Part shown: positions 1 to 64,000 of the stretch, one piece after another
Numbering within the stretch: the first letter of the stretch is position 1
Layout of the letters: each line of letters starts with the position of its first letter
IMG/VR virus record: IMGVR_UViG_3300050159_000048
Source of the DNA: a virus
Taxonomy: Duplodnaviria; Caudoviricetes
Length of the DNA stretch: 64,000 nt
Strand: one strand, 5' to 3'
The notes under the pieces: model-generated
What the model saw: only the letters and a program-made list of their open reading frames with translations
The model's database searches: none
What the model was told of the DNA's origin: nothing
Position numbers and translations under genes: made by a program

Positions 1-40
1 CCATTTCTCCGCGCGCGCTTCGTGCAATCTTTTTCGCCAT
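1..40 (-). CDS. 5' end of a hypothetical protein (MAKKIARSARGEM...), runs off the window
   Basis: ATG at 38-40 with AGAGGA RBS at 45-50; open to the window edge. Confidence 0.55.
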   Translation of the reverse strand, partial: MAKKIARSARGEM

Positions 41-50
41 AACATCCTCT

Positions 51-602
51 TTATTCGTGTAGGAAGTCGCCAATATCTAGGTCATACTCATAACTGTCCA
101 CGTCATGGACACCAATAATGTATAACACGTAGGACGACACGCTACTACCACGACCAACACCCCATATGATGTCGTTAGCGGTTAGCGTATTTATGATCCA
201 AATTATTGCCCGCAAAACGTCAAACAAGCCAAGCTTCTTGTACTGACGCAACTCTTCAACCAATCGCCGCTCTCGTTGATCGATGTCATCTTCGTCCAAA
301 CCCTCCATTAAGATGGAGTGGGCACGAGAAATATAATCAACCACATCGAGGCGTTGATATTGCTGGGGAATCGTCCAGTTGGTTGACAACTCATTGCAAT
401 GTTCTTTGGTGTGAATCTCTTCAGCACGTGATACGTTACGGTTATACTCACTGATCTGTGGAGTAATTTCAGTAACGTATCGCACATCATACTTGCGCAA
501 TGCCAGCAGTAGTTTGTTCGGGTCAAATACTGAATCACCATCGAACCATATGGTTCGATCCTTGAGTACTGTTTTAGGCGTATAGTGAGTTGTATTGACC
601 AT
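51..602 (-). CDS. Stand-alone DnaE (Pol III alpha) palm-region fragment
   Basis: RLVEEL...GVGRGSSVSSYVLYIIGVHDVD matches the DnaE RLxxEL...GxGRGS..SLVxYxLGIT.vDP pattern; only 183 aa. Confidence 0.75.
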   Translation of the reverse strand: MVNTTHYTPKTVLKDRTIWFDGDSVFDPNKLLLALRKYDVRYVTEITPQISEYNRNVSRAEEIHTKEHCNELSTNWTIPQQYQRLDVVDYISRAHSILMEGLDEDDIDQRERRLVEELRQYKKLGLFDVLRAIIWIINTLTANDIIWGVGRGSSVSSYVLYIIGVHDVDSYEYDLDIGDFLHE

Positions 603-960
603 TTGACGTATCGATATCCGGAGCCCTCACAGCTCCGCCTTGACCCATTGACAGTGGCATGCCTCCAGTAGGAGCCATGGACGGAGCTGGTCGCGCTGCA
701 GTTAGACCGCTAGGGCCGACGGGCATTGCCGGCATCACCGGTATTTGTGGTTGATACGTGGGTGGAATGTATTGCTGGCTAGGCGCTGCAACAGTTTGGT
801 GAGCAGCCTGAGGTGCTGCCACCTCTTCTAGTGATTCAATCATCGACCGAATCTTGGCCCATTGACGAGCACTAGGCACCCAACTGTCCGTGTCTGATGC
901 AAACTCAACCGCTTCGATGAATGTTTTTAAGTCGCGTACGGTAGTCTTTTTCTCTGTCAT
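574..960 (-). CDS. Hypothetical protein, Pro/Gln/Ala-rich C-terminus
   Basis: ORF within operon; ATG at 960 preferred over the alternative start at 993. Confidence 0.7.
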   Translation of the reverse strand: MTEKKTTVRDLKTFIEAVEFASDTDSWVPSARQWAKIRSMIESLEEVAAPQAAHQTVAAPSQQYIPPTYQPQIPVMPAMPVGPSGLTAARPAPSMAPTGGMPLSMGQGGAVRAPDIDTSNGQYNSLYA

Positions 961-967
961 GATTGCC

Positions 968-1459
968 TCAATTTCCAATAAGATCACCAACAATGATGTC
1001 TTTTAGGTACTTATTGTACGTATCGCTCGGGCTAACACACACCCATTCCTCTGGTCCCACGGGGTGGCACAGCATTTGGTGCTTGTTCAAAGAAGGGCCA
1101 ACATTGCGATACTCTACGTGGTAATTCGTAACTGTAATGATTTCGGGCGTTGGGTATGATTTGGATGGTCCATACGAGAACGCTGTGAACTGACGACCAG
1201 CGGCCTCTGCAAGTTGGACAACATCCAACTGCGCGGTGTCGCGATCATATACGAGAATGTTCCAGTTCGCTGGAAGTGTGAACTGGAAGCCTCGGATCAT
1301 CAGAGTCATTGACGGGCATACCACCTCCTCCAACATCATTAGAGGAGCAAGCATGAAGTCGAGTGCGTTTAGGTCGAGAACCCAGAGGTGCTCCGATACC
1401 GTCGGACCGTGGATGTTATCCAGGATGATTGGCTGAGAGTCACCGTCGAAAATTAGCAT
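968..1459 (-). CDS. Hypothetical protein
   Basis: 163 aa ORF with AAGGA RBS, tightly packed in operon. Confidence 0.75.
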   Translation of the reverse strand: MLIFDGDSQPIILDNIHGPTVSEHLWVLDLNALDFMLAPLMMLEEVVCPSMTLMIRGFQFTLPANWNILVYDRDTAQLDVVQLAEAAGRQFTAFSYGPSKSYPTPEIITVTNYHVEYRNVGPSLNKHQMLCHPVGPEEWVCVSPSDTYNKYLKDIIVGDLIGN

Positions 1460-1485
1460 GTTGTTATCCTTATAGGTGCTACACT

Positions 1486-3021
1486 TTACTCTTGATCGTC
1501 TTGGAAGTCAAGAATCTCAAGATTATGGTAACTAAGTTTACGTTTCTTGTACTTGTACCGAGCTTCGTCGTAGTAGTTGAGCCGTTGGCGTAGATGCTTT
1601 TTTCCGTGCTTCAAATCAGAACAGATGTCCGTCATGTGCAGGTTTTTCTTGTCGTGAGCCGTACGCAGCCCACGACCAATTGCCTGAATTACACGGATGA
1701 ATGACTTACCAATGTCAACTGTTACTAGGTTGAAGATTCGACGAATGTTCAGACCCACGGCTGCAATGTGCACTGTGGCGATCACGATGAGGTCATCGTG
1801 ATCCTTAAACATATCGTAGATCAACTGACGTTCTTTGGCTTTCTTAACGTCTTGGCCGTTAACGAAGATCGCGCCCGGGATTAAACTCGCCAACTCACGA
1901 CCGTACGAAATTGAGTCCACGAAACACAGGGTATTCCCCTTCTTTGCGTCGCGTTTTGCAATCAAGTAGTCAGCAATCCACTCAGTCCGTTCGGTCTTCC
2001 GCTGCATATACGACTTTTCAGAAGCAAAGTCAGGGAAATAGCCGTCTTTGAATTGAGTATATGTCGGTGGCTTACTGCCAATCATGTCTTCGTCACAGAA
2101 TTGCTTGTATTCCTTTGTCAAGTCCTCATCCAGCTGGACAACGTCAATGTGAAGCTGAGCCAGAATGCCGCGCGCCATCAGTTCTTCGGCAGTGACAGTG
2201 CCTCGAACAGGGCCAAGGGCTGTCTTGATTGTTAGGACGTCAGACGGACTCTTGGGCAGCGTTCCCGTCACACCAAACCTGAACGGAATCTTGGCAGCAT
2301 GGTCGGTTAGAATCTTCTGCAGCACATTGCCCTTAGCTCCGTGACACTCGTCAACCAGTACCATCCCGAACAATTCAATCAACTTCGGGTTGTTCTTCAG
2401 TGCTTGCCAGGTGGATACGACGTGTTGATGGTCGTAATCTTTGGATGTACCACTGTATTCGCCTGTATCCAGACCGCAATTGACGTAGTCCTTCTTTGTG
2501 TTGGTGATCAGATCCTGGTTCGGAACAATCGTTAACGTCTTAACACCAATTTTGCCATACGCATTGCACAGAGCTGCACACAACAGTGTCTTACCAGCAC
2601 CGGTTGATGCAATGATGAGTCCGTTGCCGTGTTCGATCAGCAGATTAACGTTGTCGTACTGGTAGTCGCGCAGAATGATTGGAGTGCCGTCGTCAGGGTG
2701 CAATACCGCAGCGAACTCGTTTGCATCGATTGTGGCAGCGTGGCGCAGTGGCAGACGTAGGTCTTCCAGCTCAATCTTATAGCCAAACTTTATGATCTTA
2801 GGGACGATCTCTTCCAACAGGTACACATACGTACGACCAGTCTTCTGATAGTACCGAATCTTTCCGTCCCACTGACCGAGTTTGAATTTCGGGTTAAAGA
2901 AATAGTTCTCCGCTGGGACAGCGTATTTGTTGTAGAAGAATTCGTGATGATCTCCGTGTAATCCAACGATTACAGCCGTAACCTCATCGAGGATACGGAC
3001 TTTGCATGTAGCTTGGGTCAT
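1486..3021 (-). CDS. uvsW: UvsW-like SF2 DNA helicase
   Basis: LRDYQ Q-motif, ASTGAGKT Walker A, VDECH, GVTGT, QAIGRGLR motif VI; N-terminal WDGKIR typical of UvsW. Confidence 0.92.
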   Translation of the reverse strand: MTQATCKVRILDEVTAVIVGLHGDHHEFFYNKYAVPAENYFFNPKFKLGQWDGKIRYYQKTGRTYVYLLEEIVPKIIKFGYKIELEDLRLPLRHAATIDANEFAAVLHPDDGTPIILRDYQYDNVNLLIEHGNGLIIASTGAGKTLLCAALCNAYGKIGVKTLTIVPNQDLITNTKKDYVNCGLDTGEYSGTSKDYDHQHVVSTWQALKNNPKLIELFGMVLVDECHGAKGNVLQKILTDHAAKIPFRFGVTGTLPKSPSDVLTIKTALGPVRGTVTAEELMARGILAQLHIDVVQLDEDLTKEYKQFCDEDMIGSKPPTYTQFKDGYFPDFASEKSYMQRKTERTEWIADYLIAKRDAKKGNTLCFVDSISYGRELASLIPGAIFVNGQDVKKAKERQLIYDMFKDHDDLIVIATVHIAAVGLNIRRIFNLVTVDIGKSFIRVIQAIGRGLRTAHDKKNLHMTDICSDLKHGKKHLRQRLNYYDEARYKYKKRKLSYHNLEILDFQDDQE

Positions 3022-3476
3022 AGTTCTGAGTCATGCACGCTGTCGCATCGTGCGTTTGTGATGTCACGTAGTGCAAAACCGCGCTTTGTGAACGCGTCAC
3101 ACGCCGCGCTATACTTCTCGTATAGTTCTTCACACTCCAAATACAGCTCGTACACCGTCAGGTAGTCGGTTTCTGCATCAACGTAGTTGTTCAGCTGACG
3201 TTCACCAAGGTCACGAGAGTAGTTCTCTTTGTACCTACGAATCAGTGTCCCACGAACCTTAGCAACTTGACTGTCCATGTATTTCAGCAGGACCTTCAGT
3301 TCAGCTTTGCGCGACTCGTAGTAGTACGAGTTTGATGCTTGTTCGCGGAGCGCAACTTCCAACATCTTGCCTTTGACTGCAAGATCCTGTGTGATATTGG
3401 CGAATGCTTGCTCGTAATCAGCGATGATTTGTGGTAGATTGGCGAATGACTTCCCCAAATCTTGAATTCTGCTCAT
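3018..3476 (-). CDS. uvsY: UvsY-like recombination mediator
   Basis: 152 aa helical protein (YSRDLGERQLNNYVDAE...GFALRDI) between uvsX and uvsW. Confidence 0.75.
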   Translation of the reverse strand: MSRIQDLGKSFANLPQIIADYEQAFANITQDLAVKGKMLEVALREQASNSYYYESRKAELKVLLKYMDSQVAKVRGTLIRRYKENYSRDLGERQLNNYVDAETDYLTVYELYLECEELYEKYSAACDAFTKRGFALRDITNARCDSVHDSEL

Positions 3477-3973
3477 TGCATTTTATCCCTTGTTTGCTGC
3501 TGGAAAAACAGCATCTGTTGTATTTGTTCTTTAGACAAGGATGCGGATTCTTGGGTAGCTGGTTGTGTTACCGGCGACGGTTCTGTAGTTTCAACAAACG
3601 CCTTGGTCAGAAACTGCTTAATGTCGTCCTTGCTATCAAACGCTCGAGCCAGCGGAAGGCTCAAGTGCAGCATTTGCTCAACATATACAGGAACAGTGTC
3701 ACCACGAGTCTCTGACATTTGCTTCAGAATCGGTGACTTGTTTGTTTGTGGGTTGTATCCAATGGTGAATACCACCAACAACACCTGTTCAACTATCCTG
3801 ACCTCTTCCCACTGAATGTCGTCTTGGGTAGATTCTAGCAGCTCAATCAGCGCTGGGAGAGTTGTCTCCCCCAGCATCGTCATTATTTGCTCGTTGAAGC
3901 TACGGTGTGCTTGTTCACGCTGGTCAAACAAGTTAACCAGCTGTTCGATACGGGACAACTTTGAATCAGCCAT
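3473..3973 (-). CDS. Hypothetical protein
   Basis: 166 aa ORF overlapping both neighbours. Confidence 0.7.
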   Translation of the reverse strand: MADSKLSRIEQLVNLFDQREQAHRSFNEQIMTMLGETTLPALIELLESTQDDIQWEEVRIVEQVLLVVFTIGYNPQTNKSPILKQMSETRGDTVPVYVEQMLHLSLPLARAFDSKDDIKQFLTKAFVETTEPSPVTQPATQESASLSKEQIQQMLFFQQQTRDKMQ

Positions 3974-5024
3974 TCCACACCGAGTCTTGAACGCGCATCA
4001 CCAGTTCAGCTGCATAATGAATGTCCGGCTTCTTCGGAAGCTTTGTAGCGACATACAGTTCTTCACGAACGCGTTTGTCCATTCGCTCTGCATACTCCAC
4101 GATGTCCTCATACGACCAAGAGCCGTTGCGGATGGCCAACAACTCAGCCGCGTCGGGACGGCGAACGTGTAGGATTCCTGTTTCCAAAGCCTCCGCACCC
4201 ATTCGCAGCAGGCGGACCAGATGCATTGCGTGCTTCGTGTCGTAGCCGTATTTTTCTTCCAGCTCGCTACGCTTTTCGTTGCGATTCTTCTTCCACGTCC
4301 AGTAGTTCGACCACATATCTTTGTCGGCATCGTATACGGAGCGGTTGAACTTAACAATGAACTTAGGTGTGCCAAGTTCATGGCTATCACCTTCGTAATC
4401 GGAGTTCAAGCTACCCGTCTCGAGGTTATACGGTGAGTACCCAGGCGCGGAGAAGACGCCAAACGTATCGCCACTAAACGGAACCAGTCGATGATTCTCG
4501 TACAGATCACGCAGCCGCACCTTGAATGTCTTAGCGCCAGTGAAGTTGTGCACCAAAGACATGTAATCAACCTGTTGTGGTCGTGCTTCTGGTTGTGGGT
4601 TATTGATCCACTTGTTATGTCCTTTGATTCGCTTCAGTTGTGATAGCGCATAACCAGACGTAGTAAAAGCGATCTTGCTGGATAGCAGCTTTGGGGCCGC
4701 TGCGCGAAGCAGCTCATATGCGGGCGTAGAAAATACAACGTCCCGCTCATCCACCCACAGAGTTTCGATCACATTCGGGTTGCAGTCGAGAGCGAGCTTC
4801 ATGAACTGAGCTAGTTCATAAATGACTGTATCTTCCTCAGCTTGATCTTCTTTTTGGTTGATCGTGTAGAACGGAGTGCGCACGTTGATTGGGTCAGCAC
4901 AGAAAATCCCACGGAAATCCGTATCGGATGTTGGTAGGTTTGTCCCGTAAGCGATTGACCCAGCGTAGTGTTTGACTAGCAGGTTGTCGCGGATTAATTC
5001 GTCGGCTGTCTTGATTTTGGCCAT
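3966..5024 (-). CDS. Pol-beta-superfamily nucleotidyltransferase (RlaP/PF10127-like)
   Basis: AGSIAYGTNLPTSDTDFRG (GS-x-DxD), CNPNVIE and YDTKHAMHLVRLL motifs; true start likely ATG 5024. Confidence 0.85.
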   Translation of the reverse strand: MAKIKTADELIRDNLLVKHYAGSIAYGTNLPTSDTDFRGIFCADPINVRTPFYTINQKEDQAEEDTVIYELAQFMKLALDCNPNVIETLWVDERDVVFSTPAYELLRAAAPKLLSSKIAFTTSGYALSQLKRIKGHNKWINNPQPEARPQQVDYMSLVHNFTGAKTFKVRLRDLYENHRLVPFSGDTFGVFSAPGYSPYNLETGSLNSDYEGDSHELGTPKFIVKFNRSVYDADKDMWSNYWTWKKNRNEKRSELEEKYGYDTKHAMHLVRLLRMGAEALETGILHVRRPDAAELLAIRNGSWSYEDIVEYAERMDKRVREELYVATKLPKKPDIHYAAELVMRVQDSVWNG

Positions 5025-5041
5025 GATAATTTCCCAAAAGA

Positions 5042-5075
5042 AAATGGTGCACAATATCCCTATTGTGCACCATTT
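5042..5075 (-). terminator. Intrinsic terminator after uvsX
   Basis: 15-bp perfect stem AAATGGTGCACAATA/TATTGTGCACCATTT, followed on minus by TCTTTT. Confidence 0.75.
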
Positions 5076-5090
5076 ACCGATTAATGTCAA
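5062..5090 (-). promoter_or_regulatory. Candidate sigma70-type promoter for the nucleotidyltransferase
   Basis: TTGACA-N17-CACAAT, overlapping the terminator arm; the -10 is imperfect. Confidence 0.5.
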
Positions 5091-5095
5091 CCGGG

Positions 5096-6220
5096 TTATT
5101 CAGCAGCCTGCTCTTGCATACCGGCGTGCTTTTGCATGCGTTTCGACTTAGCGGACTCACCCGCATTTGTGTCAACTTCAGCATCTGCTTCCAGGAACGC
5201 GCTCGTTTCTGCTTCCAGCAGGGCTAGCACTTCATCAGCGTGGTTCAGGAAAATGTCGTCTGCACGCATCTTGTCTTCACTACCCTTGATTGTATACCAA
5301 CTACCATGCTGGATCACAACGCCAACAGCCTTGGCTACTTCCAGAAGACCAGAGTAAGGATCCATGCCGGATTCGTACGGCACTTCAATCTCAACCTTCT
5401 GGAACGGCTTGGTAAAGCGGGTCTTATACCCCTCACAGATCATTCGTACGCCAGCAACATCGCCCGCCTTAGCACCCTTTGAGTCGTCCTTCAGCTTGCG
5501 CTTTTGGATGAGGATGATTTGTGAGCAAGCGTACTTGACAGCGTCGGAAACAATCCATACGCCTTCACCGTTCAGCACGTCTTGGTTCTTGTACACTTGC
5601 GATGTAACAACCATCGCAACGTTCAAGTTCTTGATTGCTTGAACAAACGTGCGCAGCATTGCCTTCAACTGCTTGTTCTTCTGACCTTGGTCACCCTTGG
5701 TAACGCCCTTGTCGTAATGATCGAGTTCAGTCTCTGTCATCAACATGTCAAGAGAGTCGATCAGGATGAACACTTGAGGCGCATCTTCAGCTTCACCAAC
5801 TTGTTCCTTGTACTTCTTTAAGAAAGAAGACACCACTTTGGTTACTTCAGGAATCGTTGTGACGCTAACGTACTTGTAGCCTTCTTCGGTGTTGACACCA
5901 ATCTTGCCCATGAATTCGTCATCCAGAGCGTTCTCTGTGTCAATAACAAGGCAATATGCGCCAGCTTCTTGAGCTGCACGCGTGAGGTTAGCGGAGATGA
6001 AGCTCTTACCAGCGCCAGACGGGCCTGCCAAGTCTGTCACTCGCCCCTGGGGGATACCATTGAAGTAACTGCCGGAAATGATGCGGTTTAGCACGTAGTT
6101 TCCGGTAGAATACCAGTATCGAGGGGGTAGTGACGAAGTACCGACACCGTCCATTTTTTCCAAGTCCTTATTGAACTCGTCAACAAAGGCAAAGATGTTA
6201 TCGTTATTCTTTTTTGCCAT
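5096..6220 (-). CDS. uvsX: UvsX/RecA-like recombinase
   Basis: AGPSGAGKS Walker A, IDTENALD, ILIDSL Walker B, KTRFTKPF, IPYESGMDPYSGL. Confidence 0.95.
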   Translation of the reverse strand: MAKKNNDNIFAFVDEFNKDLEKMDGVGTSSLPPRYWYSTGNYVLNRIISGSYFNGIPQGRVTDLAGPSGAGKSFISANLTRAAQEAGAYCLVIDTENALDDEFMGKIGVNTEEGYKYVSVTTIPEVTKVVSSFLKKYKEQVGEAEDAPQVFILIDSLDMLMTETELDHYDKGVTKGDQGQKNKQLKAMLRTFVQAIKNLNVAMVVTSQVYKNQDVLNGEGVWIVSDAVKYACSQIILIQKRKLKDDSKGAKAGDVAGVRMICEGYKTRFTKPFQKVEIEVPYESGMDPYSGLLEVAKAVGVVIQHGSWYTIKGSEDKMRADDIFLNHADEVLALLEAETSAFLEADAEVDTNAGESAKSKRMQKHAGMQEQAAE

Positions 6221-6233
6221 ATGATTTCTCCAA

Positions 6234-6265
6234 GAAAAGAAGGGAGGTTGCCCTCCCTTCTTTTC
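6234..6265 (-). terminator. Intrinsic terminator after gp32
   Basis: 14-bp stem GAAAAGAAGGGAGG-TTGC-CCTCCCTTCTTTTC. Confidence 0.85.
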
Positions 6266-6273
6266 GTTTTTGC

Positions 6274-7239
6274 TTAACCAGCCTTACGACGAGCGCGGAT
6301 TGCCGCGAGCATGTCGTCTACGTCGCTTGAGCCTTCGTCCGATTCAGCAACCGGCTTTGCAGCAGGCTTCGGGGCAGCGGCCTTAGGGGCCTCATTCCAC
6401 GGTGCGTCATCGTCATCGGCCTTAGCCTTCGGAGCAGGCTTAGAGCGCGGTGCGGGAGCTTCGTCGTCATCAGACGAGCGTTGTCCGCCGCGGCCAGATT
6501 CCTGGTAGTCTTCGCCGTTCAGGTCGGCGTTCAGCATCCCTTGAACCTTTTCCAGCCCAGGGTTCTTCGGCAGGAGAGTTGCCAGGTCGATCATGCCACC
6601 GTTTTCGTCGGTAACCACGACCAGTTCATCTTCCGTCAGAGAGCGTTGACGCGACTGGAACTTGGTTCCCATCGTGTACGTAGAGTATTCACCCTGTTGC
6701 GTCTTCTTGATGATGAAGTCGTAGCCGCCTTCGAACGAGTACGGCACATCGTCCAGAGGATCATCTTCCGAAGCAAATGCTTCCTTGATGATGTTGTACA
6801 GCTGGTAGCCGAGCGCAATGTAGCGCACCTTACCAGCATGGTTTTCGCCAGTTTCCTTGTCGGCGTCGAGCGGATCTTCAACCACCAGGGCTTGAGCAAT
6901 GTATTGCTTCTTGCGCCAGTACTTCTTGCCGTTCACCTCGTCCTTGACCTTGTAGTAGTCTTGGGAAATCTTGCACACAGGGCAATCTTCACCGTACATG
7001 GACAGGCAAGGAACGGTCCGCTTTTGACCGTTGATGTTGAGGTTGTGGAACACCTTTTCTACCAGGAAACCGCGAGGGTTACCGGAGTTGGCGTCAGGCA
7101 GGAAACGAATGATGGCACGTTGACCAGCTTTCATGTTCCAGAAGGGGTAGTAGTTGCTTGTAAAGGATTCGCGGGTAGTGGATTCCTTTTCCGAACCGCC
7201 GAATTGGGCACGGAGGGCTGCGAGCTTAGCGTTTGACAT
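6274..7239 (-). CDS. T4 gp32-like single-stranded DNA-binding protein
   Basis: AIIRFLP, CLSMYGEDCPVC, YWRKKQY, FEGGYDFIIK; acidic C-tail. Confidence 0.9.
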   Translation of the reverse strand: MSNAKLAALRAQFGGSEKESTTRESFTSNYYPFWNMKAGQRAIIRFLPDANSGNPRGFLVEKVFHNLNINGQKRTVPCLSMYGEDCPVCKISQDYYKVKDEVNGKKYWRKKQYIAQALVVEDPLDADKETGENHAGKVRYIALGYQLYNIIKEAFASEDDPLDDVPYSFEGGYDFIIKKTQQGEYSTYTMGTKFQSRQRSLTEDELVVVTDENGGMIDLATLLPKNPGLEKVQGMLNADLNGEDYQESGRGGQRSSDDDEAPAPRSKPAPKAKADDDDAPWNEAPKAAAPKPAAKPVAESDEGSSDVDDMLAAIRARRKAG

Positions 7240-7402
7240 AATGAACTCCTTGTTCTCTTCTAATAGTTATTTGGAATTTCTCGTCTGTGAACCTAATGTC
7301 GTTAGTTCACTTAACAATCTTCATTCACTTCTGAGAAAAAATCAACAAGAGGACGGAACTGTTCCGCTTGAGGGTGCCTCTCACCCTATCTTACCGATTT
7401 AG

Positions 7403-7409
7403 TATTTAT
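7403..7409 (-). promoter_or_regulatory. Late promoter ATAAATA (gp32 leader)
   Basis: cATAAATA upstream of gp32. Confidence 0.6.
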
Positions 7410-7418
7410 GCTAATACG

Positions 7419-7886
7419 TCACATCGGTACGAAATTTGTTTTGTGATCTTTGTTGTCCGTATTCCACGAACTCTTCATCAGGTATTGGTCACCTGTACCC
7501 TTGATGGCTTCCTCAGCATGTTCGCTGTTGAATTCACTAAGAGATGTACCGTACTGTTGGAGGAACTGGTCAACAGGCATTGGCTTACCGTCTACAGCCA
7601 CTTGCTTGATGCGAACAGATTCGACCTCAATACCCTGAGAATCACCACCCGACCCACCATGTCGGCCACGGGGGATATAATCGCTGTAATAGGTCGTAAC
7701 CGCAACAACACCACTGATTTGTACTGTACGTTCGGTTCCGTCTTCTTCATATACGTACGTTGTGAATGTTGTGTTGTACTCGTCGGCAGAGGGATCTGGT
7801 TCCTGACCGTCATAGTACGGCGAGCGAGGGTCAGATTCGTCACCGGAACGGTAGTCGCTTGGATCTAGAATTTCGTTTAGGCGCAT
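7419..7886 (-). CDS. Hypothetical late protein, possible internal head protein
   Basis: 155 aa, starts MRLNEI; late promoter upstream. Confidence 0.7.
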   Translation of the reverse strand: MRLNEILDPSDYRSGDESDPRSPYYDGQEPDPSADEYNTTFTTYVYEEDGTERTVQISGVVAVTTYYSDYIPRGRHGGSGGDSQGIEVESVRIKQVAVDGKPMPVDQFLQQYGTSLSEFNSEHAEEAIKGTGDQYLMKSSWNTDNKDHKTNFVPM

Positions 7887-7909
7887 GGTAGTATCTTCCT
7901 ATGGTGCGG

Positions 7910-8551
7910 TTATTTATGATTGTGTGTGGGAATGATCCCGTTTGATGGGGCGTACATGTTGGTTAAAGCCATTCCCATGTCGCGGTGATGTGCAGCATAT
8001 CGGTTACGAAACTGGTGAGTCATCATTGCGTGATGTTGGTGCCAAAAGTATCCAGGATAGTTCACATGGATAGCCCCATGTGTTAGTGCAGTGGTGGCTC
8101 GTAAAAACCAATCAATTCCAAACCCAAAGCGGTCTGATAATTGCTTAGCTTCGTGGCAAACCATTGAGCTCCTAAACACCGCAAGGTGATGAATTGTCCG
8201 TGGATGTATGGCAACTTCTAACCACGTTCGACGGTTTGTGTTACCATAAGTCTGTTCTCCTGTCGGAGAGACGATCACTTCATTTGTGAACGCTAAGCCT
8301 ACGGTTGGGTTTTCTTGCAAAGCCTCAACGCACAAGCGAAGTGAGTGCGGATCAATCGTATCGTCATCATCAACAACAGCTACGTATTCGTCAATGAATA
8401 GAGACTCGTACCTGTCACGTTCAAAGGTGTTATAGCATGGGATAATCACATGCTTACCCCCACTCGGTAACGCATTAGCTATCGAAGTTTTGCACCGGGA
8501 CAGACCATCTGCGTTTGTAAATTGAGTAAGGGTTGCTACTGTCAGTGACAT
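7910..8551 (-). CDS. GT-A fold (family 2-like) glycosyltransferase
   Basis: EYVAVVDDDD (DxD) followed by CVEALQENPTVGLAFT; later IDW and YFWHQH GT2-like motifs. Confidence 0.65.
   Translation of the reverse strand: MSLTVATLTQFTNADGLSRCKTSIANALPSGGKHVIIPCYNTFERDRYESLFIDEYVAVVDDDDTIDPHSLRLCVEALQENPTVGLAFTNEVIVSPTGEQTYGNTNRRTWLEVAIHPRTIHHLAVFRSSMVCHEAKQLSDRFGFGIDWFLRATTALTHGAIHVNYPGYFWHQHHAMMTHQFRNRYAAHHRDMGMALTNMYAPSNGIIPTHNHK
7911..7917 (-). promoter_or_regulatory. Late promoter ATAAATA
   Basis: cATAAATA ~25 nt upstream of ATG 7886. Confidence 0.65.
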
Positions 8552-9277
8552 TTAGCCCAACAATCGAATATCAGCCAACTTGGTGACCCTAAGCACGACT
8601 TGCGACACGCCCGTTATTCCTCCGGTTTCGTATCCTGATGTGTCTAGGCTAAGGGTCATTGTGGTAGTACCAGAGCCAAAGTCTGTAGATCCGATGTTTA
8701 CCAAATAGTGATCGGACCAACTAACTGCTGATGAAAAAATACCCATTCCTATTGTGGTTGTTGCTGTTGGCCGGAAGTGACGACGTTGGTGTGCTAACAC
8801 ACCAACTGTTGATGGGTGGCTAGATGCTGCGCCTACTACGTAGTTGTATGAATCATTGAATGTAATGCTACTACCATATGTTGTGTCAACGCCTAATGGC
8901 CAATCTGGGGTTGGGTTAGTAACATACATCGACGCAATTACTTGAATCTCATATAGACCTTGCACTATTGGTAACAGGGCTGCTCCGTACGGATCCAATG
9001 TGAGATATGTTGGCATTGAGAGAGGCATCGTTCCGCCAGTGCCGTGATCGGTCCATGTTGTTTGCGACCCACCAAATGAAAACACGCCTTCCAGCTGAAT
9101 GATCTGTGACGTAGGACTTCCTCCTCCGCCGCCAGCCGCTGGTGCTGCTGGCACCCACCGACCGGCCATCGACTCATATGTTAACACATCGCCACCCGTT
9201 GGAGAGATGGCATCCACGTCTGTTAGATTGTCGAGGGATAGCTCAACCTGCGAGCTTGTAATTTTCTTTTGTGTCAT
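8552..9277 (-). CDS. Fibre/decoration-like virion protein
   Basis: LDNLTDVDAISPTGGDVLTY...W fibre-attachment motif, poly-Gly linker, beta-rich C-terminus. Confidence 0.6.
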   Translation of the reverse strand: MTQKKITSSQVELSLDNLTDVDAISPTGGDVLTYESMAGRWVPAAPAAGGGGGSPTSQIIQLEGVFSFGGSQTTWTDHGTGGTMPLSMPTYLTLDPYGAALLPIVQGLYEIQVIASMYVTNPTPDWPLGVDTTYGSSITFNDSYNYVVGAASSHPSTVGVLAHQRRHFRPTATTTIGMGIFSSAVSWSDHYLVNIGSTDFGSGTTTMTLSLDTSGYETGGITGVSQVVLRVTKLADIRLLG

Positions 9278-9297
9278 ATTAAGAATCAATCAAAAAG

Positions 9298-10839
9298 TTA
9301 TACCACGAATGTGATTACGTCGCCGCCGTCCAGAGGTTCATTAAATTGAACTTCATGGGCTCCAGTTACAACATAACTACCTCCCAACATACCACCAACG
9401 CTAAATGTACCGTTTGTGATGTTTCCCTGTGAAGATGGGAGGATAGCTGATAGTTGTGCAATCAATTGACTATTGTCAACTGATGTAATAACAGTGTTGG
9501 TAGGTAGAGAAATGTGAGTGATGCGCGCGCCTGGAACCAACGCACCGTTAGTACTAGCAAAATGAAGCACGTTTGACCCAGCGGTAATACTAGCAGTGAG
9601 GGTGGTGGTAGTGTTTGTTGCAGCAGGGCCGTATTTTTGGAGAACTCCGTTCCGATACACTTGTAGAGGACTAATTAGTCCTGACGGAGCTACGGTGTTA
9701 AGTACTGTAGGTACCGCGGTTTGATTAGGCGCAACGTACACATCGTCTCGTTGCGTAGTGAGTCTGGGGTCGGATGTCTCCACCACTACAGGCTGACTTG
9801 GAGTAGCGGAAGTGGTAGATAACCGAACGATGCCAAGCGTGCTGGTAGTGGCTGGGCCTACGTTTGTCCCACCCCCACCTGCGGTGATGTTTACCGTGGC
9901 TAGGGATGGTCGCAGTACAATCGTGTTGCGGTCAACAACGTATCCAACCACGATAGCGTTTGCGGGTACTGATGTTGTGAGCTCTCCGTCAACACCAACG
10001 TATATAGCCTCATTCACGTTTAGCCAATTCCAGTTAGTGTTGGTGATGACGCCGTCCAACACCACGTTCACCACCGTACCTGTAACAGCATCCACTTCAA
10101 CCATACCATATGCACCTGTGTTTATCATAGATGCGTTTATGGCCATTTCAACCTTGTTAAAATCGACGAACTGTACGACACGATAGGCAGGAATATTGCT
10201 TTCCGCAACAGCTTCAACCACTACCGATCCGAGTTTTACGTGAGTAGATGAGGCAATACTAGCAGTAACTACGTCCTCGGTGGTAAAAAAGTATCCATTA
10301 TTACGTTTGATGGGGTCACCGTTCTCATCGTACATCAGAGCGCCAGCAGCGATTGGGGTACTCTGCAGTGACCCAATCTGTGTTCCTGTAAAGCTTGGAG
10401 AATTATAACTAACACTGATGAAGGTAGCTCCAGCCGAGTACCGAGCTGCTAACACACGAAGTTTCTCAATCCAACGAACGGCTGTTGCGTTCCACTCCTT
10501 CATCTGATTTAGTGTGGTATCGAACCACATTTGACCGTTTGTGGGATTGCTTGGAGCAACAGCAGCCTCAATTGGTTCGAGAAGAGTGTGACCGAAGGTA
10601 CGTTGGCCAGTTAGACGATTGATTTCAATGTATAACCAATAGGTAGTGCCGGCAACAAACGGGCCCGTCCAGGCGTTTGTAATCGGACTGCGTTCTGAAA
10701 TTAGGTAGTTGGCTTGTTTGTCCGCGATGGTGGCCACTAATACAGCTGGCTGTGCGATTACTAGATTGACAGCCGAGCCATTGGCTTGCAAGAAATTGGG
10801 AGGTGCAGTTACAAGTCCCTGGCGAAACGGAATACGCAT
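9298..10839 (-). CDS. Virion fibre/structural protein
   Basis: GQMWFDTT..W repeat, ATTSTLGIVRL fibre motif, LQVYRNGVLQ; ATG 10839 has a GGAG RBS. Confidence 0.7.
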   Translation of the reverse strand: MRIPFRQGLVTAPPNFLQANGSAVNLVIAQPAVLVATIADKQANYLISERSPITNAWTGPFVAGTTYWLYIEINRLTGQRTFGHTLLEPIEAAVAPSNPTNGQMWFDTTLNQMKEWNATAVRWIEKLRVLAARYSAGATFISVSYNSPSFTGTQIGSLQSTPIAAGALMYDENGDPIKRNNGYFFTTEDVVTASIASSTHVKLGSVVVEAVAESNIPAYRVVQFVDFNKVEMAINASMINTGAYGMVEVDAVTGTVVNVVLDGVITNTNWNWLNVNEAIYVGVDGELTTSVPANAIVVGYVVDRNTIVLRPSLATVNITAGGGGTNVGPATTSTLGIVRLSTTSATPSQPVVVETSDPRLTTQRDDVYVAPNQTAVPTVLNTVAPSGLISPLQVYRNGVLQKYGPAATNTTTTLTASITAGSNVLHFASTNGALVPGARITHISLPTNTVITSVDNSQLIAQLSAILPSSQGNITNGTFSVGGMLGGSYVVTGAHEVQFNEPLDGGDVITFVV

Positions 10840-10866
10840 GATGATTGACTCCAAAGAGAGATTTAG

Positions 10867-10873
10867 TATTTAT
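10867..10873 (-). promoter_or_regulatory. Late promoter ATAAATA
   Basis: gATAAATA upstream of 10839. Confidence 0.65.
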
Positions 10874-10906
10874 CAATATGGGATTGGTTTTGGGGTACAA
10901 ATCACG

Positions 10907-10912
10907 TAAATA
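10907..10912 (+). promoter_or_regulatory. Late promoter TAAATA (divergent)
   Basis: TAAATA 30 nt upstream of ATG 10942. Confidence 0.5.
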
Positions 10913-10941
10913 CTTAGGCGTTTCCCACTATAGGAGCTACT

Positions 10942-11448
10942 ATGGAACAAGTTTTATCCAATCTCACATATGATGAATTGCGGTCGATTGCGCAAGACGG
11001 TGATGTTGTTTTTCTTCATCGTACAAATCACTGGTTTAGTCGTTTGATTTCTGCGGTGACTGGTTCGCCATTCACGCATGTCAATTTAGCGTTCTGGGCT
11101 AACATTGGTCCCGAAAGGCGATTAATGTGCGTGGAAGCATCCCACAAATCCAAACGACGTATTGTCAGCATGAGTTACTATCACAACCGCACGTTTACGC
11201 TCGTTCGCGCTATTAAACCATGGGAGTCAATCATGACTGATGCCTTATCGCGTGTTGGACGCGAAGAGTACAGCGATTGGACGTTGCTCTACGTTGGTTT
11301 GCGCGAGGGGCTGGAGAATGCAGTTGGTTGGAAGCTCCCAGCTGTGGACTTCAAGTACGAGATTTGCTCGGAGTTTGTAGCACGAACCGAGGGCTTAGAC
11401 GATTGTGTCATTAGTCCTCGTCGCCTATTCGACAAACTCACCAAGTGA
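10942..11448 (+). CDS. Permuted papain-like (YiiX/YaeF, NlpC/P60-related) amidase
   Basis: GDVVFL, FTHV (catalytic His) and ICSEFV (catalytic Cys) in permuted order; AGGAG RBS. Confidence 0.75.
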   Translation: MEQVLSNLTYDELRSIAQDGDVVFLHRTNHWFSRLISAVTGSPFTHVNLAFWANIGPERRLMCVEASHKSKRRIVSMSYYHNRTFTLVRAIKPWESIMTDALSRVGREEYSDWTLLYVGLREGLENAVGWKLPAVDFKYEICSEFVARTEGLDDCVISPRRLFDKLTK

Positions 11449-11469
11449 TTTGGCACACCAAAAACATAA

Positions 11470-11497
11470 AAAAATGGCCTCCTAGGAGGCCATTTTT
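11470..11497. terminator. Bidirectional terminator between convergent genes
   Basis: AAAAATGGCCTCC/GGAGGCCATTTTT inverted repeat. Confidence 0.85.
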
Positions 11498-11508
11498 GTT
11501 CGGGTAAG

Positions 11509-13026
11509 TTAATCCCAGTATCCGCTGAAGCTGATTGATCCGTCTATAGCACCCGCAGTAACTGCGGCGGTAGCGTACATTACACGGAATCCACACACCA
11601 AGTGTTCGCCAGGATGCACGACAATAGGCGTAGATAGGCGGATAGAAGAGTCGCCGGTGCGAGTACCAACAGTACCCGCAGCCGCTGTTGCTGCGAAGTT
11701 ATCTGTTGCTGTTAGCATCAGGATACGTGGAGCTTTTGTTGCAACAGCGGTTGTACCGTTCGCCGTTGTGGTCGCTAGGGATACTGCTGATCCACCAACT
11801 GCAACGAAGTAGGTTCCAATAAATCCACCGCCTGTTAGTGCTGTTGATACCACCGTCGGGCTAATCATGATATCAGTGATCACTAAGTTACGAGCATCGT
11901 TTGCGGCGCCGACCGCGACGGGGACGTTGGGATTTGTGTAGTCTGACAGAATCACGTTGACGTGAGCACCAGTCACGCCTGTTAATGTGCATCGATATAC
12001 GCCACCCAATCCCGTGAATGTGGTAGCTGTGTTGGATCCAACACCGGCTGTCGGTGCCGTACCAGATGCAGGAACCAGAGCGGTCGAACCGTCGGTCGCT
12101 GTCAGACCTGTTTGTTGGTATAGGCTATGGCGACCTGCCAACACCTGGCGAAATTGTTGTGGAATGTCAACACCAGGGCCTAGCCGCAGAACGGAAACAT
12201 CAGCGATGTCCAACGAGGGTGCGAGCGCTGGGGCAGATGCAGAGTTAAACGCGCGCATGAATAGGGGGTAGCCGTTGGCTTTGAACAATCCCGAACCAGC
12301 TGACGCCATTGAAATCGTGTTTGCATATACGTTATCAATCCAGAATTCAACGTGGTCGTTGGTAATGATTACTTCATAGGCGTGCGTTACGCTGTCAGCG
12401 AGTGGGACGCCCCCGTTCAAGTTCACTGTGATTGCTGTTGAAGCACCACCAACGGAGTATTCCAACACCCCAATAAACGCGCCACCCGTGGTCCACCGAA
12501 AGCCCGTAAATTCAATCGGATTGTTACCTTGCCCGGCAACAGGTACAGACATACCGAAACCAAGATCAAACTGCTTGTTTGTTACAGCTCCGTTGTTTGT
12601 TTTAACGGTAAATCTACCAGCGATAGCTGCCCCGTCTTCAATATTAAACGTGCGGCATGAGTGCATCTGAACACCAGTGGTAACAGTGGTGATCGAACCA
12701 CTGTTGAGACGCAAGAAGCCACCGTTAACAGCCATTGCCATCGTCGTTGCTTCTGCTAGCCACTGGCTAGACATTGGAGTTGTTGCAACCGCGTTATTGA
12801 AGTCAGTTCGGTACACAATTTGACGCTGTCCAGTGTACAAATCACCATCAACCGTAATACGAGCCTTGCGAGCGGTTGATGGGACTGACGTGGTCCACAC
12901 GTCAGTCAATTGTGTGAAGCCCGCTTGGGTCGGGGTGGTCGGAAGGTTGACCTTTACGTTGTTGTTGGAGTCCACTTCAGCTTTATTGCCGCTTACGCCA
13001 CCAACGATATCTACATCCATTGCCAT
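11509..13026 (-). CDS. Virion protein with lectin/ConA-like beta-sandwich
   Basis: 505 aa Thr/Gly/Ala-rich; HAYEVIITNDHVEFWIDN is lectin-like. Confidence 0.6.
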   Translation of the reverse strand: MAMDVDIVGGVSGNKAEVDSNNNVKVNLPTTPTQAGFTQLTDVWTTSVPSTARKARITVDGDLYTGQRQIVYRTDFNNAVATTPMSSQWLAEATTMAMAVNGGFLRLNSGSITTVTTGVQMHSCRTFNIEDGAAIAGRFTVKTNNGAVTNKQFDLGFGMSVPVAGQGNNPIEFTGFRWTTGGAFIGVLEYSVGGASTAITVNLNGGVPLADSVTHAYEVIITNDHVEFWIDNVYANTISMASAGSGLFKANGYPLFMRAFNSASAPALAPSLDIADVSVLRLGPGVDIPQQFRQVLAGRHSLYQQTGLTATDGSTALVPASGTAPTAGVGSNTATTFTGLGGVYRCTLTGVTGAHVNVILSDYTNPNVPVAVGAANDARNLVITDIMISPTVVSTALTGGGFIGTYFVAVGGSAVSLATTTANGTTAVATKAPRILMLTATDNFAATAAAGTVGTRTGDSSIRLSTPIVVHPGEHLVCGFRVMYATAAVTAGAIDGSISFSGYWD

Positions 13027-13037
13027 ATATTAACTCC

Positions 13038-13604
13038 TTAGCTCCATTGCCATGTAACTTGGAATTGCCCAGTGAGCTGTTCTCGAGCATATCCGTATAT
13101 TGTAAAACCTGTACCTGCTACGATCGTATCACAGACTAGTGACGCAAACAGACCGAAGTATCTATGATCAGAGACGCTGTGAGTTGACGTTGATGCGTTA
13201 GGACCAATGACTGCGAATGGTGTTGACGCAGAGGTAATGTTTGCTTGACCGGTCACAACCACACTAGCTTCTTGTGTGCCGAGACCTGTTCCAAAGTCTA
13301 GAATTGCCGTCCCTGAGGCCAATCCTTCGGGGATCCAAACACTTCCGGTATTTGTGTACATTGCGTACTGTCGGTCTGTAGCATACGCATATGACCCCGT
13401 TACTACCGAAGATGGTGCAGGTAACGTAGCAAATGTGCCAATGTGGGCGGGGCTGGTGGCAATCCAAACCGTTCCGTTTGACAAAACGGAATATGCCTGT
13501 CCTGTGCTCTGTACCAGCATCCACGCCGTCTCACCCGTCATATACTTAGCAGGCGGAAGGGTTAGTGGATCGGTGTAATAAATTCGGGTGAGAGAATTGC
13601 TCAT
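13038..13604 (-). CDS. Fibre-associated structural protein
   Basis: Two TLP..G.xA[WY]......Y.xxG..W units; ATGA overlap with upstream gene. Confidence 0.65.
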
Positions 13605-16297
13605 GCTACTTGCCTTATAGCACAACGGCCAAGTTTGATGTTAACTACGCCCGCATCAGTGGTGTACAGCATTACCACCAACACTGCGGATGTTAGTGTG
13701 GCGCCTGCTGGTATTGTCACCGTGGGACATATGAGGTTTTCTTGGAAGGGTGTAGTTACAGCACCAAGAGGGTAATCGGTTGCGTCGGTTAGAGCTGACG
13801 CCCGTGTCGTATACGACACGGATGACAGGGTATACCCAACGTTAAAATACACCGATATGGAAGAGATTGTCGACATAGATCCAGAGATGCTCATGTCAAC
13901 TGCCGCCTGGTATGAATGACCGCCACTCATGTTGACGATAAATCCAGCGCCCGAACCTTCAAATCCAATTATGTGTTGGTGATAACTATCACCAACACCC
14001 GTTGTGCGGGTGGCAACGATTACTTGATCATGCCCATACCCGTCGGCTCGAGCAACTAGACTACAAGCAGACGTGGTCCCACCTCCAGTGTTGTTTTCAA
14101 TGCCGTATGACATGTTTGATTCAAACACGCCAGTAGCGTGTGTATCATACACGCTAGCAGCTACGCCCGTCGCAGACCAACCACCATTGTACAAATTCGT
14201 TGATAAGGACGAGGCAGCATACCGATCATTAATCGATGATGCTAGGGGTGATGCGGGGATGATGGGTACGGCTCCCGAGTCTCGTAAAAGTCGTGCGAGC
14301 CAATAGCCGGCAACATAAGACATTTTCTGTGCTGGGTGTTCACCGTCTGTCTGGAACAGATCAGCATCACCAATACCCGTCATTGGGTTGACTGTTAGAG
14401 CCCACTTGTCTAGTATCAGTAGTTTGGGGTATTGGATGGATAACGTCTTGACGCGTTGCATTACTTCGAACGCGAGTGATGCAATAGTTGCTGTTGTGAA
14501 AGTTGCTGCTGCGAATCCTTCAAACACAACCCACGCACCCGTCTGTAGTGTTGTTGTAAGCATTGACAGGAGCGAACTGATTGGAGATCCTGCTCCACCA
14601 GCTGGAGTTGTAATTGAGCCGTTCTCAACGTCATTCCAGATGCCAAAGTCGCCGATGATGATATCAGGGTTCAGGGCGAGCATCCTGCTCAAATTAGTGT
14701 ACAGATTTGAAGTGGTAATACCAGAAGTAGCCCACGACGCCGATAGAGACAATGCTCCATTTAGTAGGTTATTTGCGTATCGGAATGATGACCCCGGCAT
14801 GTATCGATCAAACACTTGCATTTCCCAGGCGGTAACTGACGATCCTGCTGATTGTAAAATCGGCGTGGTTGGGTCAGGGGTGATTGTGAGCGTATTACCA
14901 GACACGGCGGTAATCGTTCCCAACACGCGCTGAAGATCGAAAGCCGTTGTACCAGCTGGTGAGCTTAGGAACACTCGTTGGCCAGGGATGCAATAATGTG
15001 GATTTGTTGAATTGAAGGTAATTACCGTTCCATTTGACGTCACCCCAGCAGATGCGGCTGCTGTGTTTACGCCAAATTGTCGTACGTAGTATGAAGTGCC
15101 GAATAGAACCGTGTTGTATCCAACATTTCCTGATGAGCCACCCGAAGGGGTTGCCCACGTGCCGTCTCCACGCCAGAACGTAGAGGATGACGCCCCCGTT
15201 CCGCTGTTCAGATTTGTTACGGGTAAATTGCCAGTGACGTGTGTTGTTAGCCCGATCTTACCCCAAGCCGGGGCAGCACCTACACCACCCGAAATTAAGG
15301 CATTGCCTGTGGCTACGTCTGCTAAACTGCTTAGTGCATTAGTGGCAGAGGCGTATAAGATGTCACCAATCGCATACGATCCTAACCCCGTACCTCCATT
15401 CGTTGCACCGAGAATTCCGGTGACTTCCGAGGTCAAACTTACTGCGGTTCCAGCCGACCACGTATCAGCTGCAGTCCGGCGGACAATACCCGTGGTCGTC
15501 AATCCTTCGACAGCCGCAAGGTCGTTGGTGAGGGAAAATGTTAGCGTCCCACTCGTTGTAATTGGCGATCCTGATACGGAAAACCCGCTTGTTGGGCCTG
15601 TTGCAGCTACCGACGTAACCGTGCCTGATCCTCCAGACGCAGCGATTGTAATGGAATCTGTCGCGTGAGTGATGGTGATACCAGAGCCCTGAACAAGCTG
15701 GCGATAGCGTAAGCGATCGCCAGCTGTGTCAACCGCAATAACACCATTGGCAGCCAATGACCCACCAACAGAGAAAATACTTAAAATAGACCAGACTGTG
15801 GTTGTTGCTGCTACTAGCGTGTAACTACCCCCGCCTTGTGCAGCGGGGATTGTGACTGGTGTGTTAGCTCCAAGATTGCTGATCTGCTGTCCTGTGGCAG
15901 GGTAGATCAGCACGTCAGTTCCGGACGCATTTCCAACAACAATCGTTCGGCCAACTGTCTGGGCCGTAATTGCTGGCAGTACGACACCCGACCCCGCGGT
16001 AGCTGACGAAATAGCTACAGTGCGAGCTGTAACTGCAGTTGCGTTGGCTTGGGAGGTGCCAGCAGCTGTGACTAACTGAAATGAGCCATTTTCGCCCGAA
16101 GATTCGATCGTCTTAAAGGACGATCCCAACCCCACTTCCAAGGCGTTGATATCAGTATTAAAGCGTAGTACGCCGTCAGCAACGGTAGGTCGCTGAGCAG
16201 ATGTGCCAACCGGAATCCTGACACCCGTAATGCCACCAAGTGTGACGTATGGCTGGTCGTCAGGATTGATCGAGTCGGTGCTGTGGTCAAATTCCAT
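13601..16297 (-). CDS. Fibre/spike with SGNH (GDSL) esterase domain
   Basis: N-terminal GTSAQRP..GVLRFNT fibre motif, TFWRGDGTW; SGNH blocks FGTS, SG, GIWND, DGEHP. Confidence 0.7.
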
Positions 16298-16316
16298 TCA
16301 CAATCACCTTAAAGGA

Positions 16317-18707
16317 TTAGTTTGTAACTTCAGCTGTTTGTACCACTGCAACCCAGCGAATTGTTTTTGCAGCTTCACCTGTTACCTGAACACGTAGAGC
16401 ACCGTTAGTTGTATCAGCGGAGACGGTTACGTCCCACGCTGCATTGGTTTCACCTAAGATCGATTTGGTGACCGCACCAACAAGCGCAGCGGACGCAGCA
16501 GTTGTATCTTTCCTGATAACACCATCCACACGATACCCTGCACCACCACCCGTCGCATCAGTACGACGACCAGAGATCAAGATTGAGAATGTCCAAACGC
16601 TGTTGTTTGGCATAACCAGGCGAGTTGCTGATCCATCCAAGAACAGTTCAGTCACGGTTGCGGTAGATGTGATATTGCGCATCACATATGTGGATGCTTG
16701 CGCGTCACCAGCAGTTGCGAATGTTCCGTTAGCGTAAGCGCGCTGACCGTACAAGGTAGCAGAAGTACCTGGACCAAATGCTATTGCATGTTGCGCACCA
16801 GCACTGGAGCTAGAACCGATTGCAACTGAGTTGGTGCCAGTTGCAATCGGCGTAGTTGGGGAGGACACGTTTTCGCGCCACAATTGCAGAGCACCACCAA
16901 TGTCAGCGGCGACCAGAGCACGGAACGTTGGCGTTCCGGTTGAACCGTTAGGAGCTGCGAAGACGGTGTTTGTGGTTTGGTTAGCCAGTGTGATTGCAGC
17001 ACTTACCGCACCTGTGGCCGCCGAAGCACCAGTAATCGACATGATCGATGGTACTGTCTGTGTGAACGATGTAACACCACTGTTAGAAATCGTAATCGAG
17101 CCAGCAGCGTTTGCAACACCGATGCCTGTGCCTGCTGTTAGGGTAGCTAGTGTTGGAGCAGCACCGGTTGAACCAATCAGAATCTGACCGTTGGTGGGAG
17201 CAGCAGTAGCCGTCAACAACCCAGCCGTACCGGAGTACACCATGGAGTTTGCTGTCAAGCCCGACACAGTCAGGTTAGTAGTAACCGTCAGGGAGCCTGG
17301 GGCGGTAATTGCTGAAGGCAGTGACAAAGTCACTGAACCAGTAGATGCTGATGCTGTGATCTGGTTAGCGGTACCAGCAAGAGCGGTAACACCACTGTTA
17401 GAAATCGTGATTGAACCGGCGGCGTTTGCGACACCAATACCCGTGCCTGCTGTTAGAGTAGCTAGTGTGTAGCCTGTAGCGTTACCGATCAACAGTTGAC
17501 CATTGGCGGGCGCAGAAGTTAGACCAGTACCACCCAAAGAAACAGCGATTGGAGCGGTGATCGAGAATGTTGTGCCGGACAGCGTCAAACCTGTGCCTGC
17601 GGTGTACGTGCCAGCACCACCAAACTGCACGAATGTGATGTTAGTAGAACCGAGCGTACCACCTTGGTCGGACGTAGAGACCCAACCAGTGTCTTTGTTA
17701 GTTGTACCTTCTTCAACAAAGACAAAGGCGCCAGGAATTTCCGACCACGCATCAAAGTCAGTTGCACGTGTTGGTGTACCAGCCGTTACAATGTAGATGC
17801 CGTTTTCAGAAGCTGTAGCTTGGTTCTTGATTAGGATACGATCGCCGGTAACCAGGGTCACACCGTCAACGGTAGCGCCGTTAACAAACGAAGAAGCAAG
17901 AGTACCAGAGGTAGTAGTGGTTACACGAACAGACTGCTTAGGATCCAAACCTTGCAGCAACGAGTCCACGTAGGCTTTGGAGACAGCCGAACCAGACGTG
18001 GTTGGAGTTGCTGGTAGGCCCAGAACTTCACCGCCTCCGGAGAACGTCAAGTTTGCACCAGACGACATGGAGTCGCCGGACACGTTTACGTATGTTGCGT
18101 CAACGAGAGTGGTAATATCGGATGCCACAACTGCGGTGTTGTTGATAACACGACCCTTCGAATCCAACTGAACCTTAACAAATGAGGTGCCGGTTGAGCC
18201 CTGCGTAACCGTGGCCAAGTCGATAGTTGGGTTGCCGGAAGCGCCGTCGCCATTCGATACGGTGATGTTGCTTGCTGTCCCAGTAATTGTACGAGCTACG
18301 AAAGTATCTGCAGCGGACTGAGAGATCATACCAACCGTTGCCAACGAGGCTAGGGTTTGCAGACCTGCGTCCAGAGACAGCGTAATTGTGCCGGAGCTGG
18401 TGATTGGTGAGCCCGATACGGACAGACCCGTACCACCTGAAACTGCAACCGACGTTACAGTACCGCCACCGGTTGCAAGACTTGACCAAACCGTGCCGGT
18501 GTTGTATTCTAGAACACTACTTTCGGTGTTGTAGCGGAGCATACCTGCAGAGTTTGCTGGGCGTTGAGCGGTCGTACCAAGAGGTAGATAAATGGCGCCA
18601 GTACCAGTGATCTGCAGCGACTGCGTCGTGCCCCCGAGCGGAGGAGCAACGGTTGTGTCGATTGTCAAGAGGCTATCAATTAAGCCAGTGTCGTGGTTAA
18701 AGTTCAT
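16317..18707 (-). CDS. Long fibre protein
   Basis: GTTAQRP..GMLRYNT, KAYVDSLLQGLDPKQSV, GDRILIKNQ..SENGIY, ITFVQF motifs. Confidence 0.75.
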   Translation of the reverse strand: MNFNHDTGLIDSLLTIDTTVAPPLGGTTQSLQITGTGAIYLPLGTTAQRPANSAGMLRYNTESSVLEYNTGTVWSSLATGGGTVTSVAVSGGTGLSVSGSPITSSGTITLSLDAGLQTLASLATVGMISQSAADTFVARTITGTASNITVSNGDGASGNPTIDLATVTQGSTGTSFVKVQLDSKGRVINNTAVVASDITTLVDATYVNVSGDSMSSGANLTFSGGGEVLGLPATPTTSGSAVSKAYVDSLLQGLDPKQSVRVTTTTSGTLASSFVNGATVDGVTLVTGDRILIKNQATASENGIYIVTAGTPTRATDFDAWSEIPGAFVFVEEGTTNKDTGWVSTSDQGGTLGSTNITFVQFGGAGTYTAGTGLTLSGTTFSITAPIAVSLGGTGLTSAPANGQLLIGNATGYTLATLTAGTGIGVANAAGSITISNSGVTALAGTANQITASASTGSVTLSLPSAITAPGSLTVTTNLTVSGLTANSMVYSGTAGLLTATAAPTNGQILIGSTGAAPTLATLTAGTGIGVANAAGSITISNSGVTSFTQTVPSIMSITGASAATGAVSAAITLANQTTNTVFAAPNGSTGTPTFRALVAADIGGALQLWRENVSSPTTPIATGTNSVAIGSSSSAGAQHAIAFGPGTSATLYGQRAYANGTFATAGDAQASTYVMRNITSTATVTELFLDGSATRLVMPNNSVWTFSILISGRRTDATGGGAGYRVDGVIRKDTTAASAALVGAVTKSILGETNAAWDVTVSADTTNGALRVQVTGEAAKTIRWVAVVQTAEVTN
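17071..17468. repeat. 83-nt intragenic direct repeat (17071-17153 and 17386-17468)
   Basis: Both copies encode TLATLTAGTGIGVANAAGSITISNSGVT; 10 differences, all synonymous. Confidence 0.9.
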
Positions 18708-18709
18708 GA

Positions 18710-19525
18710 TTAGTTTGTAACCTCAAGTGTTTCAAAAAGTATGGCCCATCGAATTGTTTTTCCGGTTTGTCCAGTGACGAACGCATTGATACTACCATTC
18801 GTGGTGTCGGTGGTGATATTTATGTCCCAGGGGATGTTACTCTCTGCCAAAACTGTTTTTGTTGGAGCGCCCTGGAATGTGATTGTGTTTGCTCCAGCCT
18901 TGCGATACACAACCCCTTGAATCTTGTATCCGGCGTGACCGTCACCCACATCCGTCCGGTGTGCAGTGACAGTAGCTGTGAATGTCCATGTGCTATCATC
19001 CGGTAATACCAGACGCTCAACACCATTTGTACCATCCAGAAATGCTTCAGTCTGAATTCCGTTGACGGTGATTGCACGTAGCATGTACCGACCTGCTTGG
19101 CAGTCACCACTCGTTGTAAAGCGACCGCTTGCCCAAACATTGGCACCACGGTGCCGAGCGACTGATTGCTCCCCCATTGCGATTGAGCTAGGAGCAGTGG
19201 TCGTTGTTTGTGCACCAACACCAAGCGCGATCGAATCAATGCCTTGTGTTGCTGGAGTGGTGGGGTTTGCGCTTGGGGCTTCTGAATATAGGACTAGATT
19301 GGTTCCACCGCCACCACCGCTGCCGGTTCCTGCTTGTGACCACTTTGAAACACCTACACCAACGTCAATTTTGGTGTACATGTTACCGTTATTGGTGTCT
19401 AGGTAGACGGAGCCACGCTGAGCGTTGTTCGTATCGGTTGAGGAGCCGGGAGCCCCCGCTCCTTGAAGGATACGGATGCTGTCATCAATCTCCAGTCCTC
19501 GTACAATTCGGAAAAATTCGCTCAT
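18710..19525 (-). CDS. Short fibre protein, C-terminal paralogue of 16317-18707
   Basis: C-terminal ~140 aa aligns by eye (GDxQ..Y..R..T..TE.FLDG...L..P....WTF...TIRW...EVTN). Confidence 0.75.
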   Translation of the reverse strand: MSEFFRIVRGLEIDDSIRILQGAGAPGSSTDTNNAQRGSVYLDTNNGNMYTKIDVGVGVSKWSQAGTGSGGGGGTNLVLYSEAPSANPTTPATQGIDSIALGVGAQTTTTAPSSIAMGEQSVARHRGANVWASGRFTTSGDCQAGRYMLRAITVNGIQTEAFLDGTNGVERLVLPDDSTWTFTATVTAHRTDVGDGHAGYKIQGVVYRKAGANTITFQGAPTKTVLAESNIPWDINITTDTTNGSINAFVTGQTGKTIRWAILFETLEVTN

Positions 19526-19554
19526 CGCTTGCCTTTTGCGCAGTTACAATAGTC

Positions 19555-19561
19555 TATTTAT
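19555..19561 (-). promoter_or_regulatory. Late promoter ATAAATA
   Basis: cATAAATA upstream of 19525. Confidence 0.65.
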
Positions 19562-20646
19562 GAGGTAGTGGGAACCCGTAGTAGGCTAATATGCACTGTG
19601 TTTGCATCATTGTTCTTAACCTCTAGAGTCAGGCGGCCTGCAACTACCGTAGTGGTGAAGGCTAGATTCAGTTTGTCGGCGATCGTGCCGTATACGGAGT
19701 GGTCAGCGACGCCCTGCAATGTGTTATACCCCACTTCACATGCCATTGTGCGATTATCTTGGACGTCAATGGCCCCAAGTAGCCATTTACCACCAGACAC
19801 ATATCTGCCGTTAACAGTATCGACAGTCCTTGTTACACCAGCACCGATGTATACTATTTGCGGATGCCAAATCTTCATATCGGATTGGGACGGCGCACAG
19901 TTGTTTGCTGACGTTGAATGTACTGGGACTCGGGTGACGTCAACTGCAATATCCTCGGAACTTTGGTTTGTTAGTAGGATTTCCAATCCTTGATTGGCAA
20001 CCTCAATGAGCACGATATCATGATTCAGCGAACGTGATCCAACAACTGCGTATTCAACCCCTCTCGGGGTTGAACTCAGCTGAACCAACACTTGCGATGA
20101 TACGCTGGTGGTATCTGATGTTAATGTAATTGCCAGCTTGACAGCCATCATACCTAGGTCTGTGTCCGGAATGAAATCGATTAAGCCCTGTTGTAGAGCT
20201 CGGATCACTACGGTGTTTTGGGAGATTGGGAGATAAGATGTTGCTGCTTGAGGCTGATCATCAACCGGGACAATCTTGCGCGTAGCGTATACCACCAGCC
20301 CAACTAGTTCGCTGTTGGTGATTGACAACACGAGATTGCTACCAACGAGTGTTACAGTCGGGGTAATTGCGAACACACTACCTTCAAATCCGTATGTAAC
20401 AAATGTGGGGTTTGTGCCAGCACGGTGGGTAGCATGTACCTCAAACGTGCGCATGCGGCTACGGTCAGCATTTGTCACAGTTACGATCCACTTTGCTGTT
20501 CGTGCGATGGCTACCGCGATTGAATCTATAGAGGCACTGCTGCTGGCCGCCATAGTTTTTTGAACGGACACAACAGGATAAAAGTCACACACGGTAGAGG
20601 AGCCTGTTGCACACCGTGAATTTGATTTAGCTACGATTACACTCAT
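19558..20646 (-). CDS. Virion protein with three tandem beta-sandwich repeats
   Basis: Three ~100 aa units (AKWIV/AVKLAI/GGKWLL ... YG/YA ... L.L...N). Confidence 0.65.
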   Translation of the reverse strand: MSVIVAKSNSRCATGSSTVCDFYPVVSVQKTMAASSSASIDSIAVAIARTAKWIVTVTNADRSRMRTFEVHATHRAGTNPTFVTYGFEGSVFAITPTVTLVGSNLVLSITNSELVGLVVYATRKIVPVDDQPQAATSYLPISQNTVVIRALQQGLIDFIPDTDLGMMAVKLAITLTSDTTSVSSQVLVQLSSTPRGVEYAVVGSRSLNHDIVLIEVANQGLEILLTNQSSEDIAVDVTRVPVHSTSANNCAPSQSDMKIWHPQIVYIGAGVTRTVDTVNGRYVSGGKWLLGAIDVQDNRTMACEVGYNTLQGVADHSVYGTIADKLNLAFTTTVVAGRLTLEVKNNDANTVHISLLRVPTTS

Positions 20647-20666
20647 AAATCCAACCAGTTAGACCG

Positions 20667-20673
20667 TATTTAT
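20667..20673 (-). promoter_or_regulatory. Late promoter within start-codon-pairing hairpin
   Basis: CTCATAAAT/ATTTATGAG 9-bp inverted repeat 20642-20676. Confidence 0.7.
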
Positions 20674-20700
20674 GAGACGCTTGTGGGGCAATCGGCGGTC

Positions 20701-20707
20701 ATAAATA
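20701..20707 (+). promoter_or_regulatory. Late promoter ATAAATA (divergent)
   Basis: cATAAATA upstream of ATG 20725. Confidence 0.65.
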
Positions 20708-20724
20708 TCACTAAAGGAAGTCAC

Positions 20725-21309
20725 ATGGCCCGCAAATTACTAACCGTTCACTTTACGTCTGCTGGCGTTCCCCAAATCGGACTAACGCCAACGATTGATA
20801 TCTTTGAGCTAAACCCAACCAATCCCGCAAGCAACACTCATGTGGTTGTTGGTGAACCTGCGGTTGAGATTGGATTGGGGTGGTATCGGTATGACTTTAC
20901 CACGTATAGTCCAGCAAAGAGTTACGTATTCACGTTTGATGGTGGGAACACATTGGCTGACTGTGATCGATACCAAATTGGCGGTAATGAAAGTTACGTT
21001 GAAGAGATTGCGTCTTCAGTGTGGGATCAAACTTTGACCGATCACCAAACAACCGGATCTTCAGGATTGGCTTTGTCACAGGTTCAAGCAGACGTTGCTG
21101 AGGTTCGTTTGAATGATGCTGCGATGACCACCCTGTTAGAGACTATGTTGAAATACCAACGTAACCGCACCAAAATTGATGTCAACAATGCTCAGCTGAT
21201 CATCTACGATGACGACTGTGTTACACCTCTTACAACGTTCAACCTACGAGACTTCAGTGGAATGCCTAGCGTCCAAGAGGTTTGCGAACGTGTTCCGACG
21301 ACTTGCTAA
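20725..21309 (+). CDS. Hypothetical structural protein (Ig-like N-terminus)
   Basis: AAGGAAG RBS, ATG 20725; EIGLGWYRYDF. Confidence 0.7.
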   Translation: MARKLLTVHFTSAGVPQIGLTPTIDIFELNPTNPASNTHVVVGEPAVEIGLGWYRYDFTTYSPAKSYVFTFDGGNTLADCDRYQIGGNESYVEEIASSVWDQTLTDHQTTGSSGLALSQVQADVAEVRLNDAAMTTLLETMLKYQRNRTKIDVNNAQLIIYDDDCVTPLTTFNLRDFSGMPSVQEVCERVPTTC

Positions 21310-21722
21310 TGGCCCTCTTCAAACACACCTATAGCGGATTGATTACCAATGGACTAGGCATGCCTGCGTGTTGTGGCATGCTTACAGTGGGGTTCCATCT
21401 ATTTCGATGCAAGATTGAGGTGTTGGAACCACCGGTAGTTCCAGGGGGAGGTGGTGGTGGTGGAGGTATGGTTGTTACACAACCAGGCATTTATGTGCCA
21501 TGGAAGCCGAAACCGAAGGCGCCTAAGCTGGTACAAATCACCGTCAAAATGTCAAATGATAAGGTGTGGCGCAAGGCCTATAAGGTGTCTGATCGACAAG
21601 CTGACAAGTTTGTGCGTGTGATCAACTTCGTCAATGCCACCACCGCCCGCATTGCTGTTGGCGTTGACCAGATCAAGCATGCATCAAAACGGGTGGTAGC
21701 AATCTTCTCCCGCGATAAATAA
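21309..21722 (+). CDS. Hypothetical protein with poly-Gly linker
   Basis: TAATG stop/start overlap at 21307-21311. Confidence 0.65.
   Translation: MALFKHTYSGLITNGLGMPACCGMLTVGFHLFRCKIEVLEPPVVPGGGGGGGGMVVTQPGIYVPWKPKPKAPKLVQITVKMSNDKVWRKAYKVSDRQADKFVRVINFVNATTARIAVGVDQIKHASKRVVAIFSRDK
21715..21721 (+). promoter_or_regulatory. Late promoter ATAAATA
   Basis: gATAAATA upstream of 21742. Confidence 0.6.
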
Positions 21723-21741
21723 TAGTCCAAAGGACAAACCC

Positions 21742-22479
21742 ATGAGCGACGCATCCACTATTAAAATCAATCCAGCCAAGAAGAGTGACCTTGAATTCGA
21801 TGTTATGATTCAGGGCGTGGATGACACTGCTCCTCCAACCGTTCGCTTTGTCATTACCAGCGAAGCGCAGCAGTGTGACTATTCCTTCAAATGCTCACGC
21901 ATTGACGGGGAAGAGTACAAGTGGGTAGCTAAGCTCCCAGCTCTCACACAAGTGCAAGAAAGCAACGTGCCTTTCCGCGTTGAAGTGATCGTTGACGGGT
22001 ATTATTTTGAACCAGCAGCTGGAACTGTAATGTTGGTTACTGATCCTTCCGTCAAGTTCCAACCATCCGTATCTAAACCAAAGGTAACGACGTCGTTTAC
22101 GGTGAAGCAAGACGATGATAAGCCTGCCGAACCGAAGAAACCAGCCAAGGTTAAGGAAGCTGTTGAGGAAGCTGTAACGCTTCCTGAAATCGTTGACCCG
22201 GTCATTGAAACCCCAGCGCCAGTTGAAGAGATTGTTATGGAACAACCAATTGAGATTGTGCCACCTGCCGTAGAGGAAGCATTCAACCCATCTACAATTG
22301 CGCAGAACATCGTCCGATCCACAATCGGTAAGTCTATTGAGCGACCAGCGACACGCGGTCAACTCTTCAAGCGCAGCCAAGATGGCAAGGCTGTTGTTGC
22401 TGGCATTGAATCACCAGCGGATAAAGCGGCAAAACGCGCCAAAGAGGCGCGTGTCAAGGAAATCTTGGGATCTAATTAA
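21742..22479 (+). CDS. Hypothetical protein
   Basis: 245 aa; beta-rich N-domain plus Glu/Pro-rich linker; AAGGA RBS. Confidence 0.7.
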   Translation: MSDASTIKINPAKKSDLEFDVMIQGVDDTAPPTVRFVITSEAQQCDYSFKCSRIDGEEYKWVAKLPALTQVQESNVPFRVEVIVDGYYFEPAAGTVMLVTDPSVKFQPSVSKPKVTTSFTVKQDDDKPAEPKKPAKVKEAVEEAVTLPEIVDPVIETPAPVEEIVMEQPIEIVPPAVEEAFNPSTIAQNIVRSTIGKSIERPATRGQLFKRSQDGKAVVAGIESPADKAAKRAKEARVKEILGSN

Positions 22480-23036
22480 CTGGGCAGAATTAGCCCAGTT
22501 GCTTGCACTTGTTGAACCACTTTGAGTAGGTGCTTGCACAAACCCGGCACTTGGTTGGGGTTAACTGGCGGGCGATTGGTCTTTTTCACGTACGGGGGCG
22601 GCGGCTTTCCAACCAAAGACTTGTCTTGCGCATTGTAGTTTGCGAACCGGTAGTGGAAGTCCATGCAGTTGCACCGAACTTTTGCGTTGTGCATCGCAAG
22701 ATTGATTGGAGCAGCGTGGAACTCTGTTCCATCCGCAGCTTGCAACGTAATGACGCCGGAACCACTCTGAGAGCTAAATGGAACCTTGGTCAACTGAATT
22801 GCTTGCTTATATGGATTACCGTTGCTGACTGTGTTTGACCGAATGTGCAACATCTTCATGCCGAGATACGGGATGTACTCGATGGCCTGAACCGTTACCT
22901 CGCCTGTGGCGTGTTGCCGTTTTTTGGTCGTGGGGAATTCACGCTCAATGTTATCTTCCAGATCGGACACAGTTGAAACTTCGTTCAGCTGATTCACGAT
23001 CCGTTCGCCCCGAATTGTCCACAATTGTTCAGTCAT
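22476..23036 (-). CDS. SWIM zinc-finger protein
   Basis: VRCNCMDF...CKHL (CxC...CxH). Confidence 0.7.
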   Translation of the reverse strand: MTEQLWTIRGERIVNQLNEVSTVSDLEDNIEREFPTTKKRQHATGEVTVQAIEYIPYLGMKMLHIRSNTVSNGNPYKQAIQLTKVPFSSQSGSGVITLQAADGTEFHAAPINLAMHNAKVRCNCMDFHYRFANYNAQDKSLVGKPPPPYVKKTNRPPVNPNQVPGLCKHLLKVVQQVQATGLILPS

Positions 23037-23063
23037 AGGTAGGTGTCTCCACCTACCTATTTA
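23035..23063 (-). promoter_or_regulatory. Late promoter TAAATA overlapping an RBS-occluding hairpin
   Basis: Minus: TAAATAGGTAGGTG-GAGA-CACCTACCTATG; 11-bp stem. Confidence 0.75.
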
Positions 23064-23070
23064 CTGAATC

Positions 23071-24216
23071 TCACGAAGTGAGATTGTGATCGCTCGTCAA
23101 GACGTTGTCGAACTCACCAACCAAGGGCTGCTGAAGCGACATGTACTGCTGACGAACAGCGGATTCAGGCACGCTCTTATCACCACGAGTCTGCTGGCGA
23201 GCCAACACCGTGTCCAACGACACCGGCATCAGCACAGCAACAGTGTGGAAACCATGCTTCTTGGCGACTCGCAAATACCAACCACGACGCTTGGCCGACA
23301 GGTTCGTGTTGTCAACATACAGGTGGCGGCCAGCAGCCCACGCCTCCTTAGCCATCTGGTGAAAACGAGCATTCGCTCGCAACTCAAACGACTTGTCCTT
23401 CACAGAGCCCTCATACGCCTTAGCGTAGTCGTCAGCATCGTAGAACTCATGGCGCAGCAGATCCAGGGAAAACACATCGATCTGCTCACCGTCGTTGGCA
23501 GCGTTCGCCTGCGCCTGCCGCAGGAACGTGCTCTTGCCAGCGCCAGACGGAGCGATCGGCATCCACAGGGAGGGAACGTGTTCGGTACGGTCGCACGCAA
23601 CAACCGCGTTCTTCGCTCGGGCACGCATCTGCTCAACCCACTCATCAGAGTTGCGACGCTTGGTGTTGCTGTCGTCACTGATACGGCCGTACTGATCCGA
23701 CAGCAGAGCACGGAACCAAACCTGGGGCATGTTCTCCCCCATCGAATTGACGGTAGCAGCCAAGAAGTCCAGCTTCGTTTCGTCGGTGATAGACCAGGGC
23801 ATGTGGTGTTCGATCATCCAGCTGACGGCGCGGATGTCCTTAGCCGACAGCAGCTTGTTCGACGTGGCGTAGTCTTCGAACATGCGAGCAGAGATCAGTT
23901 CGTGACCACCGTACCTCCGGTATTCCCCACGCTCCTGACTCCACACAGTCTTTTCAGCCGCAGGCTTACCGACGTCGTGGAAAGCACACACAAGCGCACC
24001 AAGGTAGTCGTACCAACCCCACGGCTCAGCAAAAAATTCGCATTCAGCATCAGTACGGTCGAGATATTCTTGCACAACCATTTGGGTGTGAACCAACACA
24101 TTCGCTTCGCGGTGCCAGGGGCTGCCTTCCACGGTGCGTTCCATGCGCTGGAACATGGGGGTGGTTTGCAGATCAGCAAACAGCTTCACGAATTGGGTGC
24201 GGTAGGTGTCAGTCAT
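23071..24216 (-). CDS. HD phosphohydrolase fused to P-loop polynucleotide kinase (AAA_33-like)
   Basis: HREANVLVHT...FHDVGK...HELIS...EHH HD domain; APSGAGKST, SLDLLR, VDNTN kinase motifs. Confidence 0.8.
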   Translation of the reverse strand: MTDTYRTQFVKLFADLQTTPMFQRMERTVEGSPWHREANVLVHTQMVVQEYLDRTDAECEFFAEPWGWYDYLGALVCAFHDVGKPAAEKTVWSQERGEYRRYGGHELISARMFEDYATSNKLLSAKDIRAVSWMIEHHMPWSITDETKLDFLAATVNSMGENMPQVWFRALLSDQYGRISDDSNTKRRNSDEWVEQMRARAKNAVVACDRTEHVPSLWMPIAPSGAGKSTFLRQAQANAANDGEQIDVFSLDLLRHEFYDADDYAKAYEGSVKDKSFELRANARFHQMAKEAWAAGRHLYVDNTNLSAKRRGWYLRVAKKHGFHTVAVLMPVSLDTVLARQQTRGDKSVPESAVRQQYMSLQQPLVGEFDNVLTSDHNLTS

Positions 24217-24239
24217 TACGTTCTCCGAAAGTTTCGGTG

Positions 24240-24268
24240 ACTATAACGACTTTCCCCTTAACAGTCAA
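24240..24268 (-). promoter_or_regulatory. sigma70-type promoter for the HD-kinase gene
   Basis: TTGACT-N17-TATAGT; the -35 overlaps the terL stop. Confidence 0.75.
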
Positions 24269-25863
24269 CCCAATACCATATCCGCCATTCCGTCATCATC
24301 GTCATCACTGCGGCGATCCGATGTTAACCAGTTGCTTGACGATCCAGAGTCGCTGAGATAAGCGTGTGAGTACAGCTTATCATATGCGTCCTGGTCAAAC
24401 GTTGAGATTTCGCTCAGTAGTCGAACAACCAGCACAGTAGCCATCACCAAGTCGTCGGTTGCCCCGATCTTTGCAGCATATGATCCACGAGCACGGATGA
24501 AGTTCTGCAGCTCGCGCACAGTAACGAGCGATTTCACGTGCATGCTATTGCGTTCAATCATTTCCTTCAAGGCAAGGCAGCCTTGAATCTTGGTCTTACC
24601 CGACGTTGTCATTCCACGACGTTTTTGGCCGGTTTCTGACACAAATTCCGCTGTAATCGGAGGATCTTCATCAGCTTCATAGAGGGCAATAATAGCTTCA
24701 CCGACACCGTTGTTCTCTACGGAGAAATATACGGTTGATCCTGCCCGCTCAAAGATACGCAGCATCTTTTTAAGCATGTGATACCCTGCAACGGACGACA
24801 TCGTGTTTGTACGAAACTCAGCGACTTGATCCATTGACGGGAATTCATACGCCACAATTGCTGTGTAATCTTCTCCGGATCCTGTTGCAGCGTCCATGCC
24901 AATGAGATAGGTGTTGTGCTGCATCGGCTCCTTGTAGAACACAATCTCGCCAGCAATACCAATTGGTTTGATTTTTTCGGTGACAGCCGCAAGGTTCTTT
25001 AGTGTGACAGAGTCGATCAGCAGGGGATCGCTAGAAATAAATTCACACTCATATTCCTGTTTCCACCGCGTTTCGCCAATCTTGGCTGTTTCTTCGTCTT
25101 TGAATTTCTTGTCACGGCCGGGTGGTTCATCCCACTTGACCTCGATTGGTGCGAAGCCGTTAATACCAACCGTCTTATCGTCAGGCGACGGAATATTTGC
25201 ACCTCGCCACAACTGAGCGAAGCGGTTGATGTCGCCGTTAGGCGTTGAACAGATAATACACGAACCACCGGTTGCTAGGGTAGGTGATACAGATGTCCAA
25301 AATTCTTCAGCAATACTGTCACGCACGAATGCAAATTCGTCAAGGAACAGTAGTGAAATAGATAGACCGCGACCGGTATTTTCAGACGTTGCTTGGGATA
25401 TGATACGGCTACCGTTGTCGAAACCACAGCTGTGCTTGTTCCATCCGTCAGCTGACAGTCCTGGCTTCAACCAATGCGGAACGCGTTCGTAGATAAACCG
25501 AACACGGTGAATCATTTCCATAGCGTTGTCGTTCTTGTTAGATGCAATTACGACAGTCTTTTCAAAGTGGAACATTGCAAACCATAAAAGAAAAGCACCT
25601 GCGATCCAAGATTTACCAATCTGGCGAGGTGCTAGTGCGATGGACAATCGGTTGTTTGCAAATGTGCTAATAATTCGGCGCTGATACGGACGCAGCGCGA
25701 ATCGAATAGAACCTTCAACAGCGTGTTGAATTTGACAATAGGTGTCGATGAAGTATTCAGCGTCTGCAGCGCAACGCTGCAGCTCAAGAATCTGATCGGT
25801 GGTGTATTCGTGCTGTTCGTTAGCACGCTTTAGATAAGGGTTTTTTGGGGCTGCCATGCCCAC
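24265..25863 (-). CDS. terL: Terminase large subunit (T4 gp17-like)
   Basis: LRPYQ, APRQIGKS, LFLDEFAF, STPNG, QEYECEF, IGMDAATG, VENNGVG, DDLVMA. Confidence 0.95.
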   Translation of the reverse strand: MGMAAPKNPYLKRANEQHEYTTDQILELQRCAADAEYFIDTYCQIQHAVEGSIRFALRPYQRRIISTFANNRLSIALAPRQIGKSWIAGAFLLWFAMFHFEKTVVIASNKNDNAMEMIHRVRFIYERVPHWLKPGLSADGWNKHSCGFDNGSRIISQATSENTGRGLSISLLFLDEFAFVRDSIAEEFWTSVSPTLATGGSCIICSTPNGDINRFAQLWRGANIPSPDDKTVGINGFAPIEVKWDEPPGRDKKFKDEETAKIGETRWKQEYECEFISSDPLLIDSVTLKNLAAVTEKIKPIGIAGEIVFYKEPMQHNTYLIGMDAATGSGEDYTAIVAYEFPSMDQVAEFRTNTMSSVAGYHMLKKMLRIFERAGSTVYFSVENNGVGEAIIALYEADEDPPITAEFVSETGQKRRGMTTSGKTKIQGCLALKEMIERNSMHVKSLVTVRELQNFIRARGSYAAKIGATDDLVMATVLVVRLLSEISTFDQDAYDKLYSHAYLSDSGSSSNWLTSDRRSDDDDDGMADMVLG

Positions 25864-25892
25864 TATATATCAAACAAAAATGCGGAGTTACC

Positions 25893-26336
25893 TTACTTTT
25901 TGTTGAATAATGCGCGGAGGATCTCGTTTCTGTCCGCAATAATCACGTCAGCTTTACCGGATCCTTGAGGCATTCCAGTAGCATCAGGAGCACGGGATGA
26001 CAGTTTGTCTTTATGCATTTTCAATTGCGCCTTCTCACGGGCAGCGCTCAGTGCTACGTTTAGCATTGTAGCTGTTACCTCACCGATCCGAGCTTTGTGG
26101 CGGCCTTCGACTCGAGCCATTTCATCACTGATCGCGGATACCTGCGACATTGCAACGTCGTAAATCTCTTGATATTGTGTGTCAACTTCGGTATCTTTGT
26201 CGTCGTAAGTTAGAGGCGTTACAACCATGGACGGCACAGCTTCAACAAACTCAGTTATTGTTGTGCCTGGCTCAATATCGAATACCTGTTCGAGCGGATG
26301 CTCGATCAGTTTCTCTTTTGTAACGGTGTTTGTCAT
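25893..26336 (-). CDS. Putative terminase small subunit
   Basis: Directly upstream of terL; helical, ARIGEV...ADRNEIL resembles gp16-like proteins. Confidence 0.55.
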   Translation of the reverse strand: MTNTVTKEKLIEHPLEQVFDIEPGTTITEFVEAVPSMVVTPLTYDDKDTEVDTQYQEIYDVAMSQVSAISDEMARVEGRHKARIGEVTATMLNVALSAAREKAQLKMHKDKLSSRAPDATGMPQGSGKADVIIADRNEILRALFNKK

Positions 26337-26767
26337 TTGAAAATCGACTTCTCTGTAATGATTCTGAATCCCCAGCCTTTTTGATCACATAGCTGACGAG
26401 CTGCTGCCCACTTGGCTTGGTTGACAGCAAATGTTAACTGCTCATACGCTCGGTACTTTGAGTTACCTCGAGGCGACGATGTTTGCGATCTAGGCTTCAC
26501 TTCGATCAATTCTTCCTTGATCTCTCCGTCGCTGGTCACATACTGCACCCAATAATCCGGATAGTATTTGTGCAACCGCCCATCGGTTGGCTTTAGGTAC
26601 GGGATTGAGAATGGCTCACTTGACCATTTTAATACGCGTTGATTGTTGTCAAAGAATGAATGTGTCTCATATTCATAAGAAGACATATAACGGATCTTCG
26701 ACAAATCACCAACGTATTTATCAGGGTTTTTGGGTACGTAGTACCCCTGCATGAACGCTTTAGCCAT
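26333..26767 (-). CDS. Head completion nuclease (T4 gp4-like, TnsA-like fold)
   Basis: QGYY.PKNPDKY, YMSSYE, WSSEP..IPY, YYPDY, IEVKP, NQAKW.AA. Confidence 0.9.
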   Translation of the reverse strand: MAKAFMQGYYVPKNPDKYVGDLSKIRYMSSYEYETHSFFDNNQRVLKWSSEPFSIPYLKPTDGRLHKYYPDYWVQYVTSDGEIKEELIEVKPRSQTSSPRGNSKYRAYEQLTFAVNQAKWAAARQLCDQKGWGFRIITEKSIFK

Positions 26768-26770
26768 GGT

Positions 26771-28201
26771 TTATCCAAGAATGTCAAATCCACTCATTGG
26801 ATTACTGAATTTGGATGATAGATCGCTTGCTGCGGTTACAGCCGAACTGTACAGCGTTTGAGCTTGAGCTGTTGCCGTATTCATCAGGTTCTGTGCAGAC
26901 GTGCTCAAGCTTGACAGCGGGTTGCTAACAACCGATGCGAGTGTAGATGACTTGTTTGGTGCTCCGACATACCGTAGCGGATAGTACGCACCACGTTGAA
27001 GATCGGCAAACGAAGCCGTTGACATATCAACATCAGGCTCGAGGTACAAACTGTCATATCCAAATGTCAGGGACAGTTCGTTCCCTTCGCTTCCTGCTGA
27101 CATATCAACATCATCGAGGGCGAGCGTAGTGATACGTGGGTTGGAGAAGTGCCATACATTCATCCGGTTGCCGTTGTCGAAGATGTGGTACATGCGGATC
27201 TCAGAGAAGATACTTTTTACATCTTTGTTTAGAGGACCGGTAGATGCAGAGTACACGTTTGCGGGAATGTGCTGCAAAATTTGATCTGCTGCGAGCACAC
27301 TAGTGTCACTGTACGACATGCTATCCTGCTCTAGGATGCTTGGTGTTGTCCCGCCGTTGCTTGGGTTCATGCCAGATGACGGAATCATGGCACGCAAGTA
27401 GGAGTGATAGAACGTGGTGGCGTAGTTCATATTGTCGTCGTGGAACGACATGGTCATGTCTTCGTACTCTGTTTTAGTAAGAATTTTGGTACGATGGCCG
27501 TAATAGTTTGCGTCTTCGTATATGAACTTAGGATTTGGCCGCGTAGACTTCTTTACAGCAAAGGCCATGTTCAATGGCCCGGTGGCCGTATTCAGCTCAG
27601 CGTACGCTCCGTTTACCACGAATTCAATTACAAACAAGAATTTGTATTTTGGTGCTCGAGCAATCAGGTCAACGGCGTATGGGGAATACTGGCAGTGTTC
27701 TCCTAGCGATGATTGCACGTCGTCCCCACCAGGCGTAAAGATGCTGCGGCCGAGACGTTCCAAGTTCTGGAAGTCTTGTAGTACATTGGGGATGTCACGA
27801 GCTTTGAATTTGCCACGTTTAACGGAGTCAAACACTACCTTTGCCTGTCCGTATGCCTGGTTTGCAATTTCGGGATGGAAGCCGCGTAGGGTGTCGACTA
27901 CGGAGGGGGCAATGCCCGTTGTTTCAAGCACCCAGTTTGCACCGTTGTCAATGGATGATCCAATCGAAGACGGGAGTGCTCCGTTCCCCACACGAATGGT
28001 GTTTGAGATGCTGGCAAGAGTGCGTAGTCCTGCACCGACTTTGCCGGCGCCCACACTATTCAATACGGCTAGGTCACCGACTTTGCCTATAGCATTGAAA
28101 AAGTCGCGGCGAGCACTCGTCGCACTGCCAATGCTTGCGCCACTACGGTCAGCATAAGATGGCTCACATTGTTTAACGGTAAAAGTACGTGGATCACCCA
28201 T
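26771..28201 (-). CDS. Tail-tube-like baseplate/tube initiator protein (gp54/gp48-like)
   Basis: Tube-fold segment KSTRPNPKF...YEDMTMSFHDD...LTFGYD. Confidence 0.6.
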   Translation of the reverse strand: MGDPRTFTVKQCEPSYADRSGASIGSATSARRDFFNAIGKVGDLAVLNSVGAGKVGAGLRTLASISNTIRVGNGALPSSIGSSIDNGANWVLETTGIAPSVVDTLRGFHPEIANQAYGQAKVVFDSVKRGKFKARDIPNVLQDFQNLERLGRSIFTPGGDDVQSSLGEHCQYSPYAVDLIARAPKYKFLFVIEFVVNGAYAELNTATGPLNMAFAVKKSTRPNPKFIYEDANYYGHRTKILTKTEYEDMTMSFHDDNMNYATTFYHSYLRAMIPSSGMNPSNGGTTPSILEQDSMSYSDTSVLAADQILQHIPANVYSASTGPLNKDVKSIFSEIRMYHIFDNGNRMNVWHFSNPRITTLALDDVDMSAGSEGNELSLTFGYDSLYLEPDVDMSTASFADLQRGAYYPLRYVGAPNKSSTLASVVSNPLSSLSTSAQNLMNTATAQAQTLYSSAVTAASDLSSKFSNPMSGFDILG

Positions 28202-28233
28202 GAAAATCTCCAGATTTGGAGTATTTATGGGTG
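28195..28233 (-). promoter_or_regulatory. Late promoter ATAAATA (28222-28228) inside an RBS/ATG-occluding hairpin
   Basis: Minus: CACCCATAAATACTCCA-AATC-TGGAGATTTTCATGGGTG. Confidence 0.75.
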
Positions 28234-28602
28234 CGTAAACTTCCTCTGCCTCCAGTGATCAGCTCGAATTTCAACTGTCAGCAGCTCTTCGTGCAACCAG
28301 TTAGCGGACTGAATCCAGCACCCTTCGAGAGTACCTGAGTAATCCGTATCCAGGCCCAGAAGCTCAAGACTGCATTTTGCTGAGAGTCCAGACCTGAGCT
28401 GTGCGTCCAGTTGTTCGTTGATCAGTGACGCCAAGTGCTGATTATCAGCAGTTAGAGGGATATTGATAGTCACTGGAGCCCACACCAACCCAACGGTATG
28501 CTGACTGTTTATGGGATTGGTTATTGTTGCCGATTCAACGACGCCATCACCAACGGCCATTTTGTGGGCCGCTGTTGTTATTGTTATTGCTGCATTAGTC
28601 AT
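28225..28602 (-). CDS. Hypothetical protein, probably early
   Basis: Open frame; ATG 28602 lies 7 nt after a sigma70 -10. Confidence 0.6.
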   Translation of the reverse strand: MTNAAITITTAAHKMAVGDGVVESATITNPINSQHTVGLVWAPVTINIPLTADNQHLASLINEQLDAQLRSGLSAKCSLELLGLDTDYSGTLEGCWIQSANWLHEELLTVEIRADHWRQRKFTHP

Positions 28603-28608
28603 CCGGTT

Positions 28609-28637
28609 AGCGTAACCCCGCTCATTCAACAAGTCAA
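28609..28637 (-). promoter_or_regulatory. sigma70-type promoter
   Basis: TTGACT-N17-TACGCT immediately after the tail-tube terminator. Confidence 0.65.
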
Positions 28638-28638
28638 C

Positions 28639-28666
28639 AAAAAAGGGTGCCGAAGCACCCTTTTTT
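28639..28666 (-). terminator. Intrinsic terminator after tail tube gene
   Basis: AAAAAAGGGTGC-TTCG-GCACCCTTTTTT (cUUCGg loop). Confidence 0.9.
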
Positions 28667-28681
28667 CAATCACCGTAATGA

Positions 28682-29272
28682 TTAAATCTTACCTGCGCCG
28701 CCTGTGGCAATGCCCAGACCTTGATCGTAACCTCCAAGACTCTGACGAGCGTGGTCGAAACGAATCGTTAGGTTGATGTTCACAGCATCAGATGTGGAAG
28801 CGTAGTCCAGATCCGTCCAGTCAACTTCCTTCAGCCAGCAACCTTCCATCGTCCACTTTTCAACAACCTGATCACGGCCGTCGAGCATGTCGATGTAGGT
28901 AACGAACTTGTACAGCGAACCTTCGCCAGCTGCGCCCAACCATTGGCCTTCTGCACCAATCAACCACTGCTGCTTTTGCAGTTGAGCTTGAATGACGCGC
29001 GATGCTGCTGACGTAATGTCATCTTGAATCGTTAGGGACATTGGATCCCACGTATGCTTACCAGCAACCCATGCGGTTGAGTTGTAGCGATGCAATTCAA
29101 TTTCGCTCTTAGACAGCTTCGGGCGGGTAACAGTGATGGCTTGCATTGACACAGGGATGCTGTTTTCGCCGCCTCCCATGCCTGCAAATGTTACACGCCA
29201 GCGGTTCTTGTGCTTAGGATGCGCAATACCAGAGCCGACGCCAGGGATACCAAAATCATTAATTGTACTCAC
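28682..29272 (-). CDS. Tail tube protein (gp19-like)
   Basis: NRWRVTF, VTRPKL, AGKHTWDPMSL, WTMEGCW, LTIRFD; GTG start with AGGAG RBS. Confidence 0.88.
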   Translation of the reverse strand: MSTINDFGIPGVGSGIAHPKHKNRWRVTFAGMGGGENSIPVSMQAITVTRPKLSKSEIELHRYNSTAWVAGKHTWDPMSLTIQDDITSAASRVIQAQLQKQQWLIGAEGQWLGAAGEGSLYKFVTYIDMLDGRDQVVEKWTMEGCWLKEVDWTDLDYASTSDAVNINLTIRFDHARQSLGGYDQGLGIATGGAGKI

Positions 29273-29294
29273 GGTTGTTCTCCTTTTGTCTCTC

Positions 29295-29300
29295 TATTTA
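29295..29300 (-). promoter_or_regulatory. Late promoter TAAATA
   Basis: Overlaps the sheath stop codon, upstream of tube gene. Confidence 0.5.
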
Positions 29301-31274
29301 GATTTCCGTGCCTGTTGCAACAACGCGGATTGGGATGTAGATGAATTCAGCTGCGCGTACTGGCTTCAGTGCAATGTCGATGTACATCTCGTTGCGGTCG
29401 ATGCGGTCAGCAGTGTTGTTTGATTCATCACAAATCGTCGCAAAGTCGTAGAGGCCGCGCTTGGTGATCAGGTCACCAAGGAATCCGTCTACGGCAGCCT
29501 TCAGGTTGTCGCGAGTCAGTTGATCGTTTGGTTCAAACACAAACGGCATGGTGTTCTTGCGCAGTTGACGACGAACGTAGCCAAGCAGACGTTCAACGTT
29601 GATGCGGTCACGAGCCGAAGCAGCAGGCGCCGAGGTCTTTTGACCCCACACAATGATGCCACGACCTGGGAAGAACACGATCGGGTTAATGTTTGTGAAG
29701 TATTTGTACATGTTGTCACGCTGACCTTGGTTCAGAGCAACTGGTACAAATGTTGTAGCAGCACCCAATGTACCGGTGACGTAGCCAACGTCTGACAGAC
29801 CAGATACCAAGCCACGGCGAGTACCTGCTGGCGCAAACCACAGTTCCGACACATCGTCGCTGTATGTCAATGTGCGCAGAGCAATGCCCGAAGCTGCAAC
29901 GAATACGTTGGTGCCGTCGAGGTTGGACGCAAAGCCGTGTGGGTAGTAGTAAGCGATGCCAACGCCAGTACGACGTGCGGTAGTAGCTGCCCACGTGACC
30001 ACATCTTCAGGCGACAGGTTCATTGGTGTATCAGCAATCACAAATGCTTCGTCTTGGATGTCCGTGCGCAGGGCCAGCATTTCGTCAGCAACTTCGTGGT
30101 AGCCTGGGCACAGGATCAAGTTGTACTCATACGATTCAGAACGGATGTCAGTATTGCTGTTGACTGCTGCTTGAAGAGCATTGACAATTGCAACACGACG
30201 CGCCGCATCGTTAGCACCAAGACTTGTTTGGTCACGGAAGGTAATCGTGTACTTAAACTGGTCTCCCGATCCAAGTAGCAGGTTTGCTGCTTCTTGGGCA
30301 GTAAACTCCGTAGCTACAACACTACCTTGTCCACCGTTCACGAATGCTGCAGTGTCACCCTTAAAGCCTTTGAAAGCGCCAACAGCTGGTTGAGTGTAGC
30401 CGTTAGGATACATTGGTTGAGGGACAGCTGTCACATCGTCAGTGAAGCTAGCTTGTGAGTTGCGGAACGAGAACTTCTGCCAAACAGCCGTAGTAGCGGT
30501 TGCTGCCAGTGATTCAACTGTGGCTTTAGCAACGGTTGACTTGTATCCTGTGATAGTTGCAACAGTTAGTTGGAAGCCCGTACCGCCAGTCAGAGCTGCA
30601 GCGGTCAGGATGTTGCCAACTTGATAGCCGGTGCCACGCATCGTAGGTGTGATCGAAGCGCTTGTAACAGTTCCGCCTGCGCCAACAACAATCGTTGCCG
30701 TTGCGCCAGTACCTGTACCACCAGACAACACGACGTTGGTGTATGTGCCAGGTGTGTAACCCGTACCAGCCGTAACCGTGACAGTGTTGACGAGACCAAC
30801 GCTACTGACGACGAAGCCGTTAGATAGGTTGTATTCGTTCAAATACGAGTTGATTAGGTTTTCCAGAACGTAGCTGGATTCCTGCATCTTCGTATCCCAC
30901 ATCGTGCGGATACTTGCTAGGTCATCGTCTAGGTTCACGTTGGCGCGGACTACGTATGCGTAGCTACCAACACCAAGGAACTGGTTCAATGCGAATAGAC
31001 CGTATTCGTTACGAGCATCGCCGTGGAACTGACTGCCTGTGGAGTCTTTACGGAACTTCGGAACGCCGTACAGTTCTGTGCTTTGCTTCAACGACGTGAC
31101 CGTACGAATGACGTTGCTTTCAAATGTGCCGGCAGCGTCGGTGACGCCGTCTGCACGCTTCTTCTCATCTGCTGTAGCGATGAAGATTAGAGGTACTGTG
31201 GCCGCAGCCGCAGGGATGAAAAACGATTCATCTGTAACGGTTACGCTTACGCCAGCACTTACGAGGTTTGCCAT
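29298..31274 (-). CDS. Tail sheath protein (gp18-like)
   Basis: LVSAGVSV, WFAPAG..RG, INPI..F, WGQKT, RINVERL, DESNNT..RID, IDIALKP..AAEFI. Confidence 0.95.
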   Translation of the reverse strand: MANLVSAGVSVTVTDESFFIPAAAATVPLIFIATADEKKRADGVTDAAGTFESNVIRTVTSLKQSTELYGVPKFRKDSTGSQFHGDARNEYGLFALNQFLGVGSYAYVVRANVNLDDDLASIRTMWDTKMQESSYVLENLINSYLNEYNLSNGFVVSSVGLVNTVTVTAGTGYTPGTYTNVVLSGGTGTGATATIVVGAGGTVTSASITPTMRGTGYQVGNILTAAALTGGTGFQLTVATITGYKSTVAKATVESLAATATTAVWQKFSFRNSQASFTDDVTAVPQPMYPNGYTQPAVGAFKGFKGDTAAFVNGGQGSVVATEFTAQEAANLLLGSGDQFKYTITFRDQTSLGANDAARRVAIVNALQAAVNSNTDIRSESYEYNLILCPGYHEVADEMLALRTDIQDEAFVIADTPMNLSPEDVVTWAATTARRTGVGIAYYYPHGFASNLDGTNVFVAASGIALRTLTYSDDVSELWFAPAGTRRGLVSGLSDVGYVTGTLGAATTFVPVALNQGQRDNMYKYFTNINPIVFFPGRGIIVWGQKTSAPAASARDRINVERLLGYVRRQLRKNTMPFVFEPNDQLTRDNLKAAVDGFLGDLITKRGLYDFATICDESNNTADRIDRNEMYIDIALKPVRAAEFIYIPIRVVATGTEI

Positions 31275-31306
31275 GTGTGACTCCTAGGGAAATCAAATTA
31301 TGGCAT

Positions 31307-31313
31307 TATTTAT
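31307..31313 (-). promoter_or_regulatory. Late promoter ATAAATA
   Basis: gATAAATA upstream of sheath; TGCCAT/ATGGCA 6-bp pairing with the start region. Confidence 0.65.
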
Positions 31314-31338
31314 CGTGGTGTCCCTCAATTTTCCAAAT

Positions 31339-32106
31339 TTACATGGGCGGAAGGTCGCCGATGTCTGCGATCTTTTCGTACGGGATACCTTGAGCATCAA
31401 GTTCATCCAACATTTCGTAGTTTGTTGATGCACTGGTACCAACAGCACCAATACGTAGAAACACCTTCTCAACGAAGTTACGACGGACATCAGCAGGAGT
31501 GTCAATCCAAATTGGAATTTCAAAATTCAACGTACTCTGGATGATTCGACGGTCTTGTCCCACAGGATACGGAGTATCATTGTTGATGCCTTTTAGCAGT
31601 ACATGAGTTAGCCGAGTCATATCAAACACACCGTCAGATGTTTGAATTACCAGCTGTGGATCGAAGATTGGTAAGATTTGTTCCAGGATTTGAAAGTGTT
31701 GCTCAGAATTGCTTGAGTAGATTGACAGGTCAACATCAATCGTGTACGGCATTGGTTTGCGCTGATACACTACCCTGATGTCATCTGGTGCCAATCCACC
31801 AACTGGAACGTATGCTTGCCGGCGTTCTACCCCAATGCCAACCATTCGTGCTGGATCCATATTGATCCCACGTAGGTACGCACTCATGACAGGGAGCCGT
31901 AACGGCTTGTTTGCTGTATTGTCAGTCATGATTGCTGCAACTACACGGTCCTGGGCTCCGTAGTGAATTGGTACTTCAATCAACCGCTCATCCACAGTAC
32001 CCCACTTACCAATCTGCACCTGCAAGCCGGTGAAGATTGCCATGAATTGAAGGATGTAGCTGCGTAGCTGCGCATCATAGTAGTAGCCGTCTGCTTGGTA
32101 TGCCAT
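31339..32106 (-). CDS. Tail terminator/sheath stabiliser (gp15-like)
   Basis: YYYDAQLR.YI.QF..IF, VPI.YG, LP.MS, PYTI..DL.I, QILEQILP.F.P. Confidence 0.85.
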   Translation of the reverse strand: MAYQADGYYYDAQLRSYILQFMAIFTGLQVQIGKWGTVDERLIEVPIHYGAQDRVVAAIMTDNTANKPLRLPVMSAYLRGINMDPARMVGIGVERRQAYVPVGGLAPDDIRVVYQRKPMPYTIDVDLSIYSSNSEQHFQILEQILPIFDPQLVIQTSDGVFDMTRLTHVLLKGINNDTPYPVGQDRRIIQSTLNFEIPIWIDTPADVRRNFVEKVFLRIGAVGTSASTNYEMLDELDAQGIPYEKIADIGDLPPM

Positions 32107-33659
32107 TATCGAATATTCCTTGCTGGTATCTTAGCTGGATTAGTTGTGTACTCTTCCAGATTGTTCTTCATTGTGTTGTACTGTTCGCGGCGGTCTGTCT
32201 CCAGATAGATCCAACGATTCTTAGTCGCTGAATAACGGTACAGGCGGGTTGGTACGTCCTTGGCAGTACCTTCGTACGTCAACCGGTGGTGATCACCATC
32301 GTTTGCGTTAGCCACATCAGGCAGCACAGGTCCTTCCGTGAACGGAGCGCCGTTTTGAGGAATGCCGTCCTCGACAAACAGTCCCGTCTTGTTAAAGTTC
32401 ATCTTGCGGATGTGAGGGAATCCTGACGCCTTAGCGGTATTTAATTCCTCATCAGTGAACTCACGTATGGTGTTCGATCCCTCGCTGCCGTATTCAGGCA
32501 CTGCCGTCTTTGCATCAGCTGCAATATTGTGCGTGATGACGGAGAAGTCTTGATACTCCGCACCCTTCTTGTTGGAAGTGGCAAACAGGTCGGAATTGTC
32601 TACCATGGTGCGCAGATCACCGAAGATGTCCTGTGTTTCTTGCGATGCGAGAGCTTGTTTTGCTGTAATTGCTAGAATAGTTGGTGTCCACCCCGGGGTA
32701 TATGACGAAGAATCCCACGTCACGTCCGTCACTTCAAGGAAGCGTTTTACTTCACGCAAGTCTGGAGTATATTGCGCTTCGCTCGGCAGCTCAATGATGT
32801 CACCAATGATAACAGGTCGACCTAGCTTCTCGATACAATGTCCAAAGTTCAGTTTGATTGTGTATGTGTCTTGCCACGCTGCACCAAACTGACCAAGATC
32901 CATCATCGGAGCGACAATGTCGTAAAACCCACGGCAGGCAATTGCGGGCTGTGAATAGTCACGATCCCGATTCTCCATCAGGATTTTGTCTTGGATGTTG
33001 TCAAACTTTGTGGCCTCATATTCCATGAGCTCCAGGGCTTGAACGCCCCACGCATCACATTGACCTCCAACGAATCCAATCGGACGAAGCCTCCAGTACC
33101 GATTGGGCGCGGAGCTTTTGAATGTAACTGTGTTTAACACATCATCATTCGGCAGGTCAACCACGGCAACGCCGTACCATTGGACGTTGTCGTCAGATCG
33201 CTCTATGCGGACTTTGGCAACGCGGAGTAGAGGGTTTGCACTCTGTTTGATCTTCATAGATGCGATATGCACACGAACATTGGCGTCAACACCATATCGA
33301 CGACGACCGTTAGCAATCTTCACCTCACCGAAGTCGTATCCAATGTATGCTGATGCGCTGATTGCCTGTGTGCCAGTTTGACGTGACCGCCATTCATTTG
33401 CAGTGGTGGTGAATGCGTTTGCTGCTGGGTAGTTGGGGGCATCCCCACCCGACAGTGCCTTGCCGTTTCCTGCCAAGTCGACCAAGCGCTGTTGTTCGTG
33501 AATGCCGAGTAATTTATGGACATTAATCGTTGCACCAGCAATGTTTAGCGATTCTTGTTGCAACAAACTTGCATACGTATCAGTACGGCCCTGGGCAGAG
33601 AAGTCCCAGGGCTGACATACGTTAGGCGTCTTGCATTTTAGGGTTGGGTTTGTTGCCAT
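32106..33659 (-). CDS. Neck protein gp14-like with discoidin/F5-8-like insertion
   Basis: NIAGA..VHK N-terminus, insertion with NRYWRL, ILMENRDRDY, IGDIIELP. Confidence 0.75.
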   Translation of the reverse strand: MATNPTLKCKTPNVCQPWDFSAQGRTDTYASLLQQESLNIAGATINVHKLLGIHEQQRLVDLAGNGKALSGGDAPNYPAANAFTTTANEWRSRQTGTQAISASAYIGYDFGEVKIANGRRRYGVDANVRVHIASMKIKQSANPLLRVAKVRIERSDDNVQWYGVAVVDLPNDDVLNTVTFKSSAPNRYWRLRPIGFVGGQCDAWGVQALELMEYEATKFDNIQDKILMENRDRDYSQPAIACRGFYDIVAPMMDLGQFGAAWQDTYTIKLNFGHCIEKLGRPVIIGDIIELPSEAQYTPDLREVKRFLEVTDVTWDSSSYTPGWTPTILAITAKQALASQETQDIFGDLRTMVDNSDLFATSNKKGAEYQDFSVITHNIAADAKTAVPEYGSEGSNTIREFTDEELNTAKASGFPHIRKMNFNKTGLFVEDGIPQNGAPFTEGPVLPDVANANDGDHHRLTYEGTAKDVPTRLYRYSATKNRWIYLETDRREQYNTMKNNLEEYTTNPAKIPARNIR

Positions 33660-33665
33660 TGTAGA

Positions 33666-36641
33666 TTATCCAAATACGAAGTGTGCACCCATGCCGTACT
33701 CATCCGGCTTATCGGCGATGTAGTCATCAATTTCCTGCAGACAAGCTTCAATTTCTTGCTGAGCAGCTTGACGCAATTCACCTGCGTTGAGTGTAATTGA
33801 GCCACCCGCTCCAGGGAGTGTAGAGAACTTGCCGCGCGTTTCTGCAAGCATCAAACGGCACATAGCAGCCGCATAGCGACGAATCCACGGATTGGCGTAA
33901 CGATCCGACATAATGTCTTGCTCCGTCCGCTCAATCGTTGCTTCAATTGCAACCATCTGCTCAGCCATGCTGAAGCGGTGGTGCAGGAACAATTCACGTG
34001 TTTGCTCATTCCATGTGTAGGTTACGCGTCCAGCAAATAGAATTTCCATCAACTTGGTGTATTCGCCCATCAAGTGGTAGCTCAATAGGTCAAAAGTGCC
34101 CATGTTGTACATATGTTGCATCACAATCTGGCCGTAAACGCCGGCGCCGTGTGCTGACGACAAGAATGAAGACGTTAAGCGGTACACGCCCAGCACATCA
34201 ACAATCTTGTTCATGTCTGATATTTTGTTGGTCAGGAAGAACTTCTGCTCATTCGCCTTGATGCTCATGAAGAAAAATCCGCGCTTGTACGCAACGCCGG
34301 AACGCATGCGCAGCTCACGAAGGGCTCGTGAGATTGCGTAATCCATCTGCTCCTTTGTGATTTCAACGTCAACATTTGGATAGCCTAATTCGTACCGAAT
34401 ATCCATGCCAATCTGCTCACGCATTGCCACTGAGCCGTCAGTACCAATGCCCATTTCCATGTACGTTGGTGTACTGGATGCCCCGTCCGTACCTGGAGAC
34501 AAGTCTCCAAGCGTTGGTGGAGTTGTCATTGAGCTGAATAGGTCGCCGTCCTTAATGCGAACCATGGAGGTGCTGCCAACCGTGTTGTCGGTGAACAGAA
34601 GATTGCCGTTGCAATCCAGTTCAACTGTAGCTGGCGGTGTCGCAGCTACCCACGCTGTTCCGTTCCATTGCTTCAGAATATTCGTAGTGGTGTCATACCA
34701 CATCGCGCCCTTGACTGGTGGTTGTGGGGTAGCGTTGTATACTACGGCTTGCCACGCCGCCCCGTTCCATTGCTGAAGGGCGTTGAATGGAGTGTTGTAC
34801 CAGAATGTGCCAATAGGCATCAAAGCTGGGTCTGTTGTAAATGCGACTGGCGTAATTGGAGACCATCCAGATACCGTACGTACGTGCCACACATTGCCGT
34901 TGTACCAAACGGAACCAACTGTTACCGCAGTTCGTGGATCAGTCGGCGAGGTGATTACAGCCTGCTCCGCAAAGCAGTTGTTACCGTAAATGTACAGCTT
35001 GCCTGTATCCGTGTCAATCCAAGCGGAACCATCCGCGAACGTTGGTGCCAATGCGGGATCGTTTGGTTGGTCTACAAAGTTTGTTACAGCAACCCACGAA
35101 TTTTGTAGTTGATCCCACACAAATAGGATGCCGGCTACGGTATTCCACCACGCATCGCACGAACCTCGCACGGTAGGATCATTTGGGAACGTAATAACGT
35201 CGTTCTCATTCCAGGATGTGTTGCTTGCATCGCGGATGTAGAGGTTTTCCGTGATCGGATTGTACCAAATCTTGCCCGGTGCAGGCGTAGACGGCTCAAC
35301 CTCACGAATGGAAACCCCAGAAACAACATTCCATCCAGCATTAGGAATGCCTAACTGCTTCAGGGTATTCGTGGACGAATCAAACCAGAATGCTCCTGGC
35401 TGTAGTTGTGTTGGGTTGACGTCCGATTCCATGAATTCGGCTGCATTCCACATCTCAAGCGCGGAATTCCAACGGTACAACCGGTTCAGTACTGTGTTAT
35501 ACCAAAACGACCCACCAACAGGAGCAACAGCAAGCGAAGGGTCTGTAGCTTGGACTGTGGTGCTAATTGAGCACCACGCGTAACCATTCCATAGATGAAC
35601 TACCGTACCGTCATACCAATACGACTTGTCCGCAGCAGGTGCGGCAGGGTCGAGTGGATTGTTGTATACCGTAACTATTACCCAAGCGTTCGTTTGCCAT
35701 ACTTGCAGCACGTTTGTGGTCGGATTAAACCAATACGTGCCGTCGGCAACAATATTTGGTTGGGATATGCCGACCAAACACGCAATCTCAGTGTACGATG
35801 TGCCATTCCACTGGAACAGTTTTGATTGTTGGGAGTTCCAGTAATAATGATTTGTGCCAGGCGATGTAGGACCTTGTGGAGCATTACCGATCAACGCTAG
35901 CTGTTTGTTGATTTCTGCAACCAGCGATTGGTAATCTTGAGCATTTGCGCTTGCGACATTAATGGTATACGTTGGCGCAACGAGATTACATTCGCCAACG
36001 TAGAGAGGACGAAGTGGCTTGGGATCTACTCCAAGCTGAATCGTGAAATTGTATATCGCTGGCTGTGGCTGTGCAGGAGGCAGAGGTGACGTTAGTAGCG
36101 GTAGTCCTGTGGAATCTGTAGGCTGCACGCCCGTGGGAATTGTCGTGGGCTTTAGGAATGCGATTTGAGTACCGCGTGTACCGTCCGTGCCGCGGTTAAC
36201 AAACTCAGTTGAATAAGCGTGAACGCCCTCCACAAAGTACCGGTGTTGGCAGTCAGCGGGGTATCCAGCCACAAAGTACGCTGTATTTGGCAGCAACCCA
36301 GTAATGTCCAGCATAGTGGTGACGCGGTCACCATAGAATGCGCCAACAACATAAGCATCACCGATTTTATCACCTGCGAACAGGTTGGAGTCTCCAGTGG
36401 GGTCGGAGCTGTATACCGTGCCGTTCTTTGGGGACGTTGAGGCGGACGCAGGAGTAGTGTTCAGCGTGAGAACAATACCACAATATGCTTGAGTTTCAGC
36501 ATCGCAGCCCGCAGCAGGGGCTGGAATGTTCCAACTAATACGTCCAGTATTTGGACCCGTTCGGTCAAACTTGATTGTAACATTTAACGCCTCTGAACGC
36601 AAGATTCCTGGCGCGGATAGTTGGATGTCGTAAGTGCTCAT
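33666..36641 (-). CDS. Neck protein gp13-like with ~740 aa N-terminal extension
   Basis: C-terminal ELGYP.VDVEIT.EQ...A, WI..YA.A..R.ML...RGKF..LPG.GG..TLN; many G.xW[YF] repeats. Confidence 0.8.
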   Translation of the reverse strand: MSTYDIQLSAPGILRSEALNVTIKFDRTGPNTGRISWNIPAPAAGCDAETQAYCGIVLTLNTTPASASTSPKNGTVYSSDPTGDSNLFAGDKIGDAYVVGAFYGDRVTTMLDITGLLPNTAYFVAGYPADCQHRYFVEGVHAYSTEFVNRGTDGTRGTQIAFLKPTTIPTGVQPTDSTGLPLLTSPLPPAQPQPAIYNFTIQLGVDPKPLRPLYVGECNLVAPTYTINVASANAQDYQSLVAEINKQLALIGNAPQGPTSPGTNHYYWNSQQSKLFQWNGTSYTEIACLVGISQPNIVADGTYWFNPTTNVLQVWQTNAWVIVTVYNNPLDPAAPAADKSYWYDGTVVHLWNGYAWCSISTTVQATDPSLAVAPVGGSFWYNTVLNRLYRWNSALEMWNAAEFMESDVNPTQLQPGAFWFDSSTNTLKQLGIPNAGWNVVSGVSIREVEPSTPAPGKIWYNPITENLYIRDASNTSWNENDVITFPNDPTVRGSCDAWWNTVAGILFVWDQLQNSWVAVTNFVDQPNDPALAPTFADGSAWIDTDTGKLYIYGNNCFAEQAVITSPTDPRTAVTVGSVWYNGNVWHVRTVSGWSPITPVAFTTDPALMPIGTFWYNTPFNALQQWNGAAWQAVVYNATPQPPVKGAMWYDTTTNILKQWNGTAWVAATPPATVELDCNGNLLFTDNTVGSTSMVRIKDGDLFSSMTTPPTLGDLSPGTDGASSTPTYMEMGIGTDGSVAMREQIGMDIRYELGYPNVDVEITKEQMDYAISRALRELRMRSGVAYKRGFFFMSIKANEQKFFLTNKISDMNKIVDVLGVYRLTSSFLSSAHGAGVYGQIVMQHMYNMGTFDLLSYHLMGEYTKLMEILFAGRVTYTWNEQTRELFLHHRFSMAEQMVAIEATIERTEQDIMSDRYANPWIRRYAAAMCRLMLAETRGKFSTLPGAGGSITLNAGELRQAAQQEIEACLQEIDDYIADKPDEYGMGAHFVFG

Positions 36642-36673
36642 ACTGAGATTTCCTCGTTATGAGCGTTATTTAT
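36636..36673 (-). promoter_or_regulatory. Late promoter ATAAATA (36667-36673) with ATG-pairing hairpin
   Basis: Minus: ATAAATAac GCTCATA acgaggaaatctcag TATGAGC. Confidence 0.65.
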
Positions 36674-36687
36674 GGGCTGAGAATAAA

Positions 36688-36715
36688 AAGAAAGCCGGCA
36701 TATGCCGGCTTTCTT
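36688..36715 (-). terminator. Intrinsic terminator
   Basis: AAGAAAGCCGGCA/TGCCGGCTTTCTT inverted repeat. Confidence 0.8.
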
Positions 36716-36722
36716 GAGCGTA

Positions 36723-37391
36723 TTACGTGTATTCGTTTTCGTCGATAGGCTCTTCAGCCAAGATTGCGAGCAGCAGCTCGTGTGGTTTGCGACGCTTGCG
36801 CTTGGACGATCGTTCATTGAGGATGGCTTGGTCTTTTGCAGCGATCAAACCACGCACGCGCTGGTGTGCTTCCAGGGCTTGTTCCAGTGTCCCATAATCA
36901 GTACACTGATCCACCATTTCGCACAGTTCCGTCACCATAGCGTCGGCGATGTCAATCATCATGCGGTGATCAAACTTGTAAAACAATTGAGTCACTGGCT
37001 CAATTACCAGATGGTACATTGGAAGATTGCGACGCCGCTGGAGAGCTTGGTCACGGTCGTCAAGTCCTGACAGCAGATATGTGGCCATCAGTTTCAGGAC
37101 TTCTTTCGGGGCATTGTATGGAGTGTCTTGGTATTTCTGCTTACCAACCATCTCTGATGTTGATTTGAAGGCATCCGCTACACTACGCAGAGCTGCCTTC
37201 AAATCACCCTCATCGGTGATCCACCTTAGCTGAAGCGGGTCAGGAGAATAGAACATTCCCAGTAGTCGAATATAGGTACTGATGCCACTCCGAATCGGAG
37301 CGAGTTCTTGTTCGGTAAACATCAACGAAAGTACTGCCATGTGGTCTCCTAAAACCAAGTCGCTAGAAGTTAGTGAGTCGCTCATCCGCAT
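36723..37391 (-). CDS. Hypothetical protein, probably early
   Basis: 222 aa ORF between two terminators. Confidence 0.65.
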   Translation of the reverse strand: MRMSDSLTSSDLVLGDHMAVLSLMFTEQELAPIRSGISTYIRLLGMFYSPDPLQLRWITDEGDLKAALRSVADAFKSTSEMVGKQKYQDTPYNAPKEVLKLMATYLLSGLDDRDQALQRRRNLPMYHLVIEPVTQLFYKFDHRMMIDIADAMVTELCEMVDQCTDYGTLEQALEAHQRVRGLIAAKDQAILNERSSKRKRRKPHELLLAILAEEPIDENEYT

Positions 37392-37409
37392 GAATCGTCA
37401 CACACTTCA

Positions 37410-37439
37410 AAAATAGAATGAGCGAATTGTATTCGTCAA
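37410..37439 (-). promoter_or_regulatory. Weak candidate sigma70 promoter
   Basis: TTGACG-N18-TATTTT just past the terminator. Confidence 0.4.
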
Positions 37440-37443
37440 AAGG

Positions 37444-37467
37444 AAAAGGAGGCAACAGCCTCCTTTT
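37444..37467 (-). terminator. Intrinsic terminator
   Basis: AAAAGGAGGC-loop-GCCTCCTTTT. Confidence 0.8.
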
Positions 37468-37485
37468 GATATTCGGGTATTTGGG

Positions 37486-38040
37486 TTACATTCGTGATTG
37501 TCTCATCGCGGAATCCACCTTTTGTTGTAGTGTTCGAGCTCGTTTTGCGAGTTGTTCACCTTGAGGAGATCGCATGTCAACTGACTTGGTGTACTTTTGG
37601 ATCATATCCGCGTACATTTGTTGAATGTTTGGATACCGAGAGCCGTGTTGAGCAATGATGCGCACAGCGTCCGTGACAAGTCCGTCTGGTGCTACACTAG
37701 CTTTTAGTAGCACGTTGAGAGTGTTGGATTTTTTGATTGGGTCGTTTGAGTTGGGCAGTTGGAACGACAGAGCGTGGATTCCAGCAAGAAAAGACGCTAC
37801 AGAGTTCAAATGCATCAATTTAATTGGTTCGCCTTTTTCGGCTGTAGTCGCAATGTTTGCGAGAACGTGCGTCGCAGCTTCCGATAGCTGGTGGGCATCT
37901 TCTGCTAAACGAGCCAGCCCTGCTTGTATTGCTTCTTGTTCTTCAGCTTCGCGCTTGATTGCCAGCGCTGTTGCTGGGATTAGCTTGAGCTTTGGTGCGT
38001 CACGACGTTGTTTTACAACGTCAGCAAGTTTTGTGTCCAT
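37486..38040 (-). CDS. Hypothetical late protein
   Basis: 184 aa helical ORF, GGAG RBS. Confidence 0.7.
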   Translation of the reverse strand: MDTKLADVVKQRRDAPKLKLIPATALAIKREAEEQEAIQAGLARLAEDAHQLSEAATHVLANIATTAEKGEPIKLMHLNSVASFLAGIHALSFQLPNSNDPIKKSNTLNVLLKASVAPDGLVTDAVRIIAQHGSRYPNIQQMYADMIQKYTKSVDMRSPQGEQLAKRARTLQQKVDSAMRQSRM

Positions 38041-38374
38041 GATTTTCTCCAGGTCCTGCGTGTCTTGCCAGCCATTTTGTTAGCTTACTGCCTGACCAGA
38101 ACGTAGAACACACTTCACCTTCGTCAATCCCTTTAACCCCGTCAAATGTGATTGATTTTGGTGTGGGATCGTCAACATTATCATACTGCCATTCAACAAT
38201 TATCTTGTTCTTGGGCTTGAGACCAACTAATTGTTTCTCTTCTTCCGTCTCACCGATTGTGAGGGAGCAGTATTTCTTGACACTGTATTCTACGATTGCC
38301 ACAGGAGTGTTCTCGATAGCTTTCAGCAGTTGTTCCTTGCTAGCGAGGTATTGCTTAAATGTTAGTACGCCCAT
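38021..38374 (-). CDS. Hypothetical late protein
   Basis: 117 aa; starts MGVLTFKQYL. Confidence 0.7.
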   Translation of the reverse strand: MGVLTFKQYLASKEQLLKAIENTPVAIVEYSVKKYCSLTIGETEEEKQLVGLKPKNKIIVEWQYDNVDDPTPKSITFDGVKGIDEGEVCSTFWSGSKLTKWLARHAGPGENHGHKTC

Positions 38375-38405
38375 ATACTCACAAACTTAGGTAAATGATG
38401 AGGGA

Positions 38406-38412
38406 TATTTAT
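38406..38412 (-). promoter_or_regulatory. Late promoter ATAAATA
   Basis: cATAAATA after capsid terminator. Confidence 0.65.
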
Positions 38413-38434
38413 GTGGGGTGTGTAACCGGCAATA

Positions 38435-38460
38435 AAAAAGCCCGCCGAAGCGGGCTTTTT
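38435..38460 (-). terminator. Intrinsic terminator after major capsid gene
   Basis: AAAAAGCCCGC-TTCG-GCGGGCTTTTT. Confidence 0.9.
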
Positions 38461-38475
38461 GAGTGCTTGATGTGA

Positions 38476-39900
38476 TTAAGCGAACTGGAAGTTGCTTACG
38501 TTGATCTTGCCGTAGTAGTCCGCGCTGTTGCCAAGCGACGACTGAGAAGCGGTGAACGCTGTCTTGCCGTAGCGAGTCATCATCGAGACAACTGGTTGGA
38601 AGGTGACCGGGTTGATCACAACACCGCTTGACATCAGAGGGATGTATGGGCAGTAGAAGTAGCCAGTGTCGGTTTCACCATTGCCGCCCTTGTAACCAAC
38701 AAGGATGGTGTCAGCAGCTGCTGCTCCCAGGCCTTGCACTTGGTTCCACAGGTAGCTGTAGACTTTGATTGTGCCGTTCAGCGTACCGACCAGCATTGAG
38801 TTGTTAGGACCCTTGAACGAGCCAGCAACAGCAGGTGCGAACACCGACTTAGCAGCAGATTGCAGGATCGAAACAACCATTGGGCTAACCACAATGAAGT
38901 TACCAGCACCACGACGGGTCTTACGAGCGATTTCGTTAGCAACTGCGTTGATCACAACGCCGAGGTTTGCGAAACGGTCACCCAGGTATGCAGGCTGATA
39001 GCCGGTCACACCAACGGTCGAGTAGTCGTATGCAGCAACTGTACCAGCCAGAGCTGTCAGGTCCGACAGAATTTCGCTGTCGATTTCCTGAACGATTTCA
39101 GCGGAGATGACTTGCGTCAGTTCGCTTTCCAGATCCATGCCGTGCTGCGACTTCAGGTCTTGCATAGCTTCGATCGTCCAGCCGGCTTGCAGCTTACGAG
39201 TCGTGGATTCAACAGCTTGCGACACAACTTCCAGCTTAACCTTACGGCCACCAGAACCTTCGATGAACGAACCCGAACCACCGTACAGCGAGCCAGAAAC
39301 TTGCTGACCCAGACCGTTCGAGTAAGGACCGAACTTAGAAGTGTTGTGCGAAGGCAGGCTTGAAGGCCAGCCGCCACGTGAAGCTGCACCAGCGATTTCA
39401 ACTGGTTCACCTTCAGGGTTTGTCATGCCGGATGCACCAGCGGTTTGTGCCAGAGGCGTACCAACAACGGTACCAGCAGCACCAGAATAGAACTGACGCA
39501 GAACTGGGTTGTTACCGAACATTTCAGCGTCAGCAGCGATGGTACCGTCTGAACCGTTAGCGGTCCATGGGTTACCGTCAGCACCTGCTGCAGGAACGGC
39601 GACGGCTTCACCGTACTTGTAACGCATCGAGTACACCAGACCGACGGGACCTTGCATTGGCTGAACGCCAACCAGTTCCGTAGCGATGGTGCCAGGGATG
39701 ATACGACGAATCATCGGGATCAGGATCTTGCGGAAACCTGCGATGTCGTTTGCTGCCACAGAGCCTTGAGCTGCAGTTTCAGCCAGGATGTGTTGCTTTT
39801 GGTTTTCCAGAAGTGTGCCAACGATTTGCTTCTTAGAAGTATCGAGACCTTCAAGGAGAGTTTCCTTCACTTCCGACCAGTTTTCAAAAAGTTCATTCAT
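38476..39900 (-). CDS. Major capsid protein (gp23-like)
   Basis: LIPMIRR..P..IA.ELVGVQPM.GP.GL, TRKL.A.WT.EA.QDL, EIDSEI, YCPYIPL, MTRYG. Confidence 0.97.
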   Translation of the reverse strand: MNELFENWSEVKETLLEGLDTSKKQIVGTLLENQKQHILAETAAQGSVAANDIAGFRKILIPMIRRIIPGTIATELVGVQPMQGPVGLVYSMRYKYGEAVAVPAAGADGNPWTANGSDGTIAADAEMFGNNPVLRQFYSGAAGTVVGTPLAQTAGASGMTNPEGEPVEIAGAASRGGWPSSLPSHNTSKFGPYSNGLGQQVSGSLYGGSGSFIEGSGGRKVKLEVVSQAVESTTRKLQAGWTIEAMQDLKSQHGMDLESELTQVISAEIVQEIDSEILSDLTALAGTVAAYDYSTVGVTGYQPAYLGDRFANLGVVINAVANEIARKTRRGAGNFIVVSPMVVSILQSAAKSVFAPAVAGSFKGPNNSMLVGTLNGTIKVYSYLWNQVQGLGAAAADTILVGYKGGNGETDTGYFYCPYIPLMSSGVVINPVTFQPVVSMMTRYGKTAFTASQSSLGNSADYYGKINVSNFQFA

Positions 39901-39949
39901 GACTTTTCCTTTGTGAGTTGTTTAAGAGTTACTTAGCTTTGGTTAGCGA

Positions 39950-40885
39950 TTAGACGCCGCCGAGACGACGAGCCCAAGCGCGGGTAGCGTCAGAAATTGT
40001 TGGCTGTTGCTTAGGCTCTTGACTGTGGACCGATTCCTCAATCATTTGCTCTTCGTTGTCGCCAGACTTCACAACGCCGCTTACTGTCTTCACTTGTTTA
40101 CCTTCAGCCAGTACTTCATCTTCCTTCTCTGAGGTCTTTACGTCCTTAGCAGACGTTTCTTTCAGCACACGACCTACGTAGGTCTTGTACGCTTCTTCAA
40201 GAAGAGGTGTGTCCACATTCTTGAGGATAGCTTCCATCACTTCCCTCGTGCGGCCAGAGAGAGGTGCGAGAACTTTTTCCAGCTTGATGGAACGTTCCAT
40301 CTTGCCCAGCTTCTTTTCAGCTTCTTCCAGAGTGTGCAGGGTGTCTTCCAGACGCTGCTCAGCTTCAGTCAGTTTAGCCTGTGTTGAGTCATCGTCAGCG
40401 TAGTGCTTCTTGAACTCAGTCACAAATGCTTCAAATACCTTCTTACCGAACTCTTGCTTCTTAACGGTGTCAACGTCTTCGCGAAGCTCATCGAGTTCAG
40501 CGGTCAGACGGACTTCCAAGAAGCGGTCCAGCTTTTCAATCAGTTGTGCGATGTCCTTTTGAAGAGTAACCTTCATGTCGGCCTTAGCTTCAACCAGCTT
40601 TTCAGCAAATTCAGCTTCTAGGTCACGGAAACGGTTGATGTCTTCGTGTAGTTCGCTCAGTTCTTCCTTCATCGCTTCGGTAACCTTGGCATCCAAGGCT
40701 TCGATAACGATTTCACGCTCAGTGATCCATTGCTCGTTCAGTTCAGCCGTGACGTTCGCTTGAGCTTCGTCGCGGGCCTTCTGAATAGCTTCATCTAGCT
40801 TATTCGAGAAAGCTGCTTCTAGCTCTTGCTTTGTTTCCTCGGTCAGTACTTCCGCAGCAAGTAGTTTCTTCAGCAGTTCATCCAT
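39950..40885 (-). CDS. Prohead scaffold (gp22-like)
   Basis: Acidic coiled coil between protease and capsid genes. Confidence 0.85.
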   Translation of the reverse strand: MDELLKKLLAAEVLTEETKQELEAAFSNKLDEAIQKARDEAQANVTAELNEQWITEREIVIEALDAKVTEAMKEELSELHEDINRFRDLEAEFAEKLVEAKADMKVTLQKDIAQLIEKLDRFLEVRLTAELDELREDVDTVKKQEFGKKVFEAFVTEFKKHYADDDSTQAKLTEAEQRLEDTLHTLEEAEKKLGKMERSIKLEKVLAPLSGRTREVMEAILKNVDTPLLEEAYKTYVGRVLKETSAKDVKTSEKEDEVLAEGKQVKTVSGVVKSGDNEEQMIEESVHSQEPKQQPTISDATRAWARRLGGV

Positions 40886-40930
40886 GTTGGAGTCTCCTTA
40901 GGAATTTGCACTATGCAAATTCGTGTGTTT

Positions 40931-40938
40931 TATTTATA
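40931..40938 (-). promoter_or_regulatory. Late promoter, full T4 consensus TATAAATA
   Basis: Exact TATAAATA upstream of scaffold-capsid operon. Confidence 0.85.
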
Positions 40939-40982
40939 CGGCGGTCCCCGTGGGGTTGAACTTTTCTATGCGCACATACGAA

Positions 40983-41006
40983 AAAACCGCGTATTCACGC
41001 GGTTTT
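40983..41006 (-). terminator. Intrinsic terminator after protease
   Basis: AAAACCGCGT/ACGCGGTTTT followed by a T run on minus. Confidence 0.8.
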
Positions 41007-41030
41007 AACTGGTACCGGACTTTTTCGGTT

Positions 41031-41666
41031 TTAATGTTTTTTGAACAGATCGTTTGTGATAAACTGCATGATTTCCTTCTTGAAGTACTTTTGTGCAGCA
41101 GGGTCTTGGCGAACTTGTTCAGCCAGTGTCATCACCTTGGCCCCCTGTTTTGATTGCAGGGATTCGTACATCATTCCAGGATAAGCCTGAGGTGCACTTG
41201 GGGTGATAACAATGTCGTATGTGATGAACTGGAACCCTTGAACATCACCGCTCTCGTTTACGTTGCCAGCGCCACGGCTTGACACACCAATCTTCACACC
41301 ACTCTTCAGCAGCTCTTGGGCAATCAAACCCATTGGAGTGTTCAACAGCTTAGCCTTACCGTAAGCGTCGTTACCATTCATCCACATCTCTGTAATCACA
41401 TGCGAAATGCGATCACTGTTGATAGTGAGTGTCTGGGGATGGTCAAGTTCACCAAAAATGCCGTTACATTCCTTGATGCGCTGTGCTGCATTTCGGACTG
41501 CCTCGGAAATCTCGGTGATTGGGTAATTGCGACCGTTGCGGTTCTTGATAGAACTTTGCATGCAAATACCGTTCAACCACATAGACTTGCCGTCGGTTGA
41601 TGATTCGCTGATGATTCGCGCCTCTACGGGCGCCAATTCTTCAACGAGCAGAATAGGTGTTGTCAT
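41031..41666 (-). CDS. Prohead protease (gp21-like)
   Basis: NRNGRNYP, GELDHP, RISHVIT, GKAKLL.TPMG, GVSSRGAG, DIV..PSAP.AY. Confidence 0.95.
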   Translation of the reverse strand: MTTPILLVEELAPVEARIISESSTDGKSMWLNGICMQSSIKNRNGRNYPITEISEAVRNAAQRIKECNGIFGELDHPQTLTINSDRISHVITEMWMNGNDAYGKAKLLNTPMGLIAQELLKSGVKIGVSSRGAGNVNESGDVQGFQFITYDIVITPSAPQAYPGMMYESLQSKQGAKVMTLAEQVRQDPAAQKYFKKEIMQFITNDLFKKH

Positions 41667-41683
41667 AGCAGCCACCTATCAAA

Positions 41684-41950
41684 TTACATCTTGTCGTCTT
41701 CGTCGCCAGACTCGTCATCTGCCTTCTTAGACTTTTTAGGCTTCTTGGACTTCTTGTCGTCCTCGTCTTTTTCATCATCGGTGCAGTCTTCTTCGTCGCA
41801 GGTTTCCTCCGACTCAACGGATTCGCCGAGCAGGATCGACTGGGTCTTTAGACGCAGATATTGGTGAAAGGCTTCCTTTGCTGCTGCTGAATCCGATTCA
41901 ACGATTGCGTCAACAACGGCTTCGAGGTGTTGCTTCATTTGCTTGTTCAT
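41684..41950 (-). CDS. Small acidic prohead core protein (gp67/68-like)
   Basis: 88 aa between portal and protease; acidic tail. Confidence 0.6.
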   Translation of the reverse strand: MNKQMKQHLEAVVDAIVESDSAAAKEAFHQYLRLKTQSILLGESVESEETCDEEDCTDDEKDEDDKKSKKPKKSKKADDESGDEDDKM

Positions 41951-42002
41951 GTGTTGCTCCTAGTGACGGAAGTTGTGCGGTGTATAAGTACACCTTCTGA
42001 TT

Positions 42003-42009
42003 TATTTAT
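42003..42009 (-). promoter_or_regulatory. Late promoter ATAAATA
   Basis: Between portal and core protein genes. Confidence 0.6.
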
Positions 42010-42036
42010 TGGGGGTCGCTTTTAACTTGCCCTGGT

Positions 42037-43722
42037 TCACTGTGGCGGCGGCGTAACTCCGCCATTTTCGGGGGGAATTGGCGCGCTGCCCATTTGTGAA
42101 TTCATGTCACCACCCACAGCCATAGCGTCCCCTCCACCCATCAAGTCTCCTGGCGGGCCGCCGAAACCACCACCAAGTGATCCGGCTAGCATTCCACCAC
42201 CCGCGCCAAGTCCGGCTTCTTCAGGTGGGGGTCCGTAGACTGCTCGCATATTTGCTAGACGATCGCCACTGTCAGGGTTGATGCCCAATTCTTCACACCG
42301 CAGACGGAAGTTCAGAAGAATCTGTTCATCGCTCATCTGCAGGTAGTTAGACATCGCAAAACGCTTTGACAAGTGTTCGATTGATGCAGCACTGTTGTAG
42401 GTTGTCAGTAGATCGTTATCCAGCTGCTGCTTACGGTACTTACCGTAGTTCTCAGGCTTGTTAAGGCGAAGGCTGAAGATTGCTGTATCGATGTGAATTC
42501 CAGCAGCCCTGAGGTAGCGTTTGAATTCCTTATCGATGACGTGTGAGATGTAACCTTGCAAACGCTCAATGTATTGGGCGAATCGCAGTTCTTGAATGTA
42601 TGCAACACCAGTCTTACCGTCTGAGATCACAGAGCCGTCCTGCCCCTCTTTCATGTAGGATAGGGGGATGCGTAGACCACGGAATACCTTCCATTGGAAG
42701 TATTCCAAGTCAGCCAGTTCACCAAGACCTTGCCCACCTGGAAGGGTTTCAATGCGAGAACCTTTACCGTCGGGGCGCTGCGCAAGGAAGAAGTCTTCAC
42801 TCATTTGCTGAGGGTTATAGACGGAGTCTACTTGCTCAACACCACCACCGTAAGTTGGGATCTTGCGCTGACGAATTTCGTTCTTGATCTGCTCCAAGTG
42901 CATTTTGACGCGTTGCGGCGGCATCTTGCCCACGTCAATGTAAAACACACGACGTTCAGGTGCGCGTTGAATGCGGTAGATGATGATGGCGTCTTCCAGC
43001 AACTCCTTCTGCTTCTGAGCGCGGTAAATTGCGCGTAGAACAGACTCACCGAACGGTGCTTGCTCACCGAGGTCGTCATTTAACGAGAACCAGACCACGT
43101 TTTCAGCTGCAAAAACGTCCATGATCTCATTGTTGCTGCTAGCTTGGGTTGCGTGAGGAGATTGCTGGTTGTACGGAGAGCGCGGGACCTTTGTGTCGCG
43201 CTTAATCTGCCAACCAACAACACGGGTCACGTCATTTTCATCAACAACTGCAGCGATAACACTCTTTGGGTGAACGTATTCCCATTTTGATGTGTCGCGG
43301 TGGCGGATGAAGAAACAGTCACCGTATTTGATTGTTACGCGTGCAACCTTGAATAGGCGAGTTTGCCAGTCGTGTAGATCAGTCCAGTACCGCAGAGCGG
43401 CACGGAGCGTCATCACAACACTACTGTCGAGGTTTGCATCTTTTTCACTCTTAATGATTAGTTCAAACGGTAGGTCGGTACCTTCGTCTGTTCCAACCAT
43501 CTCTTCCGCAATAGTGTCCAACGAACGAGCGATTTCAATATCGTTGTCCATTAGGTCATATTCGCGGTAACGTGTCAAGCGAGACGCCGAACCTTGTACC
43601 AAGCGCTGATACCAAGTATAATTGGCGTATGCACCCTGGTCGCCAATATTCTGGCTGTCTGACATGGTCGTCACACCCGGTTTCGGGGCAACTACTTTGA
43701 AGAAGTCAGCAAATTTTGCCAT
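42037..43722 (-). CDS. Portal protein (gp20-like)
   Basis: LLEDA..IYRI.RAPERRVFYIDVG.MP, EDFFLAQR.DGKGS.IETLPGGQ.LGE. Confidence 0.96.
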   Translation of the reverse strand: MAKFADFFKVVAPKPGVTTMSDSQNIGDQGAYANYTWYQRLVQGSASRLTRYREYDLMDNDIEIARSLDTIAEEMVGTDEGTDLPFELIIKSEKDANLDSSVVMTLRAALRYWTDLHDWQTRLFKVARVTIKYGDCFFIRHRDTSKWEYVHPKSVIAAVVDENDVTRVVGWQIKRDTKVPRSPYNQQSPHATQASSNNEIMDVFAAENVVWFSLNDDLGEQAPFGESVLRAIYRAQKQKELLEDAIIIYRIQRAPERRVFYIDVGKMPPQRVKMHLEQIKNEIRQRKIPTYGGGVEQVDSVYNPQQMSEDFFLAQRPDGKGSRIETLPGGQGLGELADLEYFQWKVFRGLRIPLSYMKEGQDGSVISDGKTGVAYIQELRFAQYIERLQGYISHVIDKEFKRYLRAAGIHIDTAIFSLRLNKPENYGKYRKQQLDNDLLTTYNSAASIEHLSKRFAMSNYLQMSDEQILLNFRLRCEELGINPDSGDRLANMRAVYGPPPEEAGLGAGGGMLAGSLGGGFGGPPGDLMGGGDAMAVGGDMNSQMGSAPIPPENGGVTPPPQ

Positions 43723-43749
43723 CTGGGATCCTGAAGTTATAGGTTCGTG

Positions 43750-43756
43750 TATTTAT
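43750..43756 (-). promoter_or_regulatory. Late promoter ATAAATA
   Basis: cATAAATA upstream of portal. Confidence 0.7.
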
Positions 43757-43775
43757 GAGCTTGAAAACGCTGGCG

Positions 43776-46082
43776 TTAAACGTAGTTATATTGAGCCCCA
43801 AATTTGTTGCCACCACGGAGTGCTGTTTTTGTGCTAGTATTCTGCTTTTCCCGATCTGTTAGCGTTAGTGCGATTAGTTGTTTCTCAAGCAGGTCGGTCT
43901 GTCGGTCGGCGTTATCTGCCAACTTCTTCAACAAATCATTGGATACATCCATTTGGGCTACTTGGGCTGATAGCTTATCAGCTGCTGTTAGTGTTGCCTT
44001 TTCAACATTTTTGCTTGTCTCTGTCTGAGCAGTTTTCGCAACACGATCATCCACCTTATTGGGGCCAGGCCCTTGTACTGGAGCACCAACCACACCAGGT
44101 TTTGTGTTATCGTCAAGGTATTTTGTTTCGCTAGCAATCCGTTCAGACTTTGCTTGGTTGACAAGATTATCGAGGAAGAACAGGCTCCCCAGTTTCTCAA
44201 TGCCCCGAGGGATGGAAGATTGCATCTTTTCCCACGGACTTGCACGGTCCCAATTCTTGTCATCCTGATCAGTGTCAACCCTAGCTGTGCCAACGCCCAT
44301 CTTGCCTGCCGCCCAGTCAACACCAGCGCCTGTTGCCATCATTGCAGCAGCGGGGAGCGCAACTCCCCTGGCAAACTTGCCAGCTTGTGCCAGCTTGCCG
44401 CCAGTTGCAGCAGCTCCTACCGCACCAGCAGCTCCTGCGCCGACCGCTTCGCCAGCTACAGTACCGGCAACTCGGCCCGCAACATTACCAGCGATTTTTT
44501 CACCGATTTTGCCGATGAACTTGCCACCACCCATCAACATAATGATGGAGGATACGCCAGCTGCAATTGGGCCCAGCCAGTGCTGTCCTGATGCAATTAG
44601 GTCAAGTTGTTTCACCATCTCAGCAGTGCTTGCTATGGTTTGAGCAATCTGATCCTCTGATACGTCCTTCATTGTGGCATCAATCTGAGCAATTGGGGCC
44701 TTCAGAGTGTCAATCGAGGTAGAGAAGGGACTGTCTTTGCCGAAATACTGATCCATATTCAGTTTATCAGCCAGAGTGGTTGCAAAAATTTCACCACCCA
44801 GACTGCCTTGACCCATTTGATCCATCTTGTTGGCTGCGTTCTCGTTGAATCGCATCAGAGCTTCTTTTTGTTCGGGTGTAGCACGCTTACCAGCAATGAC
44901 TGCTTGGGCAGCCTCATCACCACCTGCGATTCCCATAGCTCCTGCCATCGCCCGCATTTTTGCAGCTTGTTTAATGCGGTCAATGGGTTTTGCAGCAACC
45001 ATTTGGTTTAGCATCTTGGCGGCCCGCTGTGCTTGTTCTGCACTCATGCCTGCGGCGATGGCGTTCTGGATCATTGCGCGCTGACTCTGCAGGATTGCTT
45101 CTCGCTCACTTCCGCGGGCGGAACGTAGAATGTCAATCATGTCAACATCTTGCGACATGGAGTCGTACAATGACATTGCTGATTCGCGCGACATGCCTGT
45201 TTGAGCAATCAGGCGATTGACGTCGTCGGTATAGCGCTCTAGGGCTGCTCGCGTTGGCTTTACACCAGCGGTAGCTAGGGATTTTGCACCCTGGGTTGCC
45301 AATTCCAACGCCTTCTGAAAGTCTCCCCCAGTGGATACTACAAGGCGTTTAACCGTAGAGTCGAGTGTTGCCATGCCCTGGGTAGTGCCACCCATAGCGT
45401 TGAACATTTGGCGGCCTTGTTTGGTAGCATTGATGAAAGCGTCAGCTGATACCCCGTACTTCAGGGCCAATGTTTGTTGGTCCAGCAGAGCCTTCTCGAT
45501 GTTGCCAGATGCCTCAATGACACCGTCAGATGCTTTCACCTGAGCCAATTGTTGACGTGCGTTAGCTGCAACAGTCTTACCAAACCAAACCAATGCAGCA
45601 GATGTTAGTGTGCCGCTACGTGCGAGGTTAACCAATGACGTGTTTGCCGCAGCAGTAGCGTCAGTAAAATCCTTTTGTGCTTTGGTCGAGCGCAACGTAG
45701 CATCAGCAAGTTTGTTGCTAGAGTTGCGTATCAAGATACGCAACTCTTCCAGGTCGCGTTCGCTTGCAGTACCTTGTGCGGTTAGCTTGTTGAGTTTGTC
45801 TCGATAATTGTTGTGTTGAATGCTAAGCTCAATTTCACGCTTTTTTGCCTTCAACAGCTCATCTAGAGCGTGTTGTTCACGCTTCGTCAGAGTTTCGTTC
45901 TTAGCCAAGGCATCATTGAACAGAGCTAACTCATGGTTGACATGATCTTGCATGTCAGCATGTGCTTTCATAGAAGCTAGCGTTGCGGCTTGCGTTCGTG
46001 ATTGGGCGTTAACTAACCCTTGCAGTGATTGTGCAAACTGCTGAATGATAGAGTTGAGTTGTTGAGTTGCTTGATCAGCCAT
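43776..46082 (-). CDS. Tape measure protein
   Basis: 768 aa Ala/Gln-rich helical protein with a hydrophobic Gly/Ala segment; divergent from gp26-like gene. Confidence 0.75.
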   Translation of the reverse strand: MADQATQQLNSIIQQFAQSLQGLVNAQSRTQAATLASMKAHADMQDHVNHELALFNDALAKNETLTKREQHALDELLKAKKREIELSIQHNNYRDKLNKLTAQGTASERDLEELRILIRNSSNKLADATLRSTKAQKDFTDATAAANTSLVNLARSGTLTSAALVWFGKTVAANARQQLAQVKASDGVIEASGNIEKALLDQQTLALKYGVSADAFINATKQGRQMFNAMGGTTQGMATLDSTVKRLVVSTGGDFQKALELATQGAKSLATAGVKPTRAALERYTDDVNRLIAQTGMSRESAMSLYDSMSQDVDMIDILRSARGSEREAILQSQRAMIQNAIAAGMSAEQAQRAAKMLNQMVAAKPIDRIKQAAKMRAMAGAMGIAGGDEAAQAVIAGKRATPEQKEALMRFNENAANKMDQMGQGSLGGEIFATTLADKLNMDQYFGKDSPFSTSIDTLKAPIAQIDATMKDVSEDQIAQTIASTAEMVKQLDLIASGQHWLGPIAAGVSSIIMLMGGGKFIGKIGEKIAGNVAGRVAGTVAGEAVGAGAAGAVGAAATGGKLAQAGKFARGVALPAAAMMATGAGVDWAAGKMGVGTARVDTDQDDKNWDRASPWEKMQSSIPRGIEKLGSLFFLDNLVNQAKSERIASETKYLDDNTKPGVVGAPVQGPGPNKVDDRVAKTAQTETSKNVEKATLTAADKLSAQVAQMDVSNDLLKKLADNADRQTDLLEKQLIALTLTDREKQNTSTKTALRGGNKFGAQYNYV

Positions 46083-46104
46083 ATGTTTACCCTTGAGATT
46101 GTGG

Positions 46105-46134
46105 TATTTACGTTATTGATCCCTGTATTAAATA
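46105..46134. promoter_or_regulatory. Back-to-back late promoters TAAATA (- at 46105-46110, + at 46129-46134)
   Basis: One per divergent gene. Confidence 0.6.
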
Positions 46135-46155
46135 CCACACACATAAGGAGAAACT

Positions 46156-46944
46156 ATGTCCAACACCAATCCACTACTAGCCAAAATCCGCATCCCCGGT
46201 GCTACATTCCGTCTGCCATCCCAAGGTCTATTCTACGAGGACGGAGAACTTGCCGAAGGCGTGACGAAGGGTGAAGTTGAGGTGTATCCGATGACCGCTG
46301 TGGATGAAATTGTGCTGGCGACACCAGACAAGCTGCTGTCTGGCCGTGCAATCATGGAGATTTTCGCTCGGTGCATTCCACAAGTGATCAAGCCTGAGAA
46401 GCTGTTGACGCGTGATGTGGACTTTCTGATGGTGTGTTTGCGCTCTGTGTCGTTTGGCGATGCGATGGAAGTCACATATACCCACGATTGCGCTAACGCA
46501 AAGACCCACACATTTAGCGTCGACATTCAACAAATGATCCGTGAAACCAAGGTAGTTGACCCAACGTCAATTAACCAAGAATACACGTGTACGGTACCAA
46601 ATGGTCAGATTGTTACCCTGAAGCCACTGACGTACGACAATGTGATTGAGTTGTATCAAACAACTGCTCTAATGAAAGAGGACGAGCTCAGCATTAATGA
46701 GGCGGAGCAGCTGGTGTTGGACACGCTGTCCAACGTGATTCGACGCGTCGATGACGTGACGGATAAGCAGCAAATCCGTGAGTGGGTTAAGTCCATCCCG
46801 CTTGGGTGGAAGCGCAAGATTGAAGGTGCGGCACAAATGGTCAGTCAGTGGGGTGTGGATTTCACATCACGCCAAAAGTGTCCTGATTGCGGTGAGGAGG
46901 CCCACGTCCAGGTATCTGCAAATCCAGTAAGTTTTTTTTCATGA
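46156..46944 (+). CDS. gp26-like baseplate hub/tail assembly protein
   Basis: FRLPSQG.FY, VYPMTA.DEI.L.TPD.L..G, D.D..MV..R..S.G, C-terminal CPDC; AAGGAG RBS. Confidence 0.8.
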   Translation: MSNTNPLLAKIRIPGATFRLPSQGLFYEDGELAEGVTKGEVEVYPMTAVDEIVLATPDKLLSGRAIMEIFARCIPQVIKPEKLLTRDVDFLMVCLRSVSFGDAMEVTYTHDCANAKTHTFSVDIQQMIRETKVVDPTSINQEYTCTVPNGQIVTLKPLTYDNVIELYQTTALMKEDELSINEAEQLVLDTLSNVIRRVDDVTDKQQIREWVKSIPLGWKRKIEGAAQMVSQWGVDFTSRQKCPDCGEEAHVQVSANPVSFFS

Positions 46945-47168
46945 CCCTCCGATCTGGAACGATTGAGGAGAAGCAGCAAATGTTCTCCTCAATGGTCAAT
47001 GACCGGAGGCGTATTATCAAATCGATCATTCAACTGGTGTATTTCATGCGCGGAGCGGTTCAATACGAAACCATGATGTCCATGTCGTCATTTGAGCGAA
47101 GTATGGTAAGTGAGTTCGTGGAGGATCGGCTCGAGGTGGAATCGAAGAAGATGTATCCGCAATACTAA
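46941..47168 (+). CDS. gp51-like small partner; possible -1 frameshift extension of gp26
   Basis: LVYFMRGAVQYETMMSMS..ER; ATGA overlap preceded by a T8 run. Confidence 0.7.
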   Translation: MTLRSGTIEEKQQMFSSMVNDRRRIIKSIIQLVYFMRGAVQYETMMSMSSFERSMVSEFVEDRLEVESKKMYPQY

Positions 47169-47496
47169 GCCAGCTCCACGCAGGCATCATAGAGAGACCG
47201 GCTTGGCAGCCGGAGAGATTGTTGAGTTCGGTACCCTTCACTCAACAATCTCTAGCGGTGAAGTAACGCGGTTAAAGGGAATTATCAATCCCTGCCCCGC
47301 GTTTTCGTAGCTGATTGGAAGTACCTCACGGTTCACAGAAGTGAACAATTGTATGAAAAGTGGCCATAACTCCCAAGGTGGTCAACTTTGGTGGGCTCTA
47401 TACCACAGGCTCGTTAGTGCGGCTCCACGCACTCTGTTCCTACACCGGTGGGAGAAGGGTATCACCACCTGACGTTTCTAGTTATACTGTATTGTT
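47169..47496. ncRNA. Candidate structured ncRNA (family and strand unknown)
   Basis: ~330 bp gap with at least 7 stems, including a 14-bp perfect stem 47214-47253; no credible ORF. Confidence 0.5.
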
Positions 47497-47979
47497 TCAG
47501 TCCGGCATGCGCGCAATCCAATACGCGTCGGTCAAATCCGTGAGACCGGTAGTCTTCTTAAAGCCTGCGTCTAAAAACTTCTGTCGAACGTCGTCTGAGA
47601 GTGCTTCTATCATTGCCTTTTTATCAGCCTTGCCACTTCCTGTGGCCTTCTTTTTCACCGAAGTAGGTGCGTATTCCTTGAATACGATAGTGGGGTGCTC
47701 GTAAGCAACAAGATTGACGATCGTAAACAACAATCCAGCCAAGTCTCGAGTTGCATCCCCTCTGATTCCGAAAGCCAATCCTTCTGCTTTAAGCATCGTT
47801 GGATTATGTTTCTTGATCAGTTCACAGATTTTCTTTGCGGTTGACAACGCACGGGCGTATGTAGTGTCCGTTTTTTCGGTTGTAAACCGTCCGAATTCTT
47901 CCATCTGCTGTGATTCAGTGTTCCACAATACGTATCCACAGCTAGTATACGATTGGTCAATTCCCAGTACAAGTGCCAT
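47497..47979 (-). CDS. ruvC: RuvC-like Holliday junction resolvase
   Basis: LGIDQS, catalytic E (KAEG), PTSVKK.ATGSGKADK, D..DA. Confidence 0.85.
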   Translation of the reverse strand: MALVLGIDQSYTSCGYVLWNTESQQMEEFGRFTTEKTDTTYARALSTAKKICELIKKHNPTMLKAEGLAFGIRGDATRDLAGLLFTIVNLVAYEHPTIVFKEYAPTSVKKKATGSGKADKKAMIEALSDDVRQKFLDAGFKKTTGLTDLTDAYWIARMPD

Positions 47980-48018
47980 TTTACCCTCTCTAAACCTATT
48001 TAAGAGGGTAAAATGGCA
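47974..48018 (-). promoter_or_regulatory. RBS/ATG-sequestering hairpin with late promoter in the loop
   Basis: TGCCATTTTACCCTCT-TAAATAGGTTTAG-AGAGGGTAAAATGGCA; 16-bp perfect stem. Confidence 0.85.
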
Positions 48019-48025
48019 GTGATTC

Positions 48026-49783
48026 TTATGCTGGTAGCGGTTCCTGGAGAATTCCGCTGAACCCCTTGCTGAGTTGAACCGTCATTTTGCGGTCGAACAT
48101 ACCGTCAATTTCAGCACGGTGAGAGATCACAAAAGTAGAGGTCTTATGTGTGCGAGCTAGATGCTTGATCAAGTATGCGCAAGCAGTAACTCCGCCAGCA
48201 TCCAGGCCATAATCTAGCACTTCATCGAATACAGTAAGGTTTGTTCGACCGTACAGACGAGACCGCACATCACGAAACGCCAAAGATAGCGCAAAGTGAA
48301 TGCGAGCGCGTTGCCCCGTAGACATCAGGCCGACGTCGAACTCACTACCAAGTTTGGTGATCATAACGTCAAGCTCATGGGTGAACTCAATAGAATGTGG
48401 CAATCCGAGATCCGCTAGGTAGTTCTTCAACTGCTTATTCAGATACGGCAGGTTCTTATTCAGCAATGCCTTACGAACGAAACTATCATTCTTCGTCAGG
48501 AGCTTGAGCAAGAAGTCTTGATGTTTCAATTCCTTGTCTAGAGCGTTAGCCTGCTCATAATCAACCTCATCAAGCTTGACGTCTAGCAGCTCTTGCAGAG
48601 GTTCCTCATACGGATTCTGCGCCACTTCACCTTCAGCGATACGCTGTCGGAACGAAGATGCTTGATCGCGGATGGCCAACAACTCAGTCAAATTAGGCAC
48701 AGTAATCTTCGCAGACACCGTTTCTGCCTCCCGCTCGAGTTGTGTGATCTTACGGCTGATCATCTGACGCACCTCTGTGGCCTCTGCTAACTCCTCGTTC
48801 AGTGCAATTTGTTGGGTTGACAGACGAGTGATGTTTGTTGCGGCGTCGGGGTGTCCCTGCATGCAGTACGGACACTTGTTATCCCGCAGATGGATCAACT
48901 CCTCAGCAATCTTACGCAGTGCGGTATTCAGATCAGCAATTGTGCGGTCCTCAAGCTTGAGCTCTGATCGCAGTTCACGAATCGCAGATTGTACTTCAGC
49001 AACTTTGGCGTGAAGTTCACGCTCAGCGTCGAAGTCAATGTTGTCAATCTTCGCCAGCTTGGTTTTCAAATCTGCAACGGTTTTGGCGTTTTGAATCACC
49101 CAATCCGAAACGCGACGCTTGGCTGTTTCGATAAGAGTAGAATGCCGCTCATGTTCACGAATTAGTTGATCAATCGTGCTCTTTTTGTGCACGAGTTCCT
49201 TCTTGGTATCCTTGATCAATGTACGCAGCTTGTCAGCCTTGTCGGAAATGACAGTAATACCAAAAATCTCTTCAATGAACTCTTTTTGCTTCGGGCTGGG
49301 CAAATCCAGAAAGCCTTCTGTGCTGGCCTTGAATGCAACGATCTGCTCAAACATATCAGCAGGAATACCGATTGTTTGGGCAATAATCTTGTTGGTATCA
49401 CCATTAGGTACAACAGTGATGTCCTTGCCGTCTTCGTAGAAGAATACCTTGTTACCCTCTGCACCAGCCTTCATCTTGCGCATCCGGTGGATCTTGTAAT
49501 GCTTGCCATTGACAGCAAACTCCAAGATCACTTCCATCTGCTTTTTGTTGACGTTGTTGACGAGGCTGTCAACAGGGACTTTGCGGGGTGATTTATCAAA
49601 CAAGACATACACCAAAGCGGTGAGCACGGCTGTTGATTTACCAACGCCGTTACTACCGCCGTCGATGTGGTCTAGGTTCTCCCCAACAATCAGAGTGGTT
49701 CCGCTGATGTTGAGGGGTACTGTGGTTAAGTTGTTCCCGTACGACAGGAAATTGCGTAGGGAGATGGAAATGAACTCAATCAT
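48026..49783 (-). CDS. gp46/SbcC-like SMC ATPase
   Basis: NGVGKST, CPYC hook, MSTGQR signature, VFDEV, VISH. Confidence 0.93.
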   Translation of the reverse strand: MIEFISISLRNFLSYGNNLTTVPLNISGTTLIVGENLDHIDGGSNGVGKSTAVLTALVYVLFDKSPRKVPVDSLVNNVNKKQMEVILEFAVNGKHYKIHRMRKMKAGAEGNKVFFYEDGKDITVVPNGDTNKIIAQTIGIPADMFEQIVAFKASTEGFLDLPSPKQKEFIEEIFGITVISDKADKLRTLIKDTKKELVHKKSTIDQLIREHERHSTLIETAKRRVSDWVIQNAKTVADLKTKLAKIDNIDFDAERELHAKVAEVQSAIRELRSELKLEDRTIADLNTALRKIAEELIHLRDNKCPYCMQGHPDAATNITRLSTQQIALNEELAEATEVRQMISRKITQLEREAETVSAKITVPNLTELLAIRDQASSFRQRIAEGEVAQNPYEEPLQELLDVKLDEVDYEQANALDKELKHQDFLLKLLTKNDSFVRKALLNKNLPYLNKQLKNYLADLGLPHSIEFTHELDVMITKLGSEFDVGLMSTGQRARIHFALSLAFRDVRSRLYGRTNLTVFDEVLDYGLDAGGVTACAYLIKHLARTHKTSTFVISHRAEIDGMFDRKMTVQLSKGFSGILQEPLPA

Positions 49784-50839
49784 TTAGAGGCGCCGGTATT
49801 GTTGTATTAGTAGGGCGTTATCAATTTGGTCTGATTTGATGTCTGAGAGCATCTGAACAATCAAGTCATCAATCGTCGTTCCGTCTGTATCACCCGATGC
49901 TTCAGGAACATCAACGTCCGTTTCCGTTCCGCTGATGGCTTCGACAGCATCTTTGGGCTCTTCGTATGTGAATTCACGCAATTCAAATTGCTTCATCATT
50001 AGTTCCCGTAGATTGTTTGTCTCTTCAAGTGACAATTCCTCATCTAAGACACATTTCACCCGTGACTGAGGACGTATAATAATACCTCCATCCAGGATCT
50101 TTGACACCTTGAACCGGAGGTAAAGGGGAGCGTCCGGCCAATCTTGGAATGTTACATCGCGGATGGTATGGTCGTATACGGCCATACCTCGACTGTAATC
50201 ACCAACGTCACCAAAGTCCATTGGAAATGTGTTGCCGATGTATACAATGTTGTCCTTCTGCTGTCGTTGATGGAAATGGCCTGACAGAATGTGTTCTGGG
50301 CCCGCGAACTTTTTGTGGTCAGGTCCGTGTTGCATTACCATGCTGTAACCGGTAACGCGGAAACCTTGAAATTCGAAGTGTCCTGCCCAAAACGGTAGAC
50401 TCAGATACTCGTCCAGCTTGTCGTACTCTTCGTGAAATAGATACGGACTGAAAAAGGCCCCATCCCCTATTTCTGGAATAATCGTTGGGGTATCGATCAC
50501 ACGAAAATTCGAAAACTCCTGGAATGGTAGGACGGAGTAGATTTCTCGCGTATGTCGATGATACAGGTCGTGATTCCCAACAACAAAGTAAACTGGTAGA
50601 CCTAAGTCGTTTAGCATTTTTGCGCCAGTATACGAATACGTCAGAGTTGCTAGGTTGATGGCGCTACGGTTTTCATTCCAATCACCCAAGAACCCAACGT
50701 AATCGATCGTTGGATCGGCCCGCACTTGCTCACAAAACCACCGCAGGTGGTTTAGACAGTCTTGATTGTGTATTGGTGAGTTGGACTTCTTGCCGAAGTG
50801 GATGTCGGTAAGAAACGCACCTTTCTTCAGTTGTGTCAT
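49784..50839 (-). CDS. gp47/SbcD-like nuclease
   Basis: TDIHFG, LGDW, GNHD, GHFE, SGHFH. Confidence 0.93.
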   Translation of the reverse strand: MTQLKKGAFLTDIHFGKKSNSPIHNQDCLNHLRWFCEQVRADPTIDYVGFLGDWNENRSAINLATLTYSYTGAKMLNDLGLPVYFVVGNHDLYHRHTREIYSVLPFQEFSNFRVIDTPTIIPEIGDGAFFSPYLFHEEYDKLDEYLSLPFWAGHFEFQGFRVTGYSMVMQHGPDHKKFAGPEHILSGHFHQRQQKDNIVYIGNTFPMDFGDVGDYSRGMAVYDHTIRDVTFQDWPDAPLYLRFKVSKILDGGIIIRPQSRVKCVLDEELSLEETNNLRELMMKQFELREFTYEEPKDAVEAISGTETDVDVPEASGDTDGTTIDDLIVQMLSDIKSDQIDNALLIQQYRRL

Positions 50840-51450
50840 GCCAAGCTGTCCTCGCTGCTATCAGCATCATCCAGCTCAACGGCTGCCAATTCGTCAGCCA
50901 TTTCCGCAACCTCTTGGTCAATGATTTCGCGACCATTCTCATCGCGTTCGATTGGAGCATCAATGAATTGAACCTTTTGTTGGCGCTCAATGCCAGACGA
51001 AAGAGTGTCGAAGTCTTGCTCATCTTCAATGTAGTGTCGATCACTACCATCTTCGTTGAAACCAAACGAAGGATTTAGCCCCTGTGCAATCATCATCTTG
51101 TCGCGCAACACACGATGTTTCTTTTCGTGCTTCAGATATTGTGAGAACGAGTTCTTAATGCACTGGGTGTAGAATGCGAATGGATTGCTACTGACTTCAG
51201 GATTGAAACTCTTCCAGGTTCGCACAATCATCATCATAGCGTACGCTTGCATGTCTTGATTGTATGAATAGCCGCTGTAACTGCCCTTCATAGCATACCG
51301 CGAACACAGCAATTGCAGCATCTTGGCGAATGTGTTGGACATTTCGCCCTTCTCCTGCGACGCCTTGTACTCAGCTAGCAGTTCCTTATTGTTGAGATAG
51401 ATCGTACGACCGTTTTGTGTAATTGATGTGGGGTAGTTTTTGGTTGCCAT
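50836..51450 (-). CDS. gp55-like late-transcription sigma factor
   Basis: YLNNKELL, YSY.QDM, FNPE.S.NPFAFYTQ..KNSF...EKK; ATG 51450. Confidence 0.9.
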   Translation of the reverse strand: MATKNYPTSITQNGRTIYLNNKELLAEYKASQEKGEMSNTFAKMLQLLCSRYAMKGSYSGYSYNQDMQAYAMMMIVRTWKSFNPEVSSNPFAFYTQCIKNSFSQYLKHEKKHRVLRDKMMIAQGLNPSFGFNEDGSDRHYIEDEQDFDTLSSGIERQQKVQFIDAPIERDENGREIIDQEVAEMADELAAVELDDADSSEDSLA

Positions 51451-51485
51451 GTGGTTTTTAACCTTCTTGGTGAGGTTTTGAGTTG

Positions 51486-51514
51486 ATAGTACGCCAAAAA
51501 ATTGGCAAGGGCAA
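51486..51514 (-). promoter_or_regulatory. sigma70-type promoter for gp55-gp47-gp46
   Basis: TTGCCC-N17-TACTAT. Confidence 0.65.
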
Positions 51515-51518
51515 CGGG

Positions 51519-51525
51519 ATAAATA
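51519..51525 (+). promoter_or_regulatory. Late promoter ATAAATA for baseplate operon
   Basis: gATAAATA upstream of 51553. Confidence 0.7.
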
Positions 51526-51552
51526 CAAAACCTAAAGAGAGTTGGTATCCGT

Positions 51553-52299
51553 ATGGCTTATGATTCAATAAACAACTACAAAGTGCGTCTAGTTCCTGTA
51601 TCCAAGTGGAAGTCGGGCGACATCACCACAATCCGACAATCCGGTGTTGTGTTCGAGGCAACGCCAAACTTCACAGAATCTCGGTCTGCTGAATATGAAG
51701 CGCTTGCTCCTATTCACATGCCTGGATCAATTCAGGTGTACAAACGAACAAACTCGCGGACATTCTCAATTGGTGCACACTTACTCTCGCGCAACGTTGA
51801 CGATGCGCGAACAAATATGCGCTACCTTCAACTGCTTCGTAGTTGGATGCTGCCGTACTTCGGTAAGACTGACACACTGCATGCAAACCAGCAAGCCAAT
51901 CGCGACTCACGTCGCCAATCCGGTAATTCCAGCGGCCAGACCCAGGAAGAACGTATCACCAGCGAAGGTGTACAGCTGCGGGGCGCTCCGCCTGACGTTC
52001 TGTTCTTGTATGCGTATTCCGCTAACCAAGACGGTCAACGCTCTATGAGCACGCCAATCATTAACATTGCCCGTGTTCCTGTGGTGATGACCAACTTAGA
52101 AATCACCTACCCTGAAGATGTTGATTATATTCCAGTTGCAGAGGTTGACGCGGATGGTCAACTGATCAACATGGACAAAGCACAACCATTCCCACGTAAG
52201 ATGGATGTCACAATCTCGCTGATTGAGACACACTCTCCGCGCGAGTACGAAGAATTTGACCTCTTGAGTTACAAGATGGGCAACCTAACAGGATTCTAA
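51553..52299 (+). CDS. Baseplate tube-initiator-like protein
   Basis: TP..TESRSA.Y, YKRT.SR...I, GAPP..L.L, PVV.T.L..TYP.DVDYI. Confidence 0.65.
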   Translation: MAYDSINNYKVRLVPVSKWKSGDITTIRQSGVVFEATPNFTESRSAEYEALAPIHMPGSIQVYKRTNSRTFSIGAHLLSRNVDDARTNMRYLQLLRSWMLPYFGKTDTLHANQQANRDSRRQSGNSSGQTQEERITSEGVQLRGAPPDVLFLYAYSANQDGQRSMSTPIINIARVPVVMTNLEITYPEDVDYIPVAEVDADGQLINMDKAQPFPRKMDVTISLIETHSPREYEEFDLLSYKMGNLTGF

Positions 52300-52300
52300 T

Positions 52301-52621
52301 ATGGCAACACGGTCAGACCAACAAAACGGCGGACGCTATCAAAAAGGTGGCACCTCAGAAGTTGTCAATGGTGGAATTCGGTGGTGGGAGCGCCGCATTT
52401 ATAAGAAGTCACCTACAGACATCAAGTACACAATCCCTCGTAGGTACCAACACCGGCCGGACCTACTAGCGTATGATTTGTACGGTAAAGCGTCAATGCA
52501 GTGGTTCATTCTGCAGTATAACACAATCATTGATATCATGGACGAATTTGTAGAGGGGGCTGAAATCTATCTCCCCACAACCGCTCGTCTATACGGCGAA
52601 ATCCTTTCGTCCTCAAAATAA
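52301..52621 (+). CDS. Baseplate wedge protein gp53-like (LysM-like)
   Basis: RPDLLAYDLYG...WFILQYN.I.D. Confidence 0.85.
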   Translation: MATRSDQQNGGRYQKGGTSEVVNGGIRWWERRIYKKSPTDIKYTIPRRYQHRPDLLAYDLYGKASMQWFILQYNTIIDIMDEFVEGAEIYLPTTARLYGEILSSSK

Positions 52622-52638
52622 CATAATCGGGACAGATA

Positions 52639-55575
52639 ATGTCAACACCCGCAAGTCGCTTAGCGAAATTCCGTTCATATAGCTACTACCACGTCCTAGC
52701 GATGTGCGATTGTAGCCAAACTGCAGACCTTTTATCAACAAAAGCTGACGTCAATGCTTGGATGCATGCAACGGACGCCACAAAAGCACCACCGCCAGCC
52801 AATACTTCATATGTTGGTGTTGAAGATTTGGGAATGTACGCCCCAAAACTGATCGACCCCAAGGTGGAGACGAGTGGCCGTTATGCGATCTTGATCAATG
52901 GATCAACCGACGCGTCATATGTAATCCAACGCGCTACTTGGTCAACACTAACAGCGTCGGGTGCCGTGCCGCGCGACCGCGGCACGTCAATTGCCGTTGA
53001 AGGCTCAATTTCTGTAGCTGAACCAAAGGGGGTTGCGTTCCTCGATCAGGTGGTTAAGTGCAGTATTGCACTCGGAGTTGACAGTTCACAAGTTGTATAC
53101 GTATTGAAGACGATCTTTGTTGGTCACCTGGATAATGGTGGTGAGGATCAATCCGCAGCCGTAATCTCGGACGTTCCGGGCCTGACTTTCATTGCGTATG
53201 ACGCGACAGGATCCTTCACAGAACGTGGTGGCGAATATGAGATGATGTTTGTTGGAGCTGGTCACGGCGCCGCCCGGTTGCCACAGTACAGCAAAGCAGT
53301 AAATTCGATGAACTTAACTGCTGGAGATAGTCTTGAGCAGACGCTCAAGAAACTGCAGGACAACATCAATGAAGGATACGACAAGTACTTTGATTGTGTG
53401 TATCAAACTGTGTCTCAGATGGAGGGTGGAGCAGAGCTAGCCAAGACGCTCCGCAAGGTGAAGTATGAGATTGAAGTAGGCCCAGATTACAAAGATGAGA
53501 CGGGTCAGATCAAGTACACAGTATCCAACCAAACAAACATCTATAAGAACGGTGCGGGCTGTAACGACAAAGCCCAAATCTCATTCCCAACACAGACAAG
53601 CATTGAGGGTGCAATTAGCACAATCATGCAGATGTGTCCACGAGTTCAAGAAGAAGCCGCTACAGGAGATGCGTCGGATAAGATCAAATACGAATACAAG
53701 ATCCACTCGGCGCTTGAATCACAGCCAGGCAACGACGGGTTGATGGACTACACCATCTACTACCGTGTTGAACGCTTCATTACTCCTAAGACCATTGCTG
53801 TCCAACCGGAGTTTGAAGTTCTAGCCACTACAAATGACGACCAGCTAAAGTCAGACCCCAAGTACAACATGTTGCGTCGCAACATTATTGAGTTTGACTA
53901 CATGTACACCGGCCGGAACATCGACGTTCTGGAGTTTGACATGAAGGTCAACCTTGGCATGGCTTATCTGCAGACCGCTACGCTATCAAACACATTTAAG
54001 GGCCAACGTGAACGCACCGCAAATGTGATGACACAGCCTGCTAACCAGGATTTGCAGAACGTTGGCACCAAGTTAGGTCAATTGGTGCAGACACCAGTGT
54101 TCTTCGGATCGCACATGAAGGCGCCTATGTTTGCGAACCAACAGAACGCAAGCAATGCCATTCAATCAGCGTATACGATGTCAAAACATGCGTCCTTGGA
54201 AGTCACAGAAGCTAGCATGACGATTGTGGGCAATGATCTGTTGCTTGGGTCCGCAAATGAGACGACTTCTCCTGCTGCTATCCGGCGTGCTGCAGCACGA
54301 AATACTACTGAAACAAATACTCCAACGGAAGCTAACTTTGCGGATTGGTCATATGTCCCTGCGTTTGCCAAAGTTCGCATCAAGATGCCTCGCAATAACA
54401 ATGATGTCGACCTGTTCACGGGATCAAACACAGCTGGAGCACGTGATGACTCGGTCGGGTCGACTGATTATGCGGTTGATTTTTGGTTTGACGGGTATTA
54501 CTATGTGTACGGGATGGACCACATTTTTGACAATGGTGTGTTTACGCAAAAGTTGCAGATGCTTGGAATTCCGAAGCGTAGCGCTTTCGAGGCTTCGAAG
54601 ACCAACGCCACTAGGAGCGTGAGCGCCCCTGCCTCAGTTGACTCGTGCTTCAACAATGCAGTTGGCTGCGGTGCTACAGGTACGGCTGGCTCTGTTTCGT
54701 CCAATCAACCAACTGTTGCTGTTCCTACGACACCTCCGTCAGGATCAACCCAACCAACTAACCGCCAAGACTCTCAGACCGTCAATTCTGGCGCTAAATC
54801 ACCGTCGGATGTGCGTGGGTGGGACAGTGCTGATCCGTCGGTTCGTTCTGCTATCGTGGATGCTGCAAACCGGTACGGTGTGAATGTAGTAACACTGGCA
54901 CAGTTTGCCGCGCAAGAATCCAGCATGGGTCGGAATCTCCGCGCTCCTTCGTCTTCTGCTGTTGGCTTGTTCCAATTCATCGAGAGTACGTGGAAGTCCA
55001 TGGTAAACCAAGGAAAGGTGATCGGACTATCAGACCCAAATCCTGCACTTCGCATGAACCATACATATAATGCGTATGCTGGAGCTGCGTTCTTACGTGA
55101 CAACACAGCAGCAGTTAACTCAAATGAGGTTGGTGACCTGTACCTTGCACACTTTTTAGGTCCGGGTGCAGCTCGTCGAGTGGTTGACGCTGACCGCGGC
55201 GGTCGTGGTAGTGTTGATCTTGCAATAATCATGGACGGGTTGTTTAGGAACAAGACGGGTGCTGAGTGGGCTGCAGGCGTTCGTCGTGCAAACCCAACGG
55301 TTCCACTGACCAATTCAACCGAACTGCGTAACTGGGCTGCTCGGACGATGGCAAAGACTCTCAAGCAAGGCGTAGCGGTAGCCTCACAACAAACAGCTAC
55401 CCCTCCAGCATCTGCGGCTGGCGCTCCGCAAGCTTCAACAAGCGCTACCCCGCAGGTTGAACAACGCCGCACAGCTGGTCAGCCAGTGTCTGCGGTGCAA
55501 GACTGCAACACTCAAGCAGCCAAACAAGACAACAGCCCGTCGGGTTGTGGTCCACGTGCAGAAGACAAGAAATAA
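52639..55575 (+). CDS. Baseplate hub protein with C-terminal lytic transglycosylase (SLT)
   Basis: Hub-like FDGYYYV..MDH.F.NG.FTQ.L; SLT motifs AQES, AVGLFQFIESTW, LYLAHFLG. Confidence 0.8.
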   Translation: MSTPASRLAKFRSYSYYHVLAMCDCSQTADLLSTKADVNAWMHATDATKAPPPANTSYVGVEDLGMYAPKLIDPKVETSGRYAILINGSTDASYVIQRATWSTLTASGAVPRDRGTSIAVEGSISVAEPKGVAFLDQVVKCSIALGVDSSQVVYVLKTIFVGHLDNGGEDQSAAVISDVPGLTFIAYDATGSFTERGGEYEMMFVGAGHGAARLPQYSKAVNSMNLTAGDSLEQTLKKLQDNINEGYDKYFDCVYQTVSQMEGGAELAKTLRKVKYEIEVGPDYKDETGQIKYTVSNQTNIYKNGAGCNDKAQISFPTQTSIEGAISTIMQMCPRVQEEAATGDASDKIKYEYKIHSALESQPGNDGLMDYTIYYRVERFITPKTIAVQPEFEVLATTNDDQLKSDPKYNMLRRNIIEFDYMYTGRNIDVLEFDMKVNLGMAYLQTATLSNTFKGQRERTANVMTQPANQDLQNVGTKLGQLVQTPVFFGSHMKAPMFANQQNASNAIQSAYTMSKHASLEVTEASMTIVGNDLLLGSANETTSPAAIRRAAARNTTETNTPTEANFADWSYVPAFAKVRIKMPRNNNDVDLFTGSNTAGARDDSVGSTDYAVDFWFDGYYYVYGMDHIFDNGVFTQKLQMLGIPKRSAFEASKTNATRSVSAPASVDSCFNNAVGCGATGTAGSVSSNQPTVAVPTTPPSGSTQPTNRQDSQTVNSGAKSPSDVRGWDSADPSVRSAIVDAANRYGVNVVTLAQFAAQESSMGRNLRAPSSSAVGLFQFIESTWKSMVNQGKVIGLSDPNPALRMNHTYNAYAGAAFLRDNTAAVNSNEVGDLYLAHFLGPGAARRVVDADRGGRGSVDLAIIMDGLFRNKTGAEWAAGVRRANPTVPLTNSTELRNWAARTMAKTLKQGVAVASQQTATPPASAAGAPQASTSATPQVEQRRTAGQPVSAVQDCNTQAAKQDNSPSGCGPRAEDKK

Positions 55576-55584
55576 GAGAACAAG

Positions 55585-57021
55585 ATGGCCCGCTCAACAC
55601 AACAACACGATATTTTTCAAGCTGGAGCAAACTCGTCTGATACGCTTCAGACTATCACCATTGGCATGGTTGTAGACACCAACGACCCGCAACAAATGGG
55701 TCGTGTTCGTGTAGTCTGTCCTGTTTGGGGAGATAGTTGGAATAACGTGGTGGAAGATTTGCCGTGGGCAATCTATATGTCACCGTTTGGTGGACAGGTA
55801 CAGGTAGGAACGCGCGGCCCCGGCATTCAGGAGTCTGGGGGCGGTATCGCTTACGGCATGTGGGCAATTCCTAAAGTTGGCTCACAAGTAGCTGTGGTTT
55901 GTGTTGACGGTAACCCACAGACGCGGATGTATATTGGTTGCATTTACGATCAGTTCACTCCACACACAATGCCGCACGGCCGCTTCATGTACGATGACCA
56001 CCCCGAGTTGGAAAAAACATCTGGGGCTCCCGCTCCGTACGGTCCGTACACGTCTGCGGAAAAGTACATTCAACCACTTGCTGACAATCAAAAGCAAGCG
56101 TTCGGTCACCAAGAGGAGCCGAATTATGAGTTCCGTACTCGTGCTGCTGACTTCTCTGTGTCGCGAGTTGACATTGCCCAAATTGATCAAACGTATAGCA
56201 AGGTGCAGGACGACAAAGATGTCACCCACGACGGTTGGACAAACACACAAGGTTACCAAGCAAGCCGCACTGACCCGCATGCACAGTCATCCCTAACCGA
56301 CAAGAACTATGATTCCATGGTAACATCTGTGGTATCTGCTGGATTCCATGCAATCTCAATGGATGACCGTCAGGAAAACTGCCGTATCCGCATCCGTACT
56401 ACTTCAGGTCATCAGATTCTATTGGATGACACAAACGAGCGAATCTACATATCAACCGCTCGAGGTAATAATTGGATCGAATTGGACCAGAACGGTAACG
56501 TCGATATCTACTCTGCAAACAAGCTAAATGTACATGCGGAAAAGGAGATTAACTTTACGTCTGATGAAACCGTGCGAATCTACGGCAAAAAGGGCGTCCA
56601 CATCAAGTCGGATACGGAAGTGCGTGTAGAAGCAACAGAAGATTTGCACCTGAAAGCTGGAGCAAATGTTCGTACACAGGCTGGATCTACGTTATACCTA
56701 CAATCAGGCAGCAACTTGAATGTGAAATCTGGTAGTGCTCTGAACCTACAATCAGGCGGTGCAACAAACATTCTGGCGGGTGGTGCTATTGTTCAAACTG
56801 GCTCTGCAATTCATTTGAACGGACCTGGAGCAGGCTCCGCATCCGCTGCTGGAAGCAAATCAGCGTTGTGGACAAATCGTGTTCCAGCTCATGAACCATG
56901 GGCTCGCACAATGACTAAGTCTGACCAAACACATTCTCCTGAGTTTGGATATGCTGACTCCAGCGTTAACCGAGTAGAACGTGGCGTTGAAACAACTCGA
57001 GGAATGTTCTGGAGGCGTTGA
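55585..57021 (+). CDS. Baseplate spike gp5/VgrG-like, no lysozyme domain
   Basis: G.VVDTNDP..MGRVRV OB-fold, P.VGS.V.V, RT.SGHQ..LDD, beta-helix repeats, VP.HEPW. Confidence 0.88.
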   Translation: MARSTQQHDIFQAGANSSDTLQTITIGMVVDTNDPQQMGRVRVVCPVWGDSWNNVVEDLPWAIYMSPFGGQVQVGTRGPGIQESGGGIAYGMWAIPKVGSQVAVVCVDGNPQTRMYIGCIYDQFTPHTMPHGRFMYDDHPELEKTSGAPAPYGPYTSAEKYIQPLADNQKQAFGHQEEPNYEFRTRAADFSVSRVDIAQIDQTYSKVQDDKDVTHDGWTNTQGYQASRTDPHAQSSLTDKNYDSMVTSVVSAGFHAISMDDRQENCRIRIRTTSGHQILLDDTNERIYISTARGNNWIELDQNGNVDIYSANKLNVHAEKEINFTSDETVRIYGKKGVHIKSDTEVRVEATEDLHLKAGANVRTQAGSTLYLQSGSNLNVKSGSALNLQSGGATNILAGGAIVQTGSAIHLNGPGAGSASAAGSKSALWTNRVPAHEPWARTMTKSDQTHSPEFGYADSSVNRVERGVETTRGMFWRR

Positions 57022-57040
57022 TGGTGGGATGTCTCCGTAG

Positions 57041-57047
57041 ATAAATA
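57041..57047 (+). promoter_or_regulatory. Late promoter ATAAATA
   Basis: gATAAATA upstream of gp25. Confidence 0.7.
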
Positions 57048-57067
57048 CTGAAAACCATTGAGGCATT

Positions 57068-57451
57068 ATGATTAAAGGTCTTTACCGCGGCTACTCATCC
57101 CACGAGTACCAAAACAACAAACGATTCAACCTCACTGACGTAGAGTTGGTGAAGTTGGATCTGCTCAATCACATCTTCACTCGTCGGGGTGAACGGGTGA
57201 TGATGCCTACGTTTGGTACCCGGATCCCCGACCTGCCTTTTGAACCTCTAGATCAACTGACCTTGGACGTACTAGAGGAAGACCTGCGCGCAGTATTCAC
57301 CTTCGATCCAAGGGTTGAGCTACTAAAACTAAACATCATTCCACTGTATGATCAAAATGCTGTAATTGCCAGCGCTCGCCTGCAATACATTGAGCTGAAT
57401 ATGGTGGACAATCTAGATATCAACCTCGTTTTTGAAGGTACTACACAATGA
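57068..57451 (+). CDS. Baseplate wedge gp25-like
   Basis: TRRGERVMMPTFGT.I..L.FEP, DPRV. Confidence 0.92.
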   Translation: MIKGLYRGYSSHEYQNNKRFNLTDVELVKLDLLNHIFTRRGERVMMPTFGTRIPDLPFEPLDQLTLDVLEEDLRAVFTFDPRVELLKLNIIPLYDQNAVIASARLQYIELNMVDNLDINLVFEGTTQ

Positions 57452-60400
57452 GCCGACTAGTCGCAAGAGCCGAATCATGGGAGCGCGCGTACGAAGCATT
57501 CCAAGACATCAACTTTGCAGCGTTTGACTATGATACAGTCAAACGTAGCATCCTTGACTACGTCAAGCTACACTTTCCTGAGACATTCAATGACTTCATT
57601 GAATCAAGTGAGTTCGTTGCAATCGTAGAAGCCTTTGCGTATATCGCTGAATTGATGGCGTATCGCATTGATGTAACCGCGCATGAAAACTTCATTAGCA
57701 CTGCTCAACGCAAGGACTCGATCCTGCGTTTGGCAAAGCTCGTATCCTACTCAGCATCACGGGCATTACCTGCACGTGGTCTGGTTAAGATCACATCTGT
57801 ATCAACCACTGAAACTGTAATTGACGCAAATGGTATCAACCTTGCGAATCGCACAATCCGTTGGAATGATACAAGCAACTCGAATTGGAAGGATCAGTTC
57901 ATCCTGGTGATGAACCGCGTGTTGGAGCAAGAGTTTGGCACTGTAAGCCCAACTGATCGTTTCCAAATTCAGGACGTGTTGTTTGAAACGTATACGTGGA
58001 ATCTAACTCCGCTGTCAAACGGTGTATTCACATACACTGCAACGATCAACGGCACGGCAGCTCCGTTGGAGCTGATCCCTGTTGCGTATGATTCCAAGCT
58101 TGGAATCATCGAACGTCGTCCTCAAAACAACACAAACTTCTCATTTGTGTACGGCCAAGATGGCCTTGGTGATGGTTCTGACACAACTGGCTTCTTTTGT
58201 TTCACAAAACAAGGTCAGCTGCAACGTTTCCGCACCACATTCGACGGAGTGACGCCAAACCAAACATATGACGTCACTGTATCAAACGTAAATGACACCG
58301 ACATCTGGGTTAACGCGGTAGACGCATCAACCGGTGCAACTAAAGACGAACCGTCCTTGCTACCATATCGCCGTGAAACCCTACAAGGTAAGTCAGGTGA
58401 GTGGGTACAGGTTGACTTAGCTCACGCGCAGAACGTCATATTCAACACAAACCCACGCCGCAACAAGTACGAAATCGAAACACGTTCTGATAACAGTGTA
58501 CGCATCCTGTTTGGTGACGGTGAGTTTGCAGACGTTCCTAACGGAACCTTCGATATTTGGGTTCGTACGTCGCTTGATGCAGACATTGTTGTTCCGCAAG
58601 CCTCTGTTGTCAACACACCTGCAACGTTCACATATACTGACTCGTTTGGCCGCATCCAGACATTCACGTTCACATTCTCTTTGATCAACTCTCTGCAGAA
58701 TGCTTCTGCGTCGGAAACGATCGAACACGTTCGGGTCACAGCTCCTGCTGTGTACTACTCCCAAGACCGCATGGTTAACGGCGAAGATTACAACGTGTAT
58801 ATGCTTCAGGATCCATCAATTCTGAAATTGCGTTCGCTGAACCGCACGTTTGCTGGTGATTCAAAGTTCATTCCGTGGCATGACGCCTCAACCACATATG
58901 AAAATGTGAAGATTTTCGGTGATGATGGTATTTTGTACTTCCAAAACATAGGAAACACCACAACAACGCCAATTGTTGACCTCACATCTCTGATCACGAC
59001 ATATATTGAGCCGCTGCTATCGTCAACTGACATCTTCCTACAGCTTGTCAGCTTGGGTGTGCCCGTTGCTTCGTACCGTCGAGTGTTTAATGCAAACGAA
59101 CGCGTTCGTATCCAAGCAGCGCTAACACCACCCCCAGTCCCTGCTAAGGCCGAGTTGTATTACAACCTGACGACGTTTGAATGGTACGCAATCAAGGAAT
59201 CGGAAGATCCAGCTGTTGCCCTGGCTAGCTATGGATGGAGCTCTGGACAATTCCACACCACGCCTCTGATCATCGTCAACCAATCGTCAATCTACGAGAC
59301 TAGCTACAACGTTACTCGCAACGCTCGTCGTATGGTGTTCCAGAGTCAAACAACACAATTTTGGAACACAAATCAATCAGAGCGTGTGATCGATTATGAC
59401 ACCCTTCGATCTAGCTACGATCAGGTGGTTGTCATGCAAGCCAACGTCAACTACAACCGAACCGGTGTTCTTCAACAGAACTGGAAGTTTGACGTTCTAA
59501 GCCAAGAGCTGATTGATAGCGGCACCAATGCTGGATTGCCTGACCCGCAGCGCCTGTCAGTCATTCCGTCGGATGAGAACCAAGACGGTATTCCTGACTA
59601 CCTAACAGTGGATGAAGCGGTGTATCACTACGGTGTTGCTGATATTATGATGCCTAAGTACACCACTACTGTGCCGAGCATCCCAGTTAACGGCAGCGTT
59701 GACCTAGTGTTACCAATCCCGTACTTGTATAGTGTTGACAACTTGGTTCGTCGTCAAGACAACAATATCCAGAACCCCGCATCAATTGACTACACGCCCG
59801 ACGTTCGCCTGTACCGTAAGGTATCCGGTAGTTGGGTAGAGATTCCAAATCGCCCCGATGCCGGCATGATCTCAATTGACACATACTGGGGGGTTCCAAA
59901 GTCACAAACTCAATTTGTATGGAACAAGATTCGTCTGTACTACCCAATTGTAGCTTTGGCGGGAGGTGTTGGCTCTGAGTTGATGATTAAGGTCAACGAC
60001 TACGTGTACTTTAGCCGCGCATCTCAGACAAGTGAGTGGGTGCCTGCTGACACGACCGTTGACTCAATGGCACAATATGCAAATGATGCTCTCACAGGAA
60101 CCTCGTTGTGGAAGCGTCTTGAGGGCCGGTCGAACTTGAACTTTGCGTGGCTACACTACTCCCCACGTTACCACTTGGTAGACCCATCGCCGTCGAACAT
60201 CATCGACACGTATGTTATCACCAAGGGGTACTACATGGCAATGAAGCGTTGGTTGGAGGATCCTCTGGCAACAGCTCCGTCAGCAGTAACGCCACTTGAG
60301 CTGCGCACATCATACGGATACTTGCTTGATAACAAGATGATCTCCGACACAGTTGTCTTGCGCCCAGGCAATATTAAGTTGATGTTTGGGTCAAAAGCCA

Positions 60401-60747
60401 CTGCGGCGATGCAGGCTACGTTCAAGGTTATCCGGTCAGCTGACAAGACACTAACCGACAACCAGATCAAGACAATCATCGTAACCACCATTCGTAACTA
60501 CTTTGATATCACGCGCTGGGAGTTCGGTGAGACGTTCTACTTCACAGAGTTGGCTGCCGCAATCCACGCAGCGCTACCTACAGAAATCTCGTCAGTTGTG
60601 TTGGTTCCAAAGTATGAATCTAACCAATTCGGCGACATGTTCCAGGTGCTGGCGCGTGAGGATGAGGTCCTGTATCCAGACATATCTGTCAGCAATGTTG
60701 AGATTGTGTCAGGATACAACTCAACGAACCTGCGACTGAATGGCTAA
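57448..60747 (+). CDS. Baseplate wedge gp6-like
   Basis: D.NF.A.D..T.K, FI.TAQR.DS...A.L..Y, FGDG.F, Q.RMV..EDY; C-terminal FGETFYF.EL. Confidence 0.88.
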   Translation: MSRLVARAESWERAYEAFQDINFAAFDYDTVKRSILDYVKLHFPETFNDFIESSEFVAIVEAFAYIAELMAYRIDVTAHENFISTAQRKDSILRLAKLVSYSASRALPARGLVKITSVSTTETVIDANGINLANRTIRWNDTSNSNWKDQFILVMNRVLEQEFGTVSPTDRFQIQDVLFETYTWNLTPLSNGVFTYTATINGTAAPLELIPVAYDSKLGIIERRPQNNTNFSFVYGQDGLGDGSDTTGFFCFTKQGQLQRFRTTFDGVTPNQTYDVTVSNVNDTDIWVNAVDASTGATKDEPSLLPYRRETLQGKSGEWVQVDLAHAQNVIFNTNPRRNKYEIETRSDNSVRILFGDGEFADVPNGTFDIWVRTSLDADIVVPQASVVNTPATFTYTDSFGRIQTFTFTFSLINSLQNASASETIEHVRVTAPAVYYSQDRMVNGEDYNVYMLQDPSILKLRSLNRTFAGDSKFIPWHDASTTYENVKIFGDDGILYFQNIGNTTTTPIVDLTSLITTYIEPLLSSTDIFLQLVSLGVPVASYRRVFNANERVRIQAALTPPPVPAKAELYYNLTTFEWYAIKESEDPAVALASYGWSSGQFHTTPLIIVNQSSIYETSYNVTRNARRMVFQSQTTQFWNTNQSERVIDYDTLRSSYDQVVVMQANVNYNRTGVLQQNWKFDVLSQELIDSGTNAGLPDPQRLSVIPSDENQDGIPDYLTVDEAVYHYGVADIMMPKYTTTVPSIPVNGSVDLVLPIPYLYSVDNLVRRQDNNIQNPASIDYTPDVRLYRKVSGSWVEIPNRPDAGMISIDTYWGVPKSQTQFVWNKIRLYYPIVALAGGVGSELMIKVNDYVYFSRASQTSEWVPADTTVDSMAQYANDALTGTSLWKRLEGRSNLNFAWLHYSPRYHLVDPSPSNIIDTYVITKGYYMAMKRWLEDPLATAPSAVTPLELRTSYGYLLDNKMISDTVVLRPGNIKLMFGSKATAAMQATFKVIRSADKTLTDNQIKTIIVTTIRNYFDITRWEFGETFYFTELAAAIHAALPTEISSVVLVPKYESNQFGDMFQVLAREDEVLYPDISVSNVEIVSGYNSTNLRLNG

Positions 60748-60768
60748 CACCCGGTAAAAAACGTCCAA

Positions 60769-60811
60769 TACCCTCTCATAAATATCCATGAACATAGCAT
60801 ATGAGAGGGTA
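60769..60811 (+). promoter_or_regulatory. Late promoter ATAAATA (60778-60784) in an RBS-pairing hairpin
   Basis: TACCCTCTCATA/TATGAGAGGGTA 12-bp perfect stem. Confidence 0.75.
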
Positions 60812-60816
60812 ATCCC

Positions 60817-63800
60817 GTGTCCAATCAGTCTGACCACAAGAAGCCATCGCTTGACATTACTACACTACTGCCTGAAGTATACCAGTCAGAGGTAGGAGAC
60901 GGCGTATTCAAGAACGCCTTCAATCGTCACCTAACAAAGGACGACACGTCGCGTGTTGCTGGTTTTGTGGGTACTGCAAACCCGAGCGCCCTTGTTGATC
61001 GTCAGATCAAGGAGGCGGACGCGCACCGTCAAGCATTCCAACTAGCTCCCACTATGATTTCAACGGTGGGAACTCAAACATCCACATTGTCATTTAAGGC
61101 ATTCCTCCGTCAACTATCCTTGATGGGTATTGATATTGACCGCATGGATGATTGGGCTGCAACAGAACAGTTCAACTGGGTACCTCCCGTCAACGTTGAC
61201 ATGTTGGTCAACTATCAAGACTACTTCTGGAAACCTGCTAGCGCTAACGATGCCCCACAATACTTCACGGTAGAAAACCGGTGTAACAAGGCACAAAGCC
61301 GCGTCCAATCATATCAACAAGTTCTGAACATCCGTGGAGATGCCTTCGTTGTTACCAGCATGAGCTTCGCCACTAACACCCTGAACATTGCGGGTCGTTA
61401 CGATGACGTGTTCAGCACAGGTTTTGATTTCTACACCAAGGATTCCAACAACGTCAATTTCCGCAACAAGTTCTGGACGGTTGAATCATCGTCGTATGAT
61501 ATCAGCACTAACACAACAGCGATTGTTGTACTGGAGCCAATGGCAACAAGCAGTGAAACTGCTCCTCTACAGCCTCGGGTTGACCAGCTGTGGTACGTGC
61601 CGTCGACAGCACAAATGTTCACGTGGACAGGATCTGCGTGGGTTGCCGCTGCTCAATCATACACTATCTCAATCTCACTTGAAGAGCAGCTCACTGTATA
61701 CCAAGCCGAAGCTAATTGCATTTGTAACCAGACTTCTGGTTGGGACACAGCAGCATGGGATGACAATAGTTCCACCGGTACCTCATGGACTGTTGCTTGG
61801 CTGCAAGGTATCTCGTTCAACACCGCTTTACAGTGGGTCGCTACCAACGGTCAACCGGTAAACGGATCACAGTGGTATAACACAACAACCGATGAGTTGT
61901 TGACATACAGCACTGCATCCAATGGTTGGGAACCTGCGCAGCTTGGTCTGTCGCAATTGATCGACCGCCTTAACGGTAAAGCTCTGTGGGACATGACTCA
62001 GGGATGTGAGAGTCAACGCCATACTCAATGGTCTGACAACAATCGCTGGATTCACAAATCTCAAGTGCAGTCATATGCGGACGTGCGCCGAGCTCAGCTA
62101 CCAATCTTGGAATACTCTAGCCGCATTGAGTTGAATCAATGGTCACATTTCAACTACGTGTGGAAATACCGCAGCTCGACGGACGATGCATTCGCAACAT
62201 CCGACTACCGTCCAAGCCGACTGGAGCTGGAACCTATCAAGGGATATTTTGCCGTTAGTATTGGTGGAGCTTGGTACATCTACCTAAGCAACAACGTCAG
62301 CCAGATGGACGTGGACATTGACTACACCAGCACCTTTACTTCGGGGTATCGCTTCCGTGTAACCGACGACTCGCTTGTGTCGCAGGTATACACCGTCGAA
62401 TCTAGCGAGTACCGTCAAGTATCACCATCCGAAGCAGCACACGCAGTGATCCAAGACACGTTTGCCACAGTGATTAAGCTGGTTGAAACCACGTTCACCA
62501 GCTCCGTAACTGGCGGCGGTTCCGCCCACGCCCGTATCGAACCGATGCGCACATCGCGTGGCGACGGCTGGCGCGGTTATCATGTTCACTGGGTGCTAAA
62601 CGACACAGCTACAACGACAACAGCTACGAGCAATGCGTCGGTGAATCCTCGGTTGCAAACATCGCTGGATAGTGAAATCACACCGGTGTCTACATCAACG
62701 CTATCAGCTCACTTTGATACAGGTCAAGCATTTCAACCAGCCAACTTGCCTATTGAAATTGGTTCACTGCATCAAACTGTGTTCGTCGGCACCTCCCCAA
62801 TTTCACGCATCGACTTGCTGGATAAGTTCCGTTACCAACCCTCTCTAGCTGCCGTATACGCTGCTCCCAACACAAACAACCTGCGAGTCTACGTCAATGA
62901 CGTACGTCAGTTCAACACTTACACGGAAGTTGTGGGCGTTAGCACTCGTGACGTAACGGTCATTGGTAACGTTGCAAACACCACAGGCACCGTTGTTGAA
63001 TATGTGCAAGCTGTTGAGTTCACTCACCCGCTACAACCTTTGGATCAAGTTCGTATTGAAGTTGGCCCTGCTGCTTTGTCGGAGATGGGTTGGTCGCACG
63101 TCCCTGTTCGCACAATTGAGGATGAAACTCAGTTTGCTGTTGCCGTTAACAATGGCACTCAACCAGAATATCGTTCAATGGTCTCGATCCGTAAGATCGA
63201 ACAGGTGAAGAGCATCACCAACCAATACCCACTGTTCAACGCATATGATGTTGTGACGGGTGAAGTTGTTGACGCAAACCCCCTGTTTGCTTTCCACGAG
63301 GATGCATCCTTCTACGTCAACACGTCAGTTGACCGCCGCATTTCTGTATCTACAGACGGGAAGGAGTTTGAATTTGAACAGTACTTGGTTGAGGATGATG
63401 ACGGCCAAATCTACGGATACCGCCAAGGCCCGGTTACCGTAGAGTACTGGTTCAACCCAACCACCAGTGTGCTGAAGGCTTGGAAAAATGGCGGTTGGGT
63501 CACTAAGCTACCCGTACCACTGGCGCTGGGCGTTGTGTCGTACGTCACACCCACCATTGCCACCATAGCACCCGCAGCGGTCGACGGTGCTGTTTGGTAC
63601 CACCCTACAACAAACGTGTTGCGTGTTCGCTCGAACAACCTGTGGACAGTAATTCCTGGCGTGCTGGCGTCGGAGACAGACCCAACAATCACCACAATTT
63701 GGCGGAAGGACGATACAGCGATGTACGTCCCGCAGTACCTTGACAAGGATGGTAACGAGGTTACTATTGGATCCGCTGATGGTGATTGGGGCATTGTTGA

Positions 63801-64000
63801 TCAATGGCGTTACAACCCACAGCATGAGAACAAACGTACGGTTAAGTATTCGGAAGTTGTGACACACTTCAACACATTCCTCAATAGCCAAGATAAGATC
63901 CCTGGTCTGTTGAATGGTGGCGTGTACACAATGACTCAGGAAGACTACAACTTCAGTCGCGGTGGTACAATCAAGGAACACAACAACAGCTTCGACACGC
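60817..64000 (+). CDS. Large baseplate wedge/gp7-like protein, truncated by window end
   Basis: GTG start after GAGAGGG; MSNQSDHKKPSLDITTLLPEVYQ... with WY repeats; absent from ORF track, presumably because it has no stop in the window. Confidence 0.75.
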   Translation, partial: MSNQSDHKKPSLDITTLLPEVYQSEVGDGVFKNAFNRHLTKDDTSRVAGFVGTANPSALVDRQIKEADAHRQAFQLAPTMISTVGTQTSTLSFKAFLRQLSLMGIDIDRMDDWAATEQFNWVPPVNVDMLVNYQDYFWKPASANDAPQYFTVENRCNKAQSRVQSYQQVLNIRGDAFVVTSMSFATNTLNIAGRYDDVFSTGFDFYTKDSNNVNFRNKFWTVESSSYDISTNTTAIVVLEPMATSSETAPLQPRVDQLWYVPSTAQMFTWTGSAWVAAAQSYTISISLEEQLTVYQAEANCICNQTSGWDTAAWDDNSSTGTSWTVAWLQGISFNTALQWVATNGQPVNGSQWYNTTTDELLTYSTASNGWEPAQLGLSQLIDRLNGKALWDMTQGCESQRHTQWSDNNRWIHKSQVQSYADVRRAQLPILEYSSRIELNQWSHFNYVWKYRSSTDDAFATSDYRPSRLELEPIKGYFAVSIGGAWYIYLSNNVSQMDVDIDYTSTFTSGYRFRVTDDSLVSQVYTVESSEYRQVSPSEAAHAVIQDTFATVIKLVETTFTSSVTGGGSAHARIEPMRTSRGDGWRGYHVHWVLNDTATTTTATSNASVNPRLQTSLDSEITPVSTSTLSAHFDTGQAFQPANLPIEIGSLHQTVFVGTSPISRIDLLDKFRYQPSLAAVYAAPNTNNLRVYVNDVRQFNTYTEVVGVSTRDVTVIGNVANTTGTVVEYVQAVEFTHPLQPLDQVRIEVGPAALSEMGWSHVPVRTIEDETQFAVAVNNGTQPEYRSMVSIRKIEQVKSITNQYPLFNAYDVVTGEVVDANPLFAFHEDASFYVNTSVDRRISVSTDGKEFEFEQYLVEDDDGQIYGYRQGPVTVEYWFNPTTSVLKAWKNGGWVTKLPVPLALGVVSYVTPTIATIAPAAVDGAVWYHPTTNVLRVRSNNLWTVIPGVLASETDPTITTIWRKDDTAMYVPQYLDKDGNEVTIGSADGDWGIVDQWRYNPQHENKRTVKYSEVVTHFNTFLNSQDKIPGLLNGGVYTMTQEDYNFSRGGTIKEHNNSFDT

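Follow-up and report, generated by a model that had tools for sequence, protein, structure and literature searches.

Several late-type promoters in the window (the whole stretch of 64,000 nucleotides analysed here) lie in or beside inverted repeats that reach the ribosome-binding site or start codon of the gene that follows. This raises the question of whether such repeats keep late proteins off early transcripts, as in bacteriophage T4, and of how many late genes carry them. An earlier note on this DNA had taken the arrangement for a general design. The data presented here make it likely that a minority of the late genes bear a T4-type translational lock, in which the late start would free the ribosome site of pairing. 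In the whole record about six late genes would be strongly locked, and up to about 13 of 35 in all, with four or five in the window.

Late promoters of an uncultivated jumbo phage

The window belongs to a 174.5-kb fragment, with a GC content of approximately 49%, of a T4-related jumbo phage belonging to an uncultivated, distant lineage. Comparison of 20 kb with the phage collection by megablast gave 0 matches, and protein matches were found only to jumbo phages (e.g., RsoM2USA and XacN1), at about 30% identity. The following gene opens an early-type operon that extends into the RuvC lock described below:

50836-51450, minus strand: gp55-type late sigma factor (T4 gp55, E 9.8e-6; phrog_234, 1.7e-23)

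A homologue of T4 gp45 was sought in the record and not found, a result that says little because the record is only about 50% complete.

In the window, ATAAATA occurs 20 times (4.7 expected) and CATAAATA 12 times (1.1 expected), with a single occurrence of TATAAATA. The whole 174.5-kb record contains only 52 TAAATA on both strands, 35 of which sit 14-55 nt 5' of a Shine-Dalgarno (SD) sequence plus start codon, and ATAAATA is its most enriched upstream 7-mer. TAAATA is rare in the genome yet clustered 17-33 nt ahead of starts, the spacing being 17-32 nt at every site named below. The 23 sites counted in the earlier note correspond to 22 gene-preceding TAAATA in the window and an orphan at 7403, and a recount agrees with its statement that 10 of 17 ATAAATA sites are preceded by C and one by T. 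In T4, TATAAATA occupies positions -13 to -6 relative to the late start, and a variable first motif position is already known among T4-like phages (PMC1524935). The late starts given here are predictions from this T4 rule, which puts them at the sixth nucleotide after TAAATA.

According to the proposed mechanism, the gp55-type late promoter, or sequence upstream of it, would pair with the gene's own SD and/or start codon. Long transcripts coming from upstream promoters would carry both arms of the repeat, fold, and be poorly translated. The late transcript, predicted to begin about 6 nt past TAAATA, inside or beyond the 5' arm, would leave the ribosome site open. Under the T4 start rule, the late RNA would begin within or beyond the 5' arm and could not form the helix. 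Such a start is predicted in every strong case, in line with the likeness to T4 e, soc, 49, and I-TevI drawn in the earlier note.

Hairpins at individual late genes

All six inverted repeats described in the earlier note exist. As locks, those at 47974-48018, 23035-23063, 60769-60811, and 28195-28233 are strong and that at 36636-36673 is moderate; the one at 20642-20676 is not supported. Relative to shuffled leaders, z-scores lie between -2.3 and -8.1 at five of the six sites, the exception being 20642-20676 (z -0.9). In the model, the ribosome sites of the four strong locks cost 9-24 kcal/mol more to open on a long transcript than on the predicted late one. Relatives retain the structure with changed arms at the RuvC and 186-aa genes, in part at the sites with promoters at 60779 and 28227, and not at 20672 or the outer stem at 31312.

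The clearest locked genes are two late genes that end early-type operons, one encoding a RuvC-type resolvase and the other a 186-aa protein. The resolvase gene is the last of a gp55-like/SbcD/SbcC operon:

47497-47979, minus strand: RuvC-like Holliday junction resolvase, 160 aa (PF02075, 5e-10; phrog_159, 2.7e-27)
47974-48018, minus strand: lock hairpin before this gene, with a perfect stem of 16 bp (22 bp with its extension)

The hairpin holds TTAAATA (48003-47997) in its loop, and its 3' arm contains both the SD and the AUG (47979). The leader folds at -28.0 kcal/mol (z -8.1 vs shuffles), and opening the ribosome site costs 26.7 kcal/mol on the long transcript vs 2.3 on the short one. Five relatives (L026, L029, L031, L033, and L014) keep the lock architecture with different arms. 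In the RuvC leaders of relatives, whose proteins are 59-62% identical, the promoter-in-hairpin layout is built from unrelated arm sequences (z -3.1 to -5.8), and native duplexes reach -18.3 kcal/mol vs -11.2 for swapped ones (p 0.0017).

The 186-aa protein has a CxC...CxH motif, and its gene follows a kinase-like early gene:

23029-23067, minus strand: lock hairpin before the 186-aa gene (promoter 23063), with GTAAATA at 23064-23058; the earlier note gave the repeat as 23035-23063
24240-24268, minus strand: early-type promoter TTGACT-N17-TATAGT (10/12 matches), before an AAA_33 kinase-like gene at 23071-24216

In this lock, the 5' arm begins within the final three bases of the promoter, the loop contains the SD, and the 3' arm includes the AU of the AUG (23036). 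Including the neighbouring upstream hairpin, the leader folds at -31.7 kcal/mol (z -6.6), and the opening cost is 20.7 kcal/mol higher on the long transcript (ddG). Compensatory changes occur in relatives L044-L047, and other lock layouts are found in L048, L049, L051, L053, and L056. Duplex energies of these leaders are -14.2 for native vs -9.5 for swapped pairs (p <5e-5); 40 of 40 cells are paired, with two double-sided changes among four relatives, and the covariation count for the four sequences, matched by 72 of 500 shuffles, is not significant alone. The 23063 hairpin immediately follows the stop codon of the preceding gene and adjoins a second hairpin.

The promoter at 24268 belongs to a GTTGAC-N17-TATA[GC]T family with about 25 members in the genome and similar boxes in relatives; this family is separate from the late motif, and nearly all of its members lie outside the window. 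No terminator was found between this promoter and the 23063 lock, which read-through from the promoter would reach. The other two sigma70-type promoters that the earlier note had placed upstream of the strongest stems fared less well than 24268, which is convincing: 51514 is plausible by eye, and 28637 is weak (-10 hexamer 3/6). A TTGCCC-N17-TACTAT box upstream of the gp55-like gene was likewise read by eye. Consensus scans for sigma70 promoters (21 vs 21.5) and terminators (20 vs 20.2) were at chance overall, and therefore only individual sites were used.

The remaining repeats are more heterogeneous:

60769-60811, plus strand: lock hairpin with a 12-bp perfect stem before a 3327-aa gene (GTG start 60817)
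28195-28233, minus strand: lock before a 476-aa tube-like gene, with an outer 7-bp stem and an inner 5-bp stem
36636-36674, minus strand: moderate lock, in which a 7-bp stem downstream of CATAAATA covers the AUG of a 991-aa gene
20642-20676, minus strand: 9-bp repeat with one arm in the promoter itself and the other in the start-codon region of a 362-aa gene

At 60769-60811, the CATA of CATAAATA (60777-60784) is part of the 5' arm, and the SD region makes up the 3' arm; the leader folds at -19.2 kcal/mol (z -5.75; ddG 13.2). In relative L018 the 3' arm is retained and the 5' arm is imperfect, and the 155-kb relative G001 shows different nested stems around the promoter at this locus. This lock, with its promoter at 60779, follows late baseplate genes rather than an early promoter and lies between late genes; a switch from early to late expression therefore fails to account for it. 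In the outer stem at 28195-28233, the promoter flank and its CAT pair with the AUG plus 4 nt, and in the inner one an anti-SD pairs with the SD (-19.8 kcal/mol; z -2.3; ddG 8.8); this lock is partly retained in relatives L046 and L044. Scans of IMG/VR with single proteins gave only one or two relatives each for the tube-like and giant genes.

The fold at 36636-36673 is of -12.4 kcal/mol (z -2.8; ddG 7.6), with a lock score of 0.00 when the start is at +6; its effect hinges on the exact late start because the 5' arm begins 3 nt past the promoter, and a strong terminator lies upstream of this site (36672). At 23063, 36672, and 31312 the 5' arm begins right after the promoter, and if transcription began 3-4 nt farther upstream, the late RNA would retain part of the stem.

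The repeat at 20642-20676 (promoter 20672) is real, and neither folding nor relatives support it as a lock: its leader, at -15.0 kcal/mol, is no more stable than shuffles (z -0.9; ddG 1.0), swapped upstream regions pair about equally well (native 0.57 vs column mean 0.50), and the repeat is absent from relatives L045 and L046. The two weaker cases of the earlier note part ways. That at 31269-31305 is weak (z -2.3), with an inner anti-SD hairpin downstream of the predicted late start, and the outer stem at 31312 is not conserved in relatives; at 29270-29310 there is no structure (z -0.3). At 29300 and 10872, folding shows no helix over the SD or start.

The suggestion that the CAT of the promoter acts as a general anti-AUG is not supported, since it pairs with the start AUG at only two of ten gene-preceding CATAAATA sites in the window (28227 and 20672), and the mean lock score of CATAAATA leaders is about 0.29 vs about 0.41 for other late leaders.

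Excess over controls and rival explanations

The 35 TAAATA leaders of the record were compared with 181 non-late genes, which were given a pseudo-start and whose upstream sequence is more often coding than that of the late set. In a swap test, where upstream region i is joined to leader j and the native lock score is set against that of the chimeras, late leaders score 0.38-0.44 vs 0.30-0.31 when swapped (p 0.008 to <0.001), with no native excess among the 181 non-late genes. Hairpins whose 5' arm spans the assumed start escape the pair-probability lock score (0.00 at 36672 and 0.19 for T4 soc); therefore, stem counts and opening energies were added. Perfect stems of at least 7 bp between the pre-start sequence and the translation initiation region occur in 7 of 35 late leaders vs 1.5 expected from swaps (binomial p 5e-4), and in 11 of 181 non-late genes vs 6.1 expected. 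Those of at least 9 bp number four in late leaders vs 0.1 expected, the binomial p for long stems ranging from 5e-4 to 1e-5. The difference in opening energy between long and short transcripts averages 4.96 kcal/mol in the late set vs 1.61 in the control (p 3e-6), the highest values being 24.3, 20.7, 13.2, 11.1, 9.8, and 8.8 kcal/mol.

By this measure, strong locks are found in 6 of 35 late leaders (17%) and moderate ones, of at least 5 kcal/mol, in 13 of 35 (37%). The same pipeline gives 17% strong and 22% moderate in T4, where the metric picks up gene e (10.6) and I-TevII (12.7). T4 and G001 show no excess in the swap test. The window-wide arrangement is not confirmed because 60-80% of late leaders are without such a stem; at syntenic loci, the leaders of the portal, baseplate, and 311-aa genes lack a lock both in the window and in relatives. 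The general design proposed in the earlier note is not supported.

The strong hairpins all lack a U-run behind them, and intrinsic terminators were rejected as their explanation on this ground. The hairpins might instead be RNA processing or stability elements, either RNase III-type sites or protectors of the 3' end of the upstream message, with processing freeing the downstream gene and the overlap of promoter and ribosome site being secondary. The hairpin at 48002 (22 bp) and another on the minus strand of the genome at 49664 (about 25 bp, outside the window) are long enough for a double-strand RNase, and both the setting of the 23063 hairpin and the 60779 lock between late genes would suit this explanation. 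We hold it to be unlikely, however, taking into account that the excess is specific to TAAATA leaders and absent from the 181 other genes, that in relatives, whose arms differ, TAAATA is always found in the 5' arm or the loop and its spacing to the start is constant, and that the SD or AUG is invariably contained in the 3' arm. The repeats might otherwise act as DNA, either as promoter cassettes flanked by inverted repeats that would favour recombination, like the promoter-early stem-loops discussed below, or as palindromic operators over the late promoter. I-TevI, which binds an operator over its own late promoter in autorepression (PMC2988022), offers a precedent for the latter, and several 5' arms include promoter bases. 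Nevertheless, there is no common operator because the arms share no sequence between sites or relatives, and the 3' arm tracks the SD and AUG with no U-run after it; this role appears very improbable.

Chance or weak selection has also to be weighed, since A/T-rich promoters pair easily with A/U-rich starts, and perhaps only one or two hairpins are functional. The promoter at 20672 fits this, its start-codon region pairing with nearly any promoter of the set and its repeat not being conserved, as do the lack of structure at 29300 and 10872 and the absence of a swap-test excess in T4 and G001. As an account of the whole set, it is rather improbable against the binomial values of the long stems, three z-scores between -5.75 and -8.1, and two gene families conserved with changed arms. 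Chance is already contradicted at 48002, 23063, and 60779, and is the best reading for 20672, 29300, and 10872.

Significance and comparison with known systems

With the translational lock as the preferred reading, selection would act on it at particular genes and not genome-wide. The products of the locked genes are a small protein with a zinc motif, a 3327-aa protein of the virion region, and a junction resolvase; made early, they may be detrimental to the phage. That a lock recurs on a resolvase of another family than gene 49 suggests a constraint on the activity and not on the gene, the activity in question being a too-early cutting of branched replicating DNA. For annotation, such hairpins could mark late genes embedded in early operons.

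More tentatively, this clade may solve the late-only translation of the same gene in two interchangeable ways, although we regard this as doubtful. The hairpin lock of the 186-aa gene in the window's lineage has at least three different stem layouts; the other solution would place TAAATA exactly 4-5 nt before the ATG, without an SD. A T4-like start would there yield a leaderless late mRNA, and read-through RNA would lack any ribosome site. If so, gp55-type promoters of uncultivated jumbo relatives would commonly produce mRNAs without leaders, and over evolution locks would give way to leaderless starts and the reverse.

Among known systems, long-range pairing sequesters the ribosome sites of further phage RNAs; the hairpin of the Qbeta coat gene is one example, like the locks in that a stem over the SD cuts initiation in proportion to its stability, and unlike them in that no second promoter removes the 5' arm (PMC2978339). 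The promoter-early stem-loops (PeSLs) of T4-like phages share a hairpin of varying sequence that encloses a promoter; their promoters, however, are of the sigma70 early type, and the modules, which join a promoter to a terminator, are described as mediators of gene shuffling; sequestration of a ribosome site is not reported for them (PMC2839356, PMC4122927). The motif enclosed here is TAAATA without a -35 box, and the hairpins are not counted as PeSLs.

The closest likeness is to the locks that T4 places on late genes present in early or middle transcripts, e, soc, 49, and I-TevI (PMC3014915), to which I-TevII, I-TevIII, segB, Aeh1 mobE, and genes 25 and 26 have been added (PMC2988022). In both phages the 5' arm holds or adjoins a late promoter, and the 3' arm carries the SD and/or AUG. 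Locked genes come after earlier-expressed genes of their own strand, one of them encodes a junction-resolving nuclease, and the strong fraction is 17%. The promoter differs ([C/G]ATAAATA or NNTAAATA here vs TATAAATA in T4), and the resolvase is RuvC-type, doing the same job as endonuclease VII of gene 49 with a protein of a different family. Unlike the T4 locks, those described here are known from sequence, and one (60779) lies between late genes. The late-lock trick of T4 is already known; here it is found in a distant lineage at about the T4 frequency and not as a genome-wide design, which would make this T4 strategy against late-protein synthesis from early transcripts an old one, widespread in the T4 superfamily and reaching uncultivated jumbo phages.

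Late promoters and the hairpins around them

The window corresponds to the reverse complement of bases 10062-74061 within a single 174,565-bp virus record (completeness ~50% by CheckV; GC ~49%). It encodes large terminase, tail sheath, tail tube, portal, major head and baseplate proteins, together with SbcC- and SbcD-like nucleases and a gp55-type late sigma factor (50836-51450, minus strand), and the closest cultured relatives are jumbo phages, with ~30% protein identity. Judging by this gene content and these relatives, the record represents part of the genome of an uncultivated T4-superfamily jumbo phage.

ATAAATA appears 20 times in the window (4.7 expected) and CATAAATA 12 times (1.1 expected), with TATAAATA found once; the promoter counts of the earlier note (23 sites; 17 ATAAATA, 10 preceded by C and one by T) were correct. 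Only 52 TAAATA exist in the whole record, both strands counted, and 35 of them are placed 14-55 nt, mostly 17-33 nt, 5' of the Shine-Dalgarno sequence (SD) and start codon of a called gene. ATAAATA is also the top enriched 7-mer 5' of starts, both here and in the 155-kb relative G001. The first promoter position has already been described as variable in T4-like phages, Aeh1 having CTAAATA (PMC1524935). One CATAAATA (7403-7410, minus strand) is 164 nt away from the next start downstream (7239), and in its long leader (7240-7410) there is no lock, that is, no pairing of promoter-proximal sequence over the SD, though hairpins are present.

All six inverted repeats claimed in the earlier note are present, and their values are listed here with those of its two weaker cases.

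Hairpins of late leaders, named by promoter: whole-sequence MFE (kcal/mol); z-score relative to dinucleotide shuffles; difference between long and short RNA in the energy needed to open the stretch from SD to AUG (kcal/mol)
48002, 47974-48018, minus strand, RuvC-like gene: -28.0; -8.1; 24.3
23063, 23035-23063, minus strand, 186-aa protein gene: -31.7; -6.6; 20.7
60779, 60769-60811, plus strand, 3327-aa protein gene: -19.2; -5.75; 13.2
28227, 28195-28233, minus strand: -19.8; -2.3; 8.8
36672, 36636-36673: -12.4; -2.8; 7.6
31312, 31269-31305, weak case: -16.5; -2.3; 2.9
20672, 20642-20676: -15.0; -0.9; 1.0
29300, 29270-29310, weak case: -7.1; -0.3; 0

In T4, TATAAATA spans -13 to -6 (PMC1524935), which makes the sixth base past the motif the late start, and the late starts of this phage were predicted by the same rule. 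The predicted late RNA of the RuvC gene thus has the first base of the 3' arm as its 5' end, those of 60779 and 28227 start downstream of all 5' arms, and those of 23063, 36672 and 31312 start within the 5' arm, retaining only 2-4 of its bases.

Frequency of the locks among late leaders

Four tests against chance were run on the full set of 35 late leaders in the record. In the swap test, the 50 nt 5' of each predicted start were fused to every other gene's leader, and the pairing of the ribosome site with upstream sequence was scored. Native combinations reached 0.378 versus 0.300 for swapped ones (p 0.008; p <0.001 when the start was shifted 2-4 nt downstream), and no native excess was seen in 181 non-late control genes with pseudo-starts (0.287 versus 0.280). 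Perfect stems of at least 7, 8 and 9 bp were found in 7, 5 and 4 late leaders (1.5, 0.4 and 0.1 expected; binomial p 5e-4 to 1e-5), versus 11/181 control genes (6.1 expected; Fisher's test 0.014). The mean opening-energy difference was 4.96 kcal/mol for late leaders versus 1.61 for the control genes (p 3e-6). Two sites outside the window, with 11.1 and 9.8 kcal/mol, rank between 60779 and 28227, which is followed by 46129 (7.7), 36672 and 46110 (7.1).

The promoters 46129 and 46110 form a divergent pair, where read-through transcripts are unlikely. These late promoters, CGTAAATA (minus strand) and ATTAAATA (plus strand), share a 73-nt gap (46083-46155) in which upstream extension adds 7-8 kcal/mol of opening cost to each leader, probably because the two divergent leaders are complementary to each other, and not through a lock.

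Differences above 8 kcal/mol occur in 6/35 late leaders (17%; controls 4%) and above 5 kcal/mol in 13/35 (37%; controls 10%). The identical pipeline gave 17% and 22% for T4 (controls 4% and 7%), recovering the known cases e (10.6) and I-TevII (12.7), with the swap and stem tests not significant for T4 leaders. G001, with 43 TAAATA leaders, showed no swap-test excess and a small opening-energy difference. The arrangement is thus recurrent and selected, yet confined to a minority of late leaders, about as often as in T4, and the general, window-wide design proposed in the earlier note is not borne out. Neither is its suggestion that the promoter's CAT acts as an anti-AUG: pairing of CAT with the start AUG is confined to two sites (28227 and 20672), and CATAAATA leaders have a lower average lock score (about 0.29 versus about 0.41 for others). 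Among the three sigma70-type promoters that it placed upstream of the strongest stems, 24268 is convincing, 51514 plausible and 28637 weak.

Locks before the RuvC-like and 186-aa protein genes

The strongest lock, 48002, precedes the gene of a 160-aa RuvC-like resolvase (PF02075; phrog_159), which ends a minus-strand gp55-like/SbcD/SbcC block having no TAAATA within it and a TTGCCC-N17-TACTAT box upstream. RuvC homologues are abundant, and syntenic contigs of relatives were compared. Where protein identity is 59-62%, relatives have TAAATA 21-25 nt upstream of ATG (17 nt in the window), and a helix joins pre-start sequence to SD or AUG through arms of unrelated sequence. The stems comprise 8 bp, with a further 7 bp inside, in L026, 7+3 bp in L029, 13 bp in L031, 11 bp including one G-U in L033, and 12 bp in the IMG/VR contig L014. 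The first four leaders have z-scores of -3.1 to -5.8, the whole L014 leader being not significant (-1.2). Native duplexes (-18.3 kcal/mol) are more stable than swapped ones (-11.2; p 0.0017), and the lock is conserved with changed, still-pairing arms. Other late leaders at these loci carry no lock, either in the relatives or in the window.

The second lock, 23063, precedes the gene of the 186-aa protein (22476-23036, minus strand), directly 3' of an AAA_33 kinase-like gene. The promoter of the latter, TTGACT-N17-TATAGT, belongs to the phage early family GTTGAC-N17-TATA[GC]T, and a similar box is kept in relatives. The 186-aa protein has at least 118 homologues in metagenomes and no match in Pfam or PHROG; its invariant C122, C124, C167 and H169 (CxC...CxH) resemble, by eye, a SWIM-like zinc pattern. 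Four relatives keep a helix of 10 bp that extends from the final three bases of the promoter to the AU of AUG, with every cell paired and both-sided changes at two pairs, and the window's own stem differs from it throughout. The covariation shuffle control on these four sequences is not significant. In L048 and L049 a stem of 11-12 bp encloses the promoter in its loop, and in L051, L053 and L056 the promoter forms part of the 5' arm. Over 17 leaders, native pairing is more stable than swapped (-14.2 versus -9.5 kcal/mol, p <5e-5).

Among 75 homologues of this gene (loci L057-L126), TAAATA ends exactly 4-5 nt upstream of ATG, without SD, in 30, an overlapping TAAATATG occurs in five, and only 15 have an SD-bearing leader of 18-27 nt. 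About ten G001 genes (loci L036-L043 surveyed) show TAAATA-N4-6-ATG, with a peak at N5; no such peak exists in the window's phage or T4. Given a T4-like start, this spacing would imply leaderless late mRNAs, of which our literature search found no report from gp55-type promoters.

Other sites, alternative roles and likeness to T4

The 60779 lock sits 3' of late baseplate genes and therefore needs a rationale other than early/late carriage; it may limit translation of the 3327-aa protein from polycistronic late RNA. This protein is encoded by a single plus-strand ORF (GTG start at 60817, extending past the window end at 64000), and its G001 homologue has 3018 aa. The lock is imperfectly kept in L018, with other nested stems instead in G001. 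That of 28227 is partly kept in relatives and lies downstream of a 400-nt stretch missing from two of them (L044, L046), at whose upstream end are a terminator and a weak promoter-like box. This stretch (28234-28680, minus strand), flanked by the strong terminator of the tube gene and by a tube-like gene, has as sole ORF a low-scoring one of 135 aa (28225-28632), where L045 has a 171-aa gene. Neither the 20672 repeat nor the 31312 outer stem is kept in the relatives examined.

Two very strong locks were observed outside the window.
79996, plus strand: before a 483-aa gene; leader MFE -35.7 kcal/mol; TATAAA in 5' arm, SD in 3' arm
49664, minus-strand coordinate: before an 86-aa gene; MFE -42.3 kcal/mol; hairpin of ~25 bp with CGTAAATA in apical loop, SD in 3' arm

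A reading of the strong hairpins as terminators is excluded because no U-run follows them. RNase III-type processing is conceivable for the longest stems. A role at the DNA level, as PeSL-like cassettes or as operators of the kind known with I-TevI, is unlikely, since the arms have no sequence in common and the position of the 3' arm follows that of the ribosome site; PeSL papers report no translational role.

Thus, a T4-type lock, whose mechanism we infer, is real and selected at a small number of genes in this new lineage. In T4, the genes under a lock are late ones present on early or middle polycistronic RNA (PMC2988022), and the RuvC and 186-aa locks fit this rule. Gene 49 of T4, a classic locked gene, also encodes a junction resolvase, although of another family than the RuvC-like one found here (PMC3014915).

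Follow-up and report, generated by a model that had tools for sequence, protein, structure and literature searches.

Introduction

Several groups of described RNAs resemble the element analyzed in this study. The GOLLD and ROOL RNAs, as well as the manA and wcaG RNAs of T4-like cyanophages, are likewise phage-borne stand-alone RNAs with multiple helices and tertiary contacts, and they too were found by comparative genomics and are orphan in function. GOLLD, ROOL, and OLE form RNA-only homo-oligomers (PMC12286853). The RNA considered here differs from the GOLLD/ROOL type in the lack of an Rfam match at E <= 10, in its smaller size (the whole unit spans about 330 nt and its core about 225 nt), and in being placed at the 3′ terminus of a protein-coding unit, not near tRNAs. 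It is also unlike the stable RNAs rnaC and rnaD of T4, which are tRNA-like and located at the end of a tRNA cluster: the tRNA/tmRNA search found none in the window, that is, the whole 64,000-nt stretch analyzed, and no tRNA genes occur in 14 related loci.

Short, Hfq-dependent bacterial sRNAs that act by seed pairing, such as CpxQ and SroC, are derived from 3′ UTRs. The present RNA would be similar to them in starting within the upstream ORF or at its end, sharing the 3′ end of this gene, and being independent of the encoded protein, but it is large and tertiary-structured and has no evident seed. The omega-RNAs of TnpB and IscB likewise originate from the end of a gene for a RuvC-fold nuclease. 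Those nucleases, however, are about 350-500 aa long and combine a split RuvC domain with WED, REC, and Zn-finger or HNH inserts, whereas the gene adjacent to the present RNA encodes a 160-aa Holliday-junction resolvase, and RNA and nuclease gene occur independently of each other. Finally, the aptamers of the lysine, purine, and cobalamin riboswitches are multi-helix structures locked by loop-loop contacts. The present RNA shares with them covarying helices around invariant junction strands, a kissing loop, and a segment with two alternative partners. Unlike these riboswitches, it is mostly located outside 5′ UTRs, and no terminator or RBS-sequestering output platform was identified for its alternative folds. 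Literature searches found no description of this RNA.

Results

Genomic Setting of the Element

The window is part of an IMG/VR virus record of 174.5 kb with an estimated completeness of 50%, and its source is an uncultured T4-related giant phage. On the plus strand of the locus, a gp26-like baseplate hub gene is followed by a gp51-like ORF, whose homologs have an equivalent location in relatives; ruvC, gp46, and gp47 converge on them from the minus strand. The interval 47169-47496 exactly separates the stop codons of the gp51-like ORF and ruvC. According to a crude gene call, and as proposed in the initial annotation, no other true intergenic gap in the window is as long, since the seemingly bigger gaps at 60.7-63 kb fall within an open-ended giant ORF. 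All stems listed in that annotation were recovered, namely CCGGCT/AGCCGG, the 14-bp stem at 47214-47253, AACGCGG/CCGCGTT, GTTCAC/GTGAAC, AGTGCG/CGCACT, and GGTGG/CCACC, and a scan of 47169-47496 agrees with it that no simple terminator, that is, no GC-rich hairpin with a U/T-run, is found there. The minimum free energy of the gap is below that of 100 out of 100 dinucleotide shuffles on both strands (z = -3.45). The promoter scan of the gap yielded one sigma70-like match, within chance expectation.

Two other elements noticed at the outset did not hold up so well. The 10-nt direct repeat at 47173 and 47422 is indeed present, but only 6 nt of it are retained in the closest relatives, and chance alone would produce a repeated 10-mer in roughly one of 16 sequences of about 370 nt; as the repeat is not conserved, it is ruled out as a target-site duplication or an att core. 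Repeated 7- to 10-mers are found in many members of the family at about chance frequency. The possible long-range pairing CAGCT..ACG/CGT.AGCTG is disrupted without compensation in L016 and L037, two paralogous copies in one genome (here and below, L-numbers are labels of related loci).

Nothing was found to support an origin of replication or a primer RNA, the identity also suggested for this interval beside the gp46/47 recombination genes. The flanking genes converge instead of diverging, the sequence is not rich in A and T (GC 0.49-0.50), the cumulative skew has no inflection at 47.2 kb, and the constraint acts on RNA base pairs.

The Rfam search called for in the initial annotation matched no RNA family: the whole window has no matches at the gathering score (Rfam 15), and in the region 46900-47700 at E <= 10 nothing falls on the element, the one match being an unrelated snoRNA outside it. 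The RNA in five related loci has no Rfam match at E <= 5. The Polynucleobacter-1 model (RF01718) has no match in the window, nor at E <= 1 in records G000, G001, G002, and G004.

A Family of Structured RNAs

The DNA search of cultured phage records found nothing similar to the gap. Relatives were therefore gathered via RuvC homologs in a large protein collection and then via the contigs encoding them, and further loci came from pattern scans of viral, metagenome, and genome collections. In six contigs of the window's own phage the gap is 100% identical. The contigs with RuvC homologs share the gene order and have a gap of nearly constant length (310-330 nt), and the gene maps of the closest RuvC relatives, P0002 (73%) and P0004 (63%), show a matching gap of about 330-565 nt. 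In the alignment of relatives whose RuvC is 56-62% identical, invariant blocks alternate with stems that change on both sides. These blocks are GGAACAGA, UAACGAGCC, AAGUUGACC, CUUGGGAG, GAGGUAC..UUCC, and GCGGGG.AGGGA; of them, AAGUUGACC is invariant in five RuvC-linked sequences gathered ahead of any pattern search. The identity of the core to relatives is 68-77%, just modestly above the 64-71% of the flanking ruvC and gp26 genes at the DNA level, and thus the signal lies in the pattern of conservation, not in its amount.

The covariance model R1 (215 positions, 34 pairs), built from a MAFFT alignment, matches 20 distinct instances in metagenomic phage contigs with scores from 214 down to 29.5 bits, the lowest one belonging to a divergent form in L003. 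The match in the window (Table 1) is the sole copy in its 174.5-kb record; neither a second copy of the RNA nor a NadM-Nudix gene (see below) was found in this record, which is about 50% complete. R1 did not confirm two candidates from the pattern scans, L040 and the Solirubrobacterales MAG locus L039, which were discarded as chance pattern matches.

Covariation in the intervals of relatives, proposed in the initial annotation as a check, is strong. Compensatory changes occur at 29 of 37 pairs, several of them coming from single lineages, and the junction strands are invariant, so that a conserved core of the aptamer type is combined with covariation. Pair cells are paired in 96.6% of cases, a value inflated by the fitting of the alignment to the model, compared with 75.9% when the 3′ partners are shuffled and 36-45% in slid controls, which the fitting does not affect. 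None of 500 shuffles attained the observed value on any measure. No reading frame is consistently open among the relatives, and indels are not multiples of three; in the window, L023, L028, and L034 there are stops in all six frames.

We infer that the RNA is read on the minus strand, which is also the ruvC strand, because two nearly invariant U.G pairs of the fold 1 hairpin in the 3′ domain (15/18 and 15/17 sequences; Table 1) would become A/C mismatches on the plus strand. The RNAalifold consensus energy is -30.2 kcal/mol for the minus and -26.8 kcal/mol for the plus strand, and in every instance the orientation of the RNA is that of its upstream gene.

Of the three identities first considered for the element, that of a novel phage noncoding RNA is supported: the interval is conserved and covaries strongly, a loop-loop contact covaries as well, no frame stays open across the relatives, and Rfam gives no match. 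By this comparative evidence, it is a real, conserved, structured noncoding RNA of a new uncatalogued family.

Table 1. Coordinates of the RNA, its structural parts, and the flanking genes in the window
Feature	Position	Strand	Remarks
ruvC	47497-47979	-	160 aa; PF02075, E = 5e-10, residues 4-122; phrog_159, E = 3e-27; upstream same-strand neighbor of the RNA
P0 hairpin (ACUG/CAGU, loop AAACAAUA)	47486-47501	-	Encloses the ruvC stop TGA 47497-47499
Conserved linker AUAACUAGAAACGUCA between P0 and core	47470-47485	-	nAUAACUAGAAAC or AAAUAGAAAC in most instances
Conserved core matched by R1	47263-47475	-	207.8 bits, E = 2e-66
Stem A (GGUGG/CCACC) and loop A	47447-47469	-	6/7 pairs compensatory; loop motif A.ACCCU conserved
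P3 (AGG/CCU) around invariant strands GGAACAGA and UAACGAGCC, with stem B (AGUGCG/CGCACU)	47407-47441	-	
Stem C (GUGG/CCAC)	47391-47406	-	4/4 pairs compensatory
Invariant single strand AAAGUUGACC	47380-47389	-	
Loop-D hairpin (CC/GG) with UUGGGAG	47364-47378	-	GGG 47372-47374 is the kissing partner
Stem E (GUUCAC/GUGAAC)	47331-47346	-	4/4 pairs compensatory
Fold 1 hairpin UUCC..UC.GC/GC.GG..GGGA	47289-47320	-	Compensations: G-C to A-U in L016 and L021; U.G to A-U in L031
Fold 2, nested stem of the initial annotation: AACGCGG/CCGCGUU around GGGA/UCCC	47265-47303	-	Mutually exclusive with fold 1
14-bp perfect hairpin, loop GAAGGGUACCGA	47214-47253	-	Long hairpin here in all well-aligned instances
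Second hairpin CCGGCU/AGCCGG	47198-47213	-	Small hairpin of other sequence (CCGUAG..CUGCGG) there in L016, L021, and L037
3′ tail to the stop codon of the gp51-like gene	47169-47197	-	Motif ..AUCCGGGCAUGGAGCUGG.. common to the paralogous copies L016 and L037
gp51-like ORF	46941-47168	+	75 aa; convergent neighbor, 3′ of the gp26-like baseplate hub gene (PF12322)

Core Architecture

The conserved body of about 225 nt consists of P0, the linker, five covarying helices, and a three-pair kissing contact, and includes about 60 invariant nucleotides, mostly unpaired. It is followed on the 3′ side by about 100 nt of hairpins that are fixed in position and variable in sequence. In stem B, all six pairs covary and 99% of the cells are paired.

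The kissing helix joins CCC 47457-47459 of loop A to the GGG of loop D. It can form in all 20 sequences, and all three of its pairs are compensated in two lineages (CUU/AAG in L034 and UCC/GGA in L059), the compensation thus coming from two of the 20 sequences. For another candidate tertiary contact, the pseudoknot AGUUGA/UCAGCU (UCAGCU at 47308-47313), both strands are invariant, no covariation is seen, and there is one A/A mismatch in L031. Kissing between loop A and the loop of the 14-bp hairpin was rejected, as the 8 bp possible in the window are reduced to 4 bp or none in relatives.

The 3′ Domain

In the last third of the RNA, the G-rich segment ACGCGGGGCAGGGA can pair with either of two partners, UUCC..UCAGC on its upstream side (fold 1) or UCCC..CCGCGUU on its downstream side (fold 2). 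The structures that RNAalifold returned for this part in two runs differ but are equal in consensus energy (-30.21 and -30.20), and most instances are predicted to form a local hairpin that, as in fold 2, sequesters this segment. A C-to-U change within the segment, seen in L016 and L021, is matched both by a G-to-A change upstream and by a new downstream partner, CUACG/UUACG. The 3′ third thus looks like a two-state switch in the predicted structures, although it could be an artefact of the folding program. The arms of the fold 2 hairpin are not followed by U-runs.

The stem sequence of the long hairpin downstream of the core is not conserved, and its loops have motifs of the GNGA..CGAA type. 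In L016 and L021 this hairpin is flanked by U/A runs, like a two-way terminator; there are none in the window, where the 14-bp stem is directly followed by CCGGCU. Since the copies within one contig are homologous through the hairpins to the tail, the whole unit is about 330 nt long, as drawn in the initial annotation. A canonical terminator formed by the GCCCGCUUCGGCGGGC hairpin and a U-run is located after a structural gene both in the window (38431-38464, minus strand) and in L028 (13612-13645), and hence the phage uses ordinary terminators elsewhere.

In the 3′ halves of L016, L021, L037, and L059, the pentamer GGUAC or GGUAU recurs in the core, on either side of the long hairpin, and in its loop. 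L016 and L037 have four copies of GGUAC and lack GGUAU, and L059 has four copies of GGUAU and lacks GGUAC, a concerted variation of the word.

The 5′ End of the RNA

P0 occurs in 12 of 18 instances. Its stems covary (ACUG, GCUG, CCUG, GUUG, and CGCUG) around the constant loop AAACAA, and in the ruvC-adjacent copies the TGA stop is located inside P0. A covarying helix has to be transcribed, and the transcript is therefore expected to start inside or upstream of ruvC. Given the covariation of P0 and its overlap with the ruvC stop, the RNA probably forms the 3′-terminal part of the ruvC transcript and would thus be of the 3′-UTR type.

The linker resembles the phage late box CATAAATA, always with at least one mismatch. 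We considered TATAACTA, located between P0 and the core, as a late promoter and rejected it as the main reading, since it always deviates from the box and the covarying P0 sits upstream of it.

On the minus strand of the window there are 13 late-promoter-like sites (e.g., at 43757, 40938, 38413, and 28229), 12 of which have the box CATAAATA, usually with a C-rich sequence just upstream. The late box of T4, TATAAATA, is unlike the box of this phage.

Genomic Contexts

In every instance the RNA abuts the stop codon of a same-strand ORF, which is ruvC, an endonuclease VII-like, HNH, or Metallophos gene, or an ORF of 62 or 67 aa. In 12 of 18 contexts, which are not independent since most instances were inherited at one syntenic place, the RNA lies between ruvC and the convergent gp51 and has no same-strand gene downstream. 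The other arrangements are diverse. In L020 and L067, an endonuclease VII-like gene is inserted between ruvC and the RNA; in L034, the RNA is located between an HNH gene and a helicase gene; and in L033, between a Metallophos gene and a gene encoding a CoaE-like kinase. Two diverged copies of the RNA are found in the complete 350-kb genome G001 and also in the 252-kb contig NODE_7. In both, the second copy immediately precedes a NadM-Nudix gene, these two genes being 64% identical, and in G001 a copy lies within a cluster that holds another gene similar to NMN-adenylyltransferases. In L020, a single RNA copy is located between ruvC and the NadM-Nudix gene.

In L037, L059, L020, and L033, a promoter-like sequence separates the RNA from the following same-strand gene, and thus the RNA appears to end a transcription unit rather than to lead one. 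This intervening sequence, together with the absence of the RNA upstream of a 47% identical NadM-Nudix homolog in another phage, weakens the case for a 5′-UTR riboswitch of the NadM-Nudix gene.

The NadM-Nudix promoter itself is sigma70-like (TTGACT, 17 nt, TAnnAT; L037:300-395, L059:1860-1940, and L020:4440-4535). Downstream of it, the 5′ UTRs of the NadM-Nudix operons of three related phages share a conserved hairpin whose loop is AUAGA and whose stem shows compensatory changes (GAACUGG/CCAGUUC, GGAAUGG/CUGUUCC).

The RNA and ruvC can occur apart from each other. According to a speculative suggestion made from the window alone, it might be an RNA partner of the adjacent RuvC-fold protein in the manner of TnpB. 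Contrary to this suggestion, the RNA is found without ruvC in L028, L033, L034, L037, and L059, and ruvC is found without the adjacent RNA in L002 and L005-L009 (43-47% identity) and in L064 and L066 (53-54%). The same annotation described RuvC as a plain 160-aa resolvase, and the domain matches agree.

In L064 (RuvC 54% identical), a different ORF-free, hairpin-rich gap of 414 nt (1972-2385) lies between ruvC and a helicase gene. R1 does not match this gap, which may hold another structured RNA at the equivalent place.

Mobility

An unrelated carrier of the RNA is L028, a 35-kb, about 95% complete phage with genes for an HK97-type terminase, scaffold, capsid, and adaptor. Its copy is 83% identical to that of the window over 223 nt, the shared block extending from P0 to the end of the core, and the sole other similarity between L028 and the window is a generic terminator hairpin of 34 nt. 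The copy in L028 indicates that the RNA is horizontally mobile and has been passed between unrelated phages. Subtypes of the RNA are shuffled between the ruvC and NadM loci across genomes.

Endonuclease VII-like or HNH genes occur directly after ruvC or before the RNA at L020:3503-4066, L067:1944-2561, L034:3942-4652, and L066:2018-2545. The inserted genes are probably free-standing homing endonucleases, which are known to settle beside conserved sequence. The nuclease adjacency is most simply explained by homing endonucleases settling by a conserved sequence and, in the case of ruvC, by inherited synteny.

Several assemblies of the window's phage break inside the RNA core, 151-201 nt past the ruvC stop (L012 at 3684 and L015 at 1110), and one of the breaks ends a stretch of about 39 nt identical to the L028 copy. 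These breaks suggest that a second copy, or the 35-kb phage, co-occurs in the same samples.

Discussion

The reading that we favor, though tentatively and with our judgment almost evenly balanced, is that of an RNA that derives from the 3′ end of the upstream unit but acts on its own, probably in trans. The interval is a gene-sized module of the minus strand encoding a structured noncoding RNA. This RNA would be transcribed as the last part of the ruvC unit and perhaps trimmed afterwards, and the terminal hairpins could close the unit against the convergent baseplate-hub genes. In the least certain step of this scheme, the RNA would work autonomously and not with RuvC. Its locked core may present the invariant GGAACAGA, UAACGAGCC, and AAGUUGACC to a partner, a protein or a small molecule, and the 3′ third might flip between its two exclusive folds, thereby coupling binding to output. 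A role in trans, on a host or phage factor, is preferred in view of the exchange of the module between unrelated phages and of its maintenance as two diverged copies per genome.

The constant position of the RNA after a stop codon is accounted for just as well by a role in cis at the 3′ end of the upstream mRNA. It is possible, if somewhat unlikely, that the element has no trans function at all and instead stabilizes the upstream, often nuclease-encoding, mRNA or controls its decay, and insulates adjacent units. Such a role would agree with the invariable location directly after a same-strand stop codon, with the overlap of P0 and the stop, and with the convergent gene or promoter-like sequence that comes after the RNA. 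However, a stabilizer or terminator requires neither about 60 invariant unpaired nucleotides nor a covarying kissing loop, and ordinary terminators with a GC hairpin and a U-run are available to this phage. An element serving its upstream mRNA is also difficult to reconcile with the fact that the module reached an unrelated phage intact, where it follows another ORF, and with the maintenance of two diverged copies.

The aptamer-like core with kissing loops, and the exclusive folds sharing one G-rich segment, raise the question of a metabolite switch, which would control read-through into nucleotide-cofactor genes, or of a ligand sponge. In four of the six contexts with a same-strand gene downstream, this gene is indeed NadM-Nudix (L037, L059, and L020) or the CoaE-like kinase (L033), and the additional NMN-adenylyltransferase-like gene in the G001 cluster is in line with the same idea. 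Nevertheless, we consider a riboswitch-like function unlikely: the RNA has no downstream same-strand gene in 12 of 18 contexts and is thus not located in a 5′ UTR there, a promoter-like sequence and a separate 5′-UTR hairpin intervene between the RNA and the gene, the 47% identical NadM-Nudix gene elsewhere does without the RNA, and the arms of fold 2 lack U-runs.

Still more doubtful is a self-contained mobile bistable sensor, responsive to a ligand or a protein, which would be exchanged by unrelated phages of one host community and parked behind nuclease and NAD/CoA-type units. If this were true, the RNA could sense or buffer an adenine-nucleotide cofactor during the NAD+-depleting defense of the host.

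The nuclease neighbors could also be explained if the RNA were a remnant or a target of a mobile element, similar to a group I intron or to an RNA associated with homing endonucleases. An HNH or endonuclease VII-like gene does directly precede the RNA in L034, L020, and L067, and RNA subtypes have been swapped between the ruvC and NadM loci of different genomes. We regard this as very improbable, since the RNA is located between the stop codons of convergent genes and not within a gene, Rfam, including its models of group I and group II introns, gives no match at E <= 10, the whole fold is under strong purifying selection in contexts free of homing endonuclease genes, and free-standing homing endonucleases beside a conserved sequence account for the adjacency without an intron. 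Finally, although most instances of the RNA do adjoin a RuvC-fold gene at its 3′ end, we give hardly any credence to a guide or scaffold RNA of a TnpB/IscB-like RuvC-fold nuclease, or to an origin or primer RNA, as this RuvC has a resolvase domain alone (PF02075 and phrog_159 being the sole matches), and the conserved scaffold fills the gap to both gene boundaries with no variable segment standing out at a constant position.

Phage genomes have been mined chiefly for proteins. Here, an RNA of about 330 nt with a structural sophistication like that of riboswitches and ribozymes has no entry in the catalogues. The presence of two copies in giant T4-like phages and the transfer to an unrelated small phage suggest that this RNA is useful in itself, possibly in host takeover or counter-defense, and the family, being compact and well constrained, lends itself to structure determination and ligand screening.
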